From Candidatus Doudnabacteria bacterium (GTDB taxonomy: Bacteria; Patescibacteriota; Doudnabacteria; UBA920; VMFF01): DNA of 64,000 nucleotides. Positions within the stretch are counted from its first letter, which is position 1. Every line of letters starts with the position of its first letter. This document shows positions 1-64,000 of this stretch, piece by piece. The stretch spans positions 15,114-79,113 of the forward strand of contig JAQBQP010000001.1 of NCBI GenBank assembly GCA_028286905.1, given 5' to 3'. The notes under the pieces are model-generated. The model ran no database searches. It saw nothing but the letters and a program-made list of their open reading frames with translations, and was not told where the DNA came from. Position numbers and translations under genes: made by a program.

Positions 1-1100
1 ACCACTTTTAATTCTTTATATACGTAATTTTCTTGATTGATTTTGGCATGGTCAATAAATTGATCGATTAAGCCCAACGGGTATTTCATGTTCTTCAGCT
101 TTTTGTTTTTAATCGCTTTCTCCAGTTCTTTTATATAAGGGACTGGGTCTACCATCGGATACCCTCTGCCATGAAAATCTTTGATCTCGGTGCTGACTGG
201 TTTGGTAATACCTAAATTGTTATTTACTTCCCCAAGCATTTGGTAACAGCGTGCAAATAATTCTTGACGTTCTTTCCACGAACTTGAATGCACGATTTTT
301 TCCAACAAGGGTTGAAATTTCTTTGCAGAATCCAACTTCGAGAAAGCAGTCCCAAACCATTTGCGATATGGCGCGTACTTCTTTTCCATTAAGAAAACCA
401 TCTGCATAATCGTTTGAACCATGTGCCCAGCCAAAACCATCGAGCCTAGCTCATCCTCTTCCTCGCCGCTGCGCGCTTGAAAAGCAAGTTCATTAACTAT
501 TTTCCCCCATTGAACCCGCATCGCGTAAATCCAAATATCATTCGGATAATATTCAAATTTATTCCGCATTTTTTCTAGCTCATTCAAGCCATCGTAATAA
601 ATCTCTCCAGCGGTTATTTCTATCAAAGCCTGCTCTGGAAAAATTAACCAATCTTTAAATTCGATTTTATCATCTCTGTCAAAATATATGTAATGTCTTA
701 AAAAAGATTGAATCGTAAAAAATCGGAAGATGTGGTTAACTTCTCCGCTGGTAATAAATTCCGCCCGCTGCTTTAAATAAGCTTCTGGGTCTTCTTTTGA
801 AAAATTAGTTGAAAAGCCTTTGTAAGTATATGGCAGATTCTTACGCAACATTTTATTCACTAATGGCGCATACTTTCGAAAGTCTTTCTTTCGAAAAAAC
901 ATATTTAAATGCGGGCCCCAATTATGGTCCATTGATTTTGGAGTATCGAAGCCCAGAACGTCCGAACCATGGCCATTTAAAGCGGCAGAGTATTTTAAAT
1001 GCGGAAAGTGTTCTTTCATTAAAGGGCCAACTACATCAGCATAAAACATCCTATTCAACTCTAATCCCGGAATAAATTTCGTTGGGTTATTTTTGATCAT
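1..1100 (-). CDS. hypothetical protein, partial; C-terminus runs off the window start. Possible nucleotidyltransferase-like fold.
   Basis: Continuous minus-strand reading frame, hand-translated from ATG at 1100 with no stops down to position 1 (MIKNNPTKFIPGLELNRMFYADVVGPLMKEHFPHLKYSAALNGHGSDVLGFDT...). It is absent from the ORF track because no stop lies inside the window. The plus-strand ORF 809..1075 is its antisense shadow. Confidence 0.4.
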   Translation of the reverse strand, partial: MIKNNPTKFIPGLELNRMFYADVVGPLMKEHFPHLKYSAALNGHGSDVLGFDTPKSMDHNWGPHLNMFFRKKDFRKYAPLVNKMLRKNLPYTYKGFSTNFSKEDPEAYLKQRAEFITSGEVNHIFRFFTIQSFLRHYIYFDRDDKIEFKDWLIFPEQALIEITAGEIYYDGLNELEKMRNKFEYYPNDIWIYAMRVQWGKIVNELAFQARSGEEEDELGSMVLAGHMVQTIMQMVFLMEKKYAPYRKWFGTAFSKLDSAKKFQPLLEKIVHSSSWKERQELFARCYQMLGEVNNNLGITKPVSTEIKDFHGRGYPMVDPVPYIKELEKAIKNKKLKNMKYPLGLIDQFIDHAKINQENYVYKELKV

Positions 1101-2391
1101 AGTCGTTTGCTTTTAATGTTTTTAAGCTAATAACCCCGAACAGCGAAGTCATCTCCTGTGGCGACATCCCTCCGTGAATACCTAACTGGTTAAATTCATA
1201 ATCCTGAAAGTACTGATACCAAACATGGAACCCTTCTCTCGGCAAAATCATGACATTGCCGATTCGGCGTAAAAATTTTACAGCCGGATCATTTAAACCA
1301 AACAAGCCGCGTCGCAAAGCCTCAGCGCTAGAAAGCACTTCCGCTCGATCGCCCAACGTTGCCCTTAAGAACTCGATAACCTCTTCGACTTTATCGGGTT
1401 TAATAAAAAGAAAAACATCATGCGGCGATCCGGTGGGCGGAATTCGCTGGCCTTTTTTATTTTTTTGATAGCGCTCCTCCAAGAATTCAAAATTATTTAG
1501 ATAAATAATTTCTTCATCTCGAATACTTGCTAAGCCGTGATCCGCGGTAAAAGTTAATAAAGCATCATCACTCTTTTCAAAATTGATTTTTTCAACAAAA
1601 TCTTGCATTAAAACCTTAGAAAACTTTTGAACCTCGGCATGATGCTCTTTGCTTCCGGTTCCGTATTGGTGCTGGACGCTGTCAATTTTGGTCCAGTAAA
1701 CAAAGTAATACGCCGGACCCGATTCATTTTCTAATTTTTCTGTAAGTTTTTGCATCAAATCTTTTTCATCAACAAACTCAATCACCGTACTACCTTTCTT
1801 GACCATCTTTGAATACGCTCCTGATGAAATTTCTTCTTGAATAAAAGAAAAACATTTGACTCCATGTAATGCTAAACGTTCGTAAACCGTATCGCCGTTA
1901 TACAACATTTCGCCGGTTCCGCCTTGGCTCAACAAGCTGTCTCTGCCGTGGTCATGATGCGGACGGAATGGCAACGTTTCTATTAGCTGGTCCAACTCTT
2001 CAAAATAAACGGTCCATTCTAGCAAACCATGCTCCTGCGGAGTTAAGCCGGTATGAATGGTTGTTAAAGCGGCGGGGGTTGTAGACGGGAAAGTAGATGT
2101 GATCGGATAAACATTTCCGCGCTCTACGATCCGCTTGAAGAATTCCATTTCGGCATAGTTTTTAAAAAAATAATCATACCCGAACCCATCCAGCATAAAC
2201 AAAATTAATTTTTGGCTCTTCGGCAAATAATGTTTGGAGATCTGTTCAGGAAAAGCGGCGCGCTTCGTATCAATGCCAAACCAACGTAAAAAAGTGGGCA
2301 CTATTTCTGCGACCGAGTATTGCCCATAAGCCGGATACAAATGACCGGCGGCATCTGTAAAAAAATAGCTGCGATTGTTCTCGTGAATCAT
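1087..2391 (-). CDS. alkaline-phosphatase superfamily enzyme (type I phosphodiesterase / nucleotide pyrophosphatase family)
   Basis: 434 aa. Motifs LDGFGYDY (metal ligand), TFPSTTPAALTTIHTG (Thr/Ser nucleophile region) and ADHG, typical of PF01663-like phosphodiesterases. Confidence 0.65.
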   Translation of the reverse strand: MIHENNRSYFFTDAAGHLYPAYGQYSVAEIVPTFLRWFGIDTKRAAFPEQISKHYLPKSQKLILFMLDGFGYDYFFKNYAEMEFFKRIVERGNVYPITSTFPSTTPAALTTIHTGLTPQEHGLLEWTVYFEELDQLIETLPFRPHHDHGRDSLLSQGGTGEMLYNGDTVYERLALHGVKCFSFIQEEISSGAYSKMVKKGSTVIEFVDEKDLMQKLTEKLENESGPAYYFVYWTKIDSVQHQYGTGSKEHHAEVQKFSKVLMQDFVEKINFEKSDDALLTFTADHGLASIRDEEIIYLNNFEFLEERYQKNKKGQRIPPTGSPHDVFLFIKPDKVEEVIEFLRATLGDRAEVLSSAEALRRGLFGLNDPAVKFLRRIGNVMILPREGFHVWYQYFQDYEFNQLGIHGGMSPQEMTSLFGVISLKTLKANDYDQK

Positions 2392-2439
2392 ATTGCTATT
2401 CTATACAAGGTGTTTAGCAATACAATTGTATATTTTATA

Positions 2440-2476
2440 CAAAAACAAAAGCGCCTCGATTTTCAATCGAAGCGCT
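2440..2476 (-). terminator. rho-independent terminator downstream of the GH1-like gene
   Basis: Hairpin gcgcctcgat-tttca-atcgaagcgc (one G-U pair), followed in minus orientation by a T-run. Confidence 0.5.
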
Positions 2477-2503
2477 TCGCTCTATAGTTCTATCAAAACC
2501 TCC

Positions 2504-3919
2504 TTAGATATCGGGTATCGGAATTGACTGGTTCTTCTTGCGGCGATCTTCGCCATTTTCTCCATTGTTCGGCTGCTGCTGCCAGGCCTGATCGTTCCAC
2601 CCTCGGCCAGCCATCAGCCACCAGAAACCACGAATGCTCTTTGCGAGCAACGGCTCGAAAAGATACTGCGGCATTTCGGCGGGAGTCATCGTTCGATTTC
2701 CGATTGCGCTAACCACCTCGGTCATTATCGATACCTCGCGAGTCCGCAAATCGGGACTGAGGTGCACCAGTCCACCTGTTGGATCGCGACGCCGGCACCA
2801 ACGCATTGCGTAATGTGCCCAGGTCACCGAGTCGATCATCGGAAACAAGCAGACCATTCGGATATCCAAGCCGAGCCGTTCCAGATCTTCAACCCAGAGA
2901 AACATCAATTTCATCCAAGTCAGCCGAGCGAAGATCGTGCCGCGAATGTTGATCTCGGAAATCCAAATCGGCTTCCGACCGCAACGCTCCCAGTACTGTT
3001 GCGCAACTTGCACCATCCCAATCGGATTCGGACTTGGGGCGCGCGAGAACCGCTGATAGTACTTCCGTTCGGAATGGGAATAATAATCCAATCCCCAAAC
3101 CACGGTACCCTTCAGCTGGTGCTTTACGGCCCAGTCGATGAAATCCTCGCCGAAACCGAACTTTCGAAGATAGCCGTTATTCTGGCCGTTGCCGAGCACC
3201 AGGTCCATGAACAGAAACCGACGTTCATTCAGCTCCCATTCAAAACTCGGATTGTGCGGCGCCTGGTGATATTCACAGGTGTCGACCCACCAGATCTCTA
3301 CTTCAGGATCCACCCGTTGCAGATCTTCCGCGATCAGCAAAATCGACTTCACCACGATCTCCACCACTGGAAAGAGCTTGCTCTGCACTTCCAGTTTGGT
3401 TTTCTCCGGATCATCCCACCCCTTAACCGTCCAGAACGGCGGCCACTTCCCGAAATGCACTGACAAGAATGTGGTCGCAGTGGGCTCATTGAAAGGGGTG
3501 AACTTCTTCAGCCATGGGAATTCTTTTTTCAACGCCAACGCAAATTGGCGCGACGCTTCGACATAGCGCGGATCGGCAATTCCCAAAGTCATCCAACTTG
3601 GGTGACAAGTGTGATGGTTTAGGTCGATGATCGGATCCAAACCAAGCCGAAGAATTTCCAGCAGCTGTGCACGGACCGGTTCGAAATCAATCTCACCTTC
3701 CTTGCGTTCGCACTTCCACCACGGAATTCCGTAACGGATCAGCCGCATCCCCGCCGACTTTGCCAAAGCAAGGTCTTCGGGATACTTTGGCACAACCCCG
3801 TGCTTCACCGCCCAAGGACTTGGGCTGTGAAAGGTCAGGTCGGCGGTATCCACCTGCATTGGTTTGCGGTTGTGGTATAGCCGAGTGCTTTCGATCCCGG
3901 CGCCCAATGGTGCTCGCAT
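2504..3919 (-). CDS. glycoside hydrolase family 1-like (divergent beta-glucosidase/6-phospho-beta-glycosidase fold); high-GC gene
   Basis: 471 aa. GH1-like motifs RYGIPWWKCERKEGEIDF (cf. RFSISWSRI), FNEPTATT (cf. TLNEP acid/base) and WISEINI (cf. YITENG nucleophile). GGGGGAG SD lies 2 nt before the ATG. GC is about 57% against a ~38% backbone. Confidence 0.6.
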   Translation of the reverse strand: MRAPLGAGIESTRLYHNRKPMQVDTADLTFHSPSPWAVKHGVVPKYPEDLALAKSAGMRLIRYGIPWWKCERKEGEIDFEPVRAQLLEILRLGLDPIIDLNHHTCHPSWMTLGIADPRYVEASRQFALALKKEFPWLKKFTPFNEPTATTFLSVHFGKWPPFWTVKGWDDPEKTKLEVQSKLFPVVEIVVKSILLIAEDLQRVDPEVEIWWVDTCEYHQAPHNPSFEWELNERRFLFMDLVLGNGQNNGYLRKFGFGEDFIDWAVKHQLKGTVVWGLDYYSHSERKYYQRFSRAPSPNPIGMVQVAQQYWERCGRKPIWISEINIRGTIFARLTWMKLMFLWVEDLERLGLDIRMVCLFPMIDSVTWAHYAMRWCRRRDPTGGLVHLSPDLRTREVSIMTEVVSAIGNRTMTPAEMPQYLFEPLLAKSIRGFWWLMAGRGWNDQAWQQQPNNGENGEDRRKKNQSIPIPDI

Positions 3920-4032
3920 TGCTCCCCCTGATAAACGGTGTCTGTTGAAACATTTTCAGCCAAAAAAACTTCGACTGATTTTTGATAGTATCATTCGAAG
4001 CAATTATGGTCAATATGTAATTTTGTGCGAAT

Positions 4033-5025
4033 TTAAAACTGTTTTAAATCAAAGATCGCTAAACCGTATCTCCAGTACTTGGCCAAGTTTTTTGCAAAGG
4101 TTTCCCGAGCTTGATAAAAAAGCAGTAGGTCGCCTTCATAAACAAACCCTGCAGCATGGCCATTCTCACCTGAACCCCAAGAGTCTTGTTTTGGGTCCAT
4201 TATTGGACCGATACTTTCAAAAGGTCCTTCGGGCTTATCAGCAAGTGCAAAGAAAACCCGTTGCCTGGTACCCAATACACCTGTAGGCAAAAAACAAGTA
4301 GCATTTAACAAAATCTTTTTGTTTGGAAGCTCAATTAACTGTGGTCCTTCAATACCCCATTCATAGTCTGGATGATCATATTGGTTATGGTGCCAACTTA
4401 TATCCGCGTGATCTAAAATTTTCCCAGCACGTTCCCAAGGCCCAGCCCATTCATTAGTTTTGCTTTTTGCTAAATAAACATTCGGCTGAATAATAAACTT
4501 TCCTTGCCGGACAATCTCCGGCATCGCCGCATACACTAAATATTTTTGTCCTTGGATTACCGCCGGATGCGGATCGTATAAGCCAGCTTCATCTGTTTTG
4601 CGTCTGGAAAATAAGGTTGTGTTTCGCCAAACAAAAGTATCCCCGTCTGTCGAAGTTAAATATTCAATCGTGCCGCCTGGGCCCATAAATTCGGTCATAA
4701 TGAACATATGGAATAGTCCATTATCAAAAGTTACGCCAGGCGCAGCGACATGTTCTCCGCTAACTAAACCTAAAAATTTTACAGTACTATTTTCAATCCA
4801 AGGGCCTTCTGGTTTCAGCGCGGTGGCGTGCAATGGCTTCCACTTCTCTTCACGGACATTCCCCCCTGAACCAAATTTATGCCAAACCCGGCCATCAAAA
4901 ACCACACAAGGATCTTTAGTGTCCTCATAAAGTTTGGTTTGAATTAACGGTCCGATTTTCTTTTTGGCGATAATTTTTGTTTCGAGCATAGAAGCAATAT
5001 CTACGCTTAGTTTACCCCGATACAT
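4033..5025 (-). CDS. putative glycoside hydrolase, five-bladed beta-propeller type (GH43/GH130/DUF377-like)
   Basis: 330 aa. Composition and motifs (WGSGENGHA, repeated hydrophobic-Gly blades) resemble beta-propeller glycosidases. Adjacent to the GH1-like gene. Confidence 0.4.
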   Translation of the reverse strand: MYRGKLSVDIASMLETKIIAKKKIGPLIQTKLYEDTKDPCVVFDGRVWHKFGSGGNVREEKWKPLHATALKPEGPWIENSTVKFLGLVSGEHVAAPGVTFDNGLFHMFIMTEFMGPGGTIEYLTSTDGDTFVWRNTTLFSRRKTDEAGLYDPHPAVIQGQKYLVYAAMPEIVRQGKFIIQPNVYLAKSKTNEWAGPWERAGKILDHADISWHHNQYDHPDYEWGIEGPQLIELPNKKILLNATCFLPTGVLGTRQRVFFALADKPEGPFESIGPIMDPKQDSWGSGENGHAAGFVYEGDLLLFYQARETFAKNLAKYWRYGLAIFDLKQF

Positions 5026-5112
5026 TTGGCTTGGGAAGAACTTTTTCTTGTGGATACGCGAATAAATTAGACAAAATTAAACAGCAAAATTCGTTAAAAA
5101 TTACAGCCTAAG

Positions 5113-6369
5113 CTATTTTGTAGCTTCTTCAATTCTGTTTATTGCAACGATGTAGGCTGCGCTTCGGTAGGAAGTTTTATATTTAACTTTTGTTTCGTGC
5201 ACTGATTTCCATGCTGCGACCATTAAAGCGTCTAACTTTTTTAGAACGTCTTCCTTGGTCCAGCTTTCATTGTGCATGTTTTGATACCATTCGTAATAAC
5301 TTGTAGCCACTCCGCCGGAGTTAGCTAGAATATCTGGAATAACAACAATTTCTTTTTGTTCAAACAAGCGGTCAGCTTCAGGAGAAGTTGGACCGTTCGC
5401 TAATTCTAAAATTACTTTGGCTTTTACTCGAGCTGCGTTTTCCGCAGTAAGAACATTTTCAAACGCTGCTGGCACTAAAATTGATACGGGCAATTCCAAA
5501 AGCTGTTCATTGGTTATTTCTGTAGTTCCAGCTAATCCCCGCAAAGCACCGGTAGATTTTTTATGCGCCTCTGCAGCAGCAACGTCTATTCCCAATTCAC
5601 TGTACACGCCACCTTTACTATCTGACAAAGCTACAATTTTCAAATTCAATCCGGCAGTGCTTTCAGCAAAGTATGTTGCAACGTTTCCAAATCCTTGAAT
5701 AGCGACAGTTAAATTATCTTTCAGCTCTACGGCATGTTCCTTTAGTACTTCGCGCAAAACATAACCGCCGCCAAAACCAGTAGCTTCGGTGCGGCCTTGT
5801 GAACCGCCGTTTTCCAAGCTCTTACCGGTGAAAGTTGCTGGCGCTTTTGTACCGGTAATTTTTTCGTACTCATCGAGCATCCATCCCATTATCTTTCCAT
5901 TGGTATTTACATCCGGTGCTGGCACATCAAAGCTTGGGCCAATCACTGGATATATTTTCTTAACGTAACCGCGAGACAAGCGCTCTAGCTCTCCTTCTGA
6001 AAGCTCTTTTGGATCAACGATAATTCCACCTTTGCCGCCTCCAAACGGAACATTAACTACAGCATTTTTAAAAGTCATCCAAAAGCTCAACGCTCGCACT
6101 TCATCTAAGCTAACCTGCGGATGGAAACGAATCCCGCCTTTGTAGGGTCCACGCGCATTATTATGCTGCGCTCTAAAGCCTTGAAAAATCTTTTGAGTAC
6201 CATCATCCATTTTTAATGGAATGGTCACTTCGACATACCGATCTGGATATTTGATGGCTTCGATAAAATCAAGGTCCGTACCGGCAACTTTAGCAGCATC
6301 TTCAAGTTGAGAGATAGCTGTTTGAAAAGGATTGATGTTCATAATTTTATTTATAAAATTAAAACCCAA
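5113..6369 (-). CDS. gdhA: NAD(P)-dependent glutamate dehydrogenase
   Basis: 418 aa. Glu/Leu/Phe/Val dehydrogenase signature NVPFGGGKGG, with a Rossmann C-terminal half. Confidence 0.9.
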   Translation of the reverse strand: MGFNFINKIMNINPFQTAISQLEDAAKVAGTDLDFIEAIKYPDRYVEVTIPLKMDDGTQKIFQGFRAQHNNARGPYKGGIRFHPQVSLDEVRALSFWMTFKNAVVNVPFGGGKGGIIVDPKELSEGELERLSRGYVKKIYPVIGPSFDVPAPDVNTNGKIMGWMLDEYEKITGTKAPATFTGKSLENGGSQGRTEATGFGGGYVLREVLKEHAVELKDNLTVAIQGFGNVATYFAESTAGLNLKIVALSDSKGGVYSELGIDVAAAEAHKKSTGALRGLAGTTEITNEQLLELPVSILVPAAFENVLTAENAARVKAKVILELANGPTSPEADRLFEQKEIVVIPDILANSGGVATSYYEWYQNMHNESWTKEDVLKKLDALMVAAWKSVHETKVKYKTSYRSAAYIVAINRIEEATK

Positions 6370-6724
6370 ACGCCAAAGTCATAGCCGCAAAACCAACCCC
6401 TACCAAAGCAGAGCTCGCAACAATAGCTGCTGGGAAATTTCTTGATTGTCTTATTTTGTAAAATAACAACCCTTCGACCGCTGCTACCACTGCAAGATAG
6501 ATACCAATTTTGCTGCAAAAGCTCGATACTGTTCCAGGGGTCCTGCTAGCCCAAACAAGAAGTGAGCCTGTCACAAGTTGTAATCCCAAGCCAACGCCAA
6601 TATTGGCAGCAAAGGATTTTAGATTATTTAAACGGTTTTTCAAAACTGCCAGTAGCGCCGCTAGCATTAAAGCTGCTAGCCCCAAAGCGCCTGCAAGATG
6701 CAACACCAAGATTGTTTTAAGCAT
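6359..6724 (-). CDS. small integral membrane protein, hypothetical
   Basis: 121 aa, 3-4 predicted TM helices. Its stop overlaps the gdhA start by 11 nt. Confidence 0.3.
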   Translation of the reverse strand: MLKTILVLHLAGALGLAALMLAALLAVLKNRLNNLKSFAANIGVGLGLQLVTGSLLVWASRTPGTVSSFCSKIGIYLAVVAAVEGLLFYKIRQSRNFPAAIVASSALVGVGFAAMTLAFGF

Positions 6725-6780
6725 GTAATTAAATATTACGACTTAGTTCTTACTCATTATACCATGATTATTGAGCCGAT

Positions 6781-7170
6781 TTAAAAAGACAAGAATGGAT
6801 CAGGATATAAGTCTAGAATGCGACAAGACTTAATCTTGCCCTTGAGAGTTGTTGCGATGACCTCCGCATTGTCAGAAAATTCAGCAATTTTTTGCCTGCA
6901 TAGTGCGCAGGGATAAGCGGGTTCTTCAATATCTAGAACGATTAGCACTTTTGTAATTTTCTTTTCTCCGGCAGCAATCGCCGTATCGATTGCATTCGTT
7001 TCGCCATGAGTAGTATTTGTGAAAGCAACGCTTTCAACATTGCATCCGCTATAAATTTTCCCGCTCTCGCCTACTACTGCGGCCCCAACTTTAAAATGAG
7101 AGATTGGAGAATGGGCATTCTCTCGCACTTTTTTAGCAGCTTCAATTAATTCAATAGTTTGTGCGTCCAT
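6781..7170 (-). CDS. cdd: cytidine/deoxycytidylate deaminase family protein (cytidine deaminase size class)
   Basis: 129 aa. Zinc-ligand motifs HGE and PCALCRQ (the H/C-x-E ... PCxxC pattern). Confidence 0.7.
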   Translation of the reverse strand: MDAQTIELIEAAKKVRENAHSPISHFKVGAAVVGESGKIYSGCNVESVAFTNTTHGETNAIDTAIAAGEKKITKVLIVLDIEEPAYPCALCRQKIAEFSDNAEVIATTLKGKIKSCRILDLYPDPFLSF

Positions 7171-7177
7171 AAATATA

Positions 7178-7603
7178 TTAATTACTAGTCTTTATCATCG
7201 GTGGCTCCGGGTTGTAATCTGAATATCGCCACCAAGTTGGAACAAATTCTAGAAATATATTTTCCGGTTTATTTTCATATTTCTTTGAAGACGGGTATTT
7301 GGCATAATATATAGATTTAGCATTTTTTAATTCAGTCTCTTCCAAAACCGCTTTAATTTCACCGTCCATTTGAACAGTAATCCATTCATCTTCACTGAAG
7401 CCAACTACCACTGAAGCGCTCGTGCTTTTGCCATCTAACAAACCTTGGCACTTGCGGCTACTTCTCTCCGTGGAAAAAAACAATTTGAAAGGCGTGTCGC
7501 TGTGCGCGTAATGAATAGTTGCAGCGTGCACCCCATGGTCGGGCAAATTTACTGCCATCACGCTAATTCGATGTTCTGTTAAATATTTTAGTAATTCTTC
7601 CAT
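7178..7603 (-). CDS. pyridoxamine 5'-phosphate oxidase-like FMN-binding split-barrel protein
   Basis: 141 aa. Size and pattern fit the PNPOx-like / general stress protein 26 family. Weak assignment. Confidence 0.35.
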   Translation of the reverse strand: MEELLKYLTEHRISVMAVNLPDHGVHAATIHYAHSDTPFKLFFSTERSSRKCQGLLDGKSTSASVVVGFSEDEWITVQMDGEIKAVLEETELKNAKSIYYAKYPSSKKYENKPENIFLEFVPTWWRYSDYNPEPPMIKTSN

Positions 7604-7653
7604 AAATATATTATATCATTGAAACCTCGGTGAACCATAGCTTATTAACAGAG

Positions 7654-8205
7654 TTATACATCAGTCATATGATTCTGATTATAAACCAAAGTATCATAGC
7701 CCTGCATAACACGATCTTCTTTAGAGATCCCCAAAGCAGCTAAGAACTCAAACAACTTATCCTGTTCCTGCGTTTCAATATTTTCTTCAACTAGCTTTTC
7801 AACTTCTATAAAAGATCCCAGCCCTTCCACATCATCCAGACAAATCTCATAATCTTTATACTTAGATTTCTGTCGGGTCTTCAATACGTGTGCATACTCT
7901 TTATAACCCAACAAGTCTATAATATCGGCCATAACTGCCGAATCACTAACTGCGAGTTCTTTTTCTAAACAATCAAGCTCATTAGTAATACTGCGTTTCA
8001 AAGTAAACAAAGCTTTACCATTTTGTACTCTAATTCTTAAAACATTTCCCTGATGTGTCGCCAAACCAATATATTCGGGCAACATGTAAATTCTGTCAGA
8101 CTGCGCAATTGGTTCGTTGAAAACACAACCCAATGCTTTTATAGCCTTCATTGTTTTATTTCGATCTTGAAGCCTTGCTTTAACTTCTATTTCTCTCATG
8201 ATCAC
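7654..8205 (-). CDS. CYTH-domain protein (CyaB-like class IV adenylyl cyclase / triphosphate tunnel metalloenzyme)
   Basis: 183 aa. N-terminal EIEVKARL (ExExK tunnel motif) and later acidic motifs typical of CYTH. Confidence 0.65.
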   Translation of the reverse strand: MIMREIEVKARLQDRNKTMKAIKALGCVFNEPIAQSDRIYMLPEYIGLATHQGNVLRIRVQNGKALFTLKRSITNELDCLEKELAVSDSAVMADIIDLLGYKEYAHVLKTRQKSKYKDYEICLDDVEGLGSFIEVEKLVEENIETQEQDKLFEFLAALGISKEDRVMQGYDTLVYNQNHMTDV

Positions 8206-8270
8206 AGAATAACAAAAAAACGCCCTTTGAGCGATTTTTTGTTCTGAATATGAAGGTTCTTTGGCCTGGT

Positions 8271-8945
8271 CTAATTATAATAGATTATTTTCTTGCAATT
8301 TTTCGCTCCACAATTGCAAATAAATTTTTGAGGTGTTTTGGTACGGCTAGAGAAATCTGCAGTAAGCTCTTCTTCTGCTTTAATATCCTTTTTAGCCACC
8401 ATTATAAAATTATTCACTATCTTACAGTTGGCTGAACAAGAGTGATTTATAAAATCTGATGCATCCAATTCTGATTCTTTTGTTTCCGCCAAATAAAAAC
8501 CTGGATAAAGCTCTAAAGCATAATTAAAAGCAATGCTCTTTGGTAAAGTTTTAATCTCTTTTTTCGTTATAACACGCCCTCCCCAGACTGCCACAACGGA
8601 GCTTTTTTTGATTGTTTGAGCAGCAAAAAGTCCTAAGCCTTGGATCGAGCTGAATCTAGTTTTCGCATAATGGTGAACATACCCATGGACCCGGGGCTTG
8701 CGAGTAACTTGTCTAAGTATTTTATTCAAATTCATAAATTTCTGGACTTTTATATGTTTAAAAGATTTACTCCGTCTTTCAAAATGTGTACCCTTTCTTT
8801 TCCCTAATAAAACTTTATGGTCTTTGATCAACACCACTCCAACACCGACCTGAGGTCTATTTACTAAATCCATAGAAATGGTACCTAATAATCTTAAAAA
8901 ACAATTATCAATCCATTTTATCAAAGCATAACATAGGTCGCTCAA
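8271..8945 (-). CDS. SET-domain protein (putative protein lysine methyltransferase)
   Basis: 224 aa. GLGLFA (GxG), INHSCSANC (NHSCxPN), ELTADF (ELxxDY-like) and post-SET CNCGAKNCKK cysteine cluster. Confidence 0.7.
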   Translation of the reverse strand: MSDLCYALIKWIDNCFLRLLGTISMDLVNRPQVGVGVVLIKDHKVLLGKRKGTHFERRSKSFKHIKVQKFMNLNKILRQVTRKPRVHGYVHHYAKTRFSSIQGLGLFAAQTIKKSSVVAVWGGRVITKKEIKTLPKSIAFNYALELYPGFYLAETKESELDASDFINHSCSANCKIVNNFIMVAKKDIKAEEELTADFSSRTKTPQKFICNCGAKNCKKIIYYN

Positions 8946-9835
8946 AAATTATTTTTATTATTTAACCCTGCGATACTGGGCAATGCCGCTGCGACAATAA
9001 TCAATAGACCGCCTACTACTACACTAACTGTGAGCGATTCATTAAATATCCAAATACCAAAAATTATACTGAACACTATCTCCAACAAACCCAATAACGC
9101 ACCAATACTAGCATCAATGTATTTAAAACCTGCAATAACTAACCAGAATCCTAGCAAAGAAGCCACACTATAACATAGCTGCCAAAACCAGGGCATTGAA
9201 AAACTTAGGCTGATTTGACGTTCTTTAATTACCAACGAAACTATTAAGTTAGTAACGAGAATTATTCCCCAGCTCAAACAGACCACATACAGTGGCGAAT
9301 AATCGCCAGTGAGCTTTTTTGAAAATGCAATTTCGCCGCCACTAGCAATACCATTCAAAACAGCCATCGCTGCCGCGAAAGCAATAAAGTGAGAAATAGA
9401 AAAGGAAAAAATTAAATACATTCCTATTACAGCAAGGACTGCAGACCAGGATTTAATTGCAGTAAACTTTTCTTTAAGAAAGACAGCTCCGATTAAATTC
9501 ATTGTTAAAAACATCGAGACGAAAAATAGAAGTGAGGCCGTACCAATATCCATATGGTTAAAAGCATAAAACAATGGCGCCTGTGTTAGAGATGTAAAAA
9601 CTAAGAAGACAGCTACCCATTTTCTATCTTCGGGTTTTATTTCAACTATTTCTTTACGAATAAGTACAATTGGTGCAAGCAGAACTAAAATAATTAAAGC
9701 CCTGGTCCAACCTTGAAAGAAGCTATCCATTGAAGGACCAATCAAGCGCGACCACACCCCATAACTTCCAAACATCAATGCGGAAAGTAAAACTAGAAGG
9801 TTGCCGATATTTTTAGGCGATTTTTCCATATACAA
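8942..9835 (-). CDS. DMT-superfamily (EamA-like) transporter
   Basis: 297 aa. About 10 TM helices in two repeated halves. Confidence 0.55.
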   Translation of the reverse strand: MYMEKSPKNIGNLLVLLSALMFGSYGVWSRLIGPSMDSFFQGWTRALIILVLLAPIVLIRKEIVEIKPEDRKWVAVFLVFTSLTQAPLFYAFNHMDIGTASLLFFVSMFLTMNLIGAVFLKEKFTAIKSWSAVLAVIGMYLIFSFSISHFIAFAAAMAVLNGIASGGEIAFSKKLTGDYSPLYVVCLSWGIILVTNLIVSLVIKERQISLSFSMPWFWQLCYSVASLLGFWLVIAGFKYIDASIGALLGLLEIVFSIIFGIWIFNESLTVSVVVGGLLIIVAAALPSIAGLNNKNNF

Positions 9836-9958
9836 AGCATAACAGAACTAGCCGAAAGGTTCTAACCACGCATCAGGGATATAAAATCTTCCAGAATTTC
9901 TACCATAGTATGCATTATCTCTTTACTTGCAAAAGCCTTTCTTGTAAGCTATGCATCT

Positions 9959-10297
9959 ATGGAAATAATCAAATCACTAAACTTAGGCGTAGCGTTTTTT
10001 CTAGAGTTACTAATGCTAGCTGTTTTTGGGTATACAGGATTTAGCCTAACCCAAAACACTTATCTTAGAGCGGGCTTCGCAATTGCCATTCCACTCGTTG
10101 CCGTAATACTGTGGGCTTTCTTAGCTGCCCCTAATTCAGGAACAAGACTGCACCAACCTTGGCTGTTGCTATTTCAAGCAATCCTATTTGGTCTCGCCTT
10201 CTATAGCTTGTGTAAATTACACCATCCTAAATTTGCTCTTGCTTTGATCTTTGTTTGGATAATTAGCACGGCTCTTAGCCTGTTTTGGAATCAATAA
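9959..10297 (+). CDS. small membrane protein (YrdB/DUF2568-like)
   Basis: 112 aa, 4 hydrophobic helices. Confidence 0.3.
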   Translation: MEIIKSLNLGVAFFLELLMLAVFGYTGFSLTQNTYLRAGFAIAIPLVAVILWAFLAAPNSGTRLHQPWLLLFQAILFGLAFYSLCKLHHPKFALALIFVWIISTALSLFWNQ

Positions 10298-10439
10298 TTT
10301 CAGTGGCGGAAAAGTTTCGCCTCCCAAAAAACTTAGCTTGCACCAAACTCCCAGTCCTGATAAACTAGTTCAATGTAACTGGGATGATACCCTGCGAAAG
10401 CCGCAGAGATAAGCCCACAAGAACCCAAAGGAGGGTTAA

Positions 10440-10928
10440 GTGAAAACGCTCACGAATGAGCCGCAGGTCCGCACGCCTTCGGAGAAGATCATTCCGGCAA
10501 GTCGCGGAACGTTCTACAGCTATGCCTCCGTGTTCACAATCGCGCGGCCGCTGTTCTGCCTGATGGATTGCAAGGCGAACAAGGCCCGTCCGACAGAAGA
10601 CGCCGAGACGCTCGTCGAAGAAGTCGACATGGTCTTCAATTTCGGTGATCCGGTCCGGCTCCGCTCGCCGAATTCCAGGACGACCCAGATCGCACGCATC
10701 GAGATGAACGACTACGCCTTCGATGAAGTGCGTCAGAAGAAGGACGGCGAGGCTCTGGCCCAGATCGTCCGCCAGCTCATGGCGACCGAACAGGTCACCA
10801 CGGACATGGCACTCGAGCCCGGAATGGTTCTCGGGGTCGCGACGTCGAACAACAAGTTCGGCCTTCTCCGCATCGCCGCGCTGGCCGATTCATTCGTATC
10901 GATCGACGCCTGCCACATCCTCCTGTAA
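10440..10928 (+). CDS. hypothetical protein encoded in a high-GC island, GTG start
   Basis: 162 aa. AAGGAGGG SD lies 5 nt upstream of the GTG. GC is about 60%. Followed by a hairpin terminator. Confidence 0.5.
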   Translation: MKTLTNEPQVRTPSEKIIPASRGTFYSYASVFTIARPLFCLMDCKANKARPTEDAETLVEEVDMVFNFGDPVRLRSPNSRTTQIARIEMNDYAFDEVRQKKDGEALAQIVRQLMATEQVTTDMALEPGMVLGVATSNNKFGLLRIAALADSFVSIDACHILL

Positions 10929-10954
10929 CACGAGGGCGCGGTAAGGCAGCACAA

Positions 10955-10995
10955 AACGCCGTCAGAGGATCAAACCTCTGGCGGCGTTTCTCATA
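10955..10995 (+). terminator. rho-independent terminator of the high-GC 162-aa gene
   Basis: acgccgtcagagg-atcaaa-cctctggcggcgt stem, followed by ttctcatattc. Confidence 0.6.
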
Positions 10996-11081
10996 TTCAT
11001 GAACTACCATGGCAGTGGGATGTGGCAACTGTGCTCCGAGAACATACGAATTATGTTCATGTCCCCGTTATGAAATAGCTA

Positions 11082-11678
11082 CTACTTAAATTTAAAAGTT
11101 GAGAGAATTTGATTAAAAACTTTATCAGCTTCTGAAGCATCAGGTAGGCCATTATTATAGCTAACTTCAATAAAGGAGTTTGGTAAATTTGGGTTTTTAA
11201 TAAAAACATCTGGTCCAGACGAAGGCGAGTCCCCGCTTATTTCATACGCTTCTATCTGAGGAAGATTTAGCTTCTTAACCACGTAATACTCGGAACTTAC
11301 TAAGCTAACATTTTTTACGTCCTGCAGTCCTACATAAATTTCATAACCAGGAATCCAATCCTTTCCCTCCACCCCGGATGGTTTTACCCCTCCCCCATCA
11401 TATATTGGGAGCGAAGTATTACTAATTCGAAAGGTATGATTGAAAGCAGAATCGTTAGTTTTGGTATATAAGTTTTTTGGGTACTTAAACTCAAATTTAT
11501 ATTTACTGTCGGTATAAGTTTGGAGATTTGCATTTAAGCTATTTGGAGGTGTCTCAGAAACAGGATTTTTAGACTGAGTAGTAGCCTTCACTTGATCGGG
11601 GTTATTAACTACTGTATTTGAGTGACATCCCGTTGATAAAAACAAAATACTGGTTACTAATAAAAATATTTTTTTCAT
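11082..11678 (-). CDS. lipoprotein, hypothetical
   Basis: 198 aa. Signal peptide with lipobox LSTGC. Confidence 0.45.
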   Translation of the reverse strand: MKKIFLLVTSILFLSTGCHSNTVVNNPDQVKATTQSKNPVSETPPNSLNANLQTYTDSKYKFEFKYPKNLYTKTNDSAFNHTFRISNTSLPIYDGGGVKPSGVEGKDWIPGYEIYVGLQDVKNVSLVSSEYYVVKKLNLPQIEAYEISGDSPSSGPDVFIKNPNLPNSFIEVSYNNGLPDASEADKVFNQILSTFKFK

Positions 11679-11711
11679 GGCTCACGCAAAATTAATTGCT
11701 TTAAGTATAAC

Positions 11712-11739
11712 AAAAAATCGCCTATTCGGCGATTTTTTT
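11712..11739. terminator. bidirectional hairpin terminator-like module (aaaaaatcgcc-tatt-cggcgattttttt)
   Basis: Perfect stem flanked by an A-run and a T-run. It is immediately followed by a degenerate tRNA-His 3'-end-like sequence tggggtcgcatagcgaaag at 11741..11759. Confidence 0.5.
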
Positions 11740-12036
11740 CTGGGGTCGCATAGCGAAAGATGTGGCAACTGTTCTTCAGCAAACGAAGGAATATGTAGTT
11801 ATTCCTGATCTCAGATAATTTTCTTATACAAACATAGAGAGTACCGTCACCCACCCTCCCCTGGGGGTCAATTTTATTCATTTAGATGGGGTTGTATGCG
11901 AATCGTTTTTTCTGATTTTAAGAAATTTGTGCAGCCACAGCATGGATTCTATTTTTGCATTTAATGGTAAGGACTTAAAGACACTAACATATACTAGCGT
12001 CCTGTGTTTGGATCGCACAGTAGACTACGTTAGAAC

Positions 12037-13974
12037 CTATTTTTTGGCTTGCTTTTTTCGTTTTTTTCTTCGCGGCACAACCCATAAAAACGAAGCTAAT
12101 AAGAGAAGCCCTATTAATAAAAGAAAGATGCGCAGAACGCATCTTTCTTTTATATCTATATTATCTTTCTGTAAGATTGTTGGAGCAGGAGAAGCAACAA
12201 TGACTGTAGCGATGGCAAGATCTTTTACTAAAATACCATTGGCTTGACCAGTTGCTATCGCTGTATTTGTAGTAGTCTTTAAAATCCTCGTAGTACAAGT
12301 GTAGTCCCAAGTCTCAGTAATACCGAGTCTCGAATCACTATTTTTATCACCAGTAACGTATTCGACCGGACTACATTTATCATCAGTGATGTTAACATTA
12401 CTCAGCGCGATTTTTCCAGGGTTGCTAATTTTTTGAACGTAAGTAATCATCCCTCCCCTTACTGGCAAAGTAAATGAGTTCGGAACATTTATAACATGAA
12501 TAATCGGTGTTATAACTATAGCTGGCATTCCGACCACAACCGTGGCGCTTGCAATATCTGTTGCAGAAATATTATTGGCCCAACCAGTCGCGACTGCAAC
12601 ATCAATGTTGGTTTTTGTAAGCCTAACGGAACAACGGTAAATCCATATTTCATTTATATCAAGTACGTCGTCAGAATTAATATCACCGGAAGTAAGATTG
12701 ATAGGCTTACAACTGTTACCAAGTATTGTAATATTGGTCACAGGAACCGTTCCAATATTACGTAACGTGTAAGTGAACGTCACTAAACCCGGGCCGCCAG
12801 GCAAGGCCAAAGGATTTGGAATTTTAATAATATCAATAACCGGTGGGGTCGGAACAACGACCGGAATAAATGGAACAACTGGTGGCGACTGTCCACCAGA
12901 ACCACCACCTCCTGATGAAGGAGGGACAATCAGCGGTGCGATGTCATCATTAATAACTATGCAGAACATCTGGCTGCCAGAAACCACATCGATCCGACCA
13001 GAAGCGTCACAATCTCCGGAAAATTCTTGAGTGTAGTTTACATCTGCAGTCTCTGTCACGGTGTACGATGCAGGTGCCGCAAAGGAATTGGTCTGGCCAG
13101 AAATGACTGACGAGCCATTTACGAACAGCGGAAAGTCAGCCACGACTTTGGTTCGACCATTATCATTGATCACTGTAGCAACGACATTGATCGATGCAGA
13201 TGGTGGTGGAGTGGGAGTTGGACTAGGCGAAGGTGTTGGAGTAGGCGTCGGTGAAGGGCTTGGAGCTGGAGGCGGAGGCGGCGCTGGGGCACTACATGAA
13301 GGCACGGTAATGGAGTTAGTATCAGAGGTTACCGCTTTGCCAAATGCCAGAGCTCTTCCTGTCCATATCGTGCCAGCACCCAACGTCACGGCCGCAGGAT
13401 CAATCACAGTTCCTATAAAAGTTGTTCCGGCACCTAGAGTTACCGCACCAGTCGGCGTCCAAAAAATATCACAAGCCGATGCTCCTCCGGCTAACGCAAT
13501 CGTTATACCAGCTGTAGAATTTAGTGCGCCAACGATCCTGAAGGTGTATGTCCCACTACCGCTAAGAGTGATCCCGGTTGTTATGGAAACAGCACCAGTA
13601 ATACAATACACTCCTGGAATTATTGGTTGAGATAAGGTGGCGAGATCAGTAGCAGCACCAAAAATAAAAGTACAAGTTTCAGCATTTAAGGCGCTCAAAG
13701 CAGTGCCCTGATCTGCTCCTGCCGCCGTATAGGGGTCAGAGGATCCATAATTCGTATGTGTACCAGAAGGTGCAATCGCAGGCGCAACGGTGAAACCGAC
13801 ATCTCCATTGATCGTGGTTGCTGACGTATTGGCGTAAGTACCAGTAAGCACGCCATAAGTTGCCGCTGCTCCCAAAGATGGAGTGGTGGCTGCAGCGTCG
13901 ACTTGTTGTGTACCAAGCCTAAGCACGAAAAAAACGACCAATAAAACCATCAGGATATTAGCAATTCTTTTCAT
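12037..13974 (-). CDS. cell-surface protein: N-terminal ice-binding-like (DUF3494) domain, Pro/Thr/Ser linker, two DUF11-type repeats, C-terminal TM anchor with basic tail
   Basis: 645 aa. LGAAATYGVLTGTYANTSATTINGDVGF resembles the DUF3494 start. PAPPPPPAPSPSPTPTPTPSPSPTPTPPPS linker. Two ~90-aa repeats with the N.TD.KC...GD.NSD..L...E.W.Y.C pattern (DUF11-like). C-terminal IFLLLIGLLLLASFLWVVPRRKKRKK. Confidence 0.55.
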   Translation of the reverse strand: MKRIANILMVLLVVFFVLRLGTQQVDAAATTPSLGAAATYGVLTGTYANTSATTINGDVGFTVAPAIAPSGTHTNYGSSDPYTAAGADQGTALSALNAETCTFIFGAATDLATLSQPIIPGVYCITGAVSITTGITLSGSGTYTFRIVGALNSTAGITIALAGGASACDIFWTPTGAVTLGAGTTFIGTVIDPAAVTLGAGTIWTGRALAFGKAVTSDTNSITVPSCSAPAPPPPPAPSPSPTPTPTPSPSPTPTPPPSASINVVATVINDNGRTKVVADFPLFVNGSSVISGQTNSFAAPASYTVTETADVNYTQEFSGDCDASGRIDVVSGSQMFCIVINDDIAPLIVPPSSGGGGSGGQSPPVVPFIPVVVPTPPVIDIIKIPNPLALPGGPGLVTFTYTLRNIGTVPVTNITILGNSCKPINLTSGDINSDDVLDINEIWIYRCSVRLTKTNIDVAVATGWANNISATDIASATVVVGMPAIVITPIIHVINVPNSFTLPVRGGMITYVQKISNPGKIALSNVNITDDKCSPVEYVTGDKNSDSRLGITETWDYTCTTRILKTTTNTAIATGQANGILVKDLAIATVIVASPAPTILQKDNIDIKERCVLRIFLLLIGLLLLASFLWVVPRRKKRKKQAKK

Positions 13975-14122
13975 ATTTGTTTTTTACCCTTCTAATTAAA
14001 ATACAAAACCGGACAAAGTCCGGTCAAAACTCTAATTTTTGAGTGGAATTTGAAAGTAAGAGTACTTACAACGTAAGTATCGCTTCAATTCAATTAAAAA
14101 ACAATAGGGATCCTTTGCCAAC

Positions 14123-14147
14123 AAAAAACCGCCTTTTCGGCGATTTT
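14123..14147. terminator. hairpin module paralogous to 11712..11739 (aaaaaaccgcc-tttt-cggcgatttt)
   Basis: Same architecture and sequence family as the 11712 hairpin. It is followed 7 nt later by the tRNA-His 3'-end duplicate. Confidence 0.45.
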
Positions 14148-14154
14148 CTATTTA

Positions 14155-14169
14155 TGGGGTGCCCGAAGG
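14155..14169 (-). repeat. 15-bp perfect duplicate of the tRNA-His 3' end (att-like direct repeat)
   Basis: tggggtgcccgaagg is identical to 14299..14313, which is the CCA end plus acceptor and T-stem of tRNA-His. It also forms an inverted repeat with gccttcggcac at 14206..14216. Confidence 0.6.
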
Positions 14170-14260
14170 CTGCTCCTTCCAGTCGCAGCATTTCCTCTTT
14201 GGTTTGCCTTCGGCACAACCACACAGAAGAAGGTCAGGAAAGTTTCGCCTTCATGAACTA

Positions 14261-14301
14261 CCATTACAAAAGCCTCCAATTTTTGGAGGCTTTTGTAATG
14301 G
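14261..14301. other. perfect 19-bp-arm palindrome (ccattacaaaagcctccaa / ttggaggcttttgtaatgg) abutting and overlapping the tRNA-His CCA end
   Basis: Read directly from the sequence. The loop is ttt. The right arm ends in the tgg that encodes the tRNA CCA. Confidence 0.7.
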
Positions 14302-14373
14302 GGTGCCCGAAGGGAATCGGACCCTCGTGACCGCTGCCACAGAGCGGCGTTCTGCCATTGAACTACGGGCACC
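14299..14373 (-). tRNA. tRNA-His (anticodon GUG) with encoded G-1 and encoded CCA
   Basis: Hand-folded. G-1 then GTGCCCG acceptor, GTTC/GAAC D-stem, CCGCT-CTGTGGC-AGCGG anticodon arm (GUG), GAGGG/CCCTT T-stem, CGGGCAC acceptor, discriminator C, CCA. Confidence 0.85.
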
Positions 14374-14411
14374 ATAATATTTTGCGCGACACATAAACAT
14401 CAGTCGCTTTT

Positions 14412-14442
14412 AAAACACAAAACTCTTACACAGATGTAAGAG
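14412..14442 (-). terminator. terminator of the 352-aa membrane protein gene
   Basis: ctcttaca-cag-atgtaagag hairpin, followed in minus orientation by ttttgtgtttt. Confidence 0.5.
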
Positions 14443-14516
14443 CAATAGATTTGTCCGCTGTGTCAGACAAAAGAATCATACGCTTTTTAGACGCTTTAGT
14501 CAATCGCAGTAGCCAC

Positions 14517-15575
14517 TTAGGCAATACGCTTCTGCGCCCATTTCTTCTGAATCCAAGAGTCCAATCCCCACTCCCCACCATTATTAATCATCAAGTACAA
14601 AGCCAAAGCTAATAAAATATAATGCGGCCAAACAGCTTCCTTGAAAAACAGCACCGACATCGCCATCAAAACAAAAGTAATTAAAGTATTTAACCGCGTC
14701 TGAAAACCTAAAATTATTGCGGTACCTACTACGACTTGCGCCAAGCCAGTCCCTAACGCAATCAACAACGGGTCTTGCGGGAACAGCCAATGGAATTGTG
14801 TTAAATGGTATTGTTGAACTATTTCAACAATTATAATCGGATGCAATAATTTTATACTGATCGCCGGATACAAAACTGAAATGCCGTAAGTAATTCTGAT
14901 AATTGCAATTTCATATTGTTTAAATTTTTCCCGCATCCTGCCTAGAGCGGAGCTCGTTCCTTGCAATAATCGATCAACTGAAAAAACTTTAGAACCAAAA
15001 AATATCAAAGCAATAAACTCTCCAAAGTAATTGAAATAAGTTAGAATATAATCCTTATAAACGATCGTTGCCAGAATAAATACCAATAAAGAAACAGCTC
15101 CTATTACTTCGCTAAATAAGCCAATAATCAGCATTATCCCTAATATATAGAGTAAGATGTGAATTAACCCGCCAAAAGGCAGGCTATATACACTAATCTC
15201 TGGCCCAAGATAAGCGTGAGTTTGCGCTGAAGCAATAAAAGAAATGCCTAATGCAAATCTTAAAACAACGCTGCCGAATGGGTCGAACCGCTTAATAAAT
15301 TTATCAAACCGAATTCCCCACTTTGAATGTTGAAAAAGAAAATATAAAACAAACAAAATAAAACTGCCTAAACCAAAAGCCACTCCTATAATCAAGTTGT
15401 GCGGATTTTTTAAAGCATTAAAAACGTTCAAGCTATAATCGCGCATTCCAGCATCAATTTGAGCATGACTTAAAACATAATTTTCGTGTGCGGAACTTGT
15501 AAAAGGCATTGCCCATAAAAAGGCTAGTAAAGCACCGACAATTAACTGAAATTTTATTTTTATTTTGTTTCGCAT
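14517..15575 (-). CDS. polytopic membrane protein, hypothetical
   Basis: 352 aa with a signal-like N-terminus and 8 or more TM helices. Confidence 0.35.
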   Translation of the reverse strand: MRNKIKIKFQLIVGALLAFLWAMPFTSSAHENYVLSHAQIDAGMRDYSLNVFNALKNPHNLIIGVAFGLGSFILFVLYFLFQHSKWGIRFDKFIKRFDPFGSVVLRFALGISFIASAQTHAYLGPEISVYSLPFGGLIHILLYILGIMLIIGLFSEVIGAVSLLVFILATIVYKDYILTYFNYFGEFIALIFFGSKVFSVDRLLQGTSSALGRMREKFKQYEIAIIRITYGISVLYPAISIKLLHPIIIVEIVQQYHLTQFHWLFPQDPLLIALGTGLAQVVVGTAIILGFQTRLNTLITFVLMAMSVLFFKEAVWPHYILLALALYLMINNGGEWGLDSWIQKKWAQKRIA

Positions 15576-15694
15576 AGTTTTCTGACCTCCATATTATAGC
15601 ATCTCTTTGCCTATCGCCACCCTCTTGCGCTCAAACCCGTTTTCTGGCATAATATTGCCAGCGCAGAAAGCGCCTTTTAATTTTAAGATATATT

Positions 15695-17548
15695 ATGAGC
15701 CAACAGACCCGAGACAACATCCGCAATATTGCGATCATTGCTCACGTAGACCACGGCAAAACCACCCTTGTCGACGCGATGCTTAAACAAACCCATACCG
15801 TAAAAGACGGACCAGATGGTGCTGATTTAATCATGGACTCCATGGATTTGGAACGTGAACGCGGAATCACCATTAAGGCTAAAAATGCCAGCGTTGTTTA
15901 CAACGGCATTAAGATTAATATTGTCGATACCCCAGGCCACGCAGACTTCGGCGGAGAAGTTGAACGTACTTTAAAGATGGCTGATGGTGTAATCCTTTTG
16001 GTGGATGCTAAAGAAGGTCCGATGCCTCAGACAAAATTCGTTTTGAAGAAAGCTTTGGAACTTGGCCACCGCGCGATTGTTGTGATCAACAAAGTTGACC
16101 GTCCTGACGCTCAAGCAGATGAAGTAGTAAATAAAACTTTCGATTTATTCGTAGATCTACGCGCAACTGATGACCAACTTGAATTCCCAATCATCTACGC
16201 TTCAGGTATTAATGGTGTTGCCAGCTTAACTCAACCAAAACATCCTGGCGCGCAAGCTTTGGAAGATTTAAACAGCAAAGATTTAATTCCATTATTTGAT
16301 ACAATTTTAAAACATATCCCCGCTCCTCAAGTGAACATGGATGATCCTTTTGCAATGCTTGTACTTGCGATTGCTTACGATGCATACAAAGGCAGAATGG
16401 GCACTGGAAAGATTTTCTCCGGTTCTGTTAAAAAAGGCCAGAACGTTGTTCAAATAAAAGTAGATGGTACAAAAGTTGCTGGAAAAGTTGGCAACATTAT
16501 GAGCTTTGAAGGAATGGCAAAAGTTGAAGTTGATGAAGCTTTGGCTGGCGACATTGTTTCTATTTCTGGTTTTGATGAAATCACAATCGGTGAAACGATC
16601 GCTGATGCTTTAAACCCTGTTCAGCTTACTCCTGTGAAGATTGAAGAACCTACCGTAAGAATGAGCTTCTCAGTTAACAACTCCCCTTTTGCTGGACGTG
16701 AAGGTAAATTCTTAACTTCTAGAAATTTGCGAGAACGTTTGTTTAAAGAATTAGAAACTAATGTTGCTTTGCGCGTTGAAGAAACCGGTACTACAGATTC
16801 TTACCTTGTATCTGGACGCGGTGAATTGCACTTAGGTATTTTAATTGAAACGATGCGCCGTGAAGGTTACGAGTTGCAAGTTTCTCAGCCTGAGGTTATT
16901 TTCAAAACTGAAAATGGCGTGAAATTAGAACCTTACGAAGTTTTGAGCGTTGATGTACCAAGCCAATATCAAGGTCCCGTAATTGAAGAACTTGGTAAGC
17001 GCGGTGGTGAACTACGCCATATGGAAACTAGCCCTTCAGACGAAATCCATGCTGAATACTTAATTCCTACTCGTGGTTTGATTGGTCTTAAGAGCGCATT
17101 GCTTACAAAGACTCGTGGCACAGCGATTGTTAACAACATCTTTGAAGCTTACAAGCCAATGGCAAACATTAGTAGCGAAACAACAGACTCGCACGGTTCA
17201 TTGATTGCTGCTGAAACCGGGGTTTCTAATGCTTACGGTTTGAACAACGCTCAAGAACGCGGAACTCTGTTTATCGGTCCTGCTGTTGAAGTGTACGGCG
17301 GAATGATCGTTGGTAAGAACGCTTTCGATACTGACCTTGAAATCAACGTTAACAGAACTAAAAAACTATCAAACATGCGTTCCTCCGGGGCCGATGATGC
17401 AATCATCCTTACTCCTCCTCGCGAAATAACTTTGGACATGGCTCTTGAATACATCGGAAACGATGAATTAGTAGAGGTTACACCAAAGAGCGTTAGAATG
17501 CGTAAGAAGTTACTAGACCCAAACGAACGCAAGCGCGCCGCCAGATAA
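15695..17548 (+). CDS. typA: translational GTPase TypA/BipA
   Basis: 617 aa. [11 protein letters not shown]1 motif, [16 protein letters not shown]-like domain order of BipA length. Confidence 0.9.
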
Positions 17549-17573
17549 GTTCACCCTCGACTCCAAAATCGTA

Positions 17574-17600
17574 GGTCGTGCCGAAGCGAAGCGCACGGCC
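17574..17600. repeat. conserved hairpin motif, copy 1 (ggtcgtgc-CGAAGCGAAGC-gcacggcc)
   Basis: Core CGAAGCGAAGCGCACG at 17582..17597, identical to 63651..63666 and split in 62899..62930. Flanking bases pair, with a compensatory difference between copies. Confidence 0.5.
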
Positions 17601-17652
17601 GATAGCACCCCTCGGGAGCAACCCTAATTGTGCATAAGTGGATAACAATAAT

Positions 17653-17680
17653 AAAACCGCTCTATCTGTAGAGCGGTTTT
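17653..17680. terminator. bidirectional terminator between typA and holA
   Basis: aaaaccgctc-tatctgta-gagcggtttt, with T-runs on both strands. Confidence 0.7.
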
Positions 17681-17706
17681 ATTTTGCGCACCATTTACCA
17701 CAACTA

Positions 17707-18723
17707 TTATTTCAGCAGTGCTTCTATAATCATCAACATTTGCAAGTTTGCCGGCCCAGAAGTAGTTTTAACTTCCTGGTCCAACGCCTCGAGCTTTCTC
17801 AACGCTTGTCTTACCGCCAACGCTGAGAAATTTCTACCCAGTTTTTTATAAACAAATAATTTGCCGCTAGCAAAGCCGCTTGCCGCCAACATCTCCGGTT
17901 CGCCCATCCCAGAAGCGGCCAAACCTTGAATTAACAAAATGCTTCTGAACTGTTCCGCCAACAAACCCGATAAGCTAATGATCTTGGCTTTCTCGTCGCC
18001 TGGCAAACGATCGATGTACTCGGTTAGCGCTTTGATTGCCGCTGCTTTATTTTTATCGCCCAGTGCGTTGGTTATCGCAAAAATATTTTCATCCAAATTT
18101 TCAGAAATTAAATCTCTAATATTTTCTTCGGTCAGCGCCGCTGCTTTATCTTCAACCGCGGCACCAACAGCTCCACCGCTAAACGCAGCTAGCTTCCGCA
18201 GTTCAGAATCCACCTGCCACAAAGAATAAGCCGGCGCACCAAACGTTGCTGCCCCTCCTCCAGCAAAACTTGAACCTCCAACAAATCCAATCCGTTCCAA
18301 AAACAAATCAAAGCTTCTGCCGCCAAATTTCAAACCGTATAGATTAGCCCGCGCATCAACCCATTTTCTAAATTCTGCTCCCACCAAAGTATTAAACTCC
18401 AAGACTTTTAGCTTGGGGTGCGCTAAAATCTTTTTTGTTTCGGTTTTACGCTTATCCAATTTTTCTTCAAAGAAAACAATTATATTTAAATTTTTAGAAA
18501 TCTCTTCCAAAACCGCTTCATTCACCAAATTCTTAGAAAAGAAATCGTAACCAAAGATAATCTTTCTGCCCCCAAATAGGTTCGCTTCTGTGGCGGTACG
18601 AGCCAAAGCAGCGATACCATCGGTATCATAAAAGACCGCCGGTTCCAACCGTTCTTTAGCTTCCAGCCCCTTTACATACTCCTTTTTGGAGAAATCGTCG
18701 CTGCCTAATAACAGATATATCAT
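17707..18723 (-). CDS. holA: DNA polymerase III delta subunit
   Basis: 338 aa. N-terminal MIYLLLGSDDF (cf. the HolA start) and a helical C-terminal domain. Confidence 0.55.
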   Translation of the reverse strand: MIYLLLGSDDFSKKEYVKGLEAKERLEPAVFYDTDGIAALARTATEANLFGGRKIIFGYDFFSKNLVNEAVLEEISKNLNIIVFFEEKLDKRKTETKKILAHPKLKVLEFNTLVGAEFRKWVDARANLYGLKFGGRSFDLFLERIGFVGGSSFAGGGAATFGAPAYSLWQVDSELRKLAAFSGGAVGAAVEDKAAALTEENIRDLISENLDENIFAITNALGDKNKAAAIKALTEYIDRLPGDEKAKIISLSGLLAEQFRSILLIQGLAASGMGEPEMLAASGFASGKLFVYKKLGRNFSALAVRQALRKLEALDQEVKTTSGPANLQMLMIIEALLK

Positions 18724-18758
18724 ACCCTTGATTTTAGCATAAAAATGTTATACAAAGC

Positions 18759-18989
18759 ATGACGCTAGTTGAACGACTCCAGGAAGCAGAAATGCTGGCA
18801 ACATTTATGGACTATTACGCTCCACCGCAATGGAGCAAGCGTTTTGCCGAGCTCACGGGAAACCGCGGACGCAACATGATTATCACCCTCGCCCATTGGA
18901 AAGAAGATCTCGAAAAACTGCGCGCCAATGTCAAAGCTGAGGCCGAGGCAATGAGCGCGGAGGATCACACCGAGACCGAAGCCGCCTAA
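18759..18989 (+). CDS. small hypothetical protein, moderately GC-enriched (~52%). The true start may be the internal ATG at 18789, which has an AGGAAG SD.
   Basis: 76-aa ORF, followed by a strong terminator at 19043..19077. Confidence 0.3.
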   Translation: MTLVERLQEAEMLATFMDYYAPPQWSKRFAELTGNRGRNMIITLAHWKEDLEKLRANVKAEAEAMSAEDHTETEAA

Positions 18990-19042
18990 CCTAGAAACTT
19001 CATTCGCAACTACTTTCACCCACTTCACCCGGAAACACCAAC

Positions 19043-19077
19043 AGCCGCTTTCTACCAGAGAGCGGCTGTGTTTTTTA
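19043..19077 (+). terminator. rho-independent terminator
   Basis: cagccgct-ttctaccagag-agcggctg followed by tgtttttt. Confidence 0.65.
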
Positions 19078-19127
19078 CGCTCCAATACTCAGCTCACTTC
19101 TGCCTGTTCGGAACCCTTCGTCAAACC

Positions 19128-19162
19128 AAAAGAATGTACCCCAAGTTTGGGGTACATTCTTT
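19128..19162 (-). terminator. terminator hairpin immediately 3' of tRNA-Lys
   Basis: 16-bp perfect stem aaaagaatgtacccca / tggggtacattctttt. Confidence 0.65.
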
Positions 19163-19238
<76 letters not shown>

Positions 19239-19261
19239 GCAATGCTCGAATGCTGAAATCT

Positions 19262-19338
19262 TGGTGCGCCCGGCAGGGGTCGAACCTGCAACCTTGTGGT
19301 CCGAAGCCACACACTCTATCCAGTTGAGCTACGGGCGC
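19262..19338 (-). tRNA. tRNA-Arg (anticodon UCG)
   Basis: Hand-folded. GCGCCCG acceptor, TGTGG-CTTCGGA-CCACA anticodon arm, GCAGG-TTCGACC-CCTGC T-arm, CCA encoded. Confidence 0.9.
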
Positions 19339-19464
19339 AGAATTCGCTTTACAACGAGGCTTTCGCCAGGTACGCACCTAATCTTAACAAATTAGGCCTA
19401 AAATTTCAACCCCAAACCATCGCTCATAACAAGCTGCCAAATCTCAAACTAACAGCAAACAAAA

Positions 19465-19764
19465 TTAGTGCGCTACTGGGATTGGCACCGGGTTAGAAAA
19501 TGGATCGGCGGCACCTATCGAATCTGGACTAGTTCCGGGGTCATAGGTTTGAGCTTTAGTATATCTTTGGATTGCTTGGTCCATCAGTTTAAAATCTACT
19601 CTGACAATATGTTTTTTTATGCTCTGGCTAACGTTTTTATTGTTCAAATTTAAATACAGCTGATACATTAAAAACACTTCGGCCACAATCAATACGAAGA
19701 AGGCCAAGTTTAAAACCAAGCTCAGCACTGTTCGCCAATTAGTTTTTGGAGGTAAAATTTTCAT
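19465..19764 (-). CDS. small membrane-anchored protein, last gene of the pilus operon (function unknown)
   Basis: 99 aa with a single N-terminal TM. Its start abuts the pilO stop at 19764. Confidence 0.3.
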   Translation of the reverse strand: MKILPPKTNWRTVLSLVLNLAFFVLIVAEVFLMYQLYLNLNNKNVSQSIKKHIVRVDFKLMDQAIQRYTKAQTYDPGTSPDSIGAADPFSNPVPIPVAH

Positions 19765-20306
19765 TAACGATAAATGTAAAAATTGGTCAAGATTGTCATT
19801 GTGGCATTGTTCGGTTGGAAATATAAAACGCTAAATGAAACTACTGGAGAAATAAAAGAACTGTTTTCCAAATACTTCATAAAAGTAACTTCGTTAGGAA
19901 AAGGCCCTTTTAAAACAATGGAGTACGGCACCTGAGATAATCCAGAAGCGCTTTGCACCGATTGCGCTTTGTCAGCAGTACCGCTAACAGTTAGGGTTTC
20001 AGTTAAGTTAGTTTTTTCAGCGTATTGCTCAATTTCTTTAATTTCATTAACTAAATGTAAGTCTGAGGTAAACAGATCGCTTGGCTTGATTGGCAGTGTA
20101 TTAACTTTAGTTAAATCGCCTTGAATGTTCTTAAGCGCTTGAACCTGCTCTTTTAAATCTGCTAGCTGGCTAATCTGATCTTGATGATTATTCTGCATGC
20201 TTATCAAACCTTTAGATAACCGCGGCATCACTAAAGTAAAGATTGCTCCGGTCAAAATAACCCAGATAAGCACTGTTAAGGTAATTTTTTTTGTTGGAGA
20301 CATCAT
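19764..20306 (-). CDS. pilO: type IV pilus assembly protein PilO-like
   Basis: 180 aa. N-terminal TM plus coiled coil, positioned after pilN. Overlaps pilN by 4 nt. Confidence 0.55.
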   Translation of the reverse strand: MMSPTKKITLTVLIWVILTGAIFTLVMPRLSKGLISMQNNHQDQISQLADLKEQVQALKNIQGDLTKVNTLPIKPSDLFTSDLHLVNEIKEIEQYAEKTNLTETLTVSGTADKAQSVQSASGLSQVPYSIVLKGPFPNEVTFMKYLENSSFISPVVSFSVLYFQPNNATMTILTNFYIYR

Positions 20307-20857
20307 AGTTTTAACGCTCCATCCGCTAAGTAGAAAGTAAAGTTAAACAGAACATTGCTGGACTTCTGAAGATTTTCCAAAGGCAAATTTATATTTTTAA
20401 ATAATGGCGAGCCGTCTATATTTGAACGTAGCTGCAATACCGCATCGCGAGTTAAACCAACGCCTAAAATATCAATCTTTCCAGATTTAGTGTTTGCGTT
20501 GAATGAAGTTATTACGACTTCTTTCGGTACAAGTTTTGAAAAGCCAATTAAAACTTTTGACCAGTTTGGATTATTTGCTGCAAAATTTATGTAGTCAGTA
20601 TTGGTATTGTTGGTTTTTTGAACTTCTTTGCGAATCGTGTCGTTGTCTTGACGGTCAATTAACGCTTGGTTCTTTTTAATATCAATATCGACGTTGTCTA
20701 AGGTGCTTTGCAAATAAAATCTCCAGCCAATTAAAACCACGATCACTATCGCATAGCTGACTACAGAGGCAATCAAAAACCTCAGCAAGCCGCCATAAAG
20801 CTTTTCTTGCTGCAACACCTTCTGTTCAGATGGGGGAAGTAAGTTAATTAATTTCAT
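20303..20857 (-). CDS. pilN: type IV pilus assembly protein PilN
   Basis: 184 aa. Hallmark N-terminus MKLINLLPP followed by a TM helix. Confidence 0.7.
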   Translation of the reverse strand: MKLINLLPPSEQKVLQQEKLYGGLLRFLIASVVSYAIVIVVLIGWRFYLQSTLDNVDIDIKKNQALIDRQDNDTIRKEVQKTNNTNTDYINFAANNPNWSKVLIGFSKLVPKEVVITSFNANTKSGKIDILGVGLTRDAVLQLRSNIDGSPLFKNINLPLENLQKSSNVLFNFTFYLADGALKL

Positions 20858-21930
20858 TAGTTTACGATTTCTCCGGCATGCATTGCCAACCCAATAGCGG
20901 TGGTGTAACTTAACGAATCCTCGCGCGACAAAGGCGCGCTGACCTTATCTTGGGGATTAAAAACATTTATCCAAGGGTTGCCTAAGGTAATATCAATATG
21001 GTCTAGGTCAGCAAGCTGTTGGTACAAATAACTGGTTAAGTGCAAAAGCTTTGAGGTCCCACCGCACAAAACGATTTGGCTAATCTTTTCTGGATTGTGC
21101 TCATCATGGAATTTGATTATGTTTCTAATTTCCATGACAAGATTATCCACTACGCTAATCAATGCGGCTTTAACGCTCTGGTGTTCTTTCGTATCATCTA
21201 AACCAATCTCTCTTTTTATTGTTTCTGCTTCCTCATCAGTAACGCCCATCGCCCGAGCGATGCTTTGAGTAAAGGCATCCCCTGCGATTGGCACAGTAGA
21301 AGTAAATTGTAGGTTTCCCTTTTCCACCACTACCAAACTGCTACGCAAAGTATCCATGTCTAAAATTAGAACATTTTTAGCACGCATTTCTGCAGAAATT
21401 AAGGCGCGCGTACATGCCGCGGATTCAACCTCAAAAGAGACCGGACGGAAACCAACTGCCTTAAATATTCTCAAAAGAGTGTCAATATAATCTTTAGGCG
21501 CGGCCGTAACTAGCACATCTAATTTTTCATCGCGCTCGCCAATAATTTGCCAATCTAAATACGCCTGGTCCAGTGGAATTGGAATGTATTGCTCGGCTTC
21601 AAAAGGAACCGCGTTCACCGCCTGCTCCTCGCTCATTTTTGGAATCTGCAAAACTCGCACAAAGGCTTTTGATTCTGGTATCGATGCCACAATTTGGTTG
21701 CCGCGCAATTTGCCAAAATTAACATGCTGCAGCATCGCTTTAAGGTGGTTGGTCAGTAAGTCTTCATTTACAATATTATCATTAACAACAACCCCTTTGG
21801 GCAAAGGGTAATCGGAGTAAGCGACAATTTTGTAACTCTTCCCTTTTTTCTGCAGCTGCATTACCTTTATTGATAAATCGCTGAGGTCCAAGCCAAAAGG
21901 AATCTTTTTTTGTTTCCAAATATCAAACAT
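20857..21930 (-). CDS. pilM: type IV pilus assembly protein PilM (actin-like ATPase fold)
   Basis: 357 aa, FtsA/PilM-like. Operon position is directly upstream of pilN, sharing the ATGA overlap. Confidence 0.75.
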   Translation of the reverse strand: MFDIWKQKKIPFGLDLSDLSIKVMQLQKKGKSYKIVAYSDYPLPKGVVVNDNIVNEDLLTNHLKAMLQHVNFGKLRGNQIVASIPESKAFVRVLQIPKMSEEQAVNAVPFEAEQYIPIPLDQAYLDWQIIGERDEKLDVLVTAAPKDYIDTLLRIFKAVGFRPVSFEVESAACTRALISAEMRAKNVLILDMDTLRSSLVVVEKGNLQFTSTVPIAGDAFTQSIARAMGVTDEEAETIKREIGLDDTKEHQSVKAALISVVDNLVMEIRNIIKFHDEHNPEKISQIVLCGGTSKLLHLTSYLYQQLADLDHIDITLGNPWINVFNPQDKVSAPLSREDSLSYTTAIGLAMHAGEIVN

Positions 21931-21948
21931 ATAAATTTATTGTAGCAT

Positions 21949-23160
21949 TTATCCGCCAGCGGAAGAAGTTAAGTTATAAATTGGACTGATCAAAGCAATT
22001 GCTAAGACACCAACCACTCCCCCAATTACCAAAATCATTACCGGTTCGATAATTGAAGACATATTTTTCATAGTATCGTCTACTTCTGATTCATAATGCT
22101 CTGCCATTTCTCCAAGAATTGTTTCGACATTTCCGCTTTCTTCTCCGACCCCAATCATTTGAGTAACTAGATAATCAAACAAGTGCGGATATTTCAGCAA
22201 AGAAGCAGTAATGCTTTTACCAACCCGGACATCCACAGCAATTTGATGAATCGCATCTTGGTATTGGGTGTTGCCCATTGAATCGGCAGCAATGCTTAAA
22301 CTATCTAAAATTGGAGTACCGCTCTTAAGCATCGAGCTCATCGTTCTGGAGAACCTAGCCATATTAATTTTCTTAGCGATTTCGCCAAAGACCGGAGTGT
22401 ACAATAACACTTTATCAAAAGTGCGCTGCCCAACGTTGGTGCGCATTATCGAAATCCCTCCCCCAATCACACCGAATATTATTCCCAAAGCAATAAAAGT
22501 ATGGCCGGACATAAAATCTACAAAGGCAATTACCACCCTGGTCATTAAAGGCAGCTGCATGTTTGAATCTTTGAAAATACCAACCAAAGAAGGCAAAACG
22601 AAGATCGACATCAATACACCCACTAGCAAGATCGCAAACAGCACCACGCTTGGATAGATCATTGCGCCTTTGGTTTTGGACTTCAATTCGTGTTCGCGCT
22701 GCAGCTGAATACTTAGCTGTTCCAAGCTTTTATCCAAAGATCCAGAAAGCTCGCCCACTTTAAACATGCTGATAAAAATATTCTGAAAGATGTTTGGATA
22801 CTTGGCCAGGGCTTCGCCAACGCTCTTCCCCGATTCAACCTCATTATAAATAACGTTTAGGATCTCGCGCATCTTCGGATTCTTTGCCTGGTTTGAAAGA
22901 ATTTTAACTCCGCGGGTCAAAGGAATACCGGCTTTCAACATAATCGAAAGATTTTGCACAAAAAGAATTTTGTCTTGCAAGCTCACACTAGAAAACCGGC
23001 TCATCATTGATGAAGAAAACTTTGGCTTATTTTCATTCATCTCGGTGGGAATCAAACCCTTTTGATGCAAAACACCAACCGCCTCGTGATACGAGCCAGC
23101 TTCGATAGTGTCAGTTTCACTGCCACCGTCTTTATTTATCGCGGTGTATTTAAATTGCAT
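21949..23160 (-). CDS. pilC: type IV pilus inner-membrane platform protein PilC (GspF family)
   Basis: 403 aa. Two GspF repeats and three TM segments. Confidence 0.85.
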   Translation of the reverse strand: MQFKYTAINKDGGSETDTIEAGSYHEAVGVLHQKGLIPTEMNENKPKFSSSMMSRFSSVSLQDKILFVQNLSIMLKAGIPLTRGVKILSNQAKNPKMREILNVIYNEVESGKSVGEALAKYPNIFQNIFISMFKVGELSGSLDKSLEQLSIQLQREHELKSKTKGAMIYPSVVLFAILLVGVLMSIFVLPSLVGIFKDSNMQLPLMTRVVIAFVDFMSGHTFIALGIIFGVIGGGISIMRTNVGQRTFDKVLLYTPVFGEIAKKINMARFSRTMSSMLKSGTPILDSLSIAADSMGNTQYQDAIHQIAVDVRVGKSITASLLKYPHLFDYLVTQMIGVGEESGNVETILGEMAEHYESEVDDTMKNMSSIIEPVMILVIGGVVGVLAIALISPIYNLTSSAGG

Positions 23161-23173
23161 AACGAAGGATTTT

Positions 23174-24913
23174 TTATTCTCTAGAAACTCTTAATATTTC
23201 ATCGATCGTAGTTATACCTAAAGTCGCTTTAATAAATCCATCTTCCCACATTAAGATCATGCCCTGCTCTTCAGCTTTGTCTTGAATCGATTGAGTAGTC
23301 CCGCGGCTAACAATAAGCGCTTGTACTTCCGGACTTACTTCTAATACTTCGTGAATACCAACGCGCCCTCTATAACCAGTACGGGCACATTTAGAACAAC
23401 CGGCGCCTTTATAAAAAGTAAGTTCAGAAATTGATTTCATTTTGCTGGAAACAGCGCCTTCTTGAATCATAATTTTCATCAGCTTATCCAAGTTGAAAAT
23501 CGAAATGCTCTTTAGAGTTTCGGCATCAACCTTCATGCTTTGAATACAGTCAGGACAAATGATACGCACCAAACGTTGAGCGATAACCGCGTTCACTGTA
23601 GAAGCAATCAAATATGGCTCAATACCCATGTCCAACAAGCGCGGCAACGCACCGGCCGCGGAGTTAGTATGCAGCGTAGATAGCACGATGTGCCCGGTCA
23701 TCGCAGCGTGCACCGCTTCTTCCGCGGTTTCCTGGTCGCGGATTTCCCCAATCATAATAATGTTCGGGTCTTGGCGGAGCAAAGCACGCAGCCCCATCGC
23801 AAAGGTTAAGCCAATTTTCGGACTAACCTGCATTTGATTAACGCCAACCATTTTATACTCGACCGGATCTTCAATTGTAGAGATATTTACATTCTTATTA
23901 TTCAACATCGAAAGCACCGAATACAAAGTTGTCGATTTACCCGAACCGGTTGGTCCAGTAACCAGCAAAGCGCCATGCGGCTTTTTAATATTGTTTAGAA
24001 TTTTTCCTAAGTTGCTGCGCTGAAAACCAAGCTGCTCCAAAGTTAAAGCCTTGGCGCTTTCATCCAACAAACGCATAACTACTTTTTCCCCGTCAAAAAT
24101 TGGAATAGTAGAAACACGCAAGGAAACGGCATATTCATCTTTTTCAATTTTAAAACGACCGTCTTGCGGCAAGCGATGCTCGTCAATTTTTAAGTTTGCT
24201 AAAACTTTAACGCGAGCTACCAAAGCTCCCTGAATTACCTTCGGCAGAGTCATGACCTCGTGCAAAATACCGTCGATACGATAACGCACCATTACTTTAT
24301 CTTCTTCCGGTTCAATATGAATATCTGAAGCCTTTTCGAATACCGCATACTCCAAAAGCGTGTCGACAACGCGGATAATCGGGATCTGTTCGGCCATTTT
24401 CTTTAAGGCCTCGTTCAAATCCTGTTCGTTTTTGGCGCCGGTTACTCCCCCATCTTTCAAAAGATTAGTAAACTCTGTTTCAATGCTGCTGTGGTATTTA
24501 GACAAACCGAATTCAATGCTCTTTTTAGAAGCAATGAAGGTTTTTATGGTTAAACCAGTTTTCTTTTTAATGAATTCTTTAGTCTGTAAATCTTCCGGGT
24601 CATACATTGCTAGGCTTAAGTACTCTTTATCTTTTGCAAAAGCAATTATTAAATGCCTGCGGGCAATCGGTTCAGGAATGAGGTTTAAGACCTCGGTGGA
24701 AAATTCCACATTGCGCAATTCAATAATCTGCGCGTTCATTATCTGGCTTTTGAAGTTCAGGATTTGTTCTTCCGTAACAACGCTCTTTTCCAATAACAAA
24801 TCCTCCAAATCCACTTTCTGGCTTTGGGCTTCTCTCCTTAGCTGGTCCAACTGGTCTTTCTTTACCAGGTCTGTATCAACTAAGAATTTTTCTAGTACTT
24901 GAGAAGAAATCAT
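23174..24913 (-). CDS. pilB: type IV pilus assembly ATPase PilB (GspE family)
   Basis: 579 aa. N-terminal GSPII-type domain, Walker A GPTGSGKST, Asp/His boxes, tetracysteine motif CPDC...CSKC. Confidence 0.9.
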   Translation of the reverse strand: MISSQVLEKFLVDTDLVKKDQLDQLRREAQSQKVDLEDLLLEKSVVTEEQILNFKSQIMNAQIIELRNVEFSTEVLNLIPEPIARRHLIIAFAKDKEYLSLAMYDPEDLQTKEFIKKKTGLTIKTFIASKKSIEFGLSKYHSSIETEFTNLLKDGGVTGAKNEQDLNEALKKMAEQIPIIRVVDTLLEYAVFEKASDIHIEPEEDKVMVRYRIDGILHEVMTLPKVIQGALVARVKVLANLKIDEHRLPQDGRFKIEKDEYAVSLRVSTIPIFDGEKVVMRLLDESAKALTLEQLGFQRSNLGKILNNIKKPHGALLVTGPTGSGKSTTLYSVLSMLNNKNVNISTIEDPVEYKMVGVNQMQVSPKIGLTFAMGLRALLRQDPNIIMIGEIRDQETAEEAVHAAMTGHIVLSTLHTNSAAGALPRLLDMGIEPYLIASTVNAVIAQRLVRIICPDCIQSMKVDAETLKSISIFNLDKLMKIMIQEGAVSSKMKSISELTFYKGAGCSKCARTGYRGRVGIHEVLEVSPEVQALIVSRGTTQSIQDKAEEQGMILMWEDGFIKATLGITTIDEILRVSRE

Positions 24914-24994
24914 TTTTGTTTTAGTTTCAGAAAACTGCTATTTTTTAGCGAATTTATAAACTGATTATAGCATATTTTTGCCAAATTTCAAAAA

Positions 24995-25267
24995 TTATTT
25001 CTTGAGTTTTTTAAGTTTAGGACTTTCTTGGTATCCTACCTGGTCTTCTCGAATTTTTAAAGCATTCCGTTCTGCAAAAGTTGCTAATTTTTCGTCTAAA
25101 TAACTTTTTGTGACCACATGGGTCATTTGAGACTCCAATTTATTAAGCCTTCTTTCGATCTGTTCAAAGCGTAAATCCGCGCTTGCTGAGAAATTATTAA
25201 TTGATATTAGAATCTTATCTAACATTGCATACACTTTTTTGAACTCTTTCTTCGTTTCGATATTCAT
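24995..25267 (-). CDS. hypothetical coiled-coil protein
   Basis: 90-aa ORF. No recognisable domain. Confidence 0.25.
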   Translation of the reverse strand: MNIETKKEFKKVYAMLDKILISINNFSASADLRFEQIERRLNKLESQMTHVVTKSYLDEKLATFAERNALKIREDQVGYQESPKLKKLKK

Positions 25268-25438
25268 ACTACTCCACTTTAATTTTGTAGTACCACAATA
25301 ATAAAAGCTAATTATTGAGGGGTCAAATAACTTAATTTTTGCTTAATTTAACTGTTGGATATTATGTACAATTGCTATTAGGCAGCTTAAAGCATATGCT
25401 TATGACATAAGTAACAAAGAAATAACAAGGACACACAA

Positions 25439-25903
25439 ATGAAAAAAATGATAATCATGGGCTCACTAGTGCTTTTACTAGCAGCTGGCTGCAGCAAGAG
25501 CAATGACAACACAAATACATATTCATCGAGTGATAATACTAGCACACCGGTAGATACAAGTACTACAACACCACCAGTTACTCCTCCTCCGGTAGTTAAG
25601 GTCACGCCGCCAGCGCCTACAGCGGGATATACCCAAGCTTTGAAGACCTATGGCACCAACCGCATTGCGTTTGATGAATATTGTACTGCAAAGCCAAATG
25701 CAGTCGTATTCAAAAGCGGGACAAAAGTTATGATCGACAACCGTAGTAATGATCAACGAAAAATTACGGTTGGAACAATAGCTTTAAATGTAAAGCCGTT
25801 CGATTTCCAAATCGTAACAATTCCAACAGTTAAGGCAATAACAACGATTACTGGAGATTGCGCGGACTTACAAAATGTAGTTACAATTACAGTAAATAAA
25901 TAG
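25439..25903 (+). CDS. lipoprotein, hypothetical
   Basis: 154 aa. Signal peptide with lipobox LLAAGC, followed by a T/P-rich linker. Confidence 0.45.
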   Translation: MKKMIIMGSLVLLLAAGCSKSNDNTNTYSSSDNTSTPVDTSTTTPPVTPPPVVKVTPPAPTAGYTQALKTYGTNRIAFDEYCTAKPNAVVFKSGTKVMIDNRSNDQRKITVGTIALNVKPFDFQIVTIPTVKAITTITGDCADLQNVVTITVNK

Positions 25904-25913
25904 TTTAGTAAAT

Positions 25914-25948
25914 AAAAAACACCCCGGCTATATCCGGAGTGTTTTTTA
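25914..25948. terminator. bidirectional terminator
   Basis: aaaaaac-accccgg-ctatat-ccggagtgt-tttttt. Confidence 0.65.
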
Positions 25949-25961
25949 TTTACTCTAATTC

Positions 25962-26966
25962 CTAACCGACAGTCTTATAAACCTGTTCCGAGATATGTTG
26001 AATTGTTGTTTTTAAATCATCTAGATTTTGGCCTTTAGTCATCACACATAATAGGTAAGCCTTTGGCCCATAAACTATTCCACAGTCATGAAGTTCTCGT
26101 TCTGTAGTTTGACCATTGGAGTCTAATGCTGCGTATTCACCAAATTTGTGAGCCACCACGGTACCTTGAGGCACACCTGCCACTATTCCCTCATTAAAAT
26201 CAGACTGCGTCATTAAACCTAAAGCTTGATCGGAAAAATCTTTAGTTAAGTAGGTAGAGTTGTATAGTATTCTAAAAAATAACGAATAATCTTTAACAGA
26301 AATAAAATCTCCTCCTGACAAATCTGTTGGCAATACTATACCTAAGTCCGAAAAAATTTCCGCAAAAGAGTTTTTATCGGTCGCTGCAAATAACGCATAA
26401 GTGGCGTTATTATCTGAATACTTAATCATGTAATCCAATAAACTCTTTACGTCATATTCTTTGCCCGGTTGAGCAAAAGCTGAGGGCTTAATGGATTCAT
26501 TAGCATTCTGATCAGGGCCCTCGTACTTTAGCTTTTTGGACATAATGTTTGGATCCTCTTCGGCGTCCTTCAAATAACCCATTAAAATAGGCACTTTAAA
26601 TAGACTTGCTGGAACGTACTTCTCATTCTCATTAACCCCCACCCAGTTTCCTTTATCTAAGCTACGGTAGTACACAGATGCTTGTGTAAGTTTCCCATTA
26701 CTTTTCTGAGTACTTATATAGCTACTTATCATGTCATGTAATGGCTTGTATTCAGCAATAGTTTTATTTTCGGGGACATCATAAGCCAATAAAGAGCTCA
26801 CATATTTATAGCTTGAGGTTTTATCCCTGATTGGCATAATTGCAGAAAACAGAGTTCTTTGAGCATTTATATCTGAATTATGCGCATAAGAATACCCACC
26901 TGTTATACCAATCACTAAAATAACTACCATTACCAATATTGTGCTTCTATCCTTGTAATTGATCAT
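25962..26966 (-). CDS. class A beta-lactamase-like serine hydrolase (membrane-anchored)
   Basis: 334 aa. SLFK (SxxK), YSDNNAT (SDN) and HKFG (a KTG-like box) in the canonical order. Confidence 0.55.
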   Translation of the reverse strand: MINYKDRSTILVMVVILVIGITGGYSYAHNSDINAQRTLFSAIMPIRDKTSSYKYVSSLLAYDVPENKTIAEYKPLHDMISSYISTQKSNGKLTQASVYYRSLDKGNWVGVNENEKYVPASLFKVPILMGYLKDAEEDPNIMSKKLKYEGPDQNANESIKPSAFAQPGKEYDVKSLLDYMIKYSDNNATYALFAATDKNSFAEIFSDLGIVLPTDLSGGDFISVKDYSLFFRILYNSTYLTKDFSDQALGLMTQSDFNEGIVAGVPQGTVVAHKFGEYAALDSNGQTTERELHDCGIVYGPKAYLLCVMTKGQNLDDLKTTIQHISEQVYKTVG

Positions 26967-27076
26967 ACATTGATGATATTAGAAATTGGAAACCTAAGCA
27001 AATAAAAAAGACACCCTTTGTAGGGTGTCTTTTTGCTAATTTAAAGTTTTAGCAAACCCGGTTCAATAATCAGAGA

Positions 27077-30000
27077 TTATTGTTTGATTGAAAAGCTTCC
27101 TGTTGGGAAGTTGTAAACCAAAGCACCGCTACGAGCAGATAGTGTTCCACCACCAGCTACGTCAGTCCATAGGAAGTTTGTCTGATCAACAGATGTTGAT
27201 ACAGAAACTGTAGCACCAGCAACAACTGTTGCGTTTACTACGCCGTATAGGCTGAATACTTGTGATGTACTAGCAGTGATCAAGAATTCTGGGCTAAATA
27301 CACAATCAACACGAGTGGTTACACCGCTCGCAGTTGTTGCTGTACATGTAGTACCAGAGATTGTTGTTGTACCACTTGCAATGCGGGCAGAAGTGACAGC
27401 CGGACCAACCGACACACCAGAACCACCAACGTTAAAGCGGATTGTACCAACGGAGATGTTACCAGCTGCATCAGCAGTCACTGTAACTTCACCAATCTTG
27501 TTTTCTGCACCTAGAATCAAACCAGACTTTTGAGCTGTATCAACAGACAAAGTAGGTTTAGAACCAACTAGAGTCTGAGTAGGAGCTGCAACGTTTGGAG
27601 TGATAACTGTTGTTGTACCGCCAGCAACGTACTTAACGTAAGTTAAAGCAACGCTGTTAGTTGTAGCAGAAGCTACACCGGTAACACCAACTGGGCTGTA
27701 AGAAACAGTAACTGGAACATTTACACCACCGGAACCGTTAGGAACAGCAATGTTTAAACCAGTTATTGTTGCTACGCCACCTACTACTGGAGCTGTTACG
27801 CCACCAACTTTTACGTTAGTAACACCAGAACCAGTTACTGTGAATCTCAACTCATTGATATTAGCAGTTCCGCTAGTAGCCAAGAAGTTAAAGGAAGCCA
27901 CAGATGCATCAGTAACTCCACTTGCAGTACCGGCAGCAATATATTGTGCCTGTGTTGAAGCAGAAGCTACGATTGTAGGAGGGTTTGTTACAGTTGCTAC
28001 AGCTACAGTCATTGTTTGACCAGTAATAGGAAGAGATGTTGAAGTCTGATTACTATTTTGACCAATTGAAGTAACTGTTAGTGTAGTAATTTCTGTACCA
28101 GTTGTTGCAGATCCCAAGTCGCCAAAGATATCTACTGTACCGCTTGAGCTAACTGGGATTGTAACATTAGGAGAGAAAGAGTTTGAAGCTGTAGGTGAAC
28201 CAACCGTGTTACCAACTTGTGTGCCATTTACGAACACTTTCAAGTTTGTAAGATTAGTTAACGCTGCAGATCCAGAGATACCTACAGTCATAGATGTAAG
28301 ACGGATAGGTTCAGAATTGCTAGATTGCAATACGAATGAACCAAGTTTTACATTTTGATTGTTAGGTGAAACGTTTTGGCTTACGAAACCATTGCTTGCA
28401 GCAATAGTTAACGCAGCTGTACCAACAGTCAAACTGCTAGCTGCAGTTGCTGCAGGAACGTTGTATAGAGTTCCAGAGTAACGACCTTGCGCTGTGTTAG
28501 TAGTGCCAGTGATACTAGCAGTTACTGTACCAGCTGTGTAGTTTAAGTTGTTTGCAGTGATCAAATCAGCACGTACTTCAAGAGTTGAAGATTGACCGGC
28601 TGGGATAATCATTGACGAACCTAAGTTATACACCAAAGCTGTTGAACCGTTGAAATTCTGTGAAGAACCAACCTGGGCGCCATTTACGAACAATGTAACA
28701 TTGTTCAAAGTAGTGTCAGGGTGAGAGATTGTGTAAGCCAAACCTGATGCAGTTGTACCAGCGTAGGTAGCAGACAAAGTCAAAGATGTGTTAGAAGCGA
28801 TTGAAGAAATAGTGTAAGTTACACCACCAATAACAATCTTATCTAAAGCAACGTATGAGCTGAAGTTTGTACCTGTACCAGTTACTGTTGCGCTACCATT
28901 GGTAACAGCAACAGTACCTGTAGGAGCTGTAACTGGAGTTACCAATCCACCAGTGATGGAAGGAGCTAGGGTTAAGCTATTAACTTGCATATCTTCGCCA
29001 TAAGCTTGTACTTTGTAACGAGCAATTGGAGTGTTTGTAGCACCGCCAGTTACTGTTGTTACAACGCCGAAGCTTGGGTCAGAAGAAATTGTAAGAGAAC
29101 CATTACCGATAGTAATTGTACCACCGGAGTTTGCTGTAAATTGAGCACCACCAACGTTAGTTGGAGTGATGTTTACGTTAAACTGAGAATCAGTAACCAT
29201 CAAATCAGCTGCATTTTGCAAGGTGAATTGAACTGTGCGAGTTGCACCAGTTATGAAGTCAGCACGTACATCTAAAGTATGAGAACCAGTATTCATAGTA
29301 GCTGGGGTAGAACCCAAGTCAAATGAAACATAGCTAGAACCATTGATGGAAACTAAGCCAGATGCAGAAGCAACTTTGTTGCCATCTAGATATAGACCAT
29401 AGTTACCCAATGCGTTTGTAGGAGCTGATCCTACTTCACGTAGGGCAAGGCTCTTCAACCATACTACTCTAGTACCAACAGTGATAGGCGCAGACCATAC
29501 TGTCTGAGTTGTGCTACCAGCGTTAATAGAAGAGTTACCAATTGTATTTGTTCCTACTGTTACAGCTGCTGTTGAAGCACCTGAAACTGTAGAAATGTTA
29601 CCGCTTACTGGAACACCAGTAACAGCAAGAGTACCACTCATAGCAGATACCAATTGTACACCTACAGTTTGTCCGGAAATTCCAGAAACCTGAGATACAG
29701 AAGCAATATCAGCACGAACAGAAACGTTAGCTGAACCATTTACTGTAAACAAACCATTTGGGTTTGAGAAAGAAATGTTGCTACCTGTTGTTACAGAAGC
29801 AGCATCAGTTAATCTTGTGTTGCCTTGGTATAGGTATACGTTGTTCAAAGCTGAATCAGAAGAAACTCCGATTCTCTTCAAAGAAACTTGAGTAACAGCG
29901 CCGTTACCGTAGAAGGTAAAGTGACCTAAGTCAGCTGTTGCTTGTCCTGCTACCAAAGTGCTGCCAGCTGGCATATCTGAGCTTGCGCTTACAGATAATG

Positions 30001-30697
30001 AGCTACCAGTTACTGGAGGAATTGTTACACCACCCGCAGCGCCTGTTGGGTTCAATTGACCCATTACGCGCGCTTGCATGATACCAGAGCTCATAGGAAC
30101 TGCGATATCAGCAGCGTTTGCAGGAACTGCTTTTGCGAATGAGTAACCCCATGTGTTGAATACTGATTCAGATGGGATTCCCATTTTTCCACTTGAAGTG
30201 ATCAAGTAGATAGTACCACTTTGGTTAACCAAAGCGCCTGTTGGATGTTGTTGTGAAGAATTGGACAAGATTGTAGCAGAAGGCATGAATGATGTATCAC
30301 CAACCATGACGTTGCTCAATTTGTAACCAAGGCCGTTAAATACAGCCATTGATGTAATACCAGAACGTTGACCATTGTTGATCACGTAGATAGTACCCAT
30401 ATCATTGATAAGGGAACCGTCCATAGGAGGCACGAAGCTTCCTACTGGTAAAGCCAAATCTTCAGCAGATGCTGGCACTACTTGGCTCCATGAATTAAAT
30501 CCATAAGACAAGAACGCGCCACCTGAGGTGTAACCTCTGCGAACGCCGCTTGGATCGATGAAATAAACTGTTCCATTTACGGAAACGTTTGTTCCAACGG
30601 TGTGTACAGTAGCAGTTGCGAAAGACGCAAAGCTAGCAAGTACCAAAGCGGAGGAAGAAGCTACAGCAAAGGCTTTCTTTGCTAAAGTGTTAGACAT
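27077..30697 (-). CDS. giant secreted surface protein (1206 aa). Three tandem ~60-aa N-terminal repeats, followed by a ~950-aa Thr/Ser/Gly/Val/Ala-rich beta-rich region.
   Basis: Signal peptide. Repeats GTVYFIDPSGVRRGYTSGGAFLSYGF, GTIYVINNGQRSGITSMAVFNGLGY and GTIYLITSSGKMGIPSESVFNTWGY. No C-terminal anchor. Confidence 0.5.
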   Translation of the reverse strand: MSNTLAKKAFAVASSSALVLASFASFATATVHTVGTNVSVNGTVYFIDPSGVRRGYTSGGAFLSYGFNSWSQVVPASAEDLALPVGSFVPPMDGSLINDMGTIYVINNGQRSGITSMAVFNGLGYKLSNVMVGDTSFMPSATILSNSSQQHPTGALVNQSGTIYLITSSGKMGIPSESVFNTWGYSFAKAVPANAADIAVPMSSGIMQARVMGQLNPTGAAGGVTIPPVTGSSLSVSASSDMPAGSTLVAGQATADLGHFTFYGNGAVTQVSLKRIGVSSDSALNNVYLYQGNTRLTDAASVTTGSNISFSNPNGLFTVNGSANVSVRADIASVSQVSGISGQTVGVQLVSAMSGTLAVTGVPVSGNISTVSGASTAAVTVGTNTIGNSSINAGSTTQTVWSAPITVGTRVVWLKSLALREVGSAPTNALGNYGLYLDGNKVASASGLVSINGSSYVSFDLGSTPATMNTGSHTLDVRADFITGATRTVQFTLQNAADLMVTDSQFNVNITPTNVGGAQFTANSGGTITIGNGSLTISSDPSFGVVTTVTGGATNTPIARYKVQAYGEDMQVNSLTLAPSITGGLVTPVTAPTGTVAVTNGSATVTGTGTNFSSYVALDKIVIGGVTYTISSIASNTSLTLSATYAGTTASGLAYTISHPDTTLNNVTLFVNGAQVGSSQNFNGSTALVYNLGSSMIIPAGQSSTLEVRADLITANNLNYTAGTVTASITGTTNTAQGRYSGTLYNVPAATAASSLTVGTAALTIAASNGFVSQNVSPNNQNVKLGSFVLQSSNSEPIRLTSMTVGISGSAALTNLTNLKVFVNGTQVGNTVGSPTASNSFSPNVTIPVSSSGTVDIFGDLGSATTGTEITTLTVTSIGQNSNQTSTSLPITGQTMTVAVATVTNPPTIVASASTQAQYIAAGTASGVTDASVASFNFLATSGTANINELRFTVTGSGVTNVKVGGVTAPVVGGVATITGLNIAVPNGSGGVNVPVTVSYSPVGVTGVASATTNSVALTYVKYVAGGTTTVITPNVAAPTQTLVGSKPTLSVDTAQKSGLILGAENKIGEVTVTADAAGNISVGTIRFNVGGSGVSVGPAVTSARIASGTTTISGTTCTATTASGVTTRVDCVFSPEFLITASTSQVFSLYGVVNATVVAGATVSVSTSVDQTNFLWTDVAGGGTLSARSGALVYNFPTGSFSIKQ

Positions 30698-31235
30698 TTT
30701 TTACTCCGTTTTCTAAAATATTGGATTAATTGTTCATATGCGACAATCAATCTTTTTCTTCTAGAAAAAACTATTAAATAATTTATTTTCTGTGTTACCG
30801 ACTCTATTATATAGATAGAGCGTAACGGCGATTCAATTAAACCATGCGTTTTCCCAAGAGATCGACCATCCTTAAATAGTAAATAACTAAGAAACAGTTA
30901 GGTCCGCGGGTTTAATCAACCACGTAATCTCTGACGGCAGTATTTGCATACTGTTACAAAGATTCCTGAAATTAAAAAAATCAGGGAAAAGATACAAACT
31001 TGGCCGGAAACATCACGTTTTGGCCTGTTTAGTAGCTATTCTCTGATTTCTTCGAGTAGTCCGATATTAAGCATAGTGTGGATAACCGCTAAGGTCGCGG
31101 CTAATATGTGAATATTATAGGATGAAAACCCCGGAACGTCAACCTGAGGATAATCACCTACTGTTAGAAGAAACCACTTATGTATATACTACGCGATTTG
31201 CTTACTAAAGTAACTGTGCATATCTTACACAAATT

Positions 31236-31260
31236 AAAATCCCTGATGTTCAGGGATTTT
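31236..31260 (-). terminator. hairpin 3' of tRNA-Gly
   Basis: aaaatccctg-atgtt-cagggatttt. Confidence 0.5.
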
Positions 31261-31264
31261 AATT

Positions 31265-31339
31265 TGGAGCGGGTAGCGGGAGTCGGACCCGCGTCATCAG
31301 TTTGGAAAACTGAGATAATAGCCGTTATACGATACCCGC
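31265..31339 (-). tRNA. tRNA-Gly (anticodon UCC)
   Basis: Hand-folded. GCGGGTA acceptor, TCAGT-TTTCCAA-ACTGA anticodon arm, GCGGG-TCCGACT-CCCGC T-arm, CCA encoded. The D-stem has one mismatch. Confidence 0.75.
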
Positions 31340-31386
31340 AGATCAATTTTGCTTCAAAATATTAACACAGCGGTGCGCTTTTGTCT

Positions 31387-31417
31387 AAACTAAAACCGGC
31401 CTGAGCCGGTTTTAGTT
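31387..31417. terminator. perfect palindromic hairpin (ctaaaaccggc-ctga-gccggttttag)
   Basis: Read from the sequence. Flanked by an A-run and a T-run. Confidence 0.5.
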
Positions 31418-31451
31418 TGTAGCAACTATTCAGTTTTAAAAGTTCTTCTTC

Positions 31452-31601
31452 TTATTCTTCTGAAGAAGAAGAACTACTGTTTGATCTACGTTTGGATCTA
31501 GCCAAACCGCCTAGTTTCCCTGCTCGAGCGTGTCCTGCAGAGTCGCCCTTCCAACCACGACCCTTTGCTCCTTGGGAACTATTATTTCCATTATTTGCCA
31601 T
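31452..31601 (-). CDS. small KGG-repeat (stress-induced acidophilic repeat motif, YciG/GsiB-like) protein, 49 aa
   Basis: MANNGNNSSQGAKGRGWKGDSAGHARAGKLGGLARSKRRSNSSSSSSEE. GGAGGTG SD lies 7 nt upstream. Below the 60-aa cutoff of the ORF track. The 3' end overlaps a palindrome at 31441..31475. Confidence 0.45.
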   Translation of the reverse strand: MANNGNNSSQGAKGRGWKGDSAGHARAGKLGGLARSKRRSNSSSSSSEE

Positions 31602-31635
31602 AAAACTCACCTCCCACAAAACTTTTACTTATTAG

Positions 31636-31744
31636 TGCGCTAATCCATTGAATCTGAATCATAATTGCTATCCGTACCGGACGCATTTCTTTGACTTGAT
31701 TGATCCGATGATGATTGGTCGGATCGGCTTCTGTTATCTTGCAT
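31636..31744 (-). CDS. candidate 36-aa Ser/Asp/Gln-rich peptide with a strong SD
   Basis: ggaggtttcATG start context. Translates to MQDNRSRSDQSSSDQSSQRNASGTDSNYDSDSMD. Confidence 0.2.
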
Positions 31745-31857
31745 GAAACCTCCATTGGTCTTTGATAAGACCTTAATTACTTACATAATGATTGTATCTT
31801 TTAGGTATTTTAAAACAATTGGAATATCAAACAAAAAACACCGCTTTCGCGGGGTTC

Positions 31858-31885
31858 TGTTTTGTGGGTCGATATTAGTGATCGG
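31858..31885 (-). terminator. probable terminator of the tRNA-Pro transcript
   Basis: ccccgcgaaagcggtg hairpin, followed in minus orientation by tgttttttgtttg. Confidence 0.4.
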
Positions 31886-31956
31886 CGTGGCCGCTCGCCT
31901 GCTGGCGAGCTATGCACTCCCTATGAGAACGTCATCTTCGATGACATAAGTTATAG

Positions 31957-32033
31957 TGGTCGGGAACCCGGGACTCGAACCCGGAACCTCTCGCTCCCAA
32001 AGCGAGCGCTCTAGCCAATTGAGCCAGTTCCCG
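31957..32033 (-). tRNA. tRNA-Pro (anticodon UGG)
   Basis: Hand-folded. CGGGAAC acceptor, GCTC/GAGC D-stem, CTCGC-TTTGGGA-GCGAG anticodon arm, CCGGG-TTCGAGT-CCCGG T-arm, CCA encoded. Confidence 0.9.
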
Positions 32034-32067
32034 AAGATTGAGGCTTATTACTAAACCTCAATTGAAA

Positions 32068-32346
32068 TTATGATTTGACTGCTTCTTTTAAACCTTTGCC
32101 GGCACGAAACTTAGGAACTTTCGTTGCAGCGATTTGAATTCTTTCAGTAGGCTTTTGTGGATTTACTCCAGCACGAGCTGCGCGATCGCTTACTGAGAAT
32201 TGTCCGAAACCTGTAATACTAACTTCATCGCCTTTCTTCAAAGTTTCTGTAATGACATCAACTAAGGTGTTTAGCATTTTTTCCGCTTCAGATCTTGGAA
32301 CCGCCAATTTACCTGCTAATGTCTCAATTAAATCATTTTTATTCAT
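32068..32346 (-). CDS. hup: HU-family DNA-binding protein
   Basis: 92 aa. MNKNDLIETLA...GFGQF...R.ARAGVNPQ arm motif. Confidence 0.9.
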   Translation of the reverse strand: MNKNDLIETLAGKLAVPRSEAEKMLNTLVDVITETLKKGDEVSITGFGQFSVSDRAARAGVNPQKPTERIQIAATKVPKFRAGKGLKEAVKS

Positions 32347-32414
32347 ATTTTGAAGTACTCCTTTTTTAGAAATGCCCTACAAGTATAGCTTAAAGGCTTA
32401 GCTTAGGCAACTCC

Positions 32415-32975
32415 CTAGTGAAAGAAGAACTTCTTTAATAAGAGCATCAGCCCTACTCCGCTAGCAGCGGCTACTCCTGCGATTGTTAATCCCTTAAAAG
32501 AACCGCCGCTACCTGCTTCAGGGTTTGAACTTGCGGTTGGTATCGTGCTCGTTGGCGAAGAAATCGCCACTTGGCTATTGTCGGGAGTGGTATTAATAGT
32601 TGCACTATTATTCGGATCGACAACACTTAAATCTGCTGCGGTAACACTATCTGCGGTGGTCGAAACTGCTGGGTCGGTAGCAACAGTTTTATTCTTTTTG
32701 GGCGCTGCCGGTTTCTTGATTTTCTTTGGAGCTTTTGGCGTTTTTGGTTTTGCGGTGCTAGGTTTTTTTGTTTTAGGAATCTTCGGCACAGCCTTGGGTT
32801 TTTTGGTCTTTGTTTTTTTGGGAGTAGGTGTACTGCTATTGCTAGGCGTTCCTAAATTCGCAGTTTGTGTATCTATGCTATAAGCCGAGATCGGAAAAGA
32901 AACTTCTCTAGCCTGGGCAGTTCCTGCTCCAAAAACCAAACTCAAAATCGCAAAAATTGAGAAAAAATATTTCAT
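32415..32975 (-). CDS. secreted Lys/Pro-rich protein with C-terminal TM anchor
   Basis: 186 aa. Signal peptide, PKK/TKK repeats, C-terminal GLTIAGVAAASGVGLMLLLKK. The plus-strand ORF 32545..32883 is an antisense shadow. Confidence 0.4.
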   Translation of the reverse strand: MKYFFSIFAILSLVFGAGTAQAREVSFPISAYSIDTQTANLGTPSNSSTPTPKKTKTKKPKAVPKIPKTKKPSTAKPKTPKAPKKIKKPAAPKKNKTVATDPAVSTTADSVTAADLSVVDPNNSATINTTPDNSQVAISSPTSTIPTASSNPEAGSGGSFKGLTIAGVAAASGVGLMLLLKKFFFH

Positions 32976-33042
32976 TTTAATTAAAACTTAATTTGGATAA
33001 AATAAAACAACCTTCTTGTGAGAAGGTTGTTTTATAGAAGTT

Positions 33043-33489
33043 TTAAGCTTCAGCTTCTGGCTTCGGCTCTTCTTTGTCAGGAAATAATTTTTTAAATAGA
33101 GTTCCGAGCACGCCGTTAACAAATTTACCCGAGGATTCCCCGCCAAACGTTTTGCCCAGTTCAACAGCTTCGTTAATGGCAACTTTAGGAGGAACTTCTT
33201 TGGCAAATAACAGCTCATAGATACCTATTCTCAAGATATTGCGATCAATAACAGTAATCTGGTCTAGCGGCCATTCTGGAGCGGTCTCGACAATAGTTTT
33301 GTCGATTTGTTCCAAGTTCTCAACAATACCGCGAATAAGATCGTAAATGAAAGATGAATCTTCCAATCCCGGAGCTAGCTGCTCAATATTATGTTTAGCT
33401 AGATCTTGAATCGAATCTTTTTGTCCGTTAAAGTCCCACTCATAAAGAGTTTGCATCGTAACGGTTCGCGACAAGTGTCGATTAGCCAT
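33043..33489 (-). CDS. nusB: transcription antitermination factor NusB
   Basis: 148 aa, all-helical NusB pattern. Start at 33489 from the ATG. The track ORF 32988..33218 is spurious. Confidence 0.8.
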
Positions 33490-33505
33490 TTAGTTTGATG
33501 TTAGA

Positions 33506-33682
33506 TTACTTAACTTTTCCAACTAGGCGACCTCTGTAATAGCCGCATTTCTTGCAGACTTCATGTGGTCTAACTGGACCTCCGCAGTTTTTACAAACTG
33601 CTAAAGATTTTTCAACTAGATGATGATGTGAACGTCTCTGATTTCTACCTGATCTGGTTTTGTGCTTTTTTGGTACACCCAT
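33506..33682 (-). CDS. rpmF: 50S ribosomal protein L32
   Basis: 58 aa, hand-translated: MGVPKKHKTRSGRNQRRSHHHLVEKSLAVCKNCGGPVRPHEVCKKCGYYRGRLVGKVK. CxxC...CxxC zinc ribbon. Not in the ORF track. Confidence 0.8.
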   Translation of the reverse strand: MGVPKKHKTRSGRNQRRSHHHLVEKSLAVCKNCGGPVRPHEVCKKCGYYRGRLVGKVK

Positions 33683-34175
33683 GGTTTTATTGATTTAATA
33701 TACAGGGTTAATTTTAAAATAAAACCGCCGAAATGTCAACGTAGCCCAATCGATCTAATTATTCCCCTTCCCTTCTAACTCTTATACTTTTTATAGCTTA
33801 AATATAAATTAAAAAAGATTCGTACTAAGAGCCTAGTAAATATAGCTCCGTACAAATCTTTTGGGCTGCCCCCAAACCGCATAAAGCGAGCTTAGGAGCC
33901 ATGGGTATTTTTGTTTGATTTAGGAGTGTACAGGAAATTGGTGGAAATGTCAAGGCTATAGGCGAACAGTGAATTATTTTACCTGCCCAATTCAGACAAA
34001 TTTTGTTTATAAAAAGAAAGACGCCCACCCTGACTAGAAGTCGGGGCGGGCGTTGATCAGCACTGGGCTGATCGGGCTCTCATGAATCATCCTACGCGGG
34101 ATCCCTGCAACGCGCGCGAGTGCGCATGTGTGAGCTTCCCTCCGAGTCGGTCGCGATGCGCGCGACCGATGATGA

Positions 34176-34505
34176 GGTAGACGGAAACGGCTTTGCGGGC
34201 CGTCTCAGAAGAAACCGTGGGACGACGACGCGCCGCGGAGCTACGAGGCTTCGGAGCTGTTCGCGGCGCGCGAGCCGGTGGCGACCGAGGTCGACGACGA
34301 GCCGATGATGCCGCGCGAGGTGAAGGTCATGGAATTACAGGACACTCTCCGGGTGCTGCGTCCGTGTCGGTCGATGGCTTTGGCCGGCGCGTGGGAACGG
34401 TTCATGATGGTTTCCTCCATGGAATGGTCATCAGAGCTTAGACGGTTTGTCCTTGCTCGACGGTCTCACACCTCATTGAGATGTGTTATCGTTTCGACAT
34501 CATAG
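34176..34505 (+). pseudogene. probable decayed gene remnant inside a 68% GC insert (no start codon or SD; possible frameshift near 34200)
   Basis: The frame with near-100% GC3 is open for ~110 codons (…ASELFAAREPVATEVDDEPMMPREVKVMELQDTLRVLRP…) but lacks an initiation signal. An upstream GC3-rich frame (34120..) is offset by one. An antisense 55-codon ORF with SD shares the same third positions. Confidence 0.25.
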
Positions 34506-34556
34506 CACATCCATAGAAAAAGTCAAGCACTTTACCTAAATTCAACAAAAAACCGC

Positions 34557-34582
34557 TTAAATAAGCGGTTTTCCCATATATA
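34557..34582. terminator. bidirectional terminator downstream of groEL
   Basis: aaaaaaccgctt-aaat-aagcggtttt. Confidence 0.7.
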
Positions 34583-34623
34583 TTCACAATAAGTTTCAGG
34601 TATAGGACGGACCTTAGTACTAA

Positions 34624-36291
<1,668 letters not shown>

Positions 36292-36301
36292 TTACTTTAA
36301 T

Positions 36302-36595
36302 TTATTCCATTACTGCTAAAACGTCGCTGTGATCTTTTTCAGAGCCAACGTATAAGATTTTATATTCTACTTTTTCTACTTCAACATCCTCGCCGGAATA
36401 TTTTCCGAACACGACCATATCGCCTTCTTTAAGGCCAAGCTTTTTTAAATCTTCGCCATTCCCTAAAGCAATAATTTTACCTTGTGCTTTCTTTTCTTTT
36501 TCAGCACTTGCGGGCAATACAATTCCCGAGGCAGTAATTTCTTCTTGCTTCAACGGCTGAACCAGAATTCTGTTTCCGATTGGTTTGATTTGCAT
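36302..36595 (-). CDS. groS: co-chaperonin GroES
   Basis: 97 aa, immediately upstream of groEL. Confidence 0.95.
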   Translation of the reverse strand: MQIKPIGNRILVQPLKQEEITASGIVLPASAEKEKKAQGKIIALGNGEDLKKLGLKEGDMVVFGKYSGEDVEVEKVEYKILYVGSEKDHSDVLAVME

Positions 36596-36772
36596 ATTGT
36601 CCTAATTAAATTAATTAATCGCCTGGCTATTTGGGCCGAGTTTATACTCCATTTTAGCACATTCCCTCAGACATAGGTCAACTTGCATTTTTCCAATGGT
36701 TATGCGATTATGGCCTATGTTCGCAGTACTGTTTTCCCAAACACCTGCGCAAGTGCAGGAGGAAAAGAACAG

Positions 36773-37093
36773 ATGCCGCCAAGGACTGCAAGGGCACGCC
36801 GCGTTCACTTCGAAAAGATCGGACACTCCCGATCGGGTCCGAACTACGCCGGCTGGGTGATCGGCGCAGCATTGCTGCTGCTGGTATTCTTCGCAATGCG
36901 GACCGCGGGCGCCAACAACGAAGCCAAGATCAAGGCAGCGGCTGCGCACGCCGATTCGATTCGGGTGGCGGACTCCACCGCGAAGGCAGTGGCTGCCGAC
37001 TCCGTCAAGAAGGTCGATTCGACCGCCAAGGCCAACGCTGCAGCCAAGCAGCAGGCCAAGCCGACGAAGCACGCCGCCAAGAAGCGCCGCTAG
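36773..37093 (+). CDS. small membrane-anchored Ala/Lys-rich protein encoded in a high-GC island
   Basis: 106 aa from ATG 36773 (GGAGG SD lies 10 nt upstream). The track's TTG start at 36683 is unlikely. One TM (WVIGAALLLLVFFAM), then AKAAAA/KK-rich tail. GC about 63%. Confidence 0.45.
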   Translation: MPPRTARARRVHFEKIGHSRSGPNYAGWVIGAALLLLVFFAMRTAGANNEAKIKAAAAHADSIRVADSTAKAVAADSVKKVDSTAKANAAAKQQAKPTKHAAKKRR

Positions 37094-37118
37094 TGGCTGT
37101 TCAATCAACGTACAACGC

Positions 37119-37160
37119 GAGAGCGCCGAACTGTCTTACAGTCCGGCGCTCTTTCTATTT
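37119..37160 (+). terminator. terminator of the high-GC 106-aa gene
   Basis: gagcgccg-(14 nt loop)-cggcgctc followed by tttctattt. Confidence 0.5.
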
Positions 37161-37181
37161 GATCTTATTGCTTTACTCGAG

Positions 37182-38060
37182 TTAAATTTTAAACGGCACT
37201 CTTTCTAGAATCTGTCGGCCTTTATTGCCGGGATGGAAGCTTAATTCGTCTGGTTCGATAACAATGCTATCTTGAATATGAATTCTGCTTTGCTGCATCT
37301 TACCAATTAACTTTTCTAGGTAATCGCCTACTTTGCCATGGAGCAATCTCTCCATAAAAACCTTCACTCTTGAAGTTGCTAAATCTGGATATTTAACTAG
37401 CTGCGGTTGAATTAAATAGTTTTTAATCCATTCTAAATTATTTTGCTGAAATTTATATATTTGATCCGCGCCATAAAATGGAATTAACGAAACATACTCC
37501 ACCGCAGTGTAAACATGCCGTTCTCGGCCAACATTTTTACCATTTTGTACATAATGGTTTAAGCAAAAACGATTTTCCACAAATTTACCATGCCGGCGTA
37601 CTCCAAATATTTGAAAATAGGCAGTTAAAAACAATCGCGCGGTCCAAATTCGTCCAGGCGCCGTTAAAACTAGCAGGTCAATATCACTGCCCTGTTTGGA
37701 ATTATTTATCGCTTCGGAGCCCGTTAATGCTACTGCGTTAACAAATGGTACAAAACGTACCCTCGGCAAATATTTCTTCGCTCGTTTTAAACGAAAAGTA
37801 GAATAATAATTATTTTCTAACCGGCGCTTCGCGATTTCTGCTCGGCCTTTTAAAAAATAAAAACCTTTAGCGTGCTCAACTTCGGATAATGTCGGTAAAA
37901 TTTGTTGGATTTCTAAAAGTGTTGCCTGTTTGTTATCTGCAGAAACATTTAGCAAATACTTATAAATTTCTAATAATGTTAAAGGGTGATCCTGAACATT
38001 AAAATATTCCAGCGTTTTAACGATCTGATTATTTAAACTATTTGGCGTAGGATCGATCAT
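37182..38060 (-). CDS. nucleotidyltransferase-fold protein
   Basis: 292 aa. GSEAINNSKQGSDIDLLVL matches the GS-x(9-13)-DhDh polymerase-beta-type NTase motif. Confidence 0.5.
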   Translation of the reverse strand: MIDPTPNSLNNQIVKTLEYFNVQDHPLTLLEIYKYLLNVSADNKQATLLEIQQILPTLSEVEHAKGFYFLKGRAEIAKRRLENNYYSTFRLKRAKKYLPRVRFVPFVNAVALTGSEAINNSKQGSDIDLLVLTAPGRIWTARLFLTAYFQIFGVRRHGKFVENRFCLNHYVQNGKNVGRERHVYTAVEYVSLIPFYGADQIYKFQQNNLEWIKNYLIQPQLVKYPDLATSRVKVFMERLLHGKVGDYLEKLIGKMQQSRIHIQDSIVIEPDELSFHPGNKGRQILERVPFKI

Positions 38061-38835
38061 ATAATTCCGATACGGTTACAAACTTATAGCCTTTAGCTTT
38101 TAGGTTTTCGATTATTTGAGGCAGCGCTTTTAACATGTTTGGATGATCGACCCCATGCTTCGCTCCAGAACCGTCATGCAAAACAATAACTCCGCCAGGG
38201 CGTGCAAACTTTTCAATATAACTTACAATCACGCTATCGCTCTTAGCGCTGTAGTCTTGGGTTAGATCATTCCAGGTTACAGTAATTAATTTTGCTGCGC
38301 GCGCTGCACCGAAAGCCCAGGGGCTACGAAAACCAAAGGGTGGCCTGTAAAATCTTGGCATTTGACCGGTATGCGCATAAATAATTTGATTAGTTTCAGT
38401 TAAGTCTTTGTAGATTGCATATTCAGTTTCAAATTGCAGGCTATGCGCGTGATGAGTGCTGTGATTTTCTATTTCGTTGCCGTCAGTAGCGATCTTTTTT
38501 GCAATTGCCGGATAAAATTTAACGTTATCGCCGACCACAAAGAATGTTGCTTTTACATCTTCTTGCTTCAGAATGTCTAAAACTTTTAAAGTTGTTTCGC
38601 CGTTTGGCCCATCGTCAAAAGTTAAAGCAATTACTTTGTCTTTTGTAATTATGCTTTTAAAAACATTGCCATAAAAATTTGAAGCCGGGTCATACGAAAA
38701 ATATGCAGCAATCACTAGGAATGCCAGGATCAAGCCGGTTAGTGCAAAAATTTTGAACCGAAACCTTAATTTGGAAGACTTCACAATCTTAAAAGATTTG
38801 TGCGTTTTGGGCATCCAACTCCTCCCAATCGCCAT
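38038..38835 (-). CDS. polysaccharide deacetylase (NodB-homology domain), membrane-anchored
   Basis: 265 aa. N-terminal TM, then TFDDGP motif and His motifs. Confidence 0.75.
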   Translation of the reverse strand: MAIGRSWMPKTHKSFKIVKSSKLRFRFKIFALTGLILAFLVIAAYFSYDPASNFYGNVFKSIITKDKVIALTFDDGPNGETTLKVLDILKQEDVKATFFVVGDNVKFYPAIAKKIATDGNEIENHSTHHAHSLQFETEYAIYKDLTETNQIIYAHTGQMPRFYRPPFGFRSPWAFGAARAAKLITVTWNDLTQDYSAKSDSVIVSYIEKFARPGGVIVLHDGSGAKHGVDHPNMLKALPQIIENLKAKGYKFVTVSELYDRSYAK

Positions 38836-39055
38836 AGCTTTCTTTATAGAATTTTATTTTAGGTCCAAAATTTAATCTATTCTGGCGGATTACTCTAAAG
38901 GTTCCTTTATCATTTGTGAATTCCAAAATATCTTGGGTACCGTCTTTTAACAAGCCGTCGCGTACTTCCACCAGCATTTCTTCGGTGTAGTAAGAAACAT
39001 TATCAAAGTCGAGCTTTGCTTGTTCGACCAATTTTTCCCATTTATCATCTGTCAT
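38789..39055 (-). CDS. hypothetical small protein
   Basis: 88-aa ORF. Overlaps the deacetylase start region. Confidence 0.3.
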   Translation of the reverse strand: MTDDKWEKLVEQAKLDFDNVSYYTEEMLVEVRDGLLKDGTQDILEFTNDKGTFRVIRQNRLNFGPKIKFYKESYGDWEELDAQNAQIF

Positions 39056-39067
39056 AATCCTAGTATA

Positions 39068-39979
39068 TCACTTCTGGCAATTCGTGCAGAAGGTGCTGGT
39101 ACGACTGCCAATCTTTTGGGCATGCAGCGGCTTGCCGCATCTTGGACAAGGTTTTCCTTCTTTAGCGTAAACCAAATGTTGATCGGAAAATTTTCCAGCA
39201 GTGCCGTTAGTCATCAAAAAACTTTCAATCGATGATCCACCCAACTTAATCGCTTCCTGCAAAACTTTCTGAATTGATTGTAATAACAATTTTTGCTGAT
39301 CCGGCTTTAGGCTACCAACTTTTCTTAATGGACTAATTTTAGATATAAATAATGATTCGTCAGCATATATATTGCCAATTCCGGCAATCACTTCTTGATT
39401 CAGCAGAAAATCTTTGGCGCGCTTTGAAGAATGCCTTTTTATAATTTCTGAAAATTCTTTGAGCTTCAAAGTAAGCGGTTCAGGACCGAGCTTTTGTTGA
39501 CTTAAAACATTTTTCATTTCCTTGTCAGTTACAAAGCGAATATGTCCGAATTGTCGGGTATCATTATAAAATAGCTTATCGCCATTGCTAAATATAAACT
39601 CGACATGGGTATGCTTGCTTGGCAGTGTTTGCTTTATTGCAGTCTTTGCTAAAGAAAGGGTCAATGGGTTTTTTAAGACTTTTTTCGGTAAAAATATTAG
39701 CTGCCCGGACATTCGTAAATGAATCATTAAATTACCGCCACCCGATAATCGAATAATTAAATACTTTGCGCGACGATCTAAGCCTAAAACTCTTTTGTTT
39801 TTTAGCAGAGCCGCGAAGTTCCGCGAAGATTTTTTTGATCCAATTTTAAGGTTTGAAATTTTTGCCGGACCAACCTTAATCATCTTATCCATATATACAA
39901 AAACTTCTTTGATCTGCTTCGATTTCAAAGATTTTTGCAATTGTCTTTTAACTGTTTCAACTTCTGGTAGTTCCGGCAT
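39068..39979 (-). CDS. mutM: formamidopyrimidine-DNA glycosylase
   Basis: 303 aa. N-terminal MPELPEVE, H2TH region, C-terminal zinc finger CPRCG...CTNCQ. Confidence 0.85.
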   Translation of the reverse strand: MPELPEVETVKRQLQKSLKSKQIKEVFVYMDKMIKVGPAKISNLKIGSKKSSRNFAALLKNKRVLGLDRRAKYLIIRLSGGGNLMIHLRMSGQLIFLPKKVLKNPLTLSLAKTAIKQTLPSKHTHVEFIFSNGDKLFYNDTRQFGHIRFVTDKEMKNVLSQQKLGPEPLTLKLKEFSEIIKRHSSKRAKDFLLNQEVIAGIGNIYADESLFISKISPLRKVGSLKPDQQKLLLQSIQKVLQEAIKLGGSSIESFLMTNGTAGKFSDQHLVYAKEGKPCPRCGKPLHAQKIGSRTSTFCTNCQK

Positions 39980-40015
39980 CGCTTTGTTAGAATGAGGTTA
40001 GATTGATCTGATTAT

Positions 40016-41497
40016 ATGAATTTTACCGACTTCTTAAGCAAAATACAATACAAATTTACCGATGAAGAGGAGCAGTTGCTTCAAAAGGCTTTTGATTTTG
40101 CTAAAAAAGCGCATGCCGGCCAAATTCGGTTTTCTGGCGAAGACTACTTTGAACATCCAGTTGAAGCAGCCATAATTTTGGCAGATATTTTACCAAGCGC
40201 ACCAACTGTTGCTGCTACCCTGCTGCACGATGTTCCCGAAGATACCAAAATTACTTTAGATGAAATTCGCAAAGAGTTTGGTGAAGAAATTGCCAGCTTA
40301 GTAGACGGCGTGACAAAACTTGGCAAAGTCCGTTTGAGGAATAGCAAAGACCAGTATTATGTAGAGAACCTCCGTAAAATGTTTATTGCTACCTCAAAAG
40401 ATATTCGGGTAATTTTGATTAAGCTTGCCGACCGCTTGCACAACATGCGTACTTTGCAATTCGTTCGAAAAGAAAAGCAAAAAAGAATTGCTGAAGAAAC
40501 TTTGGAAATTTTCGCTCCAATTGCTAGCAGGCTGGGCATTGGAGAATGGAAAGATGAACTTGAAGATCTTTCTTTCCAAATTGTTTTTCCAGAAGAATTT
40601 AAAAAAACCGAAGCGCTTTTAAAGAATGCTTTGCATGGCCGAGACAAAGCTTTAAAGAAATTGCAAAAAAATGTTGCCGAAATCCTTCGGACCGAAGGAG
40701 TGAAGTTTGAAGATTTGCAGGGACGCGTAAAGCGCGTTTATTCTCTGCATAAAAAACTTGATAAGTACGGCGGGGACATTCACAAAATTTACGATCTTGT
40801 TGCCTTAAGAGTTATTACCAAATCTACGGTGGATTGCTATTCAGCCCTTGGTGCAATTCATAAACACTTGCAGCTGCTGCCCGGCCGAGTTAAAGATTTT
40901 ATCGCGCTGCCAAAGTCGAATGGCTACAAGAGCATTCACACCACCGTTTTTGATAACCATAAAAACATTTTCGAAATCCAGATTCGCACCGAACAAATGC
41001 ATGACGAAGCCGAAAAAGGTATTGCCGCACACTGGTATTATGAAGAGGGCGACAAAGCTGATAAACTGCAAAAGATGCGCGTCCAATGGGTCCAGGATTT
41101 GCACGACATGCAAAACCAAATGAACAACCCGGAAGAATTTCTAAACGCTCTGAAAATTGATTTCTTTCAAAAAAGAATTTTCGTCTTAACTCCTAAGGGC
41201 GACGTCCGTGATTTGCCAGAAGGCGCAACGCCAATTGATTTTGCTTTTTCAATTCATTCGAACCTTGGCTTTTATATGCAAGGCGTTAAAGTAAATGGCA
41301 AAATGGTTAAAATTGATCACGCTTTAAAGAGCGGCGATGTCGTGGAAATTATCAAATCAAAAAAGCCAGTCACTATTTCTAATGACTGGCTGAAGCAGGC
41401 AAAAACTTCCAACGCCCGCTCTAAAATTCGACATTATTTAGAAGAGCATCAGACCGGAATCTTTAACTCTTTAAAGAAACTGATTAACCGTAAATAA
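40016..41497 (+). CDS. RelA/SpoT-homolog (p)ppGpp synthetase/hydrolase, short form (HD + synthetase + TGS, no ACT domain)
   Basis: 493 aa. HD motif region, RelA_SpoT synthetase core, TGS (PKGDVRDLPEGATPIDFA). Confidence 0.8.
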   Translation: MNFTDFLSKIQYKFTDEEEQLLQKAFDFAKKAHAGQIRFSGEDYFEHPVEAAIILADILPSAPTVAATLLHDVPEDTKITLDEIRKEFGEEIASLVDGVTKLGKVRLRNSKDQYYVENLRKMFIATSKDIRVILIKLADRLHNMRTLQFVRKEKQKRIAEETLEIFAPIASRLGIGEWKDELEDLSFQIVFPEEFKKTEALLKNALHGRDKALKKLQKNVAEILRTEGVKFEDLQGRVKRVYSLHKKLDKYGGDIHKIYDLVALRVITKSTVDCYSALGAIHKHLQLLPGRVKDFIALPKSNGYKSIHTTVFDNHKNIFEIQIRTEQMHDEAEKGIAAHWYYEEGDKADKLQKMRVQWVQDLHDMQNQMNNPEEFLNALKIDFFQKRIFVLTPKGDVRDLPEGATPIDFAFSIHSNLGFYMQGVKVNGKMVKIDHALKSGDVVEIIKSKKPVTISNDWLKQAKTSNARSKIRHYLEEHQTGIFNSLKKLINRK

Positions 41498-41498
41498 T

Positions 41499-41993
41499 TT
41501 AGTAAGCGATAGTGTGCTTAGTATAATCTGGCTTGTGGTCTAACAATTCTTCGTCTTTGAACCAGACCTTAATCTCCTGTCCGGCTTCTTCTACGTTTCC
41601 AGAAGCGTGGATCAAATTATTAATGCCAATGTTCTTGCTATCCGCATGTTTAAATGAAACATGGGAGTAGTCGCCACGAATTGTTCCTGGCGCTGCCGAC
41701 TTTGGTTCGGTGGTGCCGACTAATTTGCGAACTAACTCTACTGCTTCGACTCCTTCTAAAACAATTGCAACCACAGGCGCGGTAGAAAGCATTTCGACCA
41801 TCATTTTGCGAACATGTTCGCCACGTCGAATCGAAATATCTTCAGTGTAGTGCTTCATTGCCATTTCTTCATCAGCTTGAACCATTTTCAAGCCAGCAAT
41901 CTTCATGCCAACTTTTTCAAATCTCTGAATTATCTCGCCGATCAAGCCGCGATTAATTGCATCTGGTTTCAACAATATAAGTGTGCGTTCCAT
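41499..41993 (-). CDS. ndk: nucleoside diphosphate kinase
   Basis: 164 aa. NLIHASGNVEEA (NxxHGSD). Confidence 0.9.
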   Translation of the reverse strand: MERTLILLKPDAINRGLIGEIIQRFEKVGMKIAGLKMVQADEEMAMKHYTEDISIRRGEHVRKMMVEMLSTAPVVAIVLEGVEAVELVRKLVGTTEPKSAAPGTIRGDYSHVSFKHADSKNIGINNLIHASGNVEEAGQEIKVWFKDEELLDHKPDYTKHTIAY

Positions 41994-42006
41994 AATTTCC
42001 TTTAAG

Positions 42007-42804
42007 TTATTTTACAGTTGTTACTGTCGCCTTGTTAATTACAATTGGAGTTTTTGGCGAACCATCGTCTGGACCAACCACAGGGTCGATCGGTACAGAA
42101 CCAATTTTATCAACCACATCCATTCCGGCAATTACTTTGCCGAAGATCGTATAGTTGTGTGGAATATCAACATCGGAGATCATTATAAAGAATTGCGAAC
42201 CATTTGTATTTGGGCCGGCATTAGCCATTGCTAATGTTCCTTTTACATAACCAGCTTTGTAAGATGGAGTATTTGGGTTAAGCTCGTCTTCAAACTTACC
42301 GCCATAAACACTTTCACCGCCGGAACCGGTGCCAGTTGGATCCCCTGCTTGAATTACGAAGCCATGCGCAACGCGATGGAATTTAACATTATTGTAATAA
42401 CCTTTTTCTGATAAACAAACAAAGTTCTGCACGGTCTTTGGTGCGTCTTTATCAAACATCTGTAGTTGAATCTTGCCCATTGTTGTATCAAGAGTTACAA
42501 CTTTGTTGGAGATATCTACACTTGGTTTGAAATTGCCATTGGCATCTTTTTGAGAAGCGTCTGAGCAGGCTGCTGTAGCATCAGTCATATTTTTATCTCC
42601 TGTATTAGTTGTCGAATTAGTATTGGTATTCGTTTCGGCTGAAGTGTTGTTTGCGGAGGACTGCTCGGAAGTTTGGCTTGTCTGGTTATTAGTCTGCGCT
42701 GGAGCAGGACTATCTGCTGTTTTATGCTTCACAGAATAAATAATTATTCCACCACCGAGGAATATAATAAGTCCGATCAAAGCATAAATAAATTTTGAAT
42801 TCAT
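42007..42804 (-). CDS. cyclophilin-type peptidyl-prolyl cis-trans isomerase, membrane-anchored with an N/T/S-rich linker
   Basis: 265 aa. FHRV..GFVIQAGDP...G cyclophilin core. Confidence 0.8.
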   Translation of the reverse strand: MNSKFIYALIGLIIFLGGGIIIYSVKHKTADSPAPAQTNNQTSQTSEQSSANNTSAETNTNTNSTTNTGDKNMTDATAACSDASQKDANGNFKPSVDISNKVVTLDTTMGKIQLQMFDKDAPKTVQNFVCLSEKGYYNNVKFHRVAHGFVIQAGDPTGTGSGGESVYGGKFEDELNPNTPSYKAGYVKGTLAMANAGPNTNGSQFFIMISDVDIPHNYTIFGKVIAGMDVVDKIGSVPIDPVVGPDDGSPKTPIVINKATVTTVK

Positions 42805-44123
42805 ATTTGATTATTAATGTTAGGCCTTCTTGCTATCTTTTGTTCACTTCGGCATTTTATCAGATAAAGGACAATTTCTGCAATGTAAATCCCAACTAGC
42901 TGAACTGCAGTTATTTTTGCATAAATAACAGAGTATTTAAACTGCGCCAGGCCATAAACTATCAAGAATAGATAGTTTAAAATTGCCAATAAAATCTTTG
43001 CAAATACTATTTTTAACACTGGCAGACACAGAAAATAACTTAAAGCTAAGATCGGCTCCAACAAAGGTAGAACTAAAAGATTTGCCGGCAAAGCAATTAA
43101 AGACAACTCCTTAAAATAATAAATGGTAATTGGCACAGTTACCAGCTGTGCTGAAATAGTAGTACACAGAATATCTTTAAATAAAAAATAATTTGGGACT
43201 TTATTAAATACTTTTTGTAATATGGGCACAAAATAAATGATACCAAAGATTGAGCTAAAAGAAAGCATAAAACCGATATCGTATTTTATAATCAATGGGT
43301 TTTGAACTACTAATATTACAGCAGTAAACAATAGTGCCGGCAGCATCCGATATTGCCTGCCGTTTATTTTTGCGATCGTGAACATTCCAGACATGATTGC
43401 GGCGCGAACGATTCCGGTAGAAAAATTAGACATCACTAAATAAATAGTTGCAGTGATTATGCAAATCAAATAGGTTTTGTTCCTGCCGATATATTTTGCT
43501 AAACCGGACAAGATAATCATCATCAATGTTAAAACGTATCCGGACAAAGCAATTAAATGCGACGTTCCAGTTGCTCGGAAAGCTTGAATATCGGCATCTG
43601 GCATCTGATCCTTTTGCCCAACTACGATCGCAATCAGCAGCGCGGCTTGTTCCCGAGGCAGTAACGCTTCAAACTTTTCAAAAACAAAATGCTTAACTAC
43701 TAAAGCGTAGTAAATAATTGGGTTTAGTTTGGACTTCCCTACTACAAATACATCCGGATCGCTTATTTGAGCATAAATATTTTTAGTTTGTAAATTTCTA
43801 ATATAATCAAAGTCGTCAAAATTCTTAGGCTGCTTTATTTTCCCAATTAAATATATTTTATCGCCATAATTAAATTTGCTTCTTCCAAAAACGGTTACCT
43901 GAATTTTTTGACTGTATTGAACGGTGGGGATTATTTCGAAGCGCTGGCTGTGCACATGGTAAATTTCCGGATCCGAAACAATATATCCATCAATAATAAC
44001 TTTCTGATCAAAGTAGTTTTGATATTGGTTCGGTTTATCGCCGAGCTGAAACCAATTAACACCGGACCAGATCGCAAATAGAAAAAGAATTAAAAATAAA
44101 ATAAAAATGCTAGACTTGTTCAT
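42801..44123 (-). CDS. comEC: ComEC/Rec2-family DNA-uptake channel protein (lacks the C-terminal metallo-beta-lactamase domain)
   Basis: 440 aa. N-terminal TM, OB-fold DUF4131-like region with FDDFDYIRNL (cf. the ComEC FDY..YL motif), then a polytopic competence domain. Confidence 0.6.
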   Translation of the reverse strand: MNKSSIFILFLILFLFAIWSGVNWFQLGDKPNQYQNYFDQKVIIDGYIVSDPEIYHVHSQRFEIIPTVQYSQKIQVTVFGRSKFNYGDKIYLIGKIKQPKNFDDFDYIRNLQTKNIYAQISDPDVFVVGKSKLNPIIYYALVVKHFVFEKFEALLPREQAALLIAIVVGQKDQMPDADIQAFRATGTSHLIALSGYVLTLMMIILSGLAKYIGRNKTYLICIITATIYLVMSNFSTGIVRAAIMSGMFTIAKINGRQYRMLPALLFTAVILVVQNPLIIKYDIGFMLSFSSIFGIIYFVPILQKVFNKVPNYFLFKDILCTTISAQLVTVPITIYYFKELSLIALPANLLVLPLLEPILALSYFLCLPVLKIVFAKILLAILNYLFLIVYGLAQFKYSVIYAKITAVQLVGIYIAEIVLYLIKCRSEQKIARRPNINNQI

Positions 44124-44177
44124 TAAACAACTCTAGCATTCCAAGATTAAAAGTTTTTAAACTAAGGTTAATACTTA

Positions 44178-45854
44178 CTAAAACGCGTCCATCGCATCAA
44201 TCTTTACCCGTTCTGCAATTATTTTCCCTTTTGGAATTGGGAAAGTTACGGTAAAGGTTGTGCCTTGGTTTACTCCTGGACTATCAAATGAAATTGTTCC
44301 GCCGTGTGATTCCACAATTTTCTTAACGACGTAAATACCAAGCCCGGTGCCTTCACGAGTCAATTCATTTGCCGCAGTTGTTCTAAAGAATTTTTCAAAT
44401 AATTTAGATTTTTCGGCAGGGTCAACGCCAATACCTGTATCTTTAACGGAGAATTGCAGCATCTCTCCAACCTTCATTAAAGTTAGAGTAACGCCGCCCT
44501 TCGGGGTATATTTAATAGAATTATCGATTAGGTTAATGATTACCTGGCGAAGCTTTTCAGCATCGGCGCGGATTTCCGGACAAGACCGATTAATATTGTC
44601 GAAGTATAAATATAAACCTTTGTCTTTTGCCTTCTGCGAAATTTCTGTAATAACGCTCTCAATAATTTCACAAACATTCACTGCGTCAAAATCAAATTCC
44701 ATTCTGCCCGATTCAATTCGAGACAGATCCAATAAATCGCCGACCAATACTGCCAAGCGTTGCGCGGAGTCAAAAATAATCTGAACGCTATCTTTTTGGG
44801 TTTTCTCTACTGGTCCAAAGTCGCCGGACAAGATCATCGAAGCATACCCTTTGATCGCGGTTAGCGGGGTGCGCAATTGGTGCGAAGCCACCGAAAGGAA
44901 TTCAGACTTCGCTTTATCAACTTCCTTCAATTGGATATTTGCAGTCTTTAATTGACCAGACAACAGCTCTAGCTCTTGCCTTTGCTTTGCTTCTTGCTGG
45001 ACGCTTCGAATTAACAATATTCCAACCAAAAGCAGGGTAAAAAATATAAAGACTCTGAAGATTAAATCGTAAATTCCTTTTGAAGTAATAATTTCAAATA
45101 AATTTACAACGATCAGCACCAGAACCAAAACTTCGGTAGAAAAGATTTTTATATTAAACAAACCATGTTTCAATATAGAATAACCCGTAAAAAACACAAA
45201 CGGCAAAATAAATATCGCGCCAAAAGGAATAAAATCAGTTTGGTTAAAAATGGCTGGCAAAATGAGATTAAAACAAATTATCGCCAAGAACATTAAAACC
45301 GTACCCCAGGTGAAATAACGCAGCTGCAAGCGCTCTGCTTTTGGGGTTTTTAAAATTCTTCTAACCAAATAAAATAACCCGGCAGCCACTAGGCTGACTG
45401 CAAATATTCCAAACACTGCAATGCCCATTCCCGGAATGAAAACCGGCGTACCGCTCTGATTAAGCCCATCTATTACTTTAACTACGTAGGGCGACAAAGT
45501 TAGCAAAGAAACCAAAACAACCGCTGGAGTCAAATATCTAACAATCCATTTTGGCAAAGTTATTTTATCTTCAGGGAAAATATAACTGAGCAAAAAAAAT
45601 GTAAAGGCTTGCCAGACCGCAAAAAATAAAACTAACCTGGTTAACCACAGCAGCCAAACAGGGCTTGAGAACTGGTAGGACAGATAATTTACAATTCCCC
45701 ATCCAGAGCTAACTAGTGTAAATGCGAAAAATGTTTTACCAGTAGCGCTATTTCTGTTTTCAAAATAAATTTTATATCCCAACAGAACACTAGCAGCGAT
45801 AGCTATTCCAACTGACAACAAATCTAAGTTCTGCCCAATGTCTAATGAGATCAT
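44178..45854 (-). CDS. sensor histidine kinase (polytopic N-terminus, HisKA + HATPase_c)
   Basis: 558 aa. H-box SHQLRTPLTAIKGY, plus N, G1 and G2 boxes. No adjacent response regulator. Confidence 0.8.
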   Translation of the reverse strand: MISLDIGQNLDLLSVGIAIAASVLLGYKIYFENRNSATGKTFFAFTLVSSGWGIVNYLSYQFSSPVWLLWLTRLVLFFAVWQAFTFFLLSYIFPEDKITLPKWIVRYLTPAVVLVSLLTLSPYVVKVIDGLNQSGTPVFIPGMGIAVFGIFAVSLVAAGLFYLVRRILKTPKAERLQLRYFTWGTVLMFLAIICFNLILPAIFNQTDFIPFGAIFILPFVFFTGYSILKHGLFNIKIFSTEVLVLVLIVVNLFEIITSKGIYDLIFRVFIFFTLLLVGILLIRSVQQEAKQRQELELLSGQLKTANIQLKEVDKAKSEFLSVASHQLRTPLTAIKGYASMILSGDFGPVEKTQKDSVQIIFDSAQRLAVLVGDLLDLSRIESGRMEFDFDAVNVCEIIESVITEISQKAKDKGLYLYFDNINRSCPEIRADAEKLRQVIINLIDNSIKYTPKGGVTLTLMKVGEMLQFSVKDTGIGVDPAEKSKLFEKFFRTTAANELTREGTGLGIYVVKKIVESHGGTISFDSPGVNQGTTFTVTFPIPKGKIIAERVKIDAMDAF

Positions 45855-45893
45855 GCTAATATTATACCCGTTAATAGCTGAATAGCTAAATTT

Positions 45894-47057
45894 TTACAGT
45901 CCCATCATCTTGAGATAGCCTTTTCTCTTTTTATCTCTCTTTTGAACTTGCGATTTGCTTTCAAAAAAAGGCACAAATATAGAATCGAGATTAACCTCAT
46001 ATCGACCCGATTTCAAATCTTCTTTTAAAATTACTTTGCGCGCCAAATATGTCAGTACCGCGCCGCATAAAGTAGCAGCGTTACCAAGCTGCGGCCAGGA
46101 GTAAATGGTTCTGCCAACTTGCATAACCGATTCAATCATTTTTAGGTCGGCAATATTTGCGCCGGCCATCTTTGCGATCGTCCGTGGCAAGTCTTGCGGC
46201 TGAACATGTTTAACGTCTTCTGGAGTCATTTTCCCCAAAATTCCATGCAAAATTGGAGTTTTTTTGTTTAGGTCAAAGCGTTCAATGTCAACAATAATGC
46301 TATCCGCGTTGTCCGCAGCCATAATTATCGGGACGCCATGCGGCTTAGCAATATATCGGGTCTTTAGTTTTAAGTAAGGATTGTCCATTTCTTCGACAAT
46401 CAAATCTAGCTTTGGCGAAAGTATAAATTTTTCAATGTTCGCATCGCTAACCCCTTCAGCAAACAACTCAATTTCTGCATAAGGATTAATTTCCATGATC
46501 TGTCTAGCAACAACGATCATTTTTCCAGTCCCAACATTCTGAAAGCCAGTTCTAATTCGATTTAAGTTTGAGCCGGAAATTATATCTGGATCTGCAAGCT
46601 TAATATGCTTCGCTCCCCCGGTCATAACTATGGTCAGGGCAACGTGGCTACCAACACTCATACCCATGATTCCAACGTTGGAATTGTAAAATCTTTTTTG
46701 CTCATCTTCGTTAATTAAAAAACGGTTTCTTCCGGTGCGTAAATGAAAATGCAAGTCTTCAGGCAAAAAATGGATTACCTGGTTCAACCATGGATAATAA
46801 AACCAATTTCCGGCATGTACAGGATCTTTACCCTTAAAATGTTTATCTAAAAACTTTTGAAAATGAGCCTGATAATCTTTGTTAAAACGATATTCGGGAT
46901 TTTGCAAAAGAAAAGCTTCCTCTGTTAAATCAGCATACTGATCAATTATCCCGACGCCCTTTTTTTGATAAGAATTTAATTCTTTTACAAGTTGGTCTTT
47001 TTTAAGCTTAATCGGTTTCCAAGATTCCCGATCCACTTTTTCTTTTAGGGTTTTCAT
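45894..47057 (-). CDS. ThiF/MoeB/E1-like adenylyltransferase-fold protein with ~110-aa N-terminal and ~140-aa C-terminal extensions
   Basis: 387 aa. VGIMGMSVGSHVALTIVMTGG (GxGxxG Rossmann) and DPDIISGSNLNRI (D-x-D...SNLNRQ-type motif). Confidence 0.6.
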   Translation of the reverse strand: MKTLKEKVDRESWKPIKLKKDQLVKELNSYQKKGVGIIDQYADLTEEAFLLQNPEYRFNKDYQAHFQKFLDKHFKGKDPVHAGNWFYYPWLNQVIHFLPEDLHFHLRTGRNRFLINEDEQKRFYNSNVGIMGMSVGSHVALTIVMTGGAKHIKLADPDIISGSNLNRIRTGFQNVGTGKMIVVARQIMEINPYAEIELFAEGVSDANIEKFILSPKLDLIVEEMDNPYLKLKTRYIAKPHGVPIIMAADNADSIIVDIERFDLNKKTPILHGILGKMTPEDVKHVQPQDLPRTIAKMAGANIADLKMIESVMQVGRTIYSWPQLGNAATLCGAVLTYLARKVILKEDLKSGRYEVNLDSIFVPFFESKSQVQKRDKKRKGYLKMMGL

Positions 47058-47060
47058 ATA

Positions 47061-48575
47061 TTACCTCTTTACCCATTTTTGCTTACCACCTTGGTTAAAA
47101 AATGGTGCGCTTTCATGGGAAATTAGATTAATTTTAGTTTTACGTTTACTTTCTGGAAGTGAGCCATAAGAGTTTTTGAACTCTGAATTCTTTTCCAACA
47201 AAACTGCTAATATCCTCTTCCTTAGCTTCTCAAGCAATTGTTTAGATTTTTTTGTTTTGTTCTTTAATTCAGTATGCACTTCAAGAACTGGGTTATAATT
47301 TTTATCTTCCGATACCTCCACTACAAATTTTCCGCTTAAATGCGATGCGACGCTTTTGTGTTGATGCGCCTCTTTTAAATGTTCTGGGTAAACATTTGCA
47401 CCATACCAAGTAACAACCATATCGCTACGCTCATAAACATAGACGAACGGTAAGTTCCAAATTGTGTCTGCTATTCCCTGCTTTTTTGCTTCTTGGTCCA
47501 AATTAGGAATAACCTTGCGCATATCTTTTAGGCTAACGATTCCTCCGCGATCTTTTAAATCATAGCGGACTAACGGGATACCGCTATCTGCCGAACATAC
47601 TAGATTTCCTGCCAGATCCTCAAAGTAAAACATCTCGGGAATATATTGAGTTAAAGTAGGCAGCCGATGAATCTGGCCGAAAATATTTTTGTAGATCTCT
47701 TTATTTTTTACTGCAATTCTTCTAATTAAAATAGAGACTGGGGTTTCGTATGACATCGTGCCCAAATCTACTGTGCCGTAATGGTTCAGAGTATCTAAGT
47801 AGATATTTTTTAAACCGGTTTTGGAAGCAATGTAATCACGGAATGATTCGCTAAAGCCTTCTGCGGAAAAAACAAGTTTTAAATTAATTTTTTTCCAATT
47901 TAACCCTTGCACAATCCCTTCATCAACGACGTCCTTTAAAAATGGAGGATAAGCGCCAATAATTATTTGATCGTATTCATTTCCAAACTTGCGCACCGCT
48001 TTGATAATTTCGTTTTTATTTACCCCGGTGGTTAGTACACTTAACGCATAATTGCCATTTTGAGTAATATTTTTTAAAGCCTGATAAGTGAATAAGCCGC
48101 CGATCCAAGGCCCCATTGCAAAAGCATCAATATATAAAGTTGTTTTTTTGTGGATTTGAAAATTGGTTCGCAAATACATTTCCGCGGTAAATGCATATTG
48201 CTGGTCCTGCTGATCCGTTCTAGGAAAATAAAATGGTTCGCCGGTTGTTCCAGAGGTTGAAGAAAACACCCAAGGTTGCGAAGCAAATTTGCCGTCCCAA
48301 CATAGCTCAGCCAAAGGATAAGCTTTTAAATAATTTTGCTTATCAATTAAAGGAACTTTTTTAAAGTCCGTAATAGTTTTTATTTTTGAAGGATCAATTT
48401 TATGTTTCTTCAAAAACTTTTTATAAGCGGGCACTCTTTTTGCCATCCGATGAAATAATTCTAGCGCAGCCGCTTCTCCGGCATTGGCCCAATGCGCTTC
48501 TGGCTTGGAACTCAAATCGGAAATAGTTTTTATTGGGTCGTTAAGCATAAATTTTAGTAAATTGTTTTTCTGCAA
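47061..48575 (-). CDS. adenylate-forming enzyme, PaaK / coenzyme F390 synthetase-like
   Basis: 504 aa. SSTSGTTGEPFYFPRT adenylation P-loop. Size and layout of the phenylacetate-CoA ligase family. Confidence 0.55.
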   Translation of the reverse strand: MQKNNLLKFMLNDPIKTISDLSSKPEAHWANAGEAAALELFHRMAKRVPAYKKFLKKHKIDPSKIKTITDFKKVPLIDKQNYLKAYPLAELCWDGKFASQPWVFSSTSGTTGEPFYFPRTDQQDQQYAFTAEMYLRTNFQIHKKTTLYIDAFAMGPWIGGLFTYQALKNITQNGNYALSVLTTGVNKNEIIKAVRKFGNEYDQIIIGAYPPFLKDVVDEGIVQGLNWKKINLKLVFSAEGFSESFRDYIASKTGLKNIYLDTLNHYGTVDLGTMSYETPVSILIRRIAVKNKEIYKNIFGQIHRLPTLTQYIPEMFYFEDLAGNLVCSADSGIPLVRYDLKDRGGIVSLKDMRKVIPNLDQEAKKQGIADTIWNLPFVYVYERSDMVVTWYGANVYPEHLKEAHQHKSVASHLSGKFVVEVSEDKNYNPVLEVHTELKNKTKKSKQLLEKLRKRILAVLLEKNSEFKNSYGSLPESKRKTKINLISHESAPFFNQGGKQKWVKR

Positions 48576-49578
48576 TTTGGTTGGTTACTCGATAGTGTGA
48601 AATTTTCTGGTCCTTTGCAGTTTTCAAAACTTCAAGGCAGGTCTTTTTTAAATCTGATATTCTTTGCATTACTCGCTCTTTATTGTAACCGCCCGGCTCG
48701 AGCTCATCAGCAACATCAATCAAACCTCCGGCATTGGCCAAGTAATCTGGAATGCAAATATATCCCGCTTCAAAAAAACGATCGCCTACTTCTGGGCTTT
48801 GCAACTGATTATTTGCAGTACCGCAAATAATTTTGGCCTTTATTTTTCCTAGTTGCCCTTCGCTTAAATCATCGCCCATCGCACAAGGCGCAAAGATTGT
48901 CGCCGAAATTGAATTAATTTCTTCAACCGGCACAATTTTTATGCTCGGCAAGAATTTTTTAGCATGTTCGGCCACTGCTGGATTTATGTCTGCCCCCACA
49001 ACCACCGCTCCTTCATTAGTTAGAAACCTTGCCAATTCTAAACCAGTTTTACCCAAACCTTTAATAGCCACAGTTACTCGATTTAAATTCGGAGTACCGT
49101 TTACAAAATTTAAAGTTGTTTGAATGCAATAAAAAACTCCCAAGGCAGCATAGGGCGCAGAGTCACCAGCTTTATTTGCTGTGCCTATAAAATAATTACT
49201 GTGCTGCTGCAAAAACGAAAGATCTTTCTGATACATTCCAACATCTTCACCGGTAAAAAAACTGCCTTTGAGCTTATTAACTTCTTCAGCGTACGCCTTT
49301 AACCAAGCGTCATTTTTCACTTCCGGTCTGCCGATTAACACCGCCTTACCACCCCCGTGCGGTAGCTTAGCAATTGCACACTTATAGGTCATCGTTCTGG
49401 CAAGGCGCATTGCATCCTGCAGTGCTTCTTCTTCAGTAGCATAATCGTAAACCCTGGTTGCACCTAATGCCGAGCCAGGTTTAGTTGTATGGATCGCTAT
49501 AAACCCTTTCAAGCCTACATCTGGCCGATCAATTTTGACAATCTGTTCGTAATCTTCAACTTTTAATTTCTTTGACAT
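48541..49578 (-). CDS. Leu/Phe/Val-type amino-acid dehydrogenase (Glu/Leu/Phe/Val DH family, short form)
   Basis: 345 aa. KLPHGGGKAV catalytic-lysine motif, plus a GxGxxG dinucleotide fold. Confidence 0.7.
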   Translation of the reverse strand: MSKKLKVEDYEQIVKIDRPDVGLKGFIAIHTTKPGSALGATRVYDYATEEEALQDAMRLARTMTYKCAIAKLPHGGGKAVLIGRPEVKNDAWLKAYAEEVNKLKGSFFTGEDVGMYQKDLSFLQQHSNYFIGTANKAGDSAPYAALGVFYCIQTTLNFVNGTPNLNRVTVAIKGLGKTGLELARFLTNEGAVVVGADINPAVAEHAKKFLPSIKIVPVEEINSISATIFAPCAMGDDLSEGQLGKIKAKIICGTANNQLQSPEVGDRFFEAGYICIPDYLANAGGLIDVADELEPGGYNKERVMQRISDLKKTCLEVLKTAKDQKISHYRVTNQIAEKQFTKIYA

Positions 49579-49596
49579 TTTGTTACCTTAACAATT

Positions 49597-50595
49597 TTAT
49601 TTAAGCACTTTTTCAATATTCAATCGCGGAGCAAACTTTGCTGTTTTATTTGTATATCCTAAACGTAAAAACATTTGCGGCCTTGTATCAAGGTTTAGAA
49701 CTTTTTGGATATCTTTATAAAATTCTCCTACTTCAATTGGAGCGCCTAGCGGTGATATTTTCACATTCTCTTTTTCTGCCATCAAAGCAATTCTTTCAAA
49801 GACCCTACCAGTATTAACCCAACTTTCTTTATTATCCTCAGCACTGCTAAGAATTACAAAGGCCGGAGTTTTATTTAATAAAACAGTGTCCATTTTCTTT
49901 TGCTGCTTGCCCATTTTGCTATTCTTCAAAATTTTTGGAAAAACTAAAGACAATAAAAAAGGCATCCCTAAAGTGTAGCCGGGCATGCCATCATCATATC
50001 TATTAAGACTCGGCCTGACCCAAGCAGACAGCTCGTTTCTAAAACTTTGATCATCCAAAGCTACTTCGGCTGCACTAGCTACAATCTCTGTGATTTGTTT
50101 CTTCTGAGATTCTGCTATTACAAAATTAACTTGGACCATCGGATCGAGGTTTTTCAGCTTATCTAAGAAATTTTGGTCCGGAATTCTAGGTTCAAAAGGA
50201 AAACGATTGCTTTGACGGGTCAAAATATATTTTACCAAACTAGAGTCTTTTGGAGTTGCTGTCCTAAAATTAAAAATGCTAACAAGATTAGAGTCATTCA
50301 AATTTAAAGGATCGCTACTTACCTCGAAACCAAAGTGTTCTGCCGCAATTATCAAATTCTCAATTGCCGCTCCAATACTCAAATACATTTGTCTTCGCGT
50401 CGGATCGGAATAAGATAACTCCCTGCTTGGATTAATGTAAAGCTCAATCTTGTCTGAAACAATTTTAAAAAGCCATGGTTGAGTGTTATGACTGGATGGT
50501 GCAAGCGCGGCAAATTTAATTAAATGTTTTAACTTTTCTGCTGAGCTTAGACCTGCGAAATATTTCAAATCTAAACTTGGATTTTCCGGACGCAT
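49597..50595 (-). CDS. nitroreductase-superfamily protein, two-domain (Acg-like) form
   Basis: 332 aa. APSSHNTQPW signature near the N-terminus, with a second nitroreductase-like half. Confidence 0.55.
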   Translation of the reverse strand: MRPENPSLDLKYFAGLSSAEKLKHLIKFAALAPSSHNTQPWLFKIVSDKIELYINPSRELSYSDPTRRQMYLSIGAAIENLIIAAEHFGFEVSSDPLNLNDSNLVSIFNFRTATPKDSSLVKYILTRQSNRFPFEPRIPDQNFLDKLKNLDPMVQVNFVIAESQKKQITEIVASAAEVALDDQSFRNELSAWVRPSLNRYDDGMPGYTLGMPFLLSLVFPKILKNSKMGKQQKKMDTVLLNKTPAFVILSSAEDNKESWVNTGRVFERIALMAEKENVKISPLGAPIEVGEFYKDIQKVLNLDTRPQMFLRLGYTNKTAKFAPRLNIEKVLK

Positions 50596-50658
50596 TTATT
50601 TTTGTTTTATTTTCATTAAGGCCTGTTTATAAGGATATTATACCATACTCAGTACGAT

Positions 50659-51987
50659 TTATGACCTCAACAGTTTTTTAACCTGCTTCACTAAATCTTT
50701 AGCTTTTAATTCGACTTGCTTTCTGGTTTTCAAGTCCCGTACAGTGACTTGCCCTTTTTTCTTTTCATTTTCGCCAAACAATATAGCGTAAGGGATAGAT
50801 TTAGCTTCCGCAAAAGTAAACTGCTTTTTCATATCCGCTTGCTGATAGTAAACTTCGGAGTTAATCCCAGCGGCACGAAGTTCGGTAACAATATTTATGT
50901 AGTCTGCTTCCAATTCTTTATTCATATTTAAGATCAGAACATCAACGACATTCTGCTTATCAACCAAATTCAATTCAAGCATTGCGCTAAACAAACGATC
51001 GATACCGATTGAGATACCAACTGCAGGGATATCCTTGCCAGTAAATAAATTAATTAATTTATCATAACGTCCCCCGCCAGCTACAGAACTAAAGCTTCCT
51101 TCTTTGCTCTTTTCTAAAATTGCCGCTTCAAAAATAGTTGAAGTATAATAATCCATCCCTCTAGCTAAGGCCAAATCAATTTCCAGATTTTTAACACCCA
51201 TCTCCTTAAGGACCATAAAAACTTTATTCAACTCTTCAAAACCTTGCTGGCCTTGCGGCTGCTTCAAAATATATTTATTCATAAATACTTTCAACGCACC
51301 GACATCAGGAACTTTTGTTGAGGTTAATCTGATCAATCCTTCTGCTTCATTGACAGTCATGCCAATTTTTTCTTGCAGTTCAGCAGAAACAGCCTTGGCG
51401 CCAATCTTATCTATTTTATCGATTGCCCGAATCGCCACAACAATTTTATCAGCAGGAACTTTGGCAGTCAGCATTATTGCATTCAATATTTTGCGATTGC
51501 TAATTTTAATCTTAAATTTCTTAATACCGAGTTCTCTTATAATTTGCTCGGCGATGGCGATACATTCGGCATCTGCAATACCTACCTCTGCTCCAACAAC
51601 ATCAGCATCACATTGATAAAATTCCCGGTACCGGCCACGTTGGGTATTTTCTGCACGCCAAACCGGCGCAATCTGGTAGCGTTTAAAAAACTTTGGTAAT
51701 TCATTTGAATACTGTGCGACAACGCGTGCCAAAGGAACAGTAAGGTCATAGCGCATTGCAACTTTACGATCGCCATTATCTTTAAAGCGATACATTAACA
51801 TTTCGCCTTCTTCGCCATACTTTCCGGTTAAAACATCTTCATGTTCAAGTACTGGAGTATCAAGCGGCTCAAAGCCAAAACGTTCAAATACTAGTTTGAT
51901 CTTTTCAAGCATTCGGGCACGAACGATCTGATCTTTCGGTAGATAATCTCTAAAGCCCTTTAAATTGCGCGGTTCTATTAATTTCAT
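50659..51987 (-). CDS. hisS: histidine--tRNA ligase
   Basis: 442 aa. Class II motifs and N-terminal RNLKGFRDYLP. Confidence 0.9.
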   Translation of the reverse strand: MKLIEPRNLKGFRDYLPKDQIVRARMLEKIKLVFERFGFEPLDTPVLEHEDVLTGKYGEEGEMLMYRFKDNGDRKVAMRYDLTVPLARVVAQYSNELPKFFKRYQIAPVWRAENTQRGRYREFYQCDADVVGAEVGIADAECIAIAEQIIRELGIKKFKIKISNRKILNAIMLTAKVPADKIVVAIRAIDKIDKIGAKAVSAELQEKIGMTVNEAEGLIRLTSTKVPDVGALKVFMNKYILKQPQGQQGFEELNKVFMVLKEMGVKNLEIDLALARGMDYYTSTIFEAAILEKSKEGSFSSVAGGGRYDKLINLFTGKDIPAVGISIGIDRLFSAMLELNLVDKQNVVDVLILNMNKELEADYINIVTELRAAGINSEVYYQQADMKKQFTFAEAKSIPYAILFGENEKKKGQVTVRDLKTRKQVELKAKDLVKQVKKLLRS

Positions 51988-52003
51988 ATGGTTATTTTAG
52001 CAT

Positions 52004-52048
52004 AAAAAGAAAAGAACCTCACTACACACCTGGAAGGTGTGAGCGAGG
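52004..52048 (-). terminator. terminator of the high-GC lipoprotein gene
   Basis: cctcactacacacc-tggaa-ggtgtgagcgagg hairpin, followed in minus orientation by ttcttttcttttt. Confidence 0.55.
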
Positions 52049-52066
52049 CTCTCTGCTTAGAACGTC

Positions 52067-52828
52067 TTAGTGCTTGATGCGGAGGTGCAGGGTGAACGGA
52101 CAGGTGCCGACACCGACGATCCGAACTCCATGAACCTCGTCAGATTCCAACGTGCCCCACGGTGACTCGCCCCAACTGATTTTGTTGGAGCTGAGGAATG
52201 TGATGTCGTGGAAGATCGTATCGCCCGGCGCACGTACAGTCGTGATCTGGGTTCCCCCGTAGGTTCCCGAAACATTCCGGGCCGTGAACGAGCCAGACTT
52301 GCTCTGGGCGTACAAGGTGTTGCCGAGGATCACATTTGGATTCGGGCTCATCCAGGCGGTATCGTTTGGAATAACGATGTCCGCACAACTGAAGTCACCG
52401 GAGTTCAAACGGAGCGTCGTACTCACCGTCGTGGTAACCACCGGGTTCGAGGATCGGGGATCGCCGGTCGCGGTGATCAAATAGGTAATGATCGACGGCG
52501 TGTTCAAGTTGAAGTCCGCCGGCGGAGCATTTGCCTGATTGACGACGATGCTGTCACAGCCGAAGACCTTCACGGAAATCGGCAGACTAGCGTCCCGACC
52601 CAGAGCATTAGACGGTGTCCGGTCAACCTTGCAGCTGAGGGCATTAGATGCCGCCAGCAGAATGGTCGTAGTCCGGTTCAGCGTCTCGAACTTCGGGGGT
52701 GGCGGAATGACGCCGAGCGTGGGGCTAGCAGGTGGAATGGGGTTCCCGGGCTGGGTAGTTTCGCCTCCCCCTCCACAAGAAACCACCAAGAGCGCTGAAG
52801 CCGCCATGGTGCAAAAAGACTTTCTCAT
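52067..52828 (-). CDS. lipoprotein, hypothetical, encoded in a high-GC island
   Basis: 253 aa from ATG 52828 (AAGGAGGG SD lies 4 nt upstream; the track's start at 52861 lacks an SD). Signal MRKSFCTMAASALLVVSC with lipobox. GC about 57%. The plus-strand ORFs 52208..52798 and others are antisense shadows. Confidence 0.5.
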   Translation of the reverse strand: MRKSFCTMAASALLVVSCGGGGETTQPGNPIPPASPTLGVIPPPPKFETLNRTTTILLAASNALSCKVDRTPSNALGRDASLPISVKVFGCDSIVVNQANAPPADFNLNTPSIITYLITATGDPRSSNPVVTTTVSTTLRLNSGDFSCADIVIPNDTAWMSPNPNVILGNTLYAQSKSGSFTARNVSGTYGGTQITTVRAPGDTIFHDITFLSSNKISWGESPWGTLESDEVHGVRIVGVGTCPFTLHLRIKH

Positions 52829-52998
52829 ACAGCCCTCCTTGGTGGCTGAAGTGTATCGCATTTACGGATCTGTGTATTTAGACCGCGTCGTACCTTATAT
52901 ATACGGTATTTGGCAGTAAATGTCAAGGGGCTGTTTATACAAATGCTGAGAAAGGATGTTACCTTTCCCCTTTTAAAACCGTAATATACACTATAAGC

Positions 52999-53529
52999 AT
53001 GACACAAATAGATGACCAGAGCTTCAACGAGCTTTATGATCTTTATATAACAAAGATCTATAACTTCATTTATTACCGGACTCATCATAAAGAAACCGCT
53101 GAGGACTTAACCAGTAAAACTTTTGTAAAAGCCTGGGAAAATCTAAGCAAGTTTGATGATGAAAAAGGTGCTTTTTCATCATGGATATATTCGATTGCCC
53201 GCAACAACTTAATTGATCATTATCGCAAAGAAAAAGGCACTTCTGATATTGACCAAATAATCAATTTTTCTTCTTCAGAGAACATTGAACACGACACTGG
53301 ACTTAAGCTGCAGCTAGAACAAGTTGAGAAATACCTTAAGGAACTTCCTGCGGACCAAAGAGACATTGTAATTATGCGAGTTTGGGATGACCTTTCTTAC
53401 AAAGAAATCGCGGCAATTCTTAAAAAAAGCGAAGCCAGTTGCAAAATGTCTTTTTATCGAACAATGCAAAAGGTTCAGACCCACTTTCCTATTGCCATAA
53501 CATTACTTTTATTAATTAAAGCTTTCTAA
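52999..53529 (+). CDS. ECF-type RNA polymerase sigma factor (sigma-70 family regions 2 and 4)
   Basis: 176 aa. DLTSKTFVKAW...WIYSIARN (region 2) and C-terminal HTH. Confidence 0.8.
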   Translation: MTQIDDQSFNELYDLYITKIYNFIYYRTHHKETAEDLTSKTFVKAWENLSKFDDEKGAFSSWIYSIARNNLIDHYRKEKGTSDIDQIINFSSSENIEHDTGLKLQLEQVEKYLKELPADQRDIVIMRVWDDLSYKEIAAILKKSEASCKMSFYRTMQKVQTHFPIAITLLLLIKAF

Positions 53530-53531
53530 TT

Positions 53532-55106
53532 ATGAACTTACAACTACAAAACTTATTGGAAGAGCTTTATACTCTTGACCCAACACTTCGAACCCGAGAA
53601 AAAGAACTAAAGCAAATCATCGAGGTTTTACTAAAGTCCAAACCAGATATTAAACTCGATCAGAATTTTCGAGAACGTTTGCGAATCGAATTACAAAATC
53701 ATCAACCAAAACAATCGGTATTTAATTCAATAAACCAAAATAAAATGAAAAAGTTTAATATCTACTTTGGATCAGCGCTATGCCTATTACTTATAGCTGG
53801 GGCAGTAGCGCTTCAAGCAAACAAAAATAAACAGCAGCTGCAATTAGCTAATGGGACAATGCTTGGCGAAGGAAAAATCATTCGCTTGGCAGATAACGCC
53901 TTTGGTTCTCTTAATAACCCCAGTGCTGGCACAGCAGCTAATACTCAGCCAGTAGCCGCTACTCCACTAGCAAAAAGCACCCTTCAGCAAGATGTTTCTA
54001 ATTCCACAGGTTCCGCTCCTTCTTTAAAACCAATGTCTCCGATGTCTTTAAGTACTCCAGCTTCGGTTCCGCCCGCGAACCCCTTACTGAGAATTTACCA
54101 ACCTACAGAGCTGCATTATATTTATGATGGCCCTGCCATCACAATCCCAAGCGATAAATTGGAAGTGCTAAAAAAGACCGCGCTTGACCTTACGAGTACT
54201 CAACTTAATGACTCTTTAAAAAACTTAAACCTTGGGTTAATTGATTTTGGCACTTTTAAGAATCTAAACGTAGATTCATTTACAGTTTCAGAAAAAGACG
54301 GTTATAGCATTACTGTTGATCCAAAAGCCGGCACTATCAATTTATATGCTCAGAACCAAAATTATGGCGGCGGGTGTGCCATCCCATTGGCAAGCCCAAT
54401 GGCCAGTGCTGGTACAAGCTCTAGCAGCAGTGCAAATGCAATAATACGTCCGTGCATGGAATCCCAAATAAAGATTTCGGATGTTCCGGACGATCAAACA
54501 CTTATTGATGCTGCAAACAAATTTATTGCTGATCATCATATAAGTTTAAAAAATTACGGAGCTCCTGAAGTGGTTTCTGATTGGAAAATTCAATATGAGC
54601 AATCTTCTGATAAAGCAACTTTCTATATACCAACCGCTGGGACTGTTCTGTATCCCGCTCAAATTAATGGCATTGGAGTATACGATCAAAATGGCAATAA
54701 AGTTGGCATGGGCGTTGCTTTAAACTTCGCAGATCAAAAAGTTACATCGATCTCTGAACTTAATCTTGGAAATTATCAGAGTTCTCTATACAGCACCGAG
54801 ACAGATATTTCAAAAATAATGGCTATAGTAGAAAAAGGCGGCACTGATACTTATTACCCGGCTGATGCTAATGCCAAAACCGAAGATGTTCAGCTAGGCT
54901 CTCCGAAGCTTCAATTAATGACTTATTGGGATTATCAAAATAATAATTCAACTGAGCTGTTTGTACCGGCATTAATTTTCCCGATTACCAAAGCTCCAGC
55001 GGATGTGCCTATTTATAAAAAGGCTGTCGTAGTTCCTATTATAAAAGACATTTTAAGCGCACTTCCACCCCCATATCAAATTATGTTACCGGGTATAAAA
55101 AAATAA
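53532..55106 (+). CDS. putative membrane-anchored anti-sigma factor with a large extracytoplasmic domain
   Basis: 524 aa. N-terminal cytoplasmic helix, single TM at ~85-105. Translationally coupled to the ECF sigma gene. Confidence 0.4.
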   Translation: MNLQLQNLLEELYTLDPTLRTREKELKQIIEVLLKSKPDIKLDQNFRERLRIELQNHQPKQSVFNSINQNKMKKFNIYFGSALCLLLIAGAVALQANKNKQQLQLANGTMLGEGKIIRLADNAFGSLNNPSAGTAANTQPVAATPLAKSTLQQDVSNSTGSAPSLKPMSPMSLSTPASVPPANPLLRIYQPTELHYIYDGPAITIPSDKLEVLKKTALDLTSTQLNDSLKNLNLGLIDFGTFKNLNVDSFTVSEKDGYSITVDPKAGTINLYAQNQNYGGGCAIPLASPMASAGTSSSSSANAIIRPCMESQIKISDVPDDQTLIDAANKFIADHHISLKNYGAPEVVSDWKIQYEQSSDKATFYIPTAGTVLYPAQINGIGVYDQNGNKVGMGVALNFADQKVTSISELNLGNYQSSLYSTETDISKIMAIVEKGGTDTYYPADANAKTEDVQLGSPKLQLMTYWDYQNNNSTELFVPALIFPITKAPADVPIYKKAVVVPIIKDILSALPPPYQIMLPGIKK

Positions 55107-55154
55107 GCTCAAATAAAAAAACCACCGCAATTGCTGCGGTGGTTTTTTTATTTT

Positions 55155-55619
55155 TTATTTTTGTAAATAAGTTAAGGTTAGACTAGTTTTGCCATCGCTT
55201 TTTTTGTTTGCGACAACATTTACTTCAACGTTATCTTTTATCGCGTAAATGCTTTGGAGATTGGCACTGGTATGATTTTGATTTACAAGGTTATAGCCAT
55301 TGGTTTTAAAATAACTTTGATACAAACCATACAAATCCTTAGGGCTCATAGCGCTAATCAGATTAACTGTATATTGATTCTGCTTGCTGTAGTCCATGTT
55401 ATAGCTTTGATCTGGAGTAGCTTTTGAATCAAGTAACAATTCTCTTGGAAAGCCAACAATAACCTGACCAACTGGCGCATCAGTTTTCTTTGCTAAATCC
55501 TGACGAGCGAGAACGCCAGTATTTTGAGAATGTTTCTTTTGGTAAAGAACTATGCCAGTACCACCAACAATAACTACAGCTGCTAGTGTTATTAAAACAA
55601 TTTTTTGATTGCGATCCAT
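55155..55619 (-). CDS. membrane-anchored hypothetical protein (paralog of 57100..57555)
   Basis: 154 aa. N-terminal TM. C-terminal region aligns with the 151-aa paralog (PKDLYGLYQSYFKTNGY / PKELYDYYLNYVSKAGY). Confidence 0.35.
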   Translation of the reverse strand: MDRNQKIVLITLAAVVIVGGTGIVLYQKKHSQNTGVLARQDLAKKTDAPVGQVIVGFPRELLLDSKATPDQSYNMDYSKQNQYTVNLISAMSPKDLYGLYQSYFKTNGYNLVNQNHTSANLQSIYAIKDNVEVNVVANKKSDGKTSLTLTYLQK

Positions 55620-55683
55620 ACTTTTATCTTTATTTCTTATTAACTTTTGTGTGATCTAATTATATCACAAAAGCCGGGTCAAT

Positions 55684-56301
55684 TTAAAAGTCTATCCCCC
55701 GTTGTGCCAAAATACCTTTGTAATACGGGTGCTTAATCATTTTTATCTCCGAGACTAGATCAGAACAAGCAATAATGTTTTCAAAAGCGTCATGCCCGGT
55801 ATAAGCTAAGTGCAGATGCTTTGGTTTCTGTTTAACAAGCGCGACGACTTCCTTTTCTGAGAACAGGCCCAACTCAACCGCGGAAACTAGTTCATCCAAA
55901 ATAATTAAATCATATTTATCAGAATTAATTATTTTTTTTGCTAGAAGCAATCCTTTATTTGCTTCCTTAATATGCACAGAGCGCTGTTTTTTGTCTCCTA
56001 AAATTCCCACGAAGCCAGCGCCGGTTTGTTCAGTTGTAATTTTGCCGATACTTTTAACGCTGCTTTTTTTAGCAGCGTTAAAAAATAAAATTTCTGATGA
56101 AATCGGCCATTCCCCGCTTTGTAACTTCTGACCTTTGGCAGCCGCTTTAGATTTAACAAACTGCAGGATAAAAACATCCATATCCGCACCGGCAGCCCGA
56201 GCAGCCAAGCCCATTGCCGCAGTGGTCTTTCCTTTGCCCTTGCCGTAATAAAATATATTCAATCCTTTTCGTGTTTTACGAACTAATGGATTACTGCCCA
56301 T
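55684..56301 (-). CDS. cobA: cob(I)yrinic acid a,c-diamide / cob(I)alamin adenosyltransferase (CobA/BtuR type)
   Basis: 205 aa. P-loop YYGKGKGKTTAAMG and LILDEL motif. Confidence 0.7.
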   Translation of the reverse strand: MGSNPLVRKTRKGLNIFYYGKGKGKTTAAMGLAARAAGADMDVFILQFVKSKAAAKGQKLQSGEWPISSEILFFNAAKKSSVKSIGKITTEQTGAGFVGILGDKKQRSVHIKEANKGLLLAKKIINSDKYDLIILDELVSAVELGLFSEKEVVALVKQKPKHLHLAYTGHDAFENIIACSDLVSEIKMIKHPYYKGILAQRGIDF

Positions 56302-56315
56302 ATTTTTAAACTTAG

Positions 56316-57098
56316 CTATCTAACATTCAAATTAGGCGCAGTCACAGCGTGAATCGTGAAGGTTATTTGTTGTGAATTTGAAGAATTACATGTCCTAGAA
56401 TCGGTTGTATAAATATAATTCGCTCTCCAAGGGCCTCCGGGAGGAGAGCTTTGACTTGGAGGAGAGCCACTTGTAACAGCAAAATTATATGTTGCATTCC
56501 CAGGAACGCTAAAAGTTGTGTTGGTTGGATAAGCTCCACCTACACTGCTTGGGCCGCTTATATTAAAATTATTTGTACCACCCAACGAAAAATTCCCATT
56601 ATTTAAATCACCAGCAATGGTAATTGTACAAGTTACTGGAGGAGCCGAATGTTGAACGTAAAAAGTTAAGATATTTGTCCTGTATTGATCTGCAACATAA
56701 CAGCTACAACCTCCGGAATAATAGGTATTGGTATTGGCTCTTAATTGAACAGTATGAGGACCGTTTGGTAAACTTGTGTCATCCACCCCGAATTGAATTC
56801 CGGTACCGCTGTACCAGCCTGGATAATAACTTTGCACAAATAAATTATCGACATAAATTCCGTCCGTTCCATCAGAAGCAAAGCTAACTCCATTTGGCAG
56901 ATTCTGCCAGGTACCATAAACAATTAACCCTGGATCATCGGCTTGAGCACTTGAGGAATTAGTGGCTCCACCAGTAGTATTATTGGCATAATCCAAACTA
57001 CCCATCGAAGGGTAAATCGCATGAGCTGGTTTAACCGAGTAGCCAAACTGATAAACGCAAATTGCTAAAACAATTAGAGAAAATAGTGCTTTTTTCAT
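56316..57098 (-). CDS. secreted Ser/Thr/Gly/Asn-rich hypothetical protein
   Basis: 260 aa with signal peptide. Confidence 0.35.
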   Translation of the reverse strand: MKKALFSLIVLAICVYQFGYSVKPAHAIYPSMGSLDYANNTTGGATNSSSAQADDPGLIVYGTWQNLPNGVSFASDGTDGIYVDNLFVQSYYPGWYSGTGIQFGVDDTSLPNGPHTVQLRANTNTYYSGGCSCYVADQYRTNILTFYVQHSAPPVTCTITIAGDLNNGNFSLGGTNNFNISGPSSVGGAYPTNTTFSVPGNATYNFAVTSGSPPSQSSPPGGPWRANYIYTTDSRTCNSSNSQQITFTIHAVTAPNLNVR

Positions 57099-57099
57099 T

Positions 57100-57555
57100 T
57101 TACTTTTTTTTCTTAATTACGTAACTAACGACCACCTTAACATCTTTAGCTTCTTTTAAGATAACTATATTGACATCGTTAACATCGCTTGTGGCATAGA
57201 TATTGGAAATAGGCAAAGCGTACTTTTTGGTCAAAATTAAATACCCAGCTTTACTTACATAATTCAAGTAGTAATCATAAAGTTCTTTTGGAGTTTGCTG
57301 AGAAAGAATTGTGGTAGTATTGTTCTCAACTTTATCGATATTACTAACCTTACTATCTACTAACGTACCATCCTTCGGCATTAAAGCTGTAGGAAAATCA
57401 GCGGTTAACTTTACTGGCTCAGGGGTTGTATTTTGTGTTTCAGTGTTATTTGCAGCAGGGCTCGTATTCGGACGTGTTTTATAGTAGATTCCGCCAGCTG
57501 CGGCTACTAATATAAATAGCACTATCGGAATAACAATCTTTAAGATTTTACTCAT
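57100..57555 (-). CDS. membrane-anchored hypothetical protein (paralog of 55155..55619)
   Basis: 151 aa, N-terminal TM. Confidence 0.35.
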   Translation of the reverse strand: MSKILKIVIPIVLFILVAAAGGIYYKTRPNTSPAANNTETQNTTPEPVKLTADFPTALMPKDGTLVDSKVSNIDKVENNTTTILSQQTPKELYDYYLNYVSKAGYLILTKKYALPISNIYATSDVNDVNIVILKEAKDVKVVVSYVIKKKK

Positions 57556-57651
57556 TTTATTTTATACGATTATTGTTTTCTATATTATACACTTAAACCT
57601 TGGTTTAACAAAAATCGTCCTATATATTAGGACGATTTTGTTAAGATCAAT

Positions 57652-60357
57652 TTAACCGCACTTTGAGAAACCGCAAGATTCGCATTTCATGCATCCCTCA
57701 GCCATTCTTAGCATCGAGCCACATTCCTGACAAATCGGCACATGCCCAAAATCCGCAACTGACATTTTTCTAGTTTCTGGAACGGTGTTCCCTGTTGCCG
57801 CAGCAACCGGTTCACTGACCTTTATTTTCACCTCTTCAGTAATATTTTCTATCGGTGCTGTTTCTTTAAAGTTCAGCTGCAAACTCTGTTGTTTGCGATT
57901 AATATGTTTTTCCAAAGTCTTAGCAACTCCATCAGGTAGCGAGTAAATTATTTCACCCTGATTAAAAGATACTTCGGTACTGCGGATGCCTTTTAACTGA
58001 GAAATTATTTCATCTACTGAAACGCCGGAACGCAAACCCAATGAAATCATTCGGCACAGTCCTTCGGTTTGAGCAGCAAAGAATCCACCGGATTTTCCTA
58101 ATGTTGCAAATACTTCAAACGGCCCGTGCTCGTCCTCATTGATAGTTACAAACAAATGCCCATAGGTCGTGTTCAGTTTGTAAGTAGTCCCATTCATTTC
58201 TGTTGGACGGTCTCTTGGCACTACTTCATATTTGTGTCCGTTTTGGATTAGCTTTTTTACGATAAATTTATTATTGCCTACATGCAAAAGATCTTCACTC
58301 TTTTCTTCGGTCTTTTCTGCATTAGCCGCACTGTTTGACTGCACAACCGCAGCCGCAATAAGTGCGTCATTCTTATCAGAATCAATCTGCATCTGTTCAG
58401 CAACTTCTTTGCCTAAGCTTTTCTTGTCTGTAGCTAAAATTTGCTCGTCACGGGAACCATCACGATAAATCGTGCCGCCCTTGCAACCTAAGTCATACAT
58501 CAGCTGATAAAGTTTTTCAGTATCTTCTACTGTGTAATTTGAAGGGGCATTACAAGTTTTAGAAATTGCCGAGTCAGTCCAGCGTTGAACTGCAGCTTGA
58601 ACCTTAACATGGTCTTCTGGGGCTAAATCCATTGCAGTAGCAAAGTATTCAGGCAGGTCCTGTCCTTGATGCGCGTCCAACCAATCCTGAGCAAGTTTAA
58701 TCTTCTCTTCGTGGACGCCTAAACGAGATTTGCGGAAATAGCTCCAAGAGAAGAATGGTTCAATTCCAGTAGAAGTTCCAACCATTGTGCCGATCGTTCC
58801 GGTTGGTGCCTGAGTCATAATTGTAACGTTACGAATGCCGTATTGGCGAACCATGCTGCGAATATATTCTGGCATGGTCTTCATGAAGCCGCTCTCCAAA
58901 AACTTTTCAGCATCAAACTGGGAGAAGGCGCCTTTTTCACGCGCAAGCTCTACGGAAGTTTCGTAAGCAGTGACCGCGATAAATTGGTAAAGTTTATCAA
59001 TAAATTTTACGCCTTCTTCACTACCGTATCTGATTCCTAAACGCACAAGCATTTCTGCCAAACCAATCGTGCCCATGCCTACTCTGCGTTCAGACATCTG
59101 CTGTTTAAAGTTCTCATCAAAGAAATAAGGAGTAGCGTCAATAACGTTATCCTGGAAACGAACAGCATACTGCACTGTTTCTTTTAACTTATTCCAATCG
59201 ACATCCTGTCCAAGCAAATGTTTAGAAAGGTTAACGTGGCCAAGATTACAAACGCCCCAAGCAGGCAAAGGCTGCTCACCGCAAGGGTTTGTACATGGCA
59301 AGGAAGCATAGTAATGCGAATTAGACATGTCATTAGCACGGTCGATGAAATACATACCTGGTTCAGCAGAAGACCATGCTGATGAAATAATCTGATTCCA
59401 AACATCTCTCGCCATCACTGTTTTGTGTTTGATTATTTTTCCGCCAAGTTTTTTCCAAGCTCTAATATCCCCTTGAGTATTTGCCCATTCAGTCTTATAT
59501 AAAGGATCGGAGGTATCTGGAAAAACTAAATCCCAAGCTAAATCATTCTTTACGGCATGCATGAAGTCATCAGTGATGCCAACAGAAATATTCGCGTTAG
59601 TAATCTTACCGGCTTCTCTCTTAGCATTTATAAAATCCAAAATATCCGGATGCCAAGCGTTCAAGATCAACATCAAAGCACCGCGGCGAGAGCCACCTTG
59701 TTCTATTAATCCTGTAACGAAGCTGTACAGCGAAGCCCAAGAAACAGATCCAGAGGAGCGTCCGTTAACACCTTTAACGTAAGCATAACGTGGACGCAAA
59801 GTAGAAACGTTAATACCTACACCGCCGCCGCGAGACATTATTTCCGCCATCTGACGAAGAGTGTCAAAAATTCCACCACGAGAATCTTCTGGACATGGAA
59901 TTACATAACAGTTGTAGAAAGTTAAATTCTGGCCGGTGCCTGCACCAGTAAAAATTCTACCTGCTGGTACATATTTCCAGTCATCCATAAGCTCTCGAAA
60001 TTTGCCGTTCCATTCATTCTGTTTTTCTGGAGTTTTTTCAACGCTAGAAATATGCTGAGCGATACGATCAAACATTTGTTCTGGAACTGTCTCCAGCGGT
60101 TTGTCGACATGTTCTAAAGAACGAGTCTCTACTGAACCATCGCGAAGCGTTACCTCAACCTGTTTGGTATTTGAATCAAAAGACTTAACAGTGCCAATTT
60201 CTCTCTGTCCGGTTTTCAAATTTACACAAACAACAACTGTATCCCCTTCGGTTAAAGTTTCTTTTTTTGCATCTTTAACAGCGTAACGATCTAAAAAGAT
60301 CTTTTCTCCTAGGTCGGATAAGGCATTAGTTGTTCTGGTTTGTAAGTTTTCGCTCAT
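57652..60357 (-). CDS. nrdJ: class II adenosylcobalamin-dependent ribonucleotide reductase
   Basis: 901 aa. RNR barrel motifs and C-terminal zinc-ribbon cysteines CQECG...CMKCESCG. Confidence 0.85.
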   Translation of the reverse strand: MSENLQTRTTNALSDLGEKIFLDRYAVKDAKKETLTEGDTVVVCVNLKTGQREIGTVKSFDSNTKQVEVTLRDGSVETRSLEHVDKPLETVPEQMFDRIAQHISSVEKTPEKQNEWNGKFRELMDDWKYVPAGRIFTGAGTGQNLTFYNCYVIPCPEDSRGGIFDTLRQMAEIMSRGGGVGINVSTLRPRYAYVKGVNGRSSGSVSWASLYSFVTGLIEQGGSRRGALMLILNAWHPDILDFINAKREAGKITNANISVGITDDFMHAVKNDLAWDLVFPDTSDPLYKTEWANTQGDIRAWKKLGGKIIKHKTVMARDVWNQIISSAWSSAEPGMYFIDRANDMSNSHYYASLPCTNPCGEQPLPAWGVCNLGHVNLSKHLLGQDVDWNKLKETVQYAVRFQDNVIDATPYFFDENFKQQMSERRVGMGTIGLAEMLVRLGIRYGSEEGVKFIDKLYQFIAVTAYETSVELAREKGAFSQFDAEKFLESGFMKTMPEYIRSMVRQYGIRNVTIMTQAPTGTIGTMVGTSTGIEPFFSWSYFRKSRLGVHEEKIKLAQDWLDAHQGQDLPEYFATAMDLAPEDHVKVQAAVQRWTDSAISKTCNAPSNYTVEDTEKLYQLMYDLGCKGGTIYRDGSRDEQILATDKKSLGKEVAEQMQIDSDKNDALIAAAVVQSNSAANAEKTEEKSEDLLHVGNNKFIVKKLIQNGHKYEVVPRDRPTEMNGTTYKLNTTYGHLFVTINEDEHGPFEVFATLGKSGGFFAAQTEGLCRMISLGLRSGVSVDEIISQLKGIRSTEVSFNQGEIIYSLPDGVAKTLEKHINRKQQSLQLNFKETAPIENITEEVKIKVSEPVAAATGNTVPETRKMSVADFGHVPICQECGSMLRMAEGCMKCESCGFSKCG

Positions 60358-60392
60358 AATTTTAGTAATAGTTAGTTATTTTAGTTTTAGCC

Positions 60393-60836
60393 CTAGAGTT
60401 TCTGTAATTCTGCTTTGAACTCTTCAATGTCTTCGAAACATTTATATACTGATGCGAATCGGACGTATGCGACCTTATCAACCTTTTTCACTTTTTTCAT
60501 AACGATCTCGCCAATTTGAGGGCTGCTTATTTCAGGACTGGCTGTTTTCTGTATTTCTTGTTCAATCTGCGATATTAGCTTCTTAAAGCTTTCCTCTGTA
60601 ATTGGCCGCTTCTCAAAGGCCTTCCTAATTCCTCTTTCCATCTTATCTCGCGAGTAAAGTTCTTTGACTCCATTCCGTTTCACTACGGTTAGGTCTAAAA
60701 TTTCCATTTCCTCATACGTAGAGAAGCGGAAACTGCACGAAACGCACTCCCTTCTGCGCCGAATTGCTACTCCTTCCCCAGCGACACGGGAATCAATGAC
60801 TTTAGTATCTTCATGATTACAATTTACGCAACGCAT
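60393..60836 (-). CDS. nrdR: transcriptional repressor NrdR
   Basis: 147 aa. Zinc ribbon MRCVNCNHEDTKVIDSR plus ATP-cone. Confidence 0.9.
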   Translation of the reverse strand: MRCVNCNHEDTKVIDSRVAGEGVAIRRRRECVSCSFRFSTYEEMEILDLTVVKRNGVKELYSRDKMERGIRKAFEKRPITEESFKKLISQIEQEIQKTASPEISSPQIGEIVMKKVKKVDKVAYVRFASVYKCFEDIEEFKAELQKL

Positions 60837-60954
60837 AGAGTTTATTCTTAATTTTTTTGGCTAAATTTGAGCTGAACAAATAAGCGTTTTCGCCTATAAA
60901 ATAGACTAGAACTTGGATAAAACCTTTGCGAACATTTTTTTTGATATTTGTTTC

Positions 60955-61002
60955 GGACACTAGATGTAGTGTTCTTGTACTTATCTTATCACTATAGGTT
61001 GT
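60955..61002. promoter_or_regulatory. tandem NrdR boxes upstream of nrdR-nrdJ
   Basis: Box 1 ACACTAGATGTAGTGT (60955..60970, perfect palindrome ends). Box 2 TCACTATAGGTTGTGG (60987..61002). Start-to-start spacing is 32 bp, matching the canonical two-box NrdR operator. Confidence 0.6.
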
Positions 61003-61149
61003 GGTACGCAAATAAAAACAAAACCCGCAATTTCCTTAATAAATTAGCGGGTCAAGTTTTTTATCCGGTTTTCGTTCACCTATTTATCCACAAAATTGTT
61101 GCTAGTGCGCTCAAGCAAATTTAATCTAAAATTCTGATATACTTTAGCT

Positions 61150-62025
61150 ATGAAAATTGCCCTATTTACCGGAGGCTTAACCGAAGAACGCCCTGTTTCA
61201 ATAGCCTCTGCCACTAACGTAAACAAATTACTGGACTTTGCTGACACAGAGACCTTTGTAATGCCTGAAGACCTAGAAAAGTTCGTAGCCACTCACAAGA
61301 GCTTTGACTTCGCTATACCCATTATTCATGGTAAAGGCGGAGAAGACGGCGTGATCCAAGGGTTATTTGAATCCTTAAGCATTCCGTATTTATTTTCTGG
61401 GGTCCAAGCCAGCTCGATTGCAATTGATAAAAAAAGAACCAAGCAAATTGCTAAGGCACTTGGATATACTGTTACGAAAGAAAGTTCAGTTGAAAACTCC
61501 TCCTTTCCTCTCTTTGCCAAACCGCGGTTTGGCGGTTCCTCGGTAGCTTCCGGGCTTTGTAAGTCTCAAGCAGACTTAGATAACTTAAAAAAGTTGTGCT
61601 CAGACCCATTTATTTTAGAGCAGCCTCTGAAAGGACGCGAGTTTACAGTAGGAGTAATCGAACAGAATGGGAAAACAATAGCCTTACCTGTTATAGAAAT
61701 TATAACTCCTGAAAATTCATTCTTTGATTTCGAACATAAATACGACCCAAATAACCTCGCGGGCGAAATATGCCCGGCGCAGATCCCCATTGAACTTAAC
61801 TCGGCGCTTCAAGCCGAGGCTTTAGCGATCCATACAGAAATCGGCGCGCGACACATCTCTCGTTCCGATTTTATTGTTACCAATACTAATGAAATATTTT
61901 TCCTCGAAATAAACACTATTCCAGGCATGACCAACACCTCCTTAATCCCTAAGATGGTCGCTGCCGCAGGTTTAAATCTTCGTGATTTATTAAAACAGTG
62001 GGCCAACGAGGCGCTGTCAAATTAA
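61150..62025 (+). CDS. ddl: D-alanine--D-alanine ligase
   Basis: 291 aa, ATP-grasp. N-terminal MKIALFTGG...ERPVSIAS pattern of Ddl. Confidence 0.75.
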   Translation: MKIALFTGGLTEERPVSIASATNVNKLLDFADTETFVMPEDLEKFVATHKSFDFAIPIIHGKGGEDGVIQGLFESLSIPYLFSGVQASSIAIDKKRTKQIAKALGYTVTKESSVENSSFPLFAKPRFGGSSVASGLCKSQADLDNLKKLCSDPFILEQPLKGREFTVGVIEQNGKTIALPVIEIITPENSFFDFEHKYDPNNLAGEICPAQIPIELNSALQAEALAIHTEIGARHISRSDFIVTNTNEIFFLEINTIPGMTNTSLIPKMVAAAGLNLRDLLKQWANEALSN

Positions 62026-62063
62026 CCATAGCAATTCCCATTAGCATTTATTAAAATTCTGCT

Positions 62064-62825
62064 ATGGAAGGACCATCTCTGTTTCTGGCAGTAGAGCAGC
62101 TAATGCCTTTCAAGGGCAAAACCATTTTATCTGTCTCTGGAAACACAAAAATTGGCAAAGAAAGATTAGACCACAAGAAGGTGCTGGATATTTTTTCATG
62201 GTCGAAGCAATTACTTTTTCAATTTGATGACTTTGCATTGCGGACACATTTTTTATTGTATGGAAGCTTTGAGGCCACTGTTGAAGGAAAATCTGTTACT
62301 GGTGATTATAAAAGAACTCGCGACCCCCGATTAACTCTGAACTTTGAAAATGGTCAGCTGAAAATGTACGCTTGTTCGGTTAAGTACGTTGAGGACTCAA
62401 ACCTAAAACGGATTTATGATTTCACTGCAGATGTAATGTCCCCTACCTGGGATGAAAAAGCAGCGCTAAAGAAAATAAAGAATTGCTCGGAAGAACAAAT
62501 AGCCGACGTCTTGATGAATCAAGATATCTTTGGCGGAGTAGGAAATATTATAAAAAACGAAGTTTTATTTATTCACAGAACAAATCCCAGGCAGCTGGTT
62601 AAAGATACTCCGGCAAAGAAAATAAAAGAGATTGCAACAGAAGCTCGAAACTTCTCACATCAATTTTATGAATGGAGAAAAGTATTTCAACTTAAAGCGA
62701 ACTTACAAATTTACAGAAAAAGCATTTGCCCGATCTGTGGCGGAAAAGTAAAACGCGAAAAAATTGGCAAGGGCCAACGAATGAGTTTTTACTGTCCTGT
62801 TGATCAACCGTTTACGACTAAATAA
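62064..62825 (+). CDS. nei: Fpg/Nei-family DNA glycosylase (endonuclease VIII-like)
   Basis: 253 aa. N-terminal MEGP, H2TH (DIFGGVGNIIKNEVLF), C-terminal zinc finger CPICG...CPVDQ. Confidence 0.65.
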   Translation: MEGPSLFLAVEQLMPFKGKTILSVSGNTKIGKERLDHKKVLDIFSWSKQLLFQFDDFALRTHFLLYGSFEATVEGKSVTGDYKRTRDPRLTLNFENGQLKMYACSVKYVEDSNLKRIYDFTADVMSPTWDEKAALKKIKNCSEEQIADVLMNQDIFGGVGNIIKNEVLFIHRTNPRQLVKDTPAKKIKEIATEARNFSHQFYEWRKVFQLKANLQIYRKSICPICGGKVKREKIGKGQRMSFYCPVDQPFTTK

Positions 62826-62856
62826 AAAAACTTACTCTGGAAGAGTAAGTTTTTTT
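62824..62856. terminator. bidirectional terminator
   Basis: aaaaaaa-cttactct-gga-agagtaag-ttttttt. Confidence 0.7.
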
Positions 62857-62898
62857 AACTTCTTTGGCTAGTTGCCGAAGGCAATAGCCTAGTGTTAT

Positions 62899-62930
62899 GT
62901 CGAAGCTTGCACGAAGTGCAAGCGCACGAC
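62899..62930. repeat. conserved hairpin motif, copy 2 (split by an inserted stem-loop)
   Basis: gtCGAAGC-[ttgcac-gaa-gtgcaa]-GCGCACGac. Same flanks as copies 1 and 3, with an internal 8-bp hairpin inserted in the loop. Confidence 0.45.
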
Positions 62931-63056
62931 CTTTCGCTGCAATTTTTTATTTAGTTGTGCTCACGATTTTTGGCTTACGTTTGACCGCACCCTCTCTATG
63001 GCGATTCGCATCGCGACCCTGCACCCTCCGCTGTTCACGCCTAACTCTAGGCAATA

Positions 63057-63464
63057 TTATTTTATCTGGATTACAACGTACTCAGGATTCTGAGTAGTTG
63101 CTCCAAGCACAGCTCCATCTTGCGAAGGAATTGCATATTCTGCAACTGACTGGTTTGGATTAAGCGCTGTGTATCTCGGTTGACCATACTGATAATCAGA
63201 CAGTCCTAAGAACGCAACGACTTGTGGCTTCACAACTTCAGCAGCGCTTGCAACAGACCATTGTAGGTTGTCTGCAATAACCGCAAAAGTATTATCTAAC
63301 TGCGGAGAAATATTTTGCGCAGCAAAAATGTCTGGCAAAGATTTCTCTGTTCCGCTAAAAGAAGCATTGCTGTATGCGACCCCAAACAGGAACATGTTTA
63401 CTATAAGAGCAAACGCAAGTAAAGGCACCACGACATGTGGTTTGTCATCTAAGTGTTCTGGCAT
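63057..63464 (-). CDS. membrane-anchored hypothetical protein
   Basis: 135-aa ORF, one N-terminal TM. Confidence 0.3.
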   Translation of the reverse strand: MPEHLDDKPHVVVPLLAFALIVNMFLFGVAYSNASFSGTEKSLPDIFAAQNISPQLDNTFAVIADNLQWSVASAAEVVKPQVVAFLGLSDYQYGQPRYTALNPNQSVAEYAIPSQDGAVLGATTQNPEYVVIQIK

Positions 63465-63645
63465 ATTTTTTTGTTTTTTTGTTTTATTTTTGTTTCGTGC
63501 CTTTTATTTACTAGATCTCTATAAACAAAAGGCTGTCGGTAATCGACCAATTAAAAACTCTAATGTATTTATTAGAGTTTTTAACATTACATATCTATTA
63601 TAGCAGAAATTTTTGCTTTTGTCTAGCCCCCCAAAAAGTGAGAGA

Positions 63646-63669
63646 GCGATCGAAGCGAAGCGCACGATC
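63646..63669. repeat. conserved hairpin motif, copy 3
   Basis: gcgatCGAAGCGAAGCGCACGatc. Core is identical to copy 1 (17582..17597). Confidence 0.5.
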
Positions 63670-63688
63670 CACCAATATTTTTAGGAAG

Positions 63689-63976
63689 TTAGCCAGGTAA
63701 AATGAAACGCAAAATACAAACGACCAGAGTCAAAATTGCGATTGTTCTAGTCGATGGATTACTCTTAGCTCTTGCCAGAGCGTAAACTGCAAGAACAAAA
63801 GCAATTAACAAAGTTGAGTTTACGAACGGCGCTGATGTTGCTAAAAGATTTGGTTGAGTCAACGCGTTAGCATTGAAAGCCATAATCTTCAAAATTATTC
63901 CTGGCAATAAAACTATTAACAAAGAAAGTACTGCGGCTGCCAAGTCTGCATCGACAGATGCGAAAGTCGGAAACAT
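63689..63976 (-). CDS. small membrane protein, hypothetical
   Basis: 95-aa ORF, 3 hydrophobic helices. Confidence 0.3.
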   Translation of the reverse strand: MFPTFASVDADLAAAVLSLLIVLLPGIILKIMAFNANALTQPNLLATSAPFVNSTLLIAFVLAVYALARAKSNPSTRTIAILTLVVCILRFILPG

Positions 63977-64000
63977 CGCTTTATTTTCTACATGTAGATG

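Follow-up and report, generated by a model that had tools for sequence, protein, structure and literature searches.

GC-rich single-gene transcription units in a Candidatus Doudnabacteria chromosome and the possible sources of their composition

GC-rich segments of the window and their products

The window (the whole 64,000-nucleotide stretch of DNA that was analysed) belongs to an uncultured member of the CPR/Patescibacteria, a MAG that bears the NCBI name Candidatus Doudnabacteria; the names of its syntenic relatives are mixed (Doudnabacteria, Patescibacteria group and 'uncultured Candidatus Saccharibacteria'). Its GC content is 40.8%, or 39.6% once islands and tRNAs are removed. Six GC-rich segments, islands 1 to 6 (Table 1), stand out from this backbone, as the initial annotation had proposed. 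Five are strong (54-61% vs 39.6%) and exceed all backbone windows of equal length in GC; island 3 is weak. Recomputed percentages differ by 1-7 points from those first given, and GC is not uniform on recomputation (z ~6 for the five strong islands). Part of the GC bump at 18.6-19.4 kb is contributed by tRNA-Lys and tRNA-Arg at 19163-19338.

Table 1. GC-rich islands of the window and their features (z-scores refer to backbone windows of equal length)
Feature	Position	Strand	Details
Island 1	2504-3919		GC 54.0%; z 5.8
Island 1 unit	2448..4013	-	promoter-like element, ORF, terminator
Island 1 promoter-like element	4013->3985	-	TTGACC-17-(TG)TACTAT
Island 1 ORF	3919->2504	-	471 aa; predicted divergent GH1-like clan GH-A glycosidase
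Island 1 terminator	2478->2448	-	flagged by scan
Island 2	10390-10995		GC 59.2%; z 6.0
Island 2 unit	10335..10995	+	SD AAGGAGGG, ORF, terminator
Island 2 ORF	10440-10928	+	162 aa; GTG start
Island 2 terminator	~10955-10993	+	15-bp hairpin; fold
Island 3	18759-18989		GC 53.7%; z 3.1; weak case, inside backbone maximum
Island 3 unit	18759..19085	+	
Island 3 ORF	18759-18989	+	76 aa; without SD; GC4 0.64 on 36 sites
Island 3 terminator	~19041-19076	+	hairpin; by eye
Island 4	34030-34510		GC 60.9%; z 6.0
Island 4 unit	34020..34526	-	
Island 4 promoter	34526->34499	-	near-consensus TTGACT-16-(TG)TATGAT; 5' UTR ~90 nt
Island 4 SD	34418->34413	-	GGAGGA
Island 4 ORF	34405->34241	-	54 aa; GC4 0.92
Island 4 terminator	34052->34022	-	preceded by GC-rich 3' UTR of ~190 nt
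Island 5	36740-37160		GC 61.0%; z 5.9
Island 5 unit	36740..37160	+	SD GCAGGAGGAAAA
Island 5 ORF	36773-37093	+	106 aa; predicted single-pass membrane protein, Ala/Lys-rich tail
Island 5 terminator	~37118-37150	+	hairpin; fold
Island 6	52010-52861		GC 57.2%; z 5.9
Island 6 unit	52010..52861	-	SD AAGGAGGG
Island 6 ORF	52828->52067	-	253 aa; lipoprotein, predicted lipobox LVVS|C
Island 6 hairpin	~52050->52015	-	imperfect, then T-run; by eye, not flagged by terminator scan

The predicted products comprise one probable glycosidase, one lipoprotein, one membrane protein and three proteins without assigned function. The expectation that they would be mostly surface or membrane proteins holds for the lipoprotein and the single-pass membrane protein; the other four have no signal peptide.

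The GC excess lies at fourfold-degenerate sites and is therefore not an amino-acid effect: GC4 is 0.65, 0.82, 0.64, 0.92, 0.72 and 0.70 for islands 1 to 6 in order, as against 0.10-0.51 (median ~0.38) in 26 backbone genes. At silent sites the islands are compositionally foreign to the rest of the sequence, the backbone. A seventh bump, at 12.8-13.9 kb, was rejected as an island, its GC being driven by the amino-acid composition of an Ala/Pro/Thr-rich protein (GC2 0.52 but GC4 0.36).

Architecture and integration

The islands are self-contained monocistronic transcription units, integrated in the chromosome. The SD sites quoted in the initial annotation are present in the sequence, and hairpin terminators are seen for all six (flagged by scan for island 1 only, from folds for islands 2, 4 and 5, and by eye for islands 3 and 6). 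The ORF of island 3, to judge from its sequence, is possibly leaderless. Island 4, whose core alone peaks at 63-72% GC, had been thought to hold no intact ORF; its minus strand in fact carries a promoter, an SD-led 54-aa ORF and a terminator. Flanking direct repeats, shared boundary motifs and attC-like sites were not found at the islands, nor was an integrase-like ORF adjoining them; only island 3 lies near a tRNA. No relatives were found in PHROG or IMG/VR that would indicate phage kinship. The window also encodes T2SSE/PilB and PilM-like ORFs (competence and type IV pilus genes).

Chimeric contigs do occur in MAGs, and several of the products have a high content of Ala, Gly, Pro, Arg, Thr and Ser, so that the pattern might be an artefact: high-GC reads wrongly assembled, or a by-product of GC-rich amino-acid composition. 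This is scarcely credible, and the artefact reading is largely refuted. The junctions of islands 1 and 2 recur in an independent Logan assembly of SRR13312974. The islands slot precisely between backbone genes that are intact, with expression signals of their own, and dozens of independent assemblies show the same pattern; the earlier claim of integration holds. As to amino-acid composition, island GC4 is strongly raised, which sets the islands apart from the amino-acid-driven bump. It had also been foreseen that best homologs from low-GC CPR genomes would point to biased amino-acid composition; such homologs are partly what is found, but the bias lies at silent sites.

Island 1 and the question of an actinobacterial host

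That one glycosidase is encoded among the islands agrees with the conservation of GH1-like catalytic glutamates in the island 1 protein: E144 (FNEP) and E321 (ISEIN) are invariant across an alignment with six homologs, and the motifs FNEP and (S/T)E(I/T)N correspond to the GH1 catalytic acid/base (NEP) and nucleophile (TENG-like) glutamates. PF00232, which most of the homologs carry, scores below the cut-off in this protein (17.3 vs 22.6 bits, residues 45-182 only). The homologs are at most 35% identical; those with names are mostly Actinomycetota, chiefly Micrococcales (Arthrobacter, Naasia, Glaciihabitans), and both top ones examined lie in contigs of 64-67% GC with actinobacterial-type neighbours (e.g. 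Rv2525c-like, GLF).

These affinities favour the account first put forward, in which an episymbiont repeatedly captured genes from its high-GC actinobacterial host and decorated its own surface with the products. GC4 of ~0.8 fits donors of at least ~60% GC, and the locus-tag prefix of a Glaciihabitans MAG among the matches, JWQ43, resembles JWO40, so that the two may share a study. As a general explanation host capture is nonetheless improbable. The MAG is from Doudnabacteria, a lineage without a known host, and is no Saccharibacteria-type episymbiont with a known actinobacterial one; identity to any actinobacterial protein does not exceed 35%; and five of the six islands are without an actinobacterial homolog in the searches made (in the large database these covered the 471-, 162- and 253-aa proteins). 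Neither the lipoprotein nor the 162-aa protein has Actinomycetota best matches, and the lipoprotein, the TM protein and the small ORF have relatives in Doudnabacteria. Envelope proteins account for only two of the six products. Moreover, in a published survey of groundwater Patescibacteria detected HGT was mostly between Patescibacteria, with few transfers from Actinomycetota (PMC12455944). High-GC Actinomycetota-like relatives are seen for the GH1-like gene only, and loosely at that, so that capture from an actinobacterial host is true for one island of the six at best.

Island 2 and the 162-aa family

Relatives of the island 2 protein were found on 32 metagenome contigs and define a family with the motif MxCKANK...IDACHIL, often adjoining MccE/MccF-type genes. 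The typical locus is a 500-bp GC island in low-GC DNA (more than 20 independent contigs); at ~22 of 29 loci the gene lies 10-24 GC points above flanks of 30-45% GC. One member is at GC parity within a contig of 56-60% GC and in another the contrast is reversed; a gene that moves between genomes would be expected to behave in this way. On the other hand, most sampled members lie in low-GC DNA and not in a GC-rich 'home' lineage, which counts against import. One clade (the window and loci L088, L090 and L101) has GC4 of 0.81-0.83 despite only ~40% protein identity; another co-diverges with its Peptidase_S66 neighbour; and L109-111 (GC4 0.22) and L004 (0.29) are backbone-like.

For islands 1 and 2, identity to any homolog stayed within 40-42% in the protein and metagenome searches, and within 40% in the protein searches alone; both appear unique to this genome, and they are most simply explained by uptake from a source richer in GC. 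The 76-aa protein of island 3 is recorded for the window MAG alone, as JWO40_28.

Counterparts of islands 4, 5 and 6 in related genomes

Comparison with sister loci, which had been suggested as a check, gives a divided answer: counterparts at the corresponding positions exist for islands 4 and 5, and a homolog for island 6, in contrast to islands 1 and 2. Two relatives, L006 and L007, carry counterparts of island 4 with the same promoter, SD and small ORF, downstream of groEL and upstream of rpmF. Between the window, L006 and L007 the peptide N-termini show what looks like weak homology, which fits fast vertical evolution as well as replacement. In L008, L013, L014, L015 and L018 the peptide ends are conserved with indels in frame, and the UTRs are conserved within the L008 group. 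Which small genes occupy the slot upstream of rpmF varies among the Doudnabacteria loci examined.

Island 4 was also considered as a structured non-coding RNA, and this was rejected: there is no Rfam family (no match at gathering score or E<=1), the core shows no conservation among the window, L006 and L007, and the SD-led ORF is conserved, with in-frame indels. The island 4 RNA folds better than shuffled sequences (z -4.8, compared with -1.9 for island 5); the folding z-scores of the islands are largely explained by terminator hairpins.

The slot of island 5, between p292 and groES, is occupied by a TM gene in some genomes and by a methyltransferase in others. In L006 the counterpart at this position shares the SD region and likewise has a TM helix and a Pro/Ala/Lys tail, and L015 and L018 have counterparts as well; island 5 is absent from most other Doudnabacteria, a methyltransferase of normal GC filling the slot instead. 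Islands 4 and 5 are thus GC-rich at the same two slots in sister genomes, with sharp GC boundaries at the edges of the transcription unit in both. The adjoining promoter and SD regions are ordinary backbone, 75-80% identical. Recombinational replacement from a GC-rich relative should leave GC-rich flank tracts, and these sharp boundaries therefore count against import.

For island 6 the closest homolog is P0110 (40% identity, Doudnabacteria MAG NVSMB66); the others found are P0111, which is a fragment, and P0112, which matches weakly through a repeat domain and lies in a contig of 68% GC. L006 has a lipoprotein copy in a different slot, where it adjoins homologs of the window genes at 56316-57098 and 57100-57555. 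This lipoprotein block of L006 also adjoins tRNA-Gly.

Import and decay, or long maintenance

The relatives found for four of the six islands belong to the accessory genes of other CPR-type genomes of low GC, where they form GC islets, sometimes in the same slot. A GC excess at silent sites implies that the genes came from, or were recently replaced from, a pool with GC4 of ~0.8. The explanation preferred here, to which we give roughly an even chance, is that autonomous gene units were repeatedly imported or replaced, their source being a pool of ~60% GC which overlaps with the accessory genes of CPR bacteria. Each unit has a single ORF with a promoter, in most cases an SD, and an intrinsic terminator, and occupies an intergenic slot of the Doudnabacteria chromosome. 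The source pool would have GC4 near 0.8, corresponding to genomes of roughly 60% GC. Entry may have been by transformation and recombination into permissive or variable slots, and the imported or recently replaced genes would now be ameliorating toward the 40% GC backbone. No donor was found for any of the six islands (best identity anywhere 35-42%), and the pool is not demonstrably an actinobacterial host.

Decay from such a pool can be put in numbers by an F81 model, a crude approximation in which some genes give only 36-150 sites: the back-calculated ancestral GC4 of the S66-linked clade of the 162-aa family is 0.74-0.83, to be compared with the 'fresh' values of the window, L088, L090 and L101. 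In the same model, passive descent of window islands 4-6 from an ancestor shared with L006 would need ancestral GC4 >1, so that these islands must be younger than the split from L006 and no passive leftovers of that ancestor. Strongly GC4-elevated ORFs are, moreover, almost confined to non-conserved genes (5-9% vs <1%; 1,421 ORFs at 68 loci).

A rival reading is locus-specific maintenance. The genes would then be fast-evolving native CPR genes, kept GC-rich over long vertical descent and not imported, which is possible but distinctly doubtful. The forces proposed are selection on the transcript (stability, structure, rare G/C-ending codons) or GC-biased gene conversion at recombination-prone accessory loci. 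In its broader form, covering Doudnabacteria and the hosts of the 162-aa family, this reading has CPR single-gene units holding 55-62% GC beyond the saturation of backbone silent sites through a locus-specific force against AT pressure, again a tentative proposal that we consider unlikely; candidate forces are RNase-resistant, GC-rich or slowly translated transcripts and strong GC-biased conversion.

Islands 4 and 5 argue for maintenance in that they keep slot, strand, SD, related architecture and high GC in all genomes holding them, genomes whose backbone fourfold sites are near saturation (identity 0.40 vs 0.26 by chance). The GC-rich zone coincides with the transcript, UTRs included, and L008 and L014 provide a syntenic pair of GC-rich orthologs (GC4 0.70 vs backbone 0.14-0.36). 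The composition of the 162-aa clade that includes the window, and the folding and UTR conservation of island 4, point the same way. Against maintenance, the backbone-like members of the 162-aa family imply that high GC is not needed for function, passive decay fits the S66-linked clade well, and the folding scores reflect mostly terminator hairpins. The effects of bacterial gBGC on GC3 described by Lassalle et al. in 2015 are said to be far below the 30-50 point shifts seen here.

Implications

It is routine to take compositional islands for recent HGT, and in episymbiotic CPR bacteria they also serve as a pointer to the host. In the present genome the anomaly is genuine, yet the host inference fails for most islands, and the same GC-rich gene lineages recur as islets across many low-GC CPR-type genomes. 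If import followed by decay is correct, an unsampled gene pool of ~60% GC feeds CPR accessory genomes, and decay offers a rough clock for imports. If maintenance is correct, the islands present a gene-specific base composition of a kind unusual in bacteria, and GC-based HGT calls in these lineages would be undermined; should high GC be long held across the wider set of CPR genomes, 'foreign-looking' composition in them would be no sign of HGT. In either case the small products (lipoprotein, basic-tailed membrane protein, strongly promoted 54-aa peptide and 162-aa protein) may have lineage-specific functions in the envelope or in interactions, in organisms that are so far beyond culture.

Comparison with known systems

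Amelioration of compositionally atypical acquired genes is the concept of Lawrence and Ochman. The islands resemble acquired islets in their sharp silent-site discontinuity (GC4 deviates, and z is ~6 in five islands), their accessory distribution and their quantitative fit to decay. They differ from acquired multi-gene islands in being single genes of 0.3-1.5 kb, and from acquired islets in that integrase, tRNA-site and repeat hallmarks are missing and sister genomes have GC-rich units in identical slots. Acquired and orphan genes are reportedly (Daubin and Ochman, in 2004) usually AT-rich relative to the genome, unlike the GC-rich islets of the window.

Host-to-episymbiont gene transfer has its model in the Saccharibacteria (TM7), which live on Actinomyces or Schaalia. 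The window genome is like theirs, a CPR genome of reduced size that carries genes for competence and type IV pili as well as GC-rich, foreign-looking ones. Doudnabacteria are, however, a different CPR class without a known host, and actinobacterial affinity is confined to the GH1-like gene, at low identity. GC-rich structured RNA genes (tRNA, RNase P RNA, tmRNA, 6S RNA) offer a parallel to island 4, which is strongly promoted, terminator-bounded and conserved in its UTRs; island 4 departs from them in its conserved SD-led small ORF and in a core that differs even among close relatives. Integron gene cassettes were considered and set aside: the islands are scattered, not arrayed, each has its own promoter, and there is no common repeat or motif.

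A further likeness, in architecture, is with what are said to be the phage 'morons' of Juhala and Hendrix (2000) and the 'minimal mobile elements' that Saunders and Snyder reportedly described in 2002 in naturally transformable Neisseria. Like these, the islands consist of one gene with its own promoter and terminator, have conserved flanks and deviant composition, and occupy slots whose cargo varies. Unlike morons, they lie outside any prophage, and their exchange would probably proceed through homology of the flanks.

Base composition of the islands

GC content of the window is 40.8% (39.6% with islands and tRNAs masked), and the sliding GC profile peaks sharply at all six places singled out in the initial annotation. 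Its description of six GC-rich segments in a low-GC genome is confirmed by recomputed GC and by GC at fourfold-degenerate sites (GC4), with corrections needed for islands 3 and 4. When each island is set against backbone windows of equal length (z), five of the peaks stand 5.8-6.0 SD over the backbone mean and above every same-length backbone window. The bump at 18.6-19.4 kb is due in part to tRNA-Lys and tRNA-Arg.

GC4 of 26 backbone genes is 0.10-0.51, and the raised values of the island genes place the anomaly at silent sites, which means that it is not an amino-acid effect. Amino-acid composition is thereby ruled out as the cause of the islands, and the window provides an internal control: the bump at 12.8-13.9 kb comes from a Pro/Thr/Ala-rich linker (GC2 0.52, GC4 only 0.36) within a 645-aa Ice-binding-like/DUF7507 protein. 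(This is a surface protein, also SpaA-like, with a C-terminal TM anchor, and its GC bump is purely amino-acid-driven.) The lowest backbone GC4 values (0.10-0.15) are those of L32 and a 1206-aa protein (GC2 0.55), both presumably highly expressed. These two genes strongly avoid G/C-ending codons, and it is exactly the avoided ones that the island genes use.

Islands and neighbouring features of the window (arrows give the direction of reading)
Feature	Position	GC (%)	GC4	Product or remark
Island 1	2504-3919	54.0	0.65	divergent GH1-like clan GH-A glycosidase
Island 1 ORF	3919->2504
Island 1 terminator	2478->2448			14-bp stem
Island 2	10390-10995	59.2	0.82	162-aa protein
Island 3	18759-18989	53.7	0.64	76-aa helical protein; z only 3.1
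Island 4	34030-34510	60.9	0.92	54-aa hydrophilic peptide
Island 4 promoter	34526->34499			TTGACT-16-(TG)TATGAT
Island 4 ORF	34405->34241			54 aa
Island 4 terminator	34052->34022
Island 5	36740-37160	61.0	0.72	106-aa single-pass membrane protein, Ala/Lys tail
Island 6	52010-52861	57.2	0.70	253-aa lipoprotein
645-aa surface protein	12037-13974
1206-aa protein	27077-30697		0.10
L32 (rpmF)	33506-33682		0.15
Non-coding stretch	33683-33925 (minus)			~240 nt
Promoter-like site of the stretch	33953->33925			TTGACA-17-TACACT

Anatomy and products of the units

Each island is a complete monocistronic unit; that of island 1 comprises a promoter-like site, its ORF and a terminator. Strong Shine-Dalgarno (SD) sites and hairpin terminators had been ascribed to the intact units. 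This stands for islands 2, 5 and 6, where the quoted SD sites are present and hairpins lie at the ends (missed by a simple scan, their stems being bulged or their T-runs interrupted), and hairpin ends are also found at islands 1, 3 and 4. Island 3, which ends in a hairpin and then a T-run, is missing an SD and may be leaderless. Island 4 had been taken to lack an intact ORF; it turns out to be a unit on the minus strand that starts directly after the groEL terminator and has a near-consensus promoter and, downstream of it, a GGAGGA SD, a short ORF and a terminator. Rfam at gathering score identifies five tRNAs in the whole window and no family on any island. Island 4 was also considered as a known RNA and rejected as such, since relaxing the Rfam threshold to E<=1 over 33700-34800 yields chance matches and no family.

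The products had been characterized as mostly small secreted, lipo- or membrane-anchored proteins, but of the six only the lipoprotein and the 106-aa membrane protein belong to the envelope. The island 1 glycosidase conserves both catalytic glutamates, its Pfam match being sub-threshold; the island 2 protein has no Pfam family and a moderate AlphaFold model (pLDDT 65).

The non-coding stretch that separates the start of rpmF from the terminator of island 4, with its own promoter-like site, is 76-83% identical to its counterparts in L006, a contig of a sister Doudnabacteria genome, and L007 (L-numbers designate loci fetched from other contigs). It is partly kept in L008, L013, L014, L015 and L018, and may be an rpmF leader or a regulatory RNA.

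Relatives of the islands and the question of a host

Exact look-ups match three window proteins to the Doudnabacteria MAG (locus tags JWO40_14, _28 and _58). All three are also present in the independent Logan assembly of SRR13312974, in which a 29-kb contig shows islands 1 and 2 in the same context as the window.

Protein search with the island 1 product finds 102 homologs at a best identity of 34-35%; those with names are mostly from Micrococcales (Arthrobacter, Naasia, Glaciihabitans), with Lysobacter and Deinococcus also represented, and the two top homologs examined are on contigs of 64-67% GC. Among the islands whose products were searched in the large database (1, 2 and 6), island 1 alone has cross-phylum, high-GC affinities, but no donor can be named. 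For island 6, a word-indexed protein search matched only the lipoprotein itself, and an exhaustive HMMER search added three further proteins: the best homolog (40% identity) belongs to another Doudnabacteria MAG, and the weakest match (E 1e-4) is to a repeat domain of an 822-aa protein encoded on a contig of 68% GC. The gene lineages of three of the six islands are resident in Doudnabacteria.

The initial annotation had proposed, as a plausible explanation, repeated capture of genes from a high-GC actinobacterial host or another high-GC donor. The organism belongs to the Doudnabacteria (CPR) and is not a Saccharibacterium; we know of no host for this lineage, so that the premise has been taken over from another one. 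Weak support for an actinobacterial origin comes from island 1, and the other five islands provide none. The proposal is supported in part: foreign-type composition together with repeated acquisition stands as the best reading, while host origin fails for most islands. A survey of horizontal transfer and genomic islands in Patescibacteria found most transfers to be intra-phylum and few to come from Actinomycetota (PMC12455944).

Sister genomes and island slots

The sister contig L006 (GCA_054927495.1), which bears a homolog of the lipoprotein gene (52-54% GC), shows synteny to 22.8-39 kb of the window, with nucleotide identity of 67-83%. Two of the island slots are GC-rich in L006 as well: that of island 5 (upstream of groES) holds an islet of 57-60% GC, and that of island 4 (downstream of groEL) one of 54-59% GC. 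Between the two genomes, DNA alignment covers the promoter and SD regions that flank islands 4 and 5 but not the island cores. The slot-5 genes have strand, SD and architecture in common (a TM helix, then a Pro/Ala/Lys-rich basic tail), and in pairwise comparison the island 5 protein is weakly similar to those of L006 and L015.

The slot of the lipoprotein gene differs: in L006 the gene adjoins tRNA-Gly and has as neighbours homologs of two window genes (56316-57098 and 57100-57555) that are located 3-5 kb from the window's own lipoprotein gene. Right after this tRNA-Gly, L006 has an extra ~2.3-kb block relative to the window (8470-10820; 155-aa, 243-aa and lipoprotein genes), and only the lipoprotein gene in it is GC-rich.

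A query of the genome collection with the 292-aa neighbour (p292) and exact look-ups of GroES and L32 gave no match; a scan centred on an L32 alignment fetched 80 further loci with mixed record titles (Doudnabacteria, Patescibacteria group, 'uncultured Candidatus Saccharibacteria'). Many of the L007-L086 records bear the last title in public databases, although their synteny is that of Doudnabacteria. GC in L007-L086 ranges from 34% (L068) to 60% (L032), so GC-rich relatives able to serve as donors exist. The gene order p292-groES-groEL-...-rpmF-nusB is seen in most of the loci whose length allows it to be recognized. Genomes of the closest subclade (L006, L007, L008, L013, L014, L015, L018) have a unit of the island 4 type in the slot upstream of rpmF, made up of promoter, SD and a hydrophilic ORF of 25-71 aa; in the L008 group this unit keeps its N- and C-termini and its UTRs, with indels in frame. 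More distant genomes fill the slot with other small membrane or secreted genes. The slot-5 gene is limited to the closest subclade, a methyltransferase gene of normal GC being found there elsewhere. In a set of 1,421 ORFs, those with strongly raised GC4 are nearly all non-conserved genes.

Two further arrangements are seen. At ~8000-9800 of the 20-kb loci L008, L013, L014, L015 and L018, groESL lies outside the stretch from the p292 gene to rpmF, and GC-rich units of the island 5 and island 4 types are neighbours, separated by a normal-GC gene for a NERD-like membrane protein. L008 (19629-20162) and L014 (13412-13987) share a syntenic GC-rich accessory pair, Thr/Gly/Ser-rich proteins of 177 and 191 aa with 77% identity and GC4 of 0.70, compared with 0.14-0.36 in neighbouring orthologs.

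The 162-aa family

Recurring islands of the 162-aa family across low-GC genomes are the most interesting lead of this analysis, and as far as our searches show this recurrence is undescribed. Protein search with the island 2 product finds three homologs (34-39% identity), and a metagenome scan with the family alignment extends these to 32 loci; carrier contigs include Ga0209542_10000110, Ga0209542_10000053, Ga0209542_10000906, Ga0265316_10001261 and contigs from Hainich. At ~22 of 29 loci the gene exceeds its 30-45% GC flanks by 10-24 GC points; the raised genes (GC 0.51-0.62, GC4 0.6-0.83) form a sharp-edged block of ~500 bp. The exceptions are at parity with their surroundings (L109-111, apparently one lineage, with DNA of ~31% GC and GC4 of 0.22; L102, on a contig of 56-60% GC) or reversed (L096 228-716, a gene of 44% GC on a contig of 61% GC, suggestive of a move out of a low-GC into a high-GC genome). 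Recognizable genes of L102 are housekeeping (FtsH, RecG, TyrS, ComF, PilM) and yield no taxon. The parity and reversed loci imply that the protein does not need high GC and that the family is present in genomes of very different composition.

The family gene is adjoined by a GNAT acetyltransferase gene in L089, L091, L099, L100, L109, L110 and L112, and by a Peptidase_S66 (LD-carboxypeptidase) gene in L005, L103-L107, L116 and L117. Both neighbours have ordinary backbone GC, and their two folds are also those of MccE and MccF, which confer immunity to microcin C. In one clade the family gene is syntenic and co-diverging with the Peptidase_S66 gene (identity 62-95% versus 77-92%); fourfold sites are near saturation in both genes, with GC4 of 0.49-0.59 in the family gene versus 0.20-0.44 in its neighbour.

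Import and decay versus maintenance

Identity at backbone fourfold sites can be converted, in an F81 approximation, into a retention for each lineage, defined as the share of a compositional deviation that is still left. For the S66-linked clade, retention is 0.42-0.49 and the back-calculated ancestral GC4 is 0.74-0.83; the 'fresh' islands in the window, L088, L090 and L101 have the same value (0.81-0.83). This clade is well accounted for by a single import at GC4 near 0.8 and passive amelioration thereafter. (A first rough estimate had seemed to exclude slow amelioration here; the explicit F81 calculation overturned it.)

The same calculation gives a retention of 0.43 between the window and L006. 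Under passive inheritance the L006 copies need an ancestral GC4 of 0.83-0.87, and the window copies need 1.13 (lipoprotein), 1.18 (TM gene) and 1.65 (small ORF). Since values above 1 are impossible, window islands 4-6 are either younger than the split (acquired or replaced) or actively kept GC-rich. We favour recurrent import or replacement, and rate its chances as about even, because it also covers the extreme protein divergence (39% identity for the lipoprotein versus 90% for GroEL), the accessory distribution and the ameliorated family members. Active maintenance of GC-rich loci, which we consider rather unlikely, has in its favour that at islands 4 and 5 the GC-rich zone is exactly the transcript in several genomes, the adjoining promoter and SD DNA being ordinary backbone; such transcript-exact boundaries are not obviously expected of flank-mediated replacement from a GC-rich relative. 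Folding z-scores (-4.8, -6.3 and -1.9 for islands 4, 2 and 5) are largely accounted for by terminator hairpins and do not decide between import and maintenance. Parsimony polarisation of substitutions between A,T and G,C was discarded, its result being what base composition by itself leads one to expect with saturated outgroups.

Comparison with known systems

An origin from phages, plasmid-like elements or defence systems has against it that none of the three products compared with IMG/VR (162-aa protein, lipoprotein, 76-aa protein) has a relative there, that PADLOC gives no matches, and that the one PHROG match is marginal (E 0.006) and to the low-complexity 106-aa protein. Integron or insertion hallmarks are missing from the island boundaries, which have neither flanking direct repeats nor a common motif; the sole shared 15-mer is a backbone promoter sequence, that of holA and hisS.

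Like phage morons and the minimal mobile elements of transformable bacteria, each island is a single gene equipped with a promoter and a terminator, placed between conserved neighbours in a slot of variable cargo. The islands bear no phage, integron, repeat or integrase signature, however. Acquired or orphan genes are typically AT-rich relative to their genome; the islands of this window are GC-rich instead.

Follow-up and report, generated by a model that had tools for sequence, protein, structure and literature searches.

The 4 kb behind the tRNA-His gene of this Doudnabacteria genome can be considered an array in which gene modules have accumulated without an integrase, most likely by site-specific recombination at the tRNA 3' tail or terminator. 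We give this reading a probability of about 55%. A conserved junction element of ~75 nt, here called E, separates the gene modules behind tRNA-His. It is conserved in distantly related genomes, where it is likewise restricted to arrays downstream of tRNA-His, and the number of modules between conserved flanks is polymorphic. The original prediction for the window, which is the whole 64-kb stretch of DNA that was analysed, was repeated integration at the 3' end of this tRNA. The stacking of modules without an integrase and the occurrence of E only behind tRNA-His agree with that prediction, but four of its details had to be corrected.

Organization of the region behind tRNA-His

The features of the region, read outwards from the tRNA gene, are the following.

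14299..14373, minus: tRNA-His (GTG), the anchor of the array (ARAGORN and Rfam)
14298..14313, minus: O_t, 16-bp stretch at the tRNA-His 3' end, duplicated 144 bp downstream
14261..14301, no strand: T1, palindrome whose 19-bp arms match perfectly, overlapping the tRNA-His CCA end
14239..14264, minus: M_A, the intact 26-bp copy of repeat M (AAAGTTTCGCCTTCATGAACTACCAT), directly behind T1
14170..14238, minus: unique 69-nt spacer from M_A to O_psi, not tRNA-derived
14154..14169, minus: O_psi, an exact copy of the 16-bp tRNA-His 3' end, fused to hairpin T2
14118..14152, minus: T2, terminator hairpin upstream of the 645-aa gene and related in family to the E hairpin (GGCGGTTTTTTGTT)
12037..13974, minus: gene whose 645-aa product is a secreted and anchored surface protein (Pfam: Ice_binding/DUF3494 and DUF7507 repeats)
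11887..11902, minus: weak candidate for a decayed E core (TTCGC-ATACAACCCCA), marginal in local alignment
11700..11776, minus: full copy of E, between the 645-aa and 198-aa genes (covariance model R1, 93.5 bits)
11082..11678, minus: gene for a 198-aa lipoprotein, the module between the full and the truncated E
11019..11032, minus: truncated E, the first 14 nt of the arm only (ACAGTTGCCACATC), fused via 8 nt to M_B
10996..11010, minus: first half of M_B (TTCATGAACTACCAT), a repeat match to M_A
10323..10995, plus: foreign insert of 673 bp that splits M_B (GC 0.57)
10311..10322, minus: second half of M_B (AAAGTTTCGCCT), 14 nt past the convergent DUF2568 gene's stop codon

The body of tRNA-His spans 14299..14372 on the minus strand (ARAGORN; 58 bits with the Rfam tRNA model). 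Both its G-1, at 14373, and its CCA end are encoded, and the sequence is 100% identical to that of the tRNA-His of a distant relative (L010). The perfect palindrome at 14261-14301, which had been predicted with 19-bp arms and is indeed present, reads as the bidirectional terminator of tRNA-His. At the equivalent position, the L001 genome has a palindrome with 21-bp arms and a different sequence. The usual place of M is immediately past the terminator of the tRNA itself, so M reads as the original downstream flank. A 38-aa open reading frame runs from 14264 to 14148, with a GGAGG motif inside T1, and is without support.

The duplicate of the tRNA 3' end, ATGGGGTGCCCGAAGG, is found at 14154-14169 and 14298-14313; it had been predicted as an exact copy, which it is, but its length is 16 bp and not 15 bp. 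The O_t/O_psi pair encloses just 128 bp and the E arm is absent from it. The junction between O_psi and T2 looks like the tRNA tail plus terminator at the tRNA-proximal sites of two other loci, L108 and L113, and the 3' arm and T-run of T2 are identical to those of copies e1 and e4 of E in L108. According to shuffle tests, similarity between the spacer and the tRNA body is limited to the 16-mer. A decayed tRNA-His pseudogene at 14170-14268 was rejected, as local and collinear alignments to the tRNA body were no better than those of shuffles, and the idea that SRP RNA or some other known RNA lies between T1 and T2 was rejected because there was no Rfam match beyond the tRNA. Neither E nor the segment 14118-14264 matched Rfam 15, where the tRNA alone passes and other hits are far under the gathering scores. 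The fold z-score of this segment is -3.8 and becomes -1.5 without the terminator hairpin, so the first value may be largely due to the included hairpin.

All the predicted repeats exist, two of them with a start coordinate that had been given one base low. These are TTCATGAACTACCAT, at 10996-11010 and 14250-14264, and GATGTGGCAACTGT, at 11019-11032 and 11759-11772, the first coordinate being the one that was low in each case. The two copies of the hairpin module, at 11709-11736 and 14120-14147, agree at 26/28 positions, and there is no further copy in the 64-kb window. Two features had been missed: GATGTGGCAACTGT can be extended to 59 nt at 64% identity, and AAAGTTTCGCCT occurs at 10311-10322 and 14239-14250. 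In 14239-14264, AAAGTTTCGCCT directly abuts the 15-mer TTCATGAACTACCAT, whereas at the other locus the 673-bp high-GC insert (10323-10995) intervenes. The listed repeats are unique within the window. Three exact direct repeats of at least 14 nt were observed in the 5-kb region, against an expected mean of 0.049, and none of 2000 first-order Markov simulations of this region reached three. The independent, single-run Logan assembly SRR13312974 is identical over window positions 9900-14600, and the repeats are therefore not an assembly artefact.

The junction element

E consists, in order, of a 25-nt arm (CAGTTGCCACATCYTYCRCTATGCG), ACCCCA(G), a short A-rich spacer, a terminator hairpin, and TTTTTTGTTATAnT. 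The ACCCCA within it corresponds to the last six bases of tRNA-His. In the full copy the parts follow each other as the arm CAGTTGCCACATCTTTCGCTATGCG, ACCCCAG, an A-run, the hairpin T2' and TTTTTTGTTATACT, and this last part reads, by inspection, as an extended -10 promoter motif. What had been described here as a degenerate third copy of the tRNA end is not decayed tRNA, since ACCCCA alone is shared with the tRNA and the remainder, CAGTTGCCACATCTTTCGCTATGCG, is the conserved arm. Similarly, the repeat gatgtggcaactgt is real but not separate: it falls within the arm, and it and that supposed third copy are the two halves of E.

Three states of E are present in the window. The complete element lies between the 645-aa and 198-aa genes and looks like the attP-like junction of two tandem insertions. 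The right half (T2) is joined to the exact 16-bp copy of the tRNA 3' end, before the 645-aa gene. The left arm alone is found beyond the 198-aa gene, joined to the second copy of M. On the gene side of this truncated copy, 45 nt (11033-11077) are similar to those found on that side of the full E (2/2000 shuffles). M_B plus its flank was considered as a decayed full E and rejected, as the similarity is not significant past the first 14 nt. For the candidate decayed core at 11887..11902, 98/2000 shuffles scored equally well.

The gene for the 645-aa surface protein and the lipoprotein gene had both been predicted to be delivered cargo. For the 645-aa gene this is unproven. A full-length homologue (42% identity over 626 aa) adjoins tRNA-His in L104, and in L001 a DUF3494 gene is likewise found beside tRNA-His; both loci are without E and without any of the window's repeats, which is why this gene is not clearly cargo. 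It may either be native, with E modules able to insert behind it, or be an old cassette that has become fixed. The 198-aa lipoprotein has only two homologues (53% and 31% identical), both elsewhere, the closer one in a glycolysis cluster. A search of viral contigs with the 645-aa and 198-aa proteins gave no relatives.

A later insertion of high-GC DNA

The 162-aa gene had been placed at the distal end of the island. Its high GC content is indeed clear (GC 0.60 and GC3 0.80, compared to a GC3 of 0.29-0.36 for its neighbours), but it is not the island terminus; it belongs to a separate, later insertion of 673 bp that splits one copy of the 26-bp repeat. The GC3 of the genome's genes is ~0.35, compared to 0.80 for the inserted gene. 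The insert carries its own ribosome-binding site, the 162-aa orphan open reading frame (10440-10928) and a terminator (10954-10989), and judged by its composition the gene is a clear recent transfer. Only 3 distant homologues of the 162-aa protein were found among 5.8 billion proteins. It had no Pfam match, and its structural model (pLDDT 64) had no fold match, the best PDB match having E = 0.03 and TM 0.40. Before the insertion, the free intergenic space was ~111 nt, in which the chance of landing in the 26-bp M is ~23%, so the location of the insert needs no site specificity. M was also considered as a dif-like or att core and rejected, as its inverted repeat is only 4 bp and a hit on it has this ~23% chance. 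The gene, from a high-GC donor, would have landed in M_B later than and separately from the E modules, probably through uptake of DNA followed by illegitimate recombination; the window encodes ComEC as well as type IV pilus genes.

E arrays in other genomes

A distant relative, whose TypA is 69% identical to that of the window, carries four copies of E in tandem just downstream of tRNA-His (loci L006 and L108). Over the first 32 nt of E, the window and copy e1 of L108 are 30/32 identical, although TypA differs to this extent. The copies in the window and in L006/L108 score 67-94 bits with covariance model R1, and nothing else above 25 bits was found with this model in 786 kb from 49 sources (the window and related loci). 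The L108 array begins ~590 bp past tRNA-His (9498-9573), in the orientation of the tRNA. The distance between tRNA-His and TypA is ~10 kb in L108 versus 1.3 kb in the window, and thus E is linked to the tRNA and not to a shared gene order.

Three independent contigs (L113, L114 and L115) carry one copy of E (41 bits) that closes a module of NUDIX and RidA genes, and this module starts right behind the tRNA-His terminator. L113 and L108 have only three blocks in common, namely HNH+tRNA+hairpin, the NUDIX module, and E with a 49-aa gene. Everything between these blocks differs, with the breakpoints at E or at the tRNA flank. The presence/absence polymorphism that had been proposed as a check is seen for these two E-bounded arrays: between conserved flanks, L108 and L113 differ in the number of modules, and the breakpoints are at E. 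In both loci the tRNA flank has 13-14 nt, ACCCCAGCAAAAA(G), in common with E. The module genes are not related to one another.

All copies of E lie within ~3.6 kb downstream of tRNA-His, and E is carried by two clades only (three genomes). The alternative that the repeats are promoter or terminator modules shared genome-wide did not hold, as neither the ~786 kb from related loci nor the remainder of the window has extra copies. Nor is there MITE- or REP-like dispersal: E is absent from the rest of the 64-kb window, from the rest of the 20.6-kb L108 locus and from the other loci. For the window's own species, no close relative was found and no true empty site was seen. The nearest genomes, L104 and L001, keep a DUF3494 gene beside tRNA-His, are without the repeats and differ beyond this gene. 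The DoxX-like neighbour is only 31% identical in L001, even though the TypA of L001 is 93% identical, and a metagenome scan gave one relative (39%). A NUDIX homologue (P0022) was dropped as a lead because its context is unrelated and without E.

Search for a recombinase

The statement that no integrase remains was borne out, with no recombinase domain in the 3 open reading frames of the island or in 24 others of the window (27 scanned). There is also no recognisable integrase pseudogene at the window locus, and ~10 kb to either side of the L108 array no recombinase is present among the precomputed Pfam hits of the called genes. No integrase is seen near E in any of the three genomes that carry it. 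Searches of viral contigs (IMG/VR), phages (GenBank) and plasmids (PLSDB) with the E pattern gave no match and thus no autonomous carrier of E, and M has no match in viral contigs. A phage or plasmid origin was rejected, the viral-contig matches to the 16-mer being an unrelated phage terminator or due to chance.

How the array may have formed

What we infer here is how the recombination works chemically, where the crossover lies and which kind of enzyme acts. Circular or incoming modules that carry E would recombine with the tRNA tail and terminator or with a resident E. In this way new modules would stack and older junctions would be pushed outwards. The recombinase would act in trans or have been lost. 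Tandem accretion that pushes older elements outwards and leaves scattered att remnants has been documented for tRNA-targeting elements (10.1101/2020.12.28.424599; PMC5704250). The comparison of L108 with L113 suggests that the tRNA-proximal hairpin remains with the tRNA, which would place the crossover after the hairpin rather than in ACCCCA. E may at the same time insulate the modules, as its hairpin would end transcription from upstream and TGTTATAnT, by inspection an extended -10 motif, would serve the next gene. The scans that gave no recombinase and no autonomous carrier of E, the E-free loci L104 and L001 with a DUF3494 gene beside tRNA-His, and the presence of E in only two clades count against this reading. 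So does the 16-bp duplicate, which is without the E arm and encloses a mere 128 bp and therefore calls for one or more events of a different kind.

We consider it improbable that E is instead a regulatory unit, made up of an operator- or UP-like box of 25 nt, a terminator and an extended -10 promoter, with the flanking genes forming one regulon and the other repeats being by-products of local duplication. The parts would fit such a unit: the hairpin with its T-run looks like an intrinsic terminator by inspection and is listed by a terminator scan too, TGTTATAnT has the form of an extended -10 motif by inspection and lies 6-27 nt before the next start codon, and the arm, 40-75 nt upstream of the -10, is at a typical activator-site position. 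A regulatory unit would not, however, be expected to be confined to arrays behind tRNA-His with no copy elsewhere in 786 kb, and copy e2 of L108 faces a convergent gene, with no gene there for it to drive. The varying gene content between E copies in related genomes with breakpoints at E, the truncated arm and the hybrid of tRNA tail and hairpin in the window, and the 30/32 identity of the arm across genomes whose TypA is only 69% identical also speak against it. A classical decayed tRNA island, in which three copies of the tRNA 3' end record two or three integrase insertions with the 645-aa and 198-aa genes as cargo, is very improbable in our view. In its favour, the exact 16-bp duplicate with its sharp boundaries is a hallmark used by Islander (PMC4383910), and identity declines with distance from the tRNA. 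Against this stand the third copy, which shares ACCCCA alone with the tRNA and is part of a conserved non-tRNA element, the 16-bp pair that spans only 128 bp, the full-length homologue of the 645-aa gene at the same position in the repeat-free L104, and the lack of an integrase or a recognisable integrase pseudogene.

Ordinary homologous or illegitimate recombination among tRNA-His loci that share terminator-like sequences would dispense with a dedicated recombinase altogether; Campbell-type insertion, unequal crossing-over and homology-facilitated illegitimate recombination after natural transformation are examples. The M and O repeats are interleaved (M...O...M...O), and the single crossover of a 3,254-bp or 144-bp circle could yield this order if both partners had M and O. 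ComEC and type IV pilus genes are present in the window, the high-GC insert shows that foreign DNA has entered this spot without E, and it would have hit the 26-bp M in ~111 nt by chance in ~23% of cases. Still, we find this explanation unlikely, as sharp-edged repeats of 14-26 bp are short substrates for RecA-dependent recombination, and it leaves unexplained why a non-tRNA arm of 25 nt is conserved in distant genomes and confined to tRNA-His arrays. Site-specific accretion at the tRNA tail and terminator remains our preferred reading.

Comparison with known systems

Like islands of the Islander type, which use tyrosine integrases and reside in tRNA or tmRNA genes, the locus has an intact tRNA at one end and a displaced 16-bp copy of its 3' end downstream, and the gene content behind the tRNA varies among genomes. 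Unlike such islands, it is without an integrase inside the island (27 window open reading frames scanned) and the exact duplicate, although present as a displaced 3' repeat of 16 bp, bounds only 128 bp. The E junction shares 6 nt with the tRNA (13-14 nt in L108 and L113 when the flank is counted), the rest of E being a conserved non-tRNA arm and a terminator, and the modules measure 0.5-2.5 kb, with one or two genes each. The CIMEs and tandem accretion related to ICESt1/3 in streptococcal tRNA-Lys islands (PMC5704250) resemble the array in the stacking at the 3' end of a target gene and in the retention of att-like junctions after loss of the integration and transfer genes. Att-like junctions without mobility genes are indeed what the window contains, in the form of the full E, the truncated E and the hybrid of tRNA tail and hairpin. 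The modules here are far smaller, however, and the host belongs to the CPR. For this array we know of neither a cognate ICE or IME that combines its att with an integrase nor conjugative elements with an E-type att.

The tycheposon-shaped islands of Prochlorococcus (10.1101/2020.12.28.424599) are also anchored at a tRNA in a small, streamlined genome. Their successive integrations displace earlier elements outwards, they show scattered remnants and partial att sites, and the cargo is niche-related or of unknown function. Tycheposons, which have partial tRNAs as repeats, carry modules for replication and a tyrosine recombinase, whereas the window has no such hallmark genes and its repeat is an element of 75 nt dedicated to this role. 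Arrays of integron cassettes and CALINs share with the locus the short, unrelated modules of one or two genes bounded by a structured repeat of ~60-140 nt, the differing number of modules among relatives and the possibility of arrays without an adjacent integrase. They differ in that the RYYYAAC/GTTRRRY cores are missing from E, a tRNA 3' end instead of attI serves as the anchor, the modules appear by inspection to have terminator and promoter motifs of their own, some modules are inverted, and there is no IntI. As read from the alignment, the left ends of E are (N)CAGTTGCC, without RYYYAAC, and the right end is GTTATAY, with one mismatch to GTTRRRY. The identity of E as an integron attC was rejected because the core sites are absent. 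With regard to IntI/attI, no integrase was found among the scanned open reading frames of the 64-kb window or among Pfam hits within 10 kb of the L108 array.

Implications for Doudnabacteria and the CPR

The CPR/Patescibacteria have tiny genomes, for which we know of few described mobile elements, and little is known about how accessory genes, for instance those for surface proteins, are acquired and exchanged in them. E behind tRNA-His represents a recurring docking site with a recognisable 75-nt junction. A more far-reaching interpretation, which we put forward tentatively and hold to be possible rather than probable, is that these Doudnabacteria capture genes in an integron-like manner, with docking at the 3' tail and terminator of tRNA-His, with E as recombination site, terminator and promoter in one, with a recombinase encoded elsewhere, and with single-gene modules that move between distant members of the CPR. 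Covariance model R1 provides a searchable handle for mapping the flexible gene pools of these uncultivated bacteria and for tracking down the recombinase. Should such a recombinase be confirmed, the array would represent a compact platform for cassettes that operates in the manner of an integron and uses a tRNA tail as its att site.

RESULTS

Structure of the tRNA-His locus. The window belongs to a metagenome-assembled genome of Candidatus Doudnabacteria (CPR/Patescibacteria) whose NCBI proteins bear JWO40 locus tags; the contig is 248 kb long and the GC content of the window is 0.41. All repeats named in the original prediction exist, with two coordinates one base too low: copies of the 15-mer start at 10996 and 14250, those of the 14-mer at 11019 and 11759. 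The displaced copy of the tRNA-His 3' end is indeed exact, but it measures 16 bp rather than 15 (14154-14169 = 14298-14313). The hairpin module recurs as described (11709-11736 versus 14120-14147, 26/28 identical), and 14261-14301 is a palindrome whose arms measure 19 bp. Elsewhere in the 64-kb window these sequences have no further copies. The 5-kb region holds three exact direct repeats of at least 14 nt, against a mean of 0.049 in 2000 Markov simulations, none of which reached three (0/2000), and a single-run Logan assembly is identical to the window across 9900-14600.

Features of the locus, in the orientation of the tRNA
14299-14373, minus strand: tRNA-His with the 16-mer O_t, bounding the locus on one side; past it lie a DoxX-like gene and typA
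14261-14301: palindrome T1
14239-14264: M_A, intact copy of the 26-bp repeat M
14170-14238: unique spacer of 69 nt
O_psi, the exact copy of the tRNA tail, fused to T2, an E-family hairpin
645-aa gene, then 264 nt containing a weak E-like core (11887-11902)
11776->11700: full junction element E
11082-11678: 198-aa gene
truncated E, reduced to the first 14 nt of the arm
8 nt, then M_B, the copy of M split by a foreign insert
end of the convergent DUF2568 gene (9959-10297), bounding the locus on the other side (plus-strand reading)

The 12-mer AAAGTTTCGCCT occurs at 10311 and 14239. As it directly abuts the 15-mer in 14239-14264, and 673 bp separate the two distally, the 26-bp M is intact beside the tRNA terminator and split at the distal end, by a high-GC segment (10323-10995). 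The complete E between two genes looks like a junction between tandem insertions, and the fusions of tRNA tail with hairpin and of arm with M look like the two outer junctions, in which case M would be the original sequence behind the tRNA.

Some smaller features were also seen. The E-core-like TTCGC-ATACAACCCCA at 11887-11902, in the 264-nt spacer, is marginal (98/2000 shuffles score equally) and could be a decayed older junction. A minus-strand 38-aa ORF (14148-14264) exactly fills the gap between T1 and T2; its GGAGG motif, 8 nt before the ATG, is buried in the T1 stem, and the first 15 nt of the ORF are repeated at 11010->10996. Within the 645-aa gene, where it codes for the hydrophobic anchor at the C-terminus, a perfect hairpin (12117-12153, arms of 16 bp) lies 80-116 nt upstream of the stop codon.

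A conserved junction element. When the short repeats were searched across all fetched loci, the 14-mer was found three times in one relative, L006 (L108 in its extended form). Reading these sites revealed that what had been taken for a degenerate tRNA-3'-like sequence and a separate repeat, gatgtggcaactgt, are two halves of one conserved element, E, of about 75 nt. On the strand of the tRNA, E consists of CAGTTGCCACATCYTYCRCTATGCG, ACCCCA(G/T), a short spacer rich in A, a terminator hairpin, frequently one of the T2/T2' family of the window (...GGCGGTTTTTTGTT), and TATAnT. A regular expression over 1.67 Mb of fetched sequence and the covariance model R1 over 786 kb gave the same result: four copies in L108 and a single full one in the window, at 67-94 bits, with nothing else above 25 bits for R1 in the 786 kb. 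Over the first 32 nt of E, the window and the L108 copy e1 are identical at 30/32 positions, whereas the two genomes share only 69% identity in TypA. No Rfam family matches E. By inspection, E has insulator features: the hairpin and T-run appear to form a terminator, and TGTTATAnT, 6-27 nt ahead of the following start codon, can be read as an extended -10 motif. With the spacing in e1 and in the third genome (L113), the NUDIX mRNA would be leaderless.

Polymorphism among relatives. In L108 the array of four E copies starts about 590 bp downstream of tRNA-His (9498-9573), in the orientation of the tRNA as in the window.

Modules of the L108 array
module 1: 129-aa gene (reversed), then e1
module 2: NUDIX gene, then e2
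module 3: 275-aa gene (reversed) and 135-aa gene, then e3
module 4: 67-aa and 250-aa genes, then e4

The module genes show no kinship with each other or with the genes of the window. From tRNA-His to typA the distance is about 10 kb in L108 versus 1.3 kb in the window, so E is associated with the tRNA and not with a shared gene order. Moreover, the L108 tRNA tail and flank (CACCCCAGCAAAAAG, hairpin, TTTTTTG) match the right part of E over 13-14 nt. The third genome, seen in three independent contigs (L113-L115), has the order HNH, tRNA-His, hairpin, NUDIX, RidA, E, 49-aa gene. In both L108 and L113 the modules are flanked by HNH and tRNA-His at one end and by the 49-aa gene at the other, and BLASTN finds only three shared blocks: HNH, tRNA and hairpin (69.5%), the NUDIX module (79%), and E with the 49-aa gene (76%). 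All breakpoints fall at E or the tRNA flank. A cassette-type insertion site would be expected to show just such presence/absence polymorphism, and given this polymorphism the modules are not promoter or terminator units spread genome-wide, the alternative that the original prediction had named as refuting it. The tRNA-proximal hairpins of L108 and L113 are homologous to each other and not to that of e1, which suggests that exchange would occur after the hairpin (TTTTTTGT|T) and not inside ACCCCA.

The small protein of the NUDIX/MutT-like module of L108 (10001-10645) has close homologues (60-85% identity) in a wide range of CPR lineages (Paceibacterota, Nomurabacteria, Parcubacteria), and some even carry the label Woesearchaeota or archaeon, suggesting a frequently transferred gene; one other NUDIX context examined (P0022) is without E.

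Surroundings of tRNA-His. In four genomes, a gene for a zinc-ribbon HNH endonuclease of 155-176 aa stops 4-8 nt short of tRNA-His; the window, L001 and L010 lack it.

HNH gene and tRNA-His in relatives
L108: 8999-9493 and 9498-9573 (weak, below-cutoff Pfam HNH hits)
L113: 416-907 and 916-989
L104: 8205-8672 and 8125-8200
L002: 6309-6839 and 6225-6302

tRNA-His itself is unusually variable: it clearly differs in the window, L001, L104 and L106 despite TypA being at least 92% identical, and the window and L010 (TypA 67%) have copies that are 100% identical. This suggests that tRNA-His is replaced, possibly by a homing-type process. Perfect palindromes overlap the encoded CCA end in the window (14261-14301, 19-bp arms) and L001 (~845-890, 21-bp) and differ in sequence; in the other relatives the CCA is followed, a few bases on, by an ordinary hairpin. 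Upstream of tRNA-His, a hairpin with its flank (ctcttacacag..gtaagag ... tgtccgctgtgtcagaca) is kept across genomes although the gene upstream differs (window 14422-14443; L001 ~990-1040; L010 ~18320-18375; L104 ~8700-8760).

A foreign high-GC insert. The 673-bp segment 10323-10995, inside M_B, has its own ribosome-binding site, ORF and terminator and is without E. Its 162-aa ORF (10440-10928) has a GC3 of 0.80, against 0.29-0.36 in all neighbouring genes; genes of the host genome lie at about 0.35. The family is very rare: 5.8 billion proteins include three homologues, at 34-39% identity, with MDCKANKAR and a C-terminal IDACHILL as shared motifs; one of the three is on a 40% GC contig. The protein has no Pfam match and its model (pLDDT 64) no fold match.

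DISCUSSION

Several observations complicate a simple insertion story. In L104 (TypA 95% identical) a 592-aa homologue, 42% identical over the full length to the 645-aa protein, lies directly downstream of tRNA-His, and in L001 a DUF3494 gene likewise adjoins it; neither locus has E, M or the tRNA-tail duplicate. The 645-aa surface-protein gene is therefore either a native gene of this site or a module that became fixed very long ago, and the proposal that surface proteins are the cargo is unproven for it. Furthermore, the exact 16-bp duplicate has no E arm before it, the stretch it encloses (T1, M_A and the 69-nt spacer) is only 128 bp long, and the spacer is not a decayed tRNA body, so an extra event is needed. 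Another element, one whose tRNA core is 16 bp, may have left a remnant here, or the event may have been of Campbell type or illegitimate; the interleaving M...O...M...O could come from one crossover if M and O were already in both partners. As had been noted, no integrase was found: no recombinase turned up in the island, in the 27 window ORFs scanned or in the precomputed Pfam hits for the surroundings of the L108 array, and E was not found in viral contigs, phages or plasmids.

The intergenic space available at the site of the high-GC insert was only about 111 nt, which gives a chance of about 23% of hitting the 26-bp M, and site specificity is thus not needed. In the window, ComEC (42801-44123), PilM and PilC (T2SSF) were confirmed by Pfam; PilN and PilB (T2SSE) were identified only in syntenic genes of L105/L107, and on that synteny ORFs 19764-20857 and 23174-24913 are presumed to be PilN/O and PilB. 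The pilus region (19764-24913) and ComEC would be DNA-uptake machinery relevant to the arrival of the insert, for which uptake followed by illegitimate recombination is the simplest inference.

Among known systems, the locus most resembles those in which elements stack in tandem at the 3' end of a tRNA and then lose their mobility genes; known examples are CIMEs (PMC5704250) and the remnants in tycheposon-shaped islands (10.1101/2020.12.28.424599). The Islander hallmark, a regenerated tRNA with a displaced fragment (PMC4383910), is seen here in the 16-bp pair only. Integrons and CALINs are alike in architecture, in that a similar structured repeat divides short modules unrelated to one another, but E fails the attC core-site test and there is no IntI here. 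A dispersed MITE or REP repeat was also considered for E and rejected. The repeats first observed are real, and their reading as stacked integrase-mediated insertions is supported in part. On the evidence of three genomes in two clades, the best reading, which we consider somewhat more probable than the opposite (about 0.55), is that modules lacking an integrase form an array anchored at tRNA-His and are joined by a conserved att-like element that resembles a terminator and promoter and is also found in other Doudnabacteria.

Follow-up and report, generated by a model that had tools for sequence, protein, structure and literature searches.

REPs are bulged imperfect palindromes of 20–40 nt with a higher GC content than the genome around them. 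They lie strictly outside genes, as a rule at gene 3' ends, after the stop codon and before a terminator or promoter. They are specific to a species or lineage, and both their sequence and their structure are conserved. REPs reach tens to hundreds of copies per genome, with hundreds in the classical cases; the REPs and REPINs of Proteobacteria are mobilised by RAYT (Y1/HUH) transposases, whose gene is usually flanked by REPs. The literature that we searched describes no REP-like repeats for CPR/Patescibacteria, whose genomes are small and densely packed. Here we describe a hairpin motif present in three copies in a 64-kb stretch of a Candidatus Doudnabacteria metagenome-assembled genome (the window). 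We hold with moderate confidence that these copies represent a dispersed, REP-like hairpin repeat, apparently of low copy number, non-coding and 22–40 nt long, that occupies gene-end spacers of Doudnabacteria and related Patescibacteria.

Hairpin copies in the window

The 16-mer CGAAGCGAAGCGCACG was found exactly twice in a search of the window, at 17582-17597 and 63651-63666 on the + strand. A gapped form, CGAAGC-N12-AGCGCACG, in which the core carries a 12-nt insertion, was found on the same strand at 62901-62928. This bears out the three intergenic copies listed in the initial annotation. Each was placed by pattern search, folding and covariance model:

17574..17602, + strand: copy 1, core at 17582-17597, GGTCGTGC-CGAAGCGAAGC-GCACGGCC(GA)
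62899..62930, + strand: copy 2, GTCG / AA / GCTTGCAC-GAA-GTGCAAGC / GCA / CGAC
63648..63669, + strand: copy 3, core at 63651-63666, GATCG / AA / GCG-AAG-CGC / A / CGATC

All three are intergenic, GC-rich, + strand hairpins of 22–32 nt. Chance would give 0.04 matches to CGAAGCGAAGCGCACG at up to two mismatches, and the gapped pattern had no match in any of 100 shuffled sequences. A search at ≤2 mismatches revealed no fourth window copy, and neither did an unfiltered covariance model. That model, from whose building set copy 2 was left out, scored copy 1 at 42.7 bits and copy 3 at 40.9 bits, and recovered copy 2 at 14.2 bits (E ∼0.1) with an apical-loop insertion.

Copies 1 and 2 lie 26 nt after the typA stop codon and 74 nt after that of nei, and 20 nt separate copy 3 from the stop of minus-strand ORF 63689-63976; the ∼30–80 nt from gene ends given earlier was about right. 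Likeness between copies is limited to 16–29 nt. Copies 2 and 3 form direct repeats 750 bp apart, separated by one small ORF without a database homologue, and copy 1 is 45 kb from both.

Fold and flanking stems

With RNA as with DNA parameters, every copy gave one and the same two-tier hairpin. Its outer stem varies but ends in CG/CG; an AA bulge follows, and a GC-GAA-GC mini-hairpin forms the apex. All are bulged hairpins in the REP sense, that is, short imperfect palindromes of ∼20–40 nt. Folding programs predicted about equal stability for the two strands. Compared with shuffles, the folds of copies 1 and 3 were moderately better, with z of −1 to −2.6.

Each copy has its own complementary flanks: GAT/ATC in copy 3, GT/AC in copy 2 and GC/GC in copy 1, the last extendable to GGTCGTGC/GCACGGCC with one G-T. 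The compensatory flanks claimed in the initial annotation are real, though they amount to just 2–3 base pairs per copy. Copy 1 also has an alternative register, TCG.GCCG / AA / GCG-AAG-CGC / A / CGGC-CGA. The 8-bp hairpin said to be inserted in copy 2 is indeed there, GCTTGCAC-GAA-GTGCAAGC at 62905-62923, and the apex of this copy is 6 bp longer than the GC-GAA-GC of the others. The unit consists of an invariant 16-nt core (CGAAGCGAAGCGCACG), variable complementary flanks and a GC-GAA-GC mini-hairpin apex. Since the invariant core pairs differently among copies, conservation is mainly of sequence and not of structure alone.

Terminators and neighbouring hairpins

We rejected the motif as an intrinsic terminator, since terminator scans list none at the copies and find no U-tract directly after any of the three. 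Canonical terminators had been reported nearby, and separate ones do occur at each locus, such as the first two features below. The others are two further hairpins and a terminator that is not a member of the family.

17650..17683, both strands: bidirectional intrinsic terminator of typA (+) and holA (−), kept in relatives; outside the repeat
62823..62857, both strands: bidirectional intrinsic terminator directly 3' of nei; outside the repeat
62866..62889, + strand: hairpin H1, GGCTA-G-TTGCC-GAA-GGCAA-TAGCC, 9 nt upstream of copy 2
14201..14220, − strand: hairpin H2, GGTT(G)TGCC-GAA-GGCAAACC
2449..2480, − strand: intrinsic terminator of ORF 2504-3919, stem including CGAAGCGC

The inner hairpin of H1, TTGCCGAAGGCAA, is near-identical to the extra hairpin of copy 2, TTGCACGAAGTGCAA; as this pair shows, the apex of the unit can be enlarged by a hairpin matching a neighbouring one. 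In H2, a stretch of 13 nt, GGTTGTGCCGAAG, also occurs in the 5' arm of the JABXNS01 units described below, and its homologue in a relative of the source genome (L057) lies at a different site and has compensatory stem changes. H2 is located after tRNA-His in a lineage-specific segment of ∼129 nt, whose borders are formed by a 16-nt direct repeat of the 3' end of tRNA-His, and is probably a distant relative of the hairpin family. Both H1 and H2, each related to parts of the motif, were missing from the initial annotation's list.

The site at 2461-2475, listed there for a related word, was rejected as a family member. It is the ordinary canonical terminator stem of minus-strand ORF 2504-3919, and all that it has in common with the motif is the word CGAAGCGC, which occurs five times in the window. 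There is no GH1 gene near 2461: that ORF had no Pfam hit, and ORF 1087-2391 is a type I phosphodiesterase.

The heptamer GCGAAGC stands at the apex of copy 1 (17586) and copy 3 (63655), and C-GAA-G variants occur in copy 2 (CACGAAGTG) and in H1 and H2 (CCGAAGG). By sequence these agree with the mini-hairpin patterns d(GCGNAGC) or G-C-closed C-GNA-G.

Copies in a second Patescibacteria lineage

Assembly JABXNS01 yielded homologous copies in a metagenome scan, one on each of the contigs L191, L182 and L212, adding to the three in 64 kb of the window. They match copy 1 over 28–29 nt at 96% identity (23 nt exactly in L182), and one another over 33–37 nt at 97% identity. The L182 contig is from Patescibacteria, and its copy follows parB. 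Each of the three lies 3–4 nt after a stop codon, with a TAG stop overlapped by the 3' arm of the stem. Taken with the window copies, 3/3 and 3/3 are extragenic at gene 3' ends, 3–74 nt from the stop.

On the minus strand, copy 3 is followed, 21 nt downstream, by a promoter:

63597..63625, − strand: sigma-70-like promoter, TAGACA-17-TGnTATAAT, 11/12 matches

The order of stop codon, repeat and −35 box is the same in L182, and L191 and L212 have −35-like boxes in the corresponding position.

The JABXNS01 and window sites are non-orthologous, and likeness among all segments is confined to the hairpins (16–37 nt). Near-identical units are present at unrelated loci of this second lineage, and the flanking genes (typA, nei, a small membrane ORF, parB and uvrB) are functionally unrelated. 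The 16-nt core is perfectly kept across the two lineages while the flanks vary; this identity could come from selection for a sequence-specific binding site. A small REP-like repeat, which the initial annotation had offered beside an RNA-binding-protein target or a processing site, fits a short, GC-rich, imperfect palindrome that is extragenic and recurs at non-orthologous sites.

Empty sites in close relatives

Copy 1 was absent from the typA-holA spacer in three relatives of the source genome, L056, L057 and L060, with 93, 92 and 82% TypA identity. It lies within a longer segment:

17549..17654, + strand: lineage-specific segment of ∼105 nt, from the typA stop to the typA/holA terminator, holding copy 1

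Spacer alignment showed this segment to be missing in L056 and L060; L057 has an unrelated insert of ∼220 nt with a tRNA-like T-arm and no motif. The repeat accounts for 27 nt of the ∼105, and gain of copy 1 may have been part of a larger indel. In ∼140 kb of DNA from relatives, neither a search allowing 3 mismatches nor an unfiltered covariance model turned up a copy of the repeat.

Among the JABXNS01 copies, the empty-site check covered one, L182 after parB. Its relatives L302 and L303 (90–91% GlyA identity, same gene order) lack the copy, and their parB stop directly adjoins the conserved −35 box. The extra DNA in L182 is essentially the hairpin alone, 32–43 nt. Comparison of empty and filled sites revealed no target-site duplication. 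The empty sites in close relatives show that gain or loss of the unit happens over short evolutionary times. The initial annotation had named lack of conservation in relatives as a point against its motif; conservation is indeed lacking at orthologous sites, yet the objection does not reach the family taken together.

Regulatory RNA and other element types

Retention at orthologous sites, as in a conserved cis-regulatory RNA, fails at both typA (L056, L057, L060) and parB (L302, L303). Rfam at its gathering threshold reported five tRNAs and nothing else in the whole window, and at E ≤ 10 around the copies only terminator-driven noise. Orientation of the copies relative to flanking transcription units is not uniform. 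The earlier suggestion of a conserved functional RNA is unsupported, given the empty orthologous sites, the lack of an Rfam match and the mixed orientation; in practice the motif should not be annotated as a conserved regulatory RNA. Because it is absent from the same spots in close relatives, the repeat behaves in a REP-like manner and not as such an RNA.

No transposase (Y1/HUH included) or integrase was found by Pfam among the 58 window ORFs, and a tblastn search of ∼250 kb of Patescibacteria DNA with an IS200 TnpA probe, a weak test, gave no match. There were no inverted doublets of the REPIN/BIME kind, the window copies all being +, and the conserved 5' GTAG of REPs precedes copy 1 only among them. 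A DNA uptake sequence (DUS/USS) was rejected: such sequences are very dense, about 1 per kb, and occur in both orientations, against three copies in 64 kb on one strand. A MITE-type element, in which terminal inverted repeats enclose 50–500 bp of common sequence beside a target-site duplication, was rejected as well: 16–37 nt are common to the copies, with no duplication.

In Acinetobacter plasmids, a covarying element of ∼440 nt upstream of T4CP-mobC genes includes the 20-mer TCGAAGCGAAGCGCACGACC as an invariant block. This element has 60% GC and is rich in GCGAAGC words, and in it the core is predicted to pair at long range, not as a local hairpin. By our own estimate, low-GC metagenome DNA should contain ∼1 chance hit to the 20-mer pattern; the match is probably due to chance or convergence.

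Explanations for the repeat

We suppose that the unit would be copied as DNA into new spacers, most plausibly by way of a single-stranded hairpin that an enzyme of the host or of a mobile element would recognise, much as RAYT acts on REPs; template switching or gene conversion between hairpins might serve instead. Once inserted, it would be transcribed within a 3' untranslated region, where the stem-loop would act at most as a passive 3'-exonuclease barrier or spacer, not as a specific regulatory RNA. A bolder version, which we consider very doubtful, would make these an undescribed class of ultra-short (∼30 nt) mobile mini-hairpins in Patescibacteria, inserting precisely between stop codon and promoter or terminator, nesting, moving as ssDNA GNA-triloops by a putative enzyme, and having a module in common with the transfer-proximal element of Acinetobacter plasmids.

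Selection might instead maintain a cis-acting RNA stem-loop in the 3' UTR, as a target of an RNA-binding protein or RNase or as an mRNA 3'-end stabiliser, with a protein reading the core. This would account for a core identical in two lineages between varying flanks, for copies just 3' of stop codons and upstream of terminators or promoters, and for the frame of copy 2, kept despite its 12-nt insertion. The four unambiguous cases (copy 3, L191, L182 and L212) even agree in orientation relative to the upstream gene, antisense to the motif as written. Copy 1, however, is oppositely oriented relative to typA, the flanking genes have no common function, Rfam gave no match, and the stability z of copies 1 and 3 is only −1 to −2.6. 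Empty orthologous sites in 90–93% relatives would be unusual for a cis element attached to typA or parB, and we judge such an RNA rather unlikely. A functional ssDNA hairpin, recognised or nicked by an HUH enzyme, primase or the like, is less likely still, indeed very improbable. Triloops (GCGAAGC, CCGAAGG, C-GAA-G) cap copies 1–3, H1 and H2. Hairpins of the d(GCGAAGC) type are reported to be much more stable in DNA than in RNA, and to occur at the priming sites of phage G4 and RSF1010 ssiA and at N4 promoters (PMC13037366). The Acinetobacter 20-mer near T4CP-mobC would then be a site of the same kind, but it is probably coincidence or convergence at ∼1 expected chance hit, and its core is predicted to pair at long range. 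Moreover, the strand of the motif relative to GC skew is not consistent from contig to contig, folding programs find both strands similarly stable, and there is no HUH gene nearby.

The hairpins could also be immobile themselves: repeated integration and deletion would have left them behind as scars or end pieces of larger mobile DNA, integrated or decayed. This gains from the ∼105-nt segment around copy 1 and the ∼220-nt insert at the same spot in L057, from the tRNA-His direct repeat around the H2 segment, a classical integrase signature, and from the direct repeats that copies 2 and 3 form around a homologue-less ORF. Yet the extra DNA in L182 is little more than the hairpin, likeness of the segments stops at the hairpins, the window has no integrase, and the 12-nt insertion that sets copy 2 apart from copy 3 is unlike what attL/attR cores show; we find this origin decidedly unlikely. 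That there is no family at all, and that a chance word plus local duplication produced three copies without function or mobility, two of them 750 bp apart, is extremely improbable. Slippage products are plausible given the internal GAAGC-GAAGC repeat, but shuffles never gave the gapped pattern (0/100), copy 1 lies 45 kb from the other two, and units of 27–37 nt recur on three contigs of another lineage, which already disfavours such an account.

As a REP-like hairpin repeat differing between 90–93% relatives, the unit would be a marker of recent genome change in uncultured organisms, and would hint at hairpin-mobilising activity in Patescibacteria. Its wider significance is limited unless whole-genome counts reveal a large, active family.

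Comparison with known systems

Intrinsic terminators and the Doudnabacteria repeat are both GC-rich stem-loops 3' of genes; the repeat is without a U-tract. Miniature inverted-repeat elements and short bacterial repeats such as Correia/NEMIS, RPE, BOX and ERIC are likewise non-autonomous, intergenic and present or absent between relatives, and like the JABXNS01 copies they can adjoin or overlap stop codons. They are, however, at least 100–200 nt long with terminal inverted repeats and target-site duplications, whereas the unit common to the copies here is 16–37 nt and shows no duplication. The mini-hairpin DNA d(GCGAAGC)/d(GCGAAAGC) of Hirao and co-workers supplies the exact heptamer of copies 1 and 3 (PMC13037366). 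It is a physico-chemical motif with natural sites at phage or plasmid ssDNA priming or promoter sites; the repeat is a genetic element, and any ssDNA action of its chromosomal copies would be hypothetical.

Compared with REPs, the Doudnabacteria repeat has a very low visible copy number and no inverted doublets, lacks GTAG in some copies, has no RAYT gene among the 58 window ORFs, and is hosted by a Patescibacteria/CPR genome of ∼41% GC. It resembles REPs in its length, its bulged palindrome, its GC-richness and its extragenic gene-end sites, and in combining lineage-specific presence with conserved sequence and structure.

Motif copies and their fold

The 16-mer CGAAGCGAAGCGCACG matched the window exactly at two plus-strand sites, 17582-17597 and 63651-63666, and nowhere else at up to two mismatches (shuffle expectation 0.04). 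The gapped pattern CGAAGC-N(0-25)-AGCGCACG yielded an additional plus-strand site, 62901-62928, and matched in 0 of 100 shuffles. The three intergenic hairpins claimed in the initial annotation are thus borne out:

17574-17602, plus strand: copy 1, 26 nt past typA (identified by Pfam) and 50 nt ahead of a bidirectional terminator common to typA and the convergent holA; flanks GC/GC, alternatively GGTCGTGC/GCACGGCC
62899-62930, plus strand: copy 2, past nei and the nei terminator, in the spacer toward the convergent ORF 63057-63464; flanks GT/AC
63648-63669, plus strand: copy 3, 20 nt from the stop of the minus-strand ORF 63689-63976; flanks GAT/ATC

Similarity between copies ends after 16-29 nt, so the motif is short in its own right, not one end of a longer repeat. 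The covariance model suggested in the initial annotation was built as R1, trained on copies 1 and 3 plus three homologues outside the window, with copy 2 left out. Run without filters, R1 detected only copies 1-3 in the window; copy 2 scored 14.2 bits (E ~0.1), its frame kept and 17 nt inserted in the apical loop.

All three copies took one architecture under both RNA and DNA energy parameters. The outer stem has an invariable CG/CG end that continues into variable but still complementary flanks; inside it lie an AA bulge and then an apical mini-hairpin, GC-GAA-GC (or GCG-AAG-CGC), leaving one to three bases of the hairpin unpaired (A or GCA). The apex of copy 2 is extended to GCTTGCAC-GAA-GTGCAAGC. 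Flank covariation, described at the outset as compensatory, is genuine but slight, amounting to 2-3 pairs per copy as judged by inspection (MAFFT puts copy 2 in a different register). Because it is so slight, and because copy 1 has two possible registers that pair the invariant core differently, conservation is mainly at the level of sequence. The idea that the copies lie within a larger structured RNA was rejected: the predicted fold of the 199-nt nei-ORF135 spacer does not outperform shuffled controls (z -1.8 and -1.0), and the z of -4.35 for the typA 3' region is largely due to its terminator.

Gene context

The window is a chromosomal stretch of 40.8% GC whose best TypA matches are from Patescibacteria and whose Nei is 100% identical to a Doudnabacteria protein in NCBI. 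Pfam scans of 58 window ORFs gave ordinary housekeeping, type IV pilus and competence genes, and no transposase or integrase. Fifty of 61 ORFs are on the minus strand, and all three copies lie on the plus strand, which is C-rich (GC skew -0.075). None of the three is followed by a U-tract. At the gathering threshold Rfam reported only five tRNAs over the window, and at permissive E-values (up to 10) only terminator noise around the copies.

Copy 3 precedes by 21 nt a strong predicted sigma-70-like promoter (63625-63597, minus strand). Downstream of this predicted promoter and upstream of ORF 63057-63464 is an AT-rich perfect hairpin, AAAAACTCTAAT...ATTAGAGTTTTT (63556-63585), a position that would place it in the 5' leader of that gene, possibly as a terminator or attenuator. 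The window also has two Fpg/Nei-family glycosylase genes, at 39068-39979 and 62064-62825; the one adjoining copy 2 matched Pfam only in its H2TH domain.

Copies in metagenome contigs

A metagenome scan with YCGAAGCGAAGCGCACGRYC returned 117 loci, 106 of them GC-rich chance matches and 11 of low GC. Three of the latter were clear homologues, all on contigs of assembly JABXNS01 (L191, L182 and L212), with GAGAGGTTGTGCCGAAGCGAAGCGCACGGCCRGKCTA in common (33-37 nt, 97% identity). Copy 1 is alike to L191 and L212 over 28-29 nt (96%) and to L182 over 23 nt exactly. Each JABXNS01 copy lies 3-4 nt past the stop of an opposite-strand gene (parB in L182, uvrB in L212, a 209-aa ORF in L191) and folds into a ~40-nt hairpin in which the 3' arm extends over the TAG stop. 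A genome-collection scan with the bare 16-mer had at least 120 matches, and those listed were all chance, in unrelated and mostly GC-rich genomes, with no bearing on Patescibacteria genomes; of 55 viral-contig matches, nearly all in GC-rich DNA, none had a hairpin-forming flank or a low-GC intergenic context.

In the four unambiguous cases the motif is oriented antisense to the upstream gene, and its orientation relative to GC skew is inconsistent across contigs; the copies are too few for either trend to reach significance. A replication-strand bias was rejected because GC-skew signs are mixed across the JABXNS01 contigs.

Filled and empty sites

Four relatives' contigs were retrieved through TypA homologues (L056, 93% identity; L057, 92%; L058, 85%; L060, 82%), and the motif is absent throughout all four. 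In L056 and L060 the typA stop directly abuts the conserved terminator of the typA-holA spacer; the window has ~105 extra nt there (17549-17654), containing copy 1. L057 carries a different insert of ~220 nt in the same place. Within this insert (4421-4650), CTCGGGAGTTCAAGTCTCCTTACCTCCA resembles the T-arm and acceptor 3' end of a tRNA; the insert also carries a 15-bp inverted repeat, GGTCACGGTTTGCCA, and, internally, a promoter-like site, TTGACT-17-TATAAT. A tRNA remnant as the origin of the copy 1 segment was rejected, as ARAGORN made no call in that segment or in the L057 insert.

The second comparison is at parB in L182, a contig assigned to Patescibacteria by its GlyA (named matches are Patescibacteria and Doudnabacteria, 76-81%). 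Relatives with 90-91% identical GlyA keep the gene order glyA-PAP2-tRNA-Leu-...-parB and lack the hairpin unit: a conserved TTGAC -35 box comes immediately after their parB stop (TAA), and between the two L182 has 32-43 extra nt, the hairpin itself. Another presence/absence difference was noted at this locus, a LAGLIDADG_3-type ORF between tRNA-Leu and parB in three relatives (L302, 12085-12585; L303, 12042-12584; L304, 12138-12827); in L182 (4312-4334) it is missing and tRNA-Leu is followed directly by parB.

These two independent comparisons of filled with empty sites, typA-holA and parB, point in the same direction. Copies 2 and 3 had no syntenic counterpart among the retrieved Nei homologues, and ~140 kb of Patescibacteria relatives held 0 copies by mismatch search or R1.

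Related hairpins

Two further hairpins in the window are related to parts of the motif, H2 probably as a distant relative:

62866-62889, plus strand: H1, a separate hairpin nine nt upstream of copy 2
14201-14220, minus strand: H2, GGTT(G)TGCC-GAA-GGCAAACC

The part added to copy 2, TTGCACGAAGTGCAA, is nearly identical to the H1 core, TTGCCGAAGGCAA; no other convincing copy of either word occurs in the window. In the JABXNS01 units, GGTTGTGCCGAAG of H2 recurs in the 5' arm. Together with the adjoining AAAGAGGAAATG, H2 is homologous to an L057 hairpin, GGTTTAC-GAA-GTAAACC with the 12-mer again present, that sits at another locus and shows compensatory stem changes. The L057 hairpin is followed by GTCG-CGAGCATAGCGAG-CGAC, a weak R1 match, in a tandem that recalls the arrangement of H1 and copy 2.

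The 3' end of tRNA-His (14299-14372, minus strand) is present twice, as a 16-nt direct repeat, ATGGGGTGCCCGAAGG, at 14154-14169 and 14298-14313. The ~129-nt segment bracketed by the repeats holds its own terminator and H2, is missing in L057 and L060, and resembles what an integration at the tRNA-His 3' end would leave behind. Lineage-specific spacer DNA of these genomes thus repeatedly contains short GAA-capped hairpins.

An Acinetobacter plasmid element

The 20-mer is also the invariant block of a ~440-nt element at seven low-GC metagenome loci. The element is at 60% GC versus 38%, contains 5-7 GCGAAGC words, and shows many compensatory changes (20 covarying pairs among 4 sequences). BLAST against PLSDB found it, unannotated, in 22 Acinetobacter records, upstream of a T4CP-mobC operon; the loci are thus Acinetobacter plasmids, not CPR plasmids. 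Positions 5150-5600 of L262 correspond to 10819-11215 of Acinetobacter plasmid NZ_CP127895.1; the element is also on L290, L221 and L266, and L194 is similar to it. The plasmids are of the Rep_3 type, and the element adjoins iterons. Rfam gave no match at permissive E-values, and the element may represent a large structured RNA not yet described, or a single-stranded DNA structure connected with transfer. By our own estimate ~1 chance match to the 20-mer pattern is expected in low-GC metagenome DNA, and the element is rich in GCGAAGC words; we therefore treat the plasmid match as coincidence or convergence, and rejected its homology with the window motif as unproven given that chance rate.

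Other unusual stretches of the window

Between groEL and nusB, ~1.1 kb (33490-34623) is free of long ORFs, and Rfam (E up to 0.1) matched nothing in it; ~400 nt of it (34016-34413) is at ~65% GC, against 41% for the genome. In another ~600 nt, between tRNA-Gly and tRNA-Pro (31340-31956), Rfam matched nothing and no ORF exceeds 68 aa; two patches there (31507-31578 and 31866-31934) are GC-rich. ORFs 2504-3919, 10440-10928, 36611-37108 and 52067-52861 are markedly GC-richer than the rest of the window, have no Pfam match, and may be foreign or lineage-specific genes.

Comparison with known elements

The initial annotation had proposed a functional RNA or DNA element, such as a small REP-like repeat, an RNA-binding-protein target or a processing site. 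A conserved cis-regulatory RNA would account poorly for sites that are empty in close relatives, and the properties of the motif do not fit such an RNA, a terminator or any Rfam family. Readings as a K-turn, a CsrA-type or TRAP-type target, a CRISPR repeat, attC, dif or DUS were dropped, the defining sequence features of each being absent. The literature that we searched gave no description of REP-like repeats, or of RAYTs (Y1/HUH transposases that mobilize REPs), in Patescibacteria; the value of the finding hinges on whole-genome counts.

The REP-like alternative of the initial annotation fits. The apex, GCGAAGC, is a known extra-stable DNA mini-hairpin (PMC13037366), and for this reason a single-stranded DNA mechanism, which we only infer, stays plausible. 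A short, GC-rich, bulged palindrome, conserved in sequence, extragenic at gene ends, found at unrelated sites in two lineages with empty orthologous sites in close relatives, and occasionally nested: these properties add up to a putative dispersed repeat resembling the repetitive extragenic palindromes (REPs).
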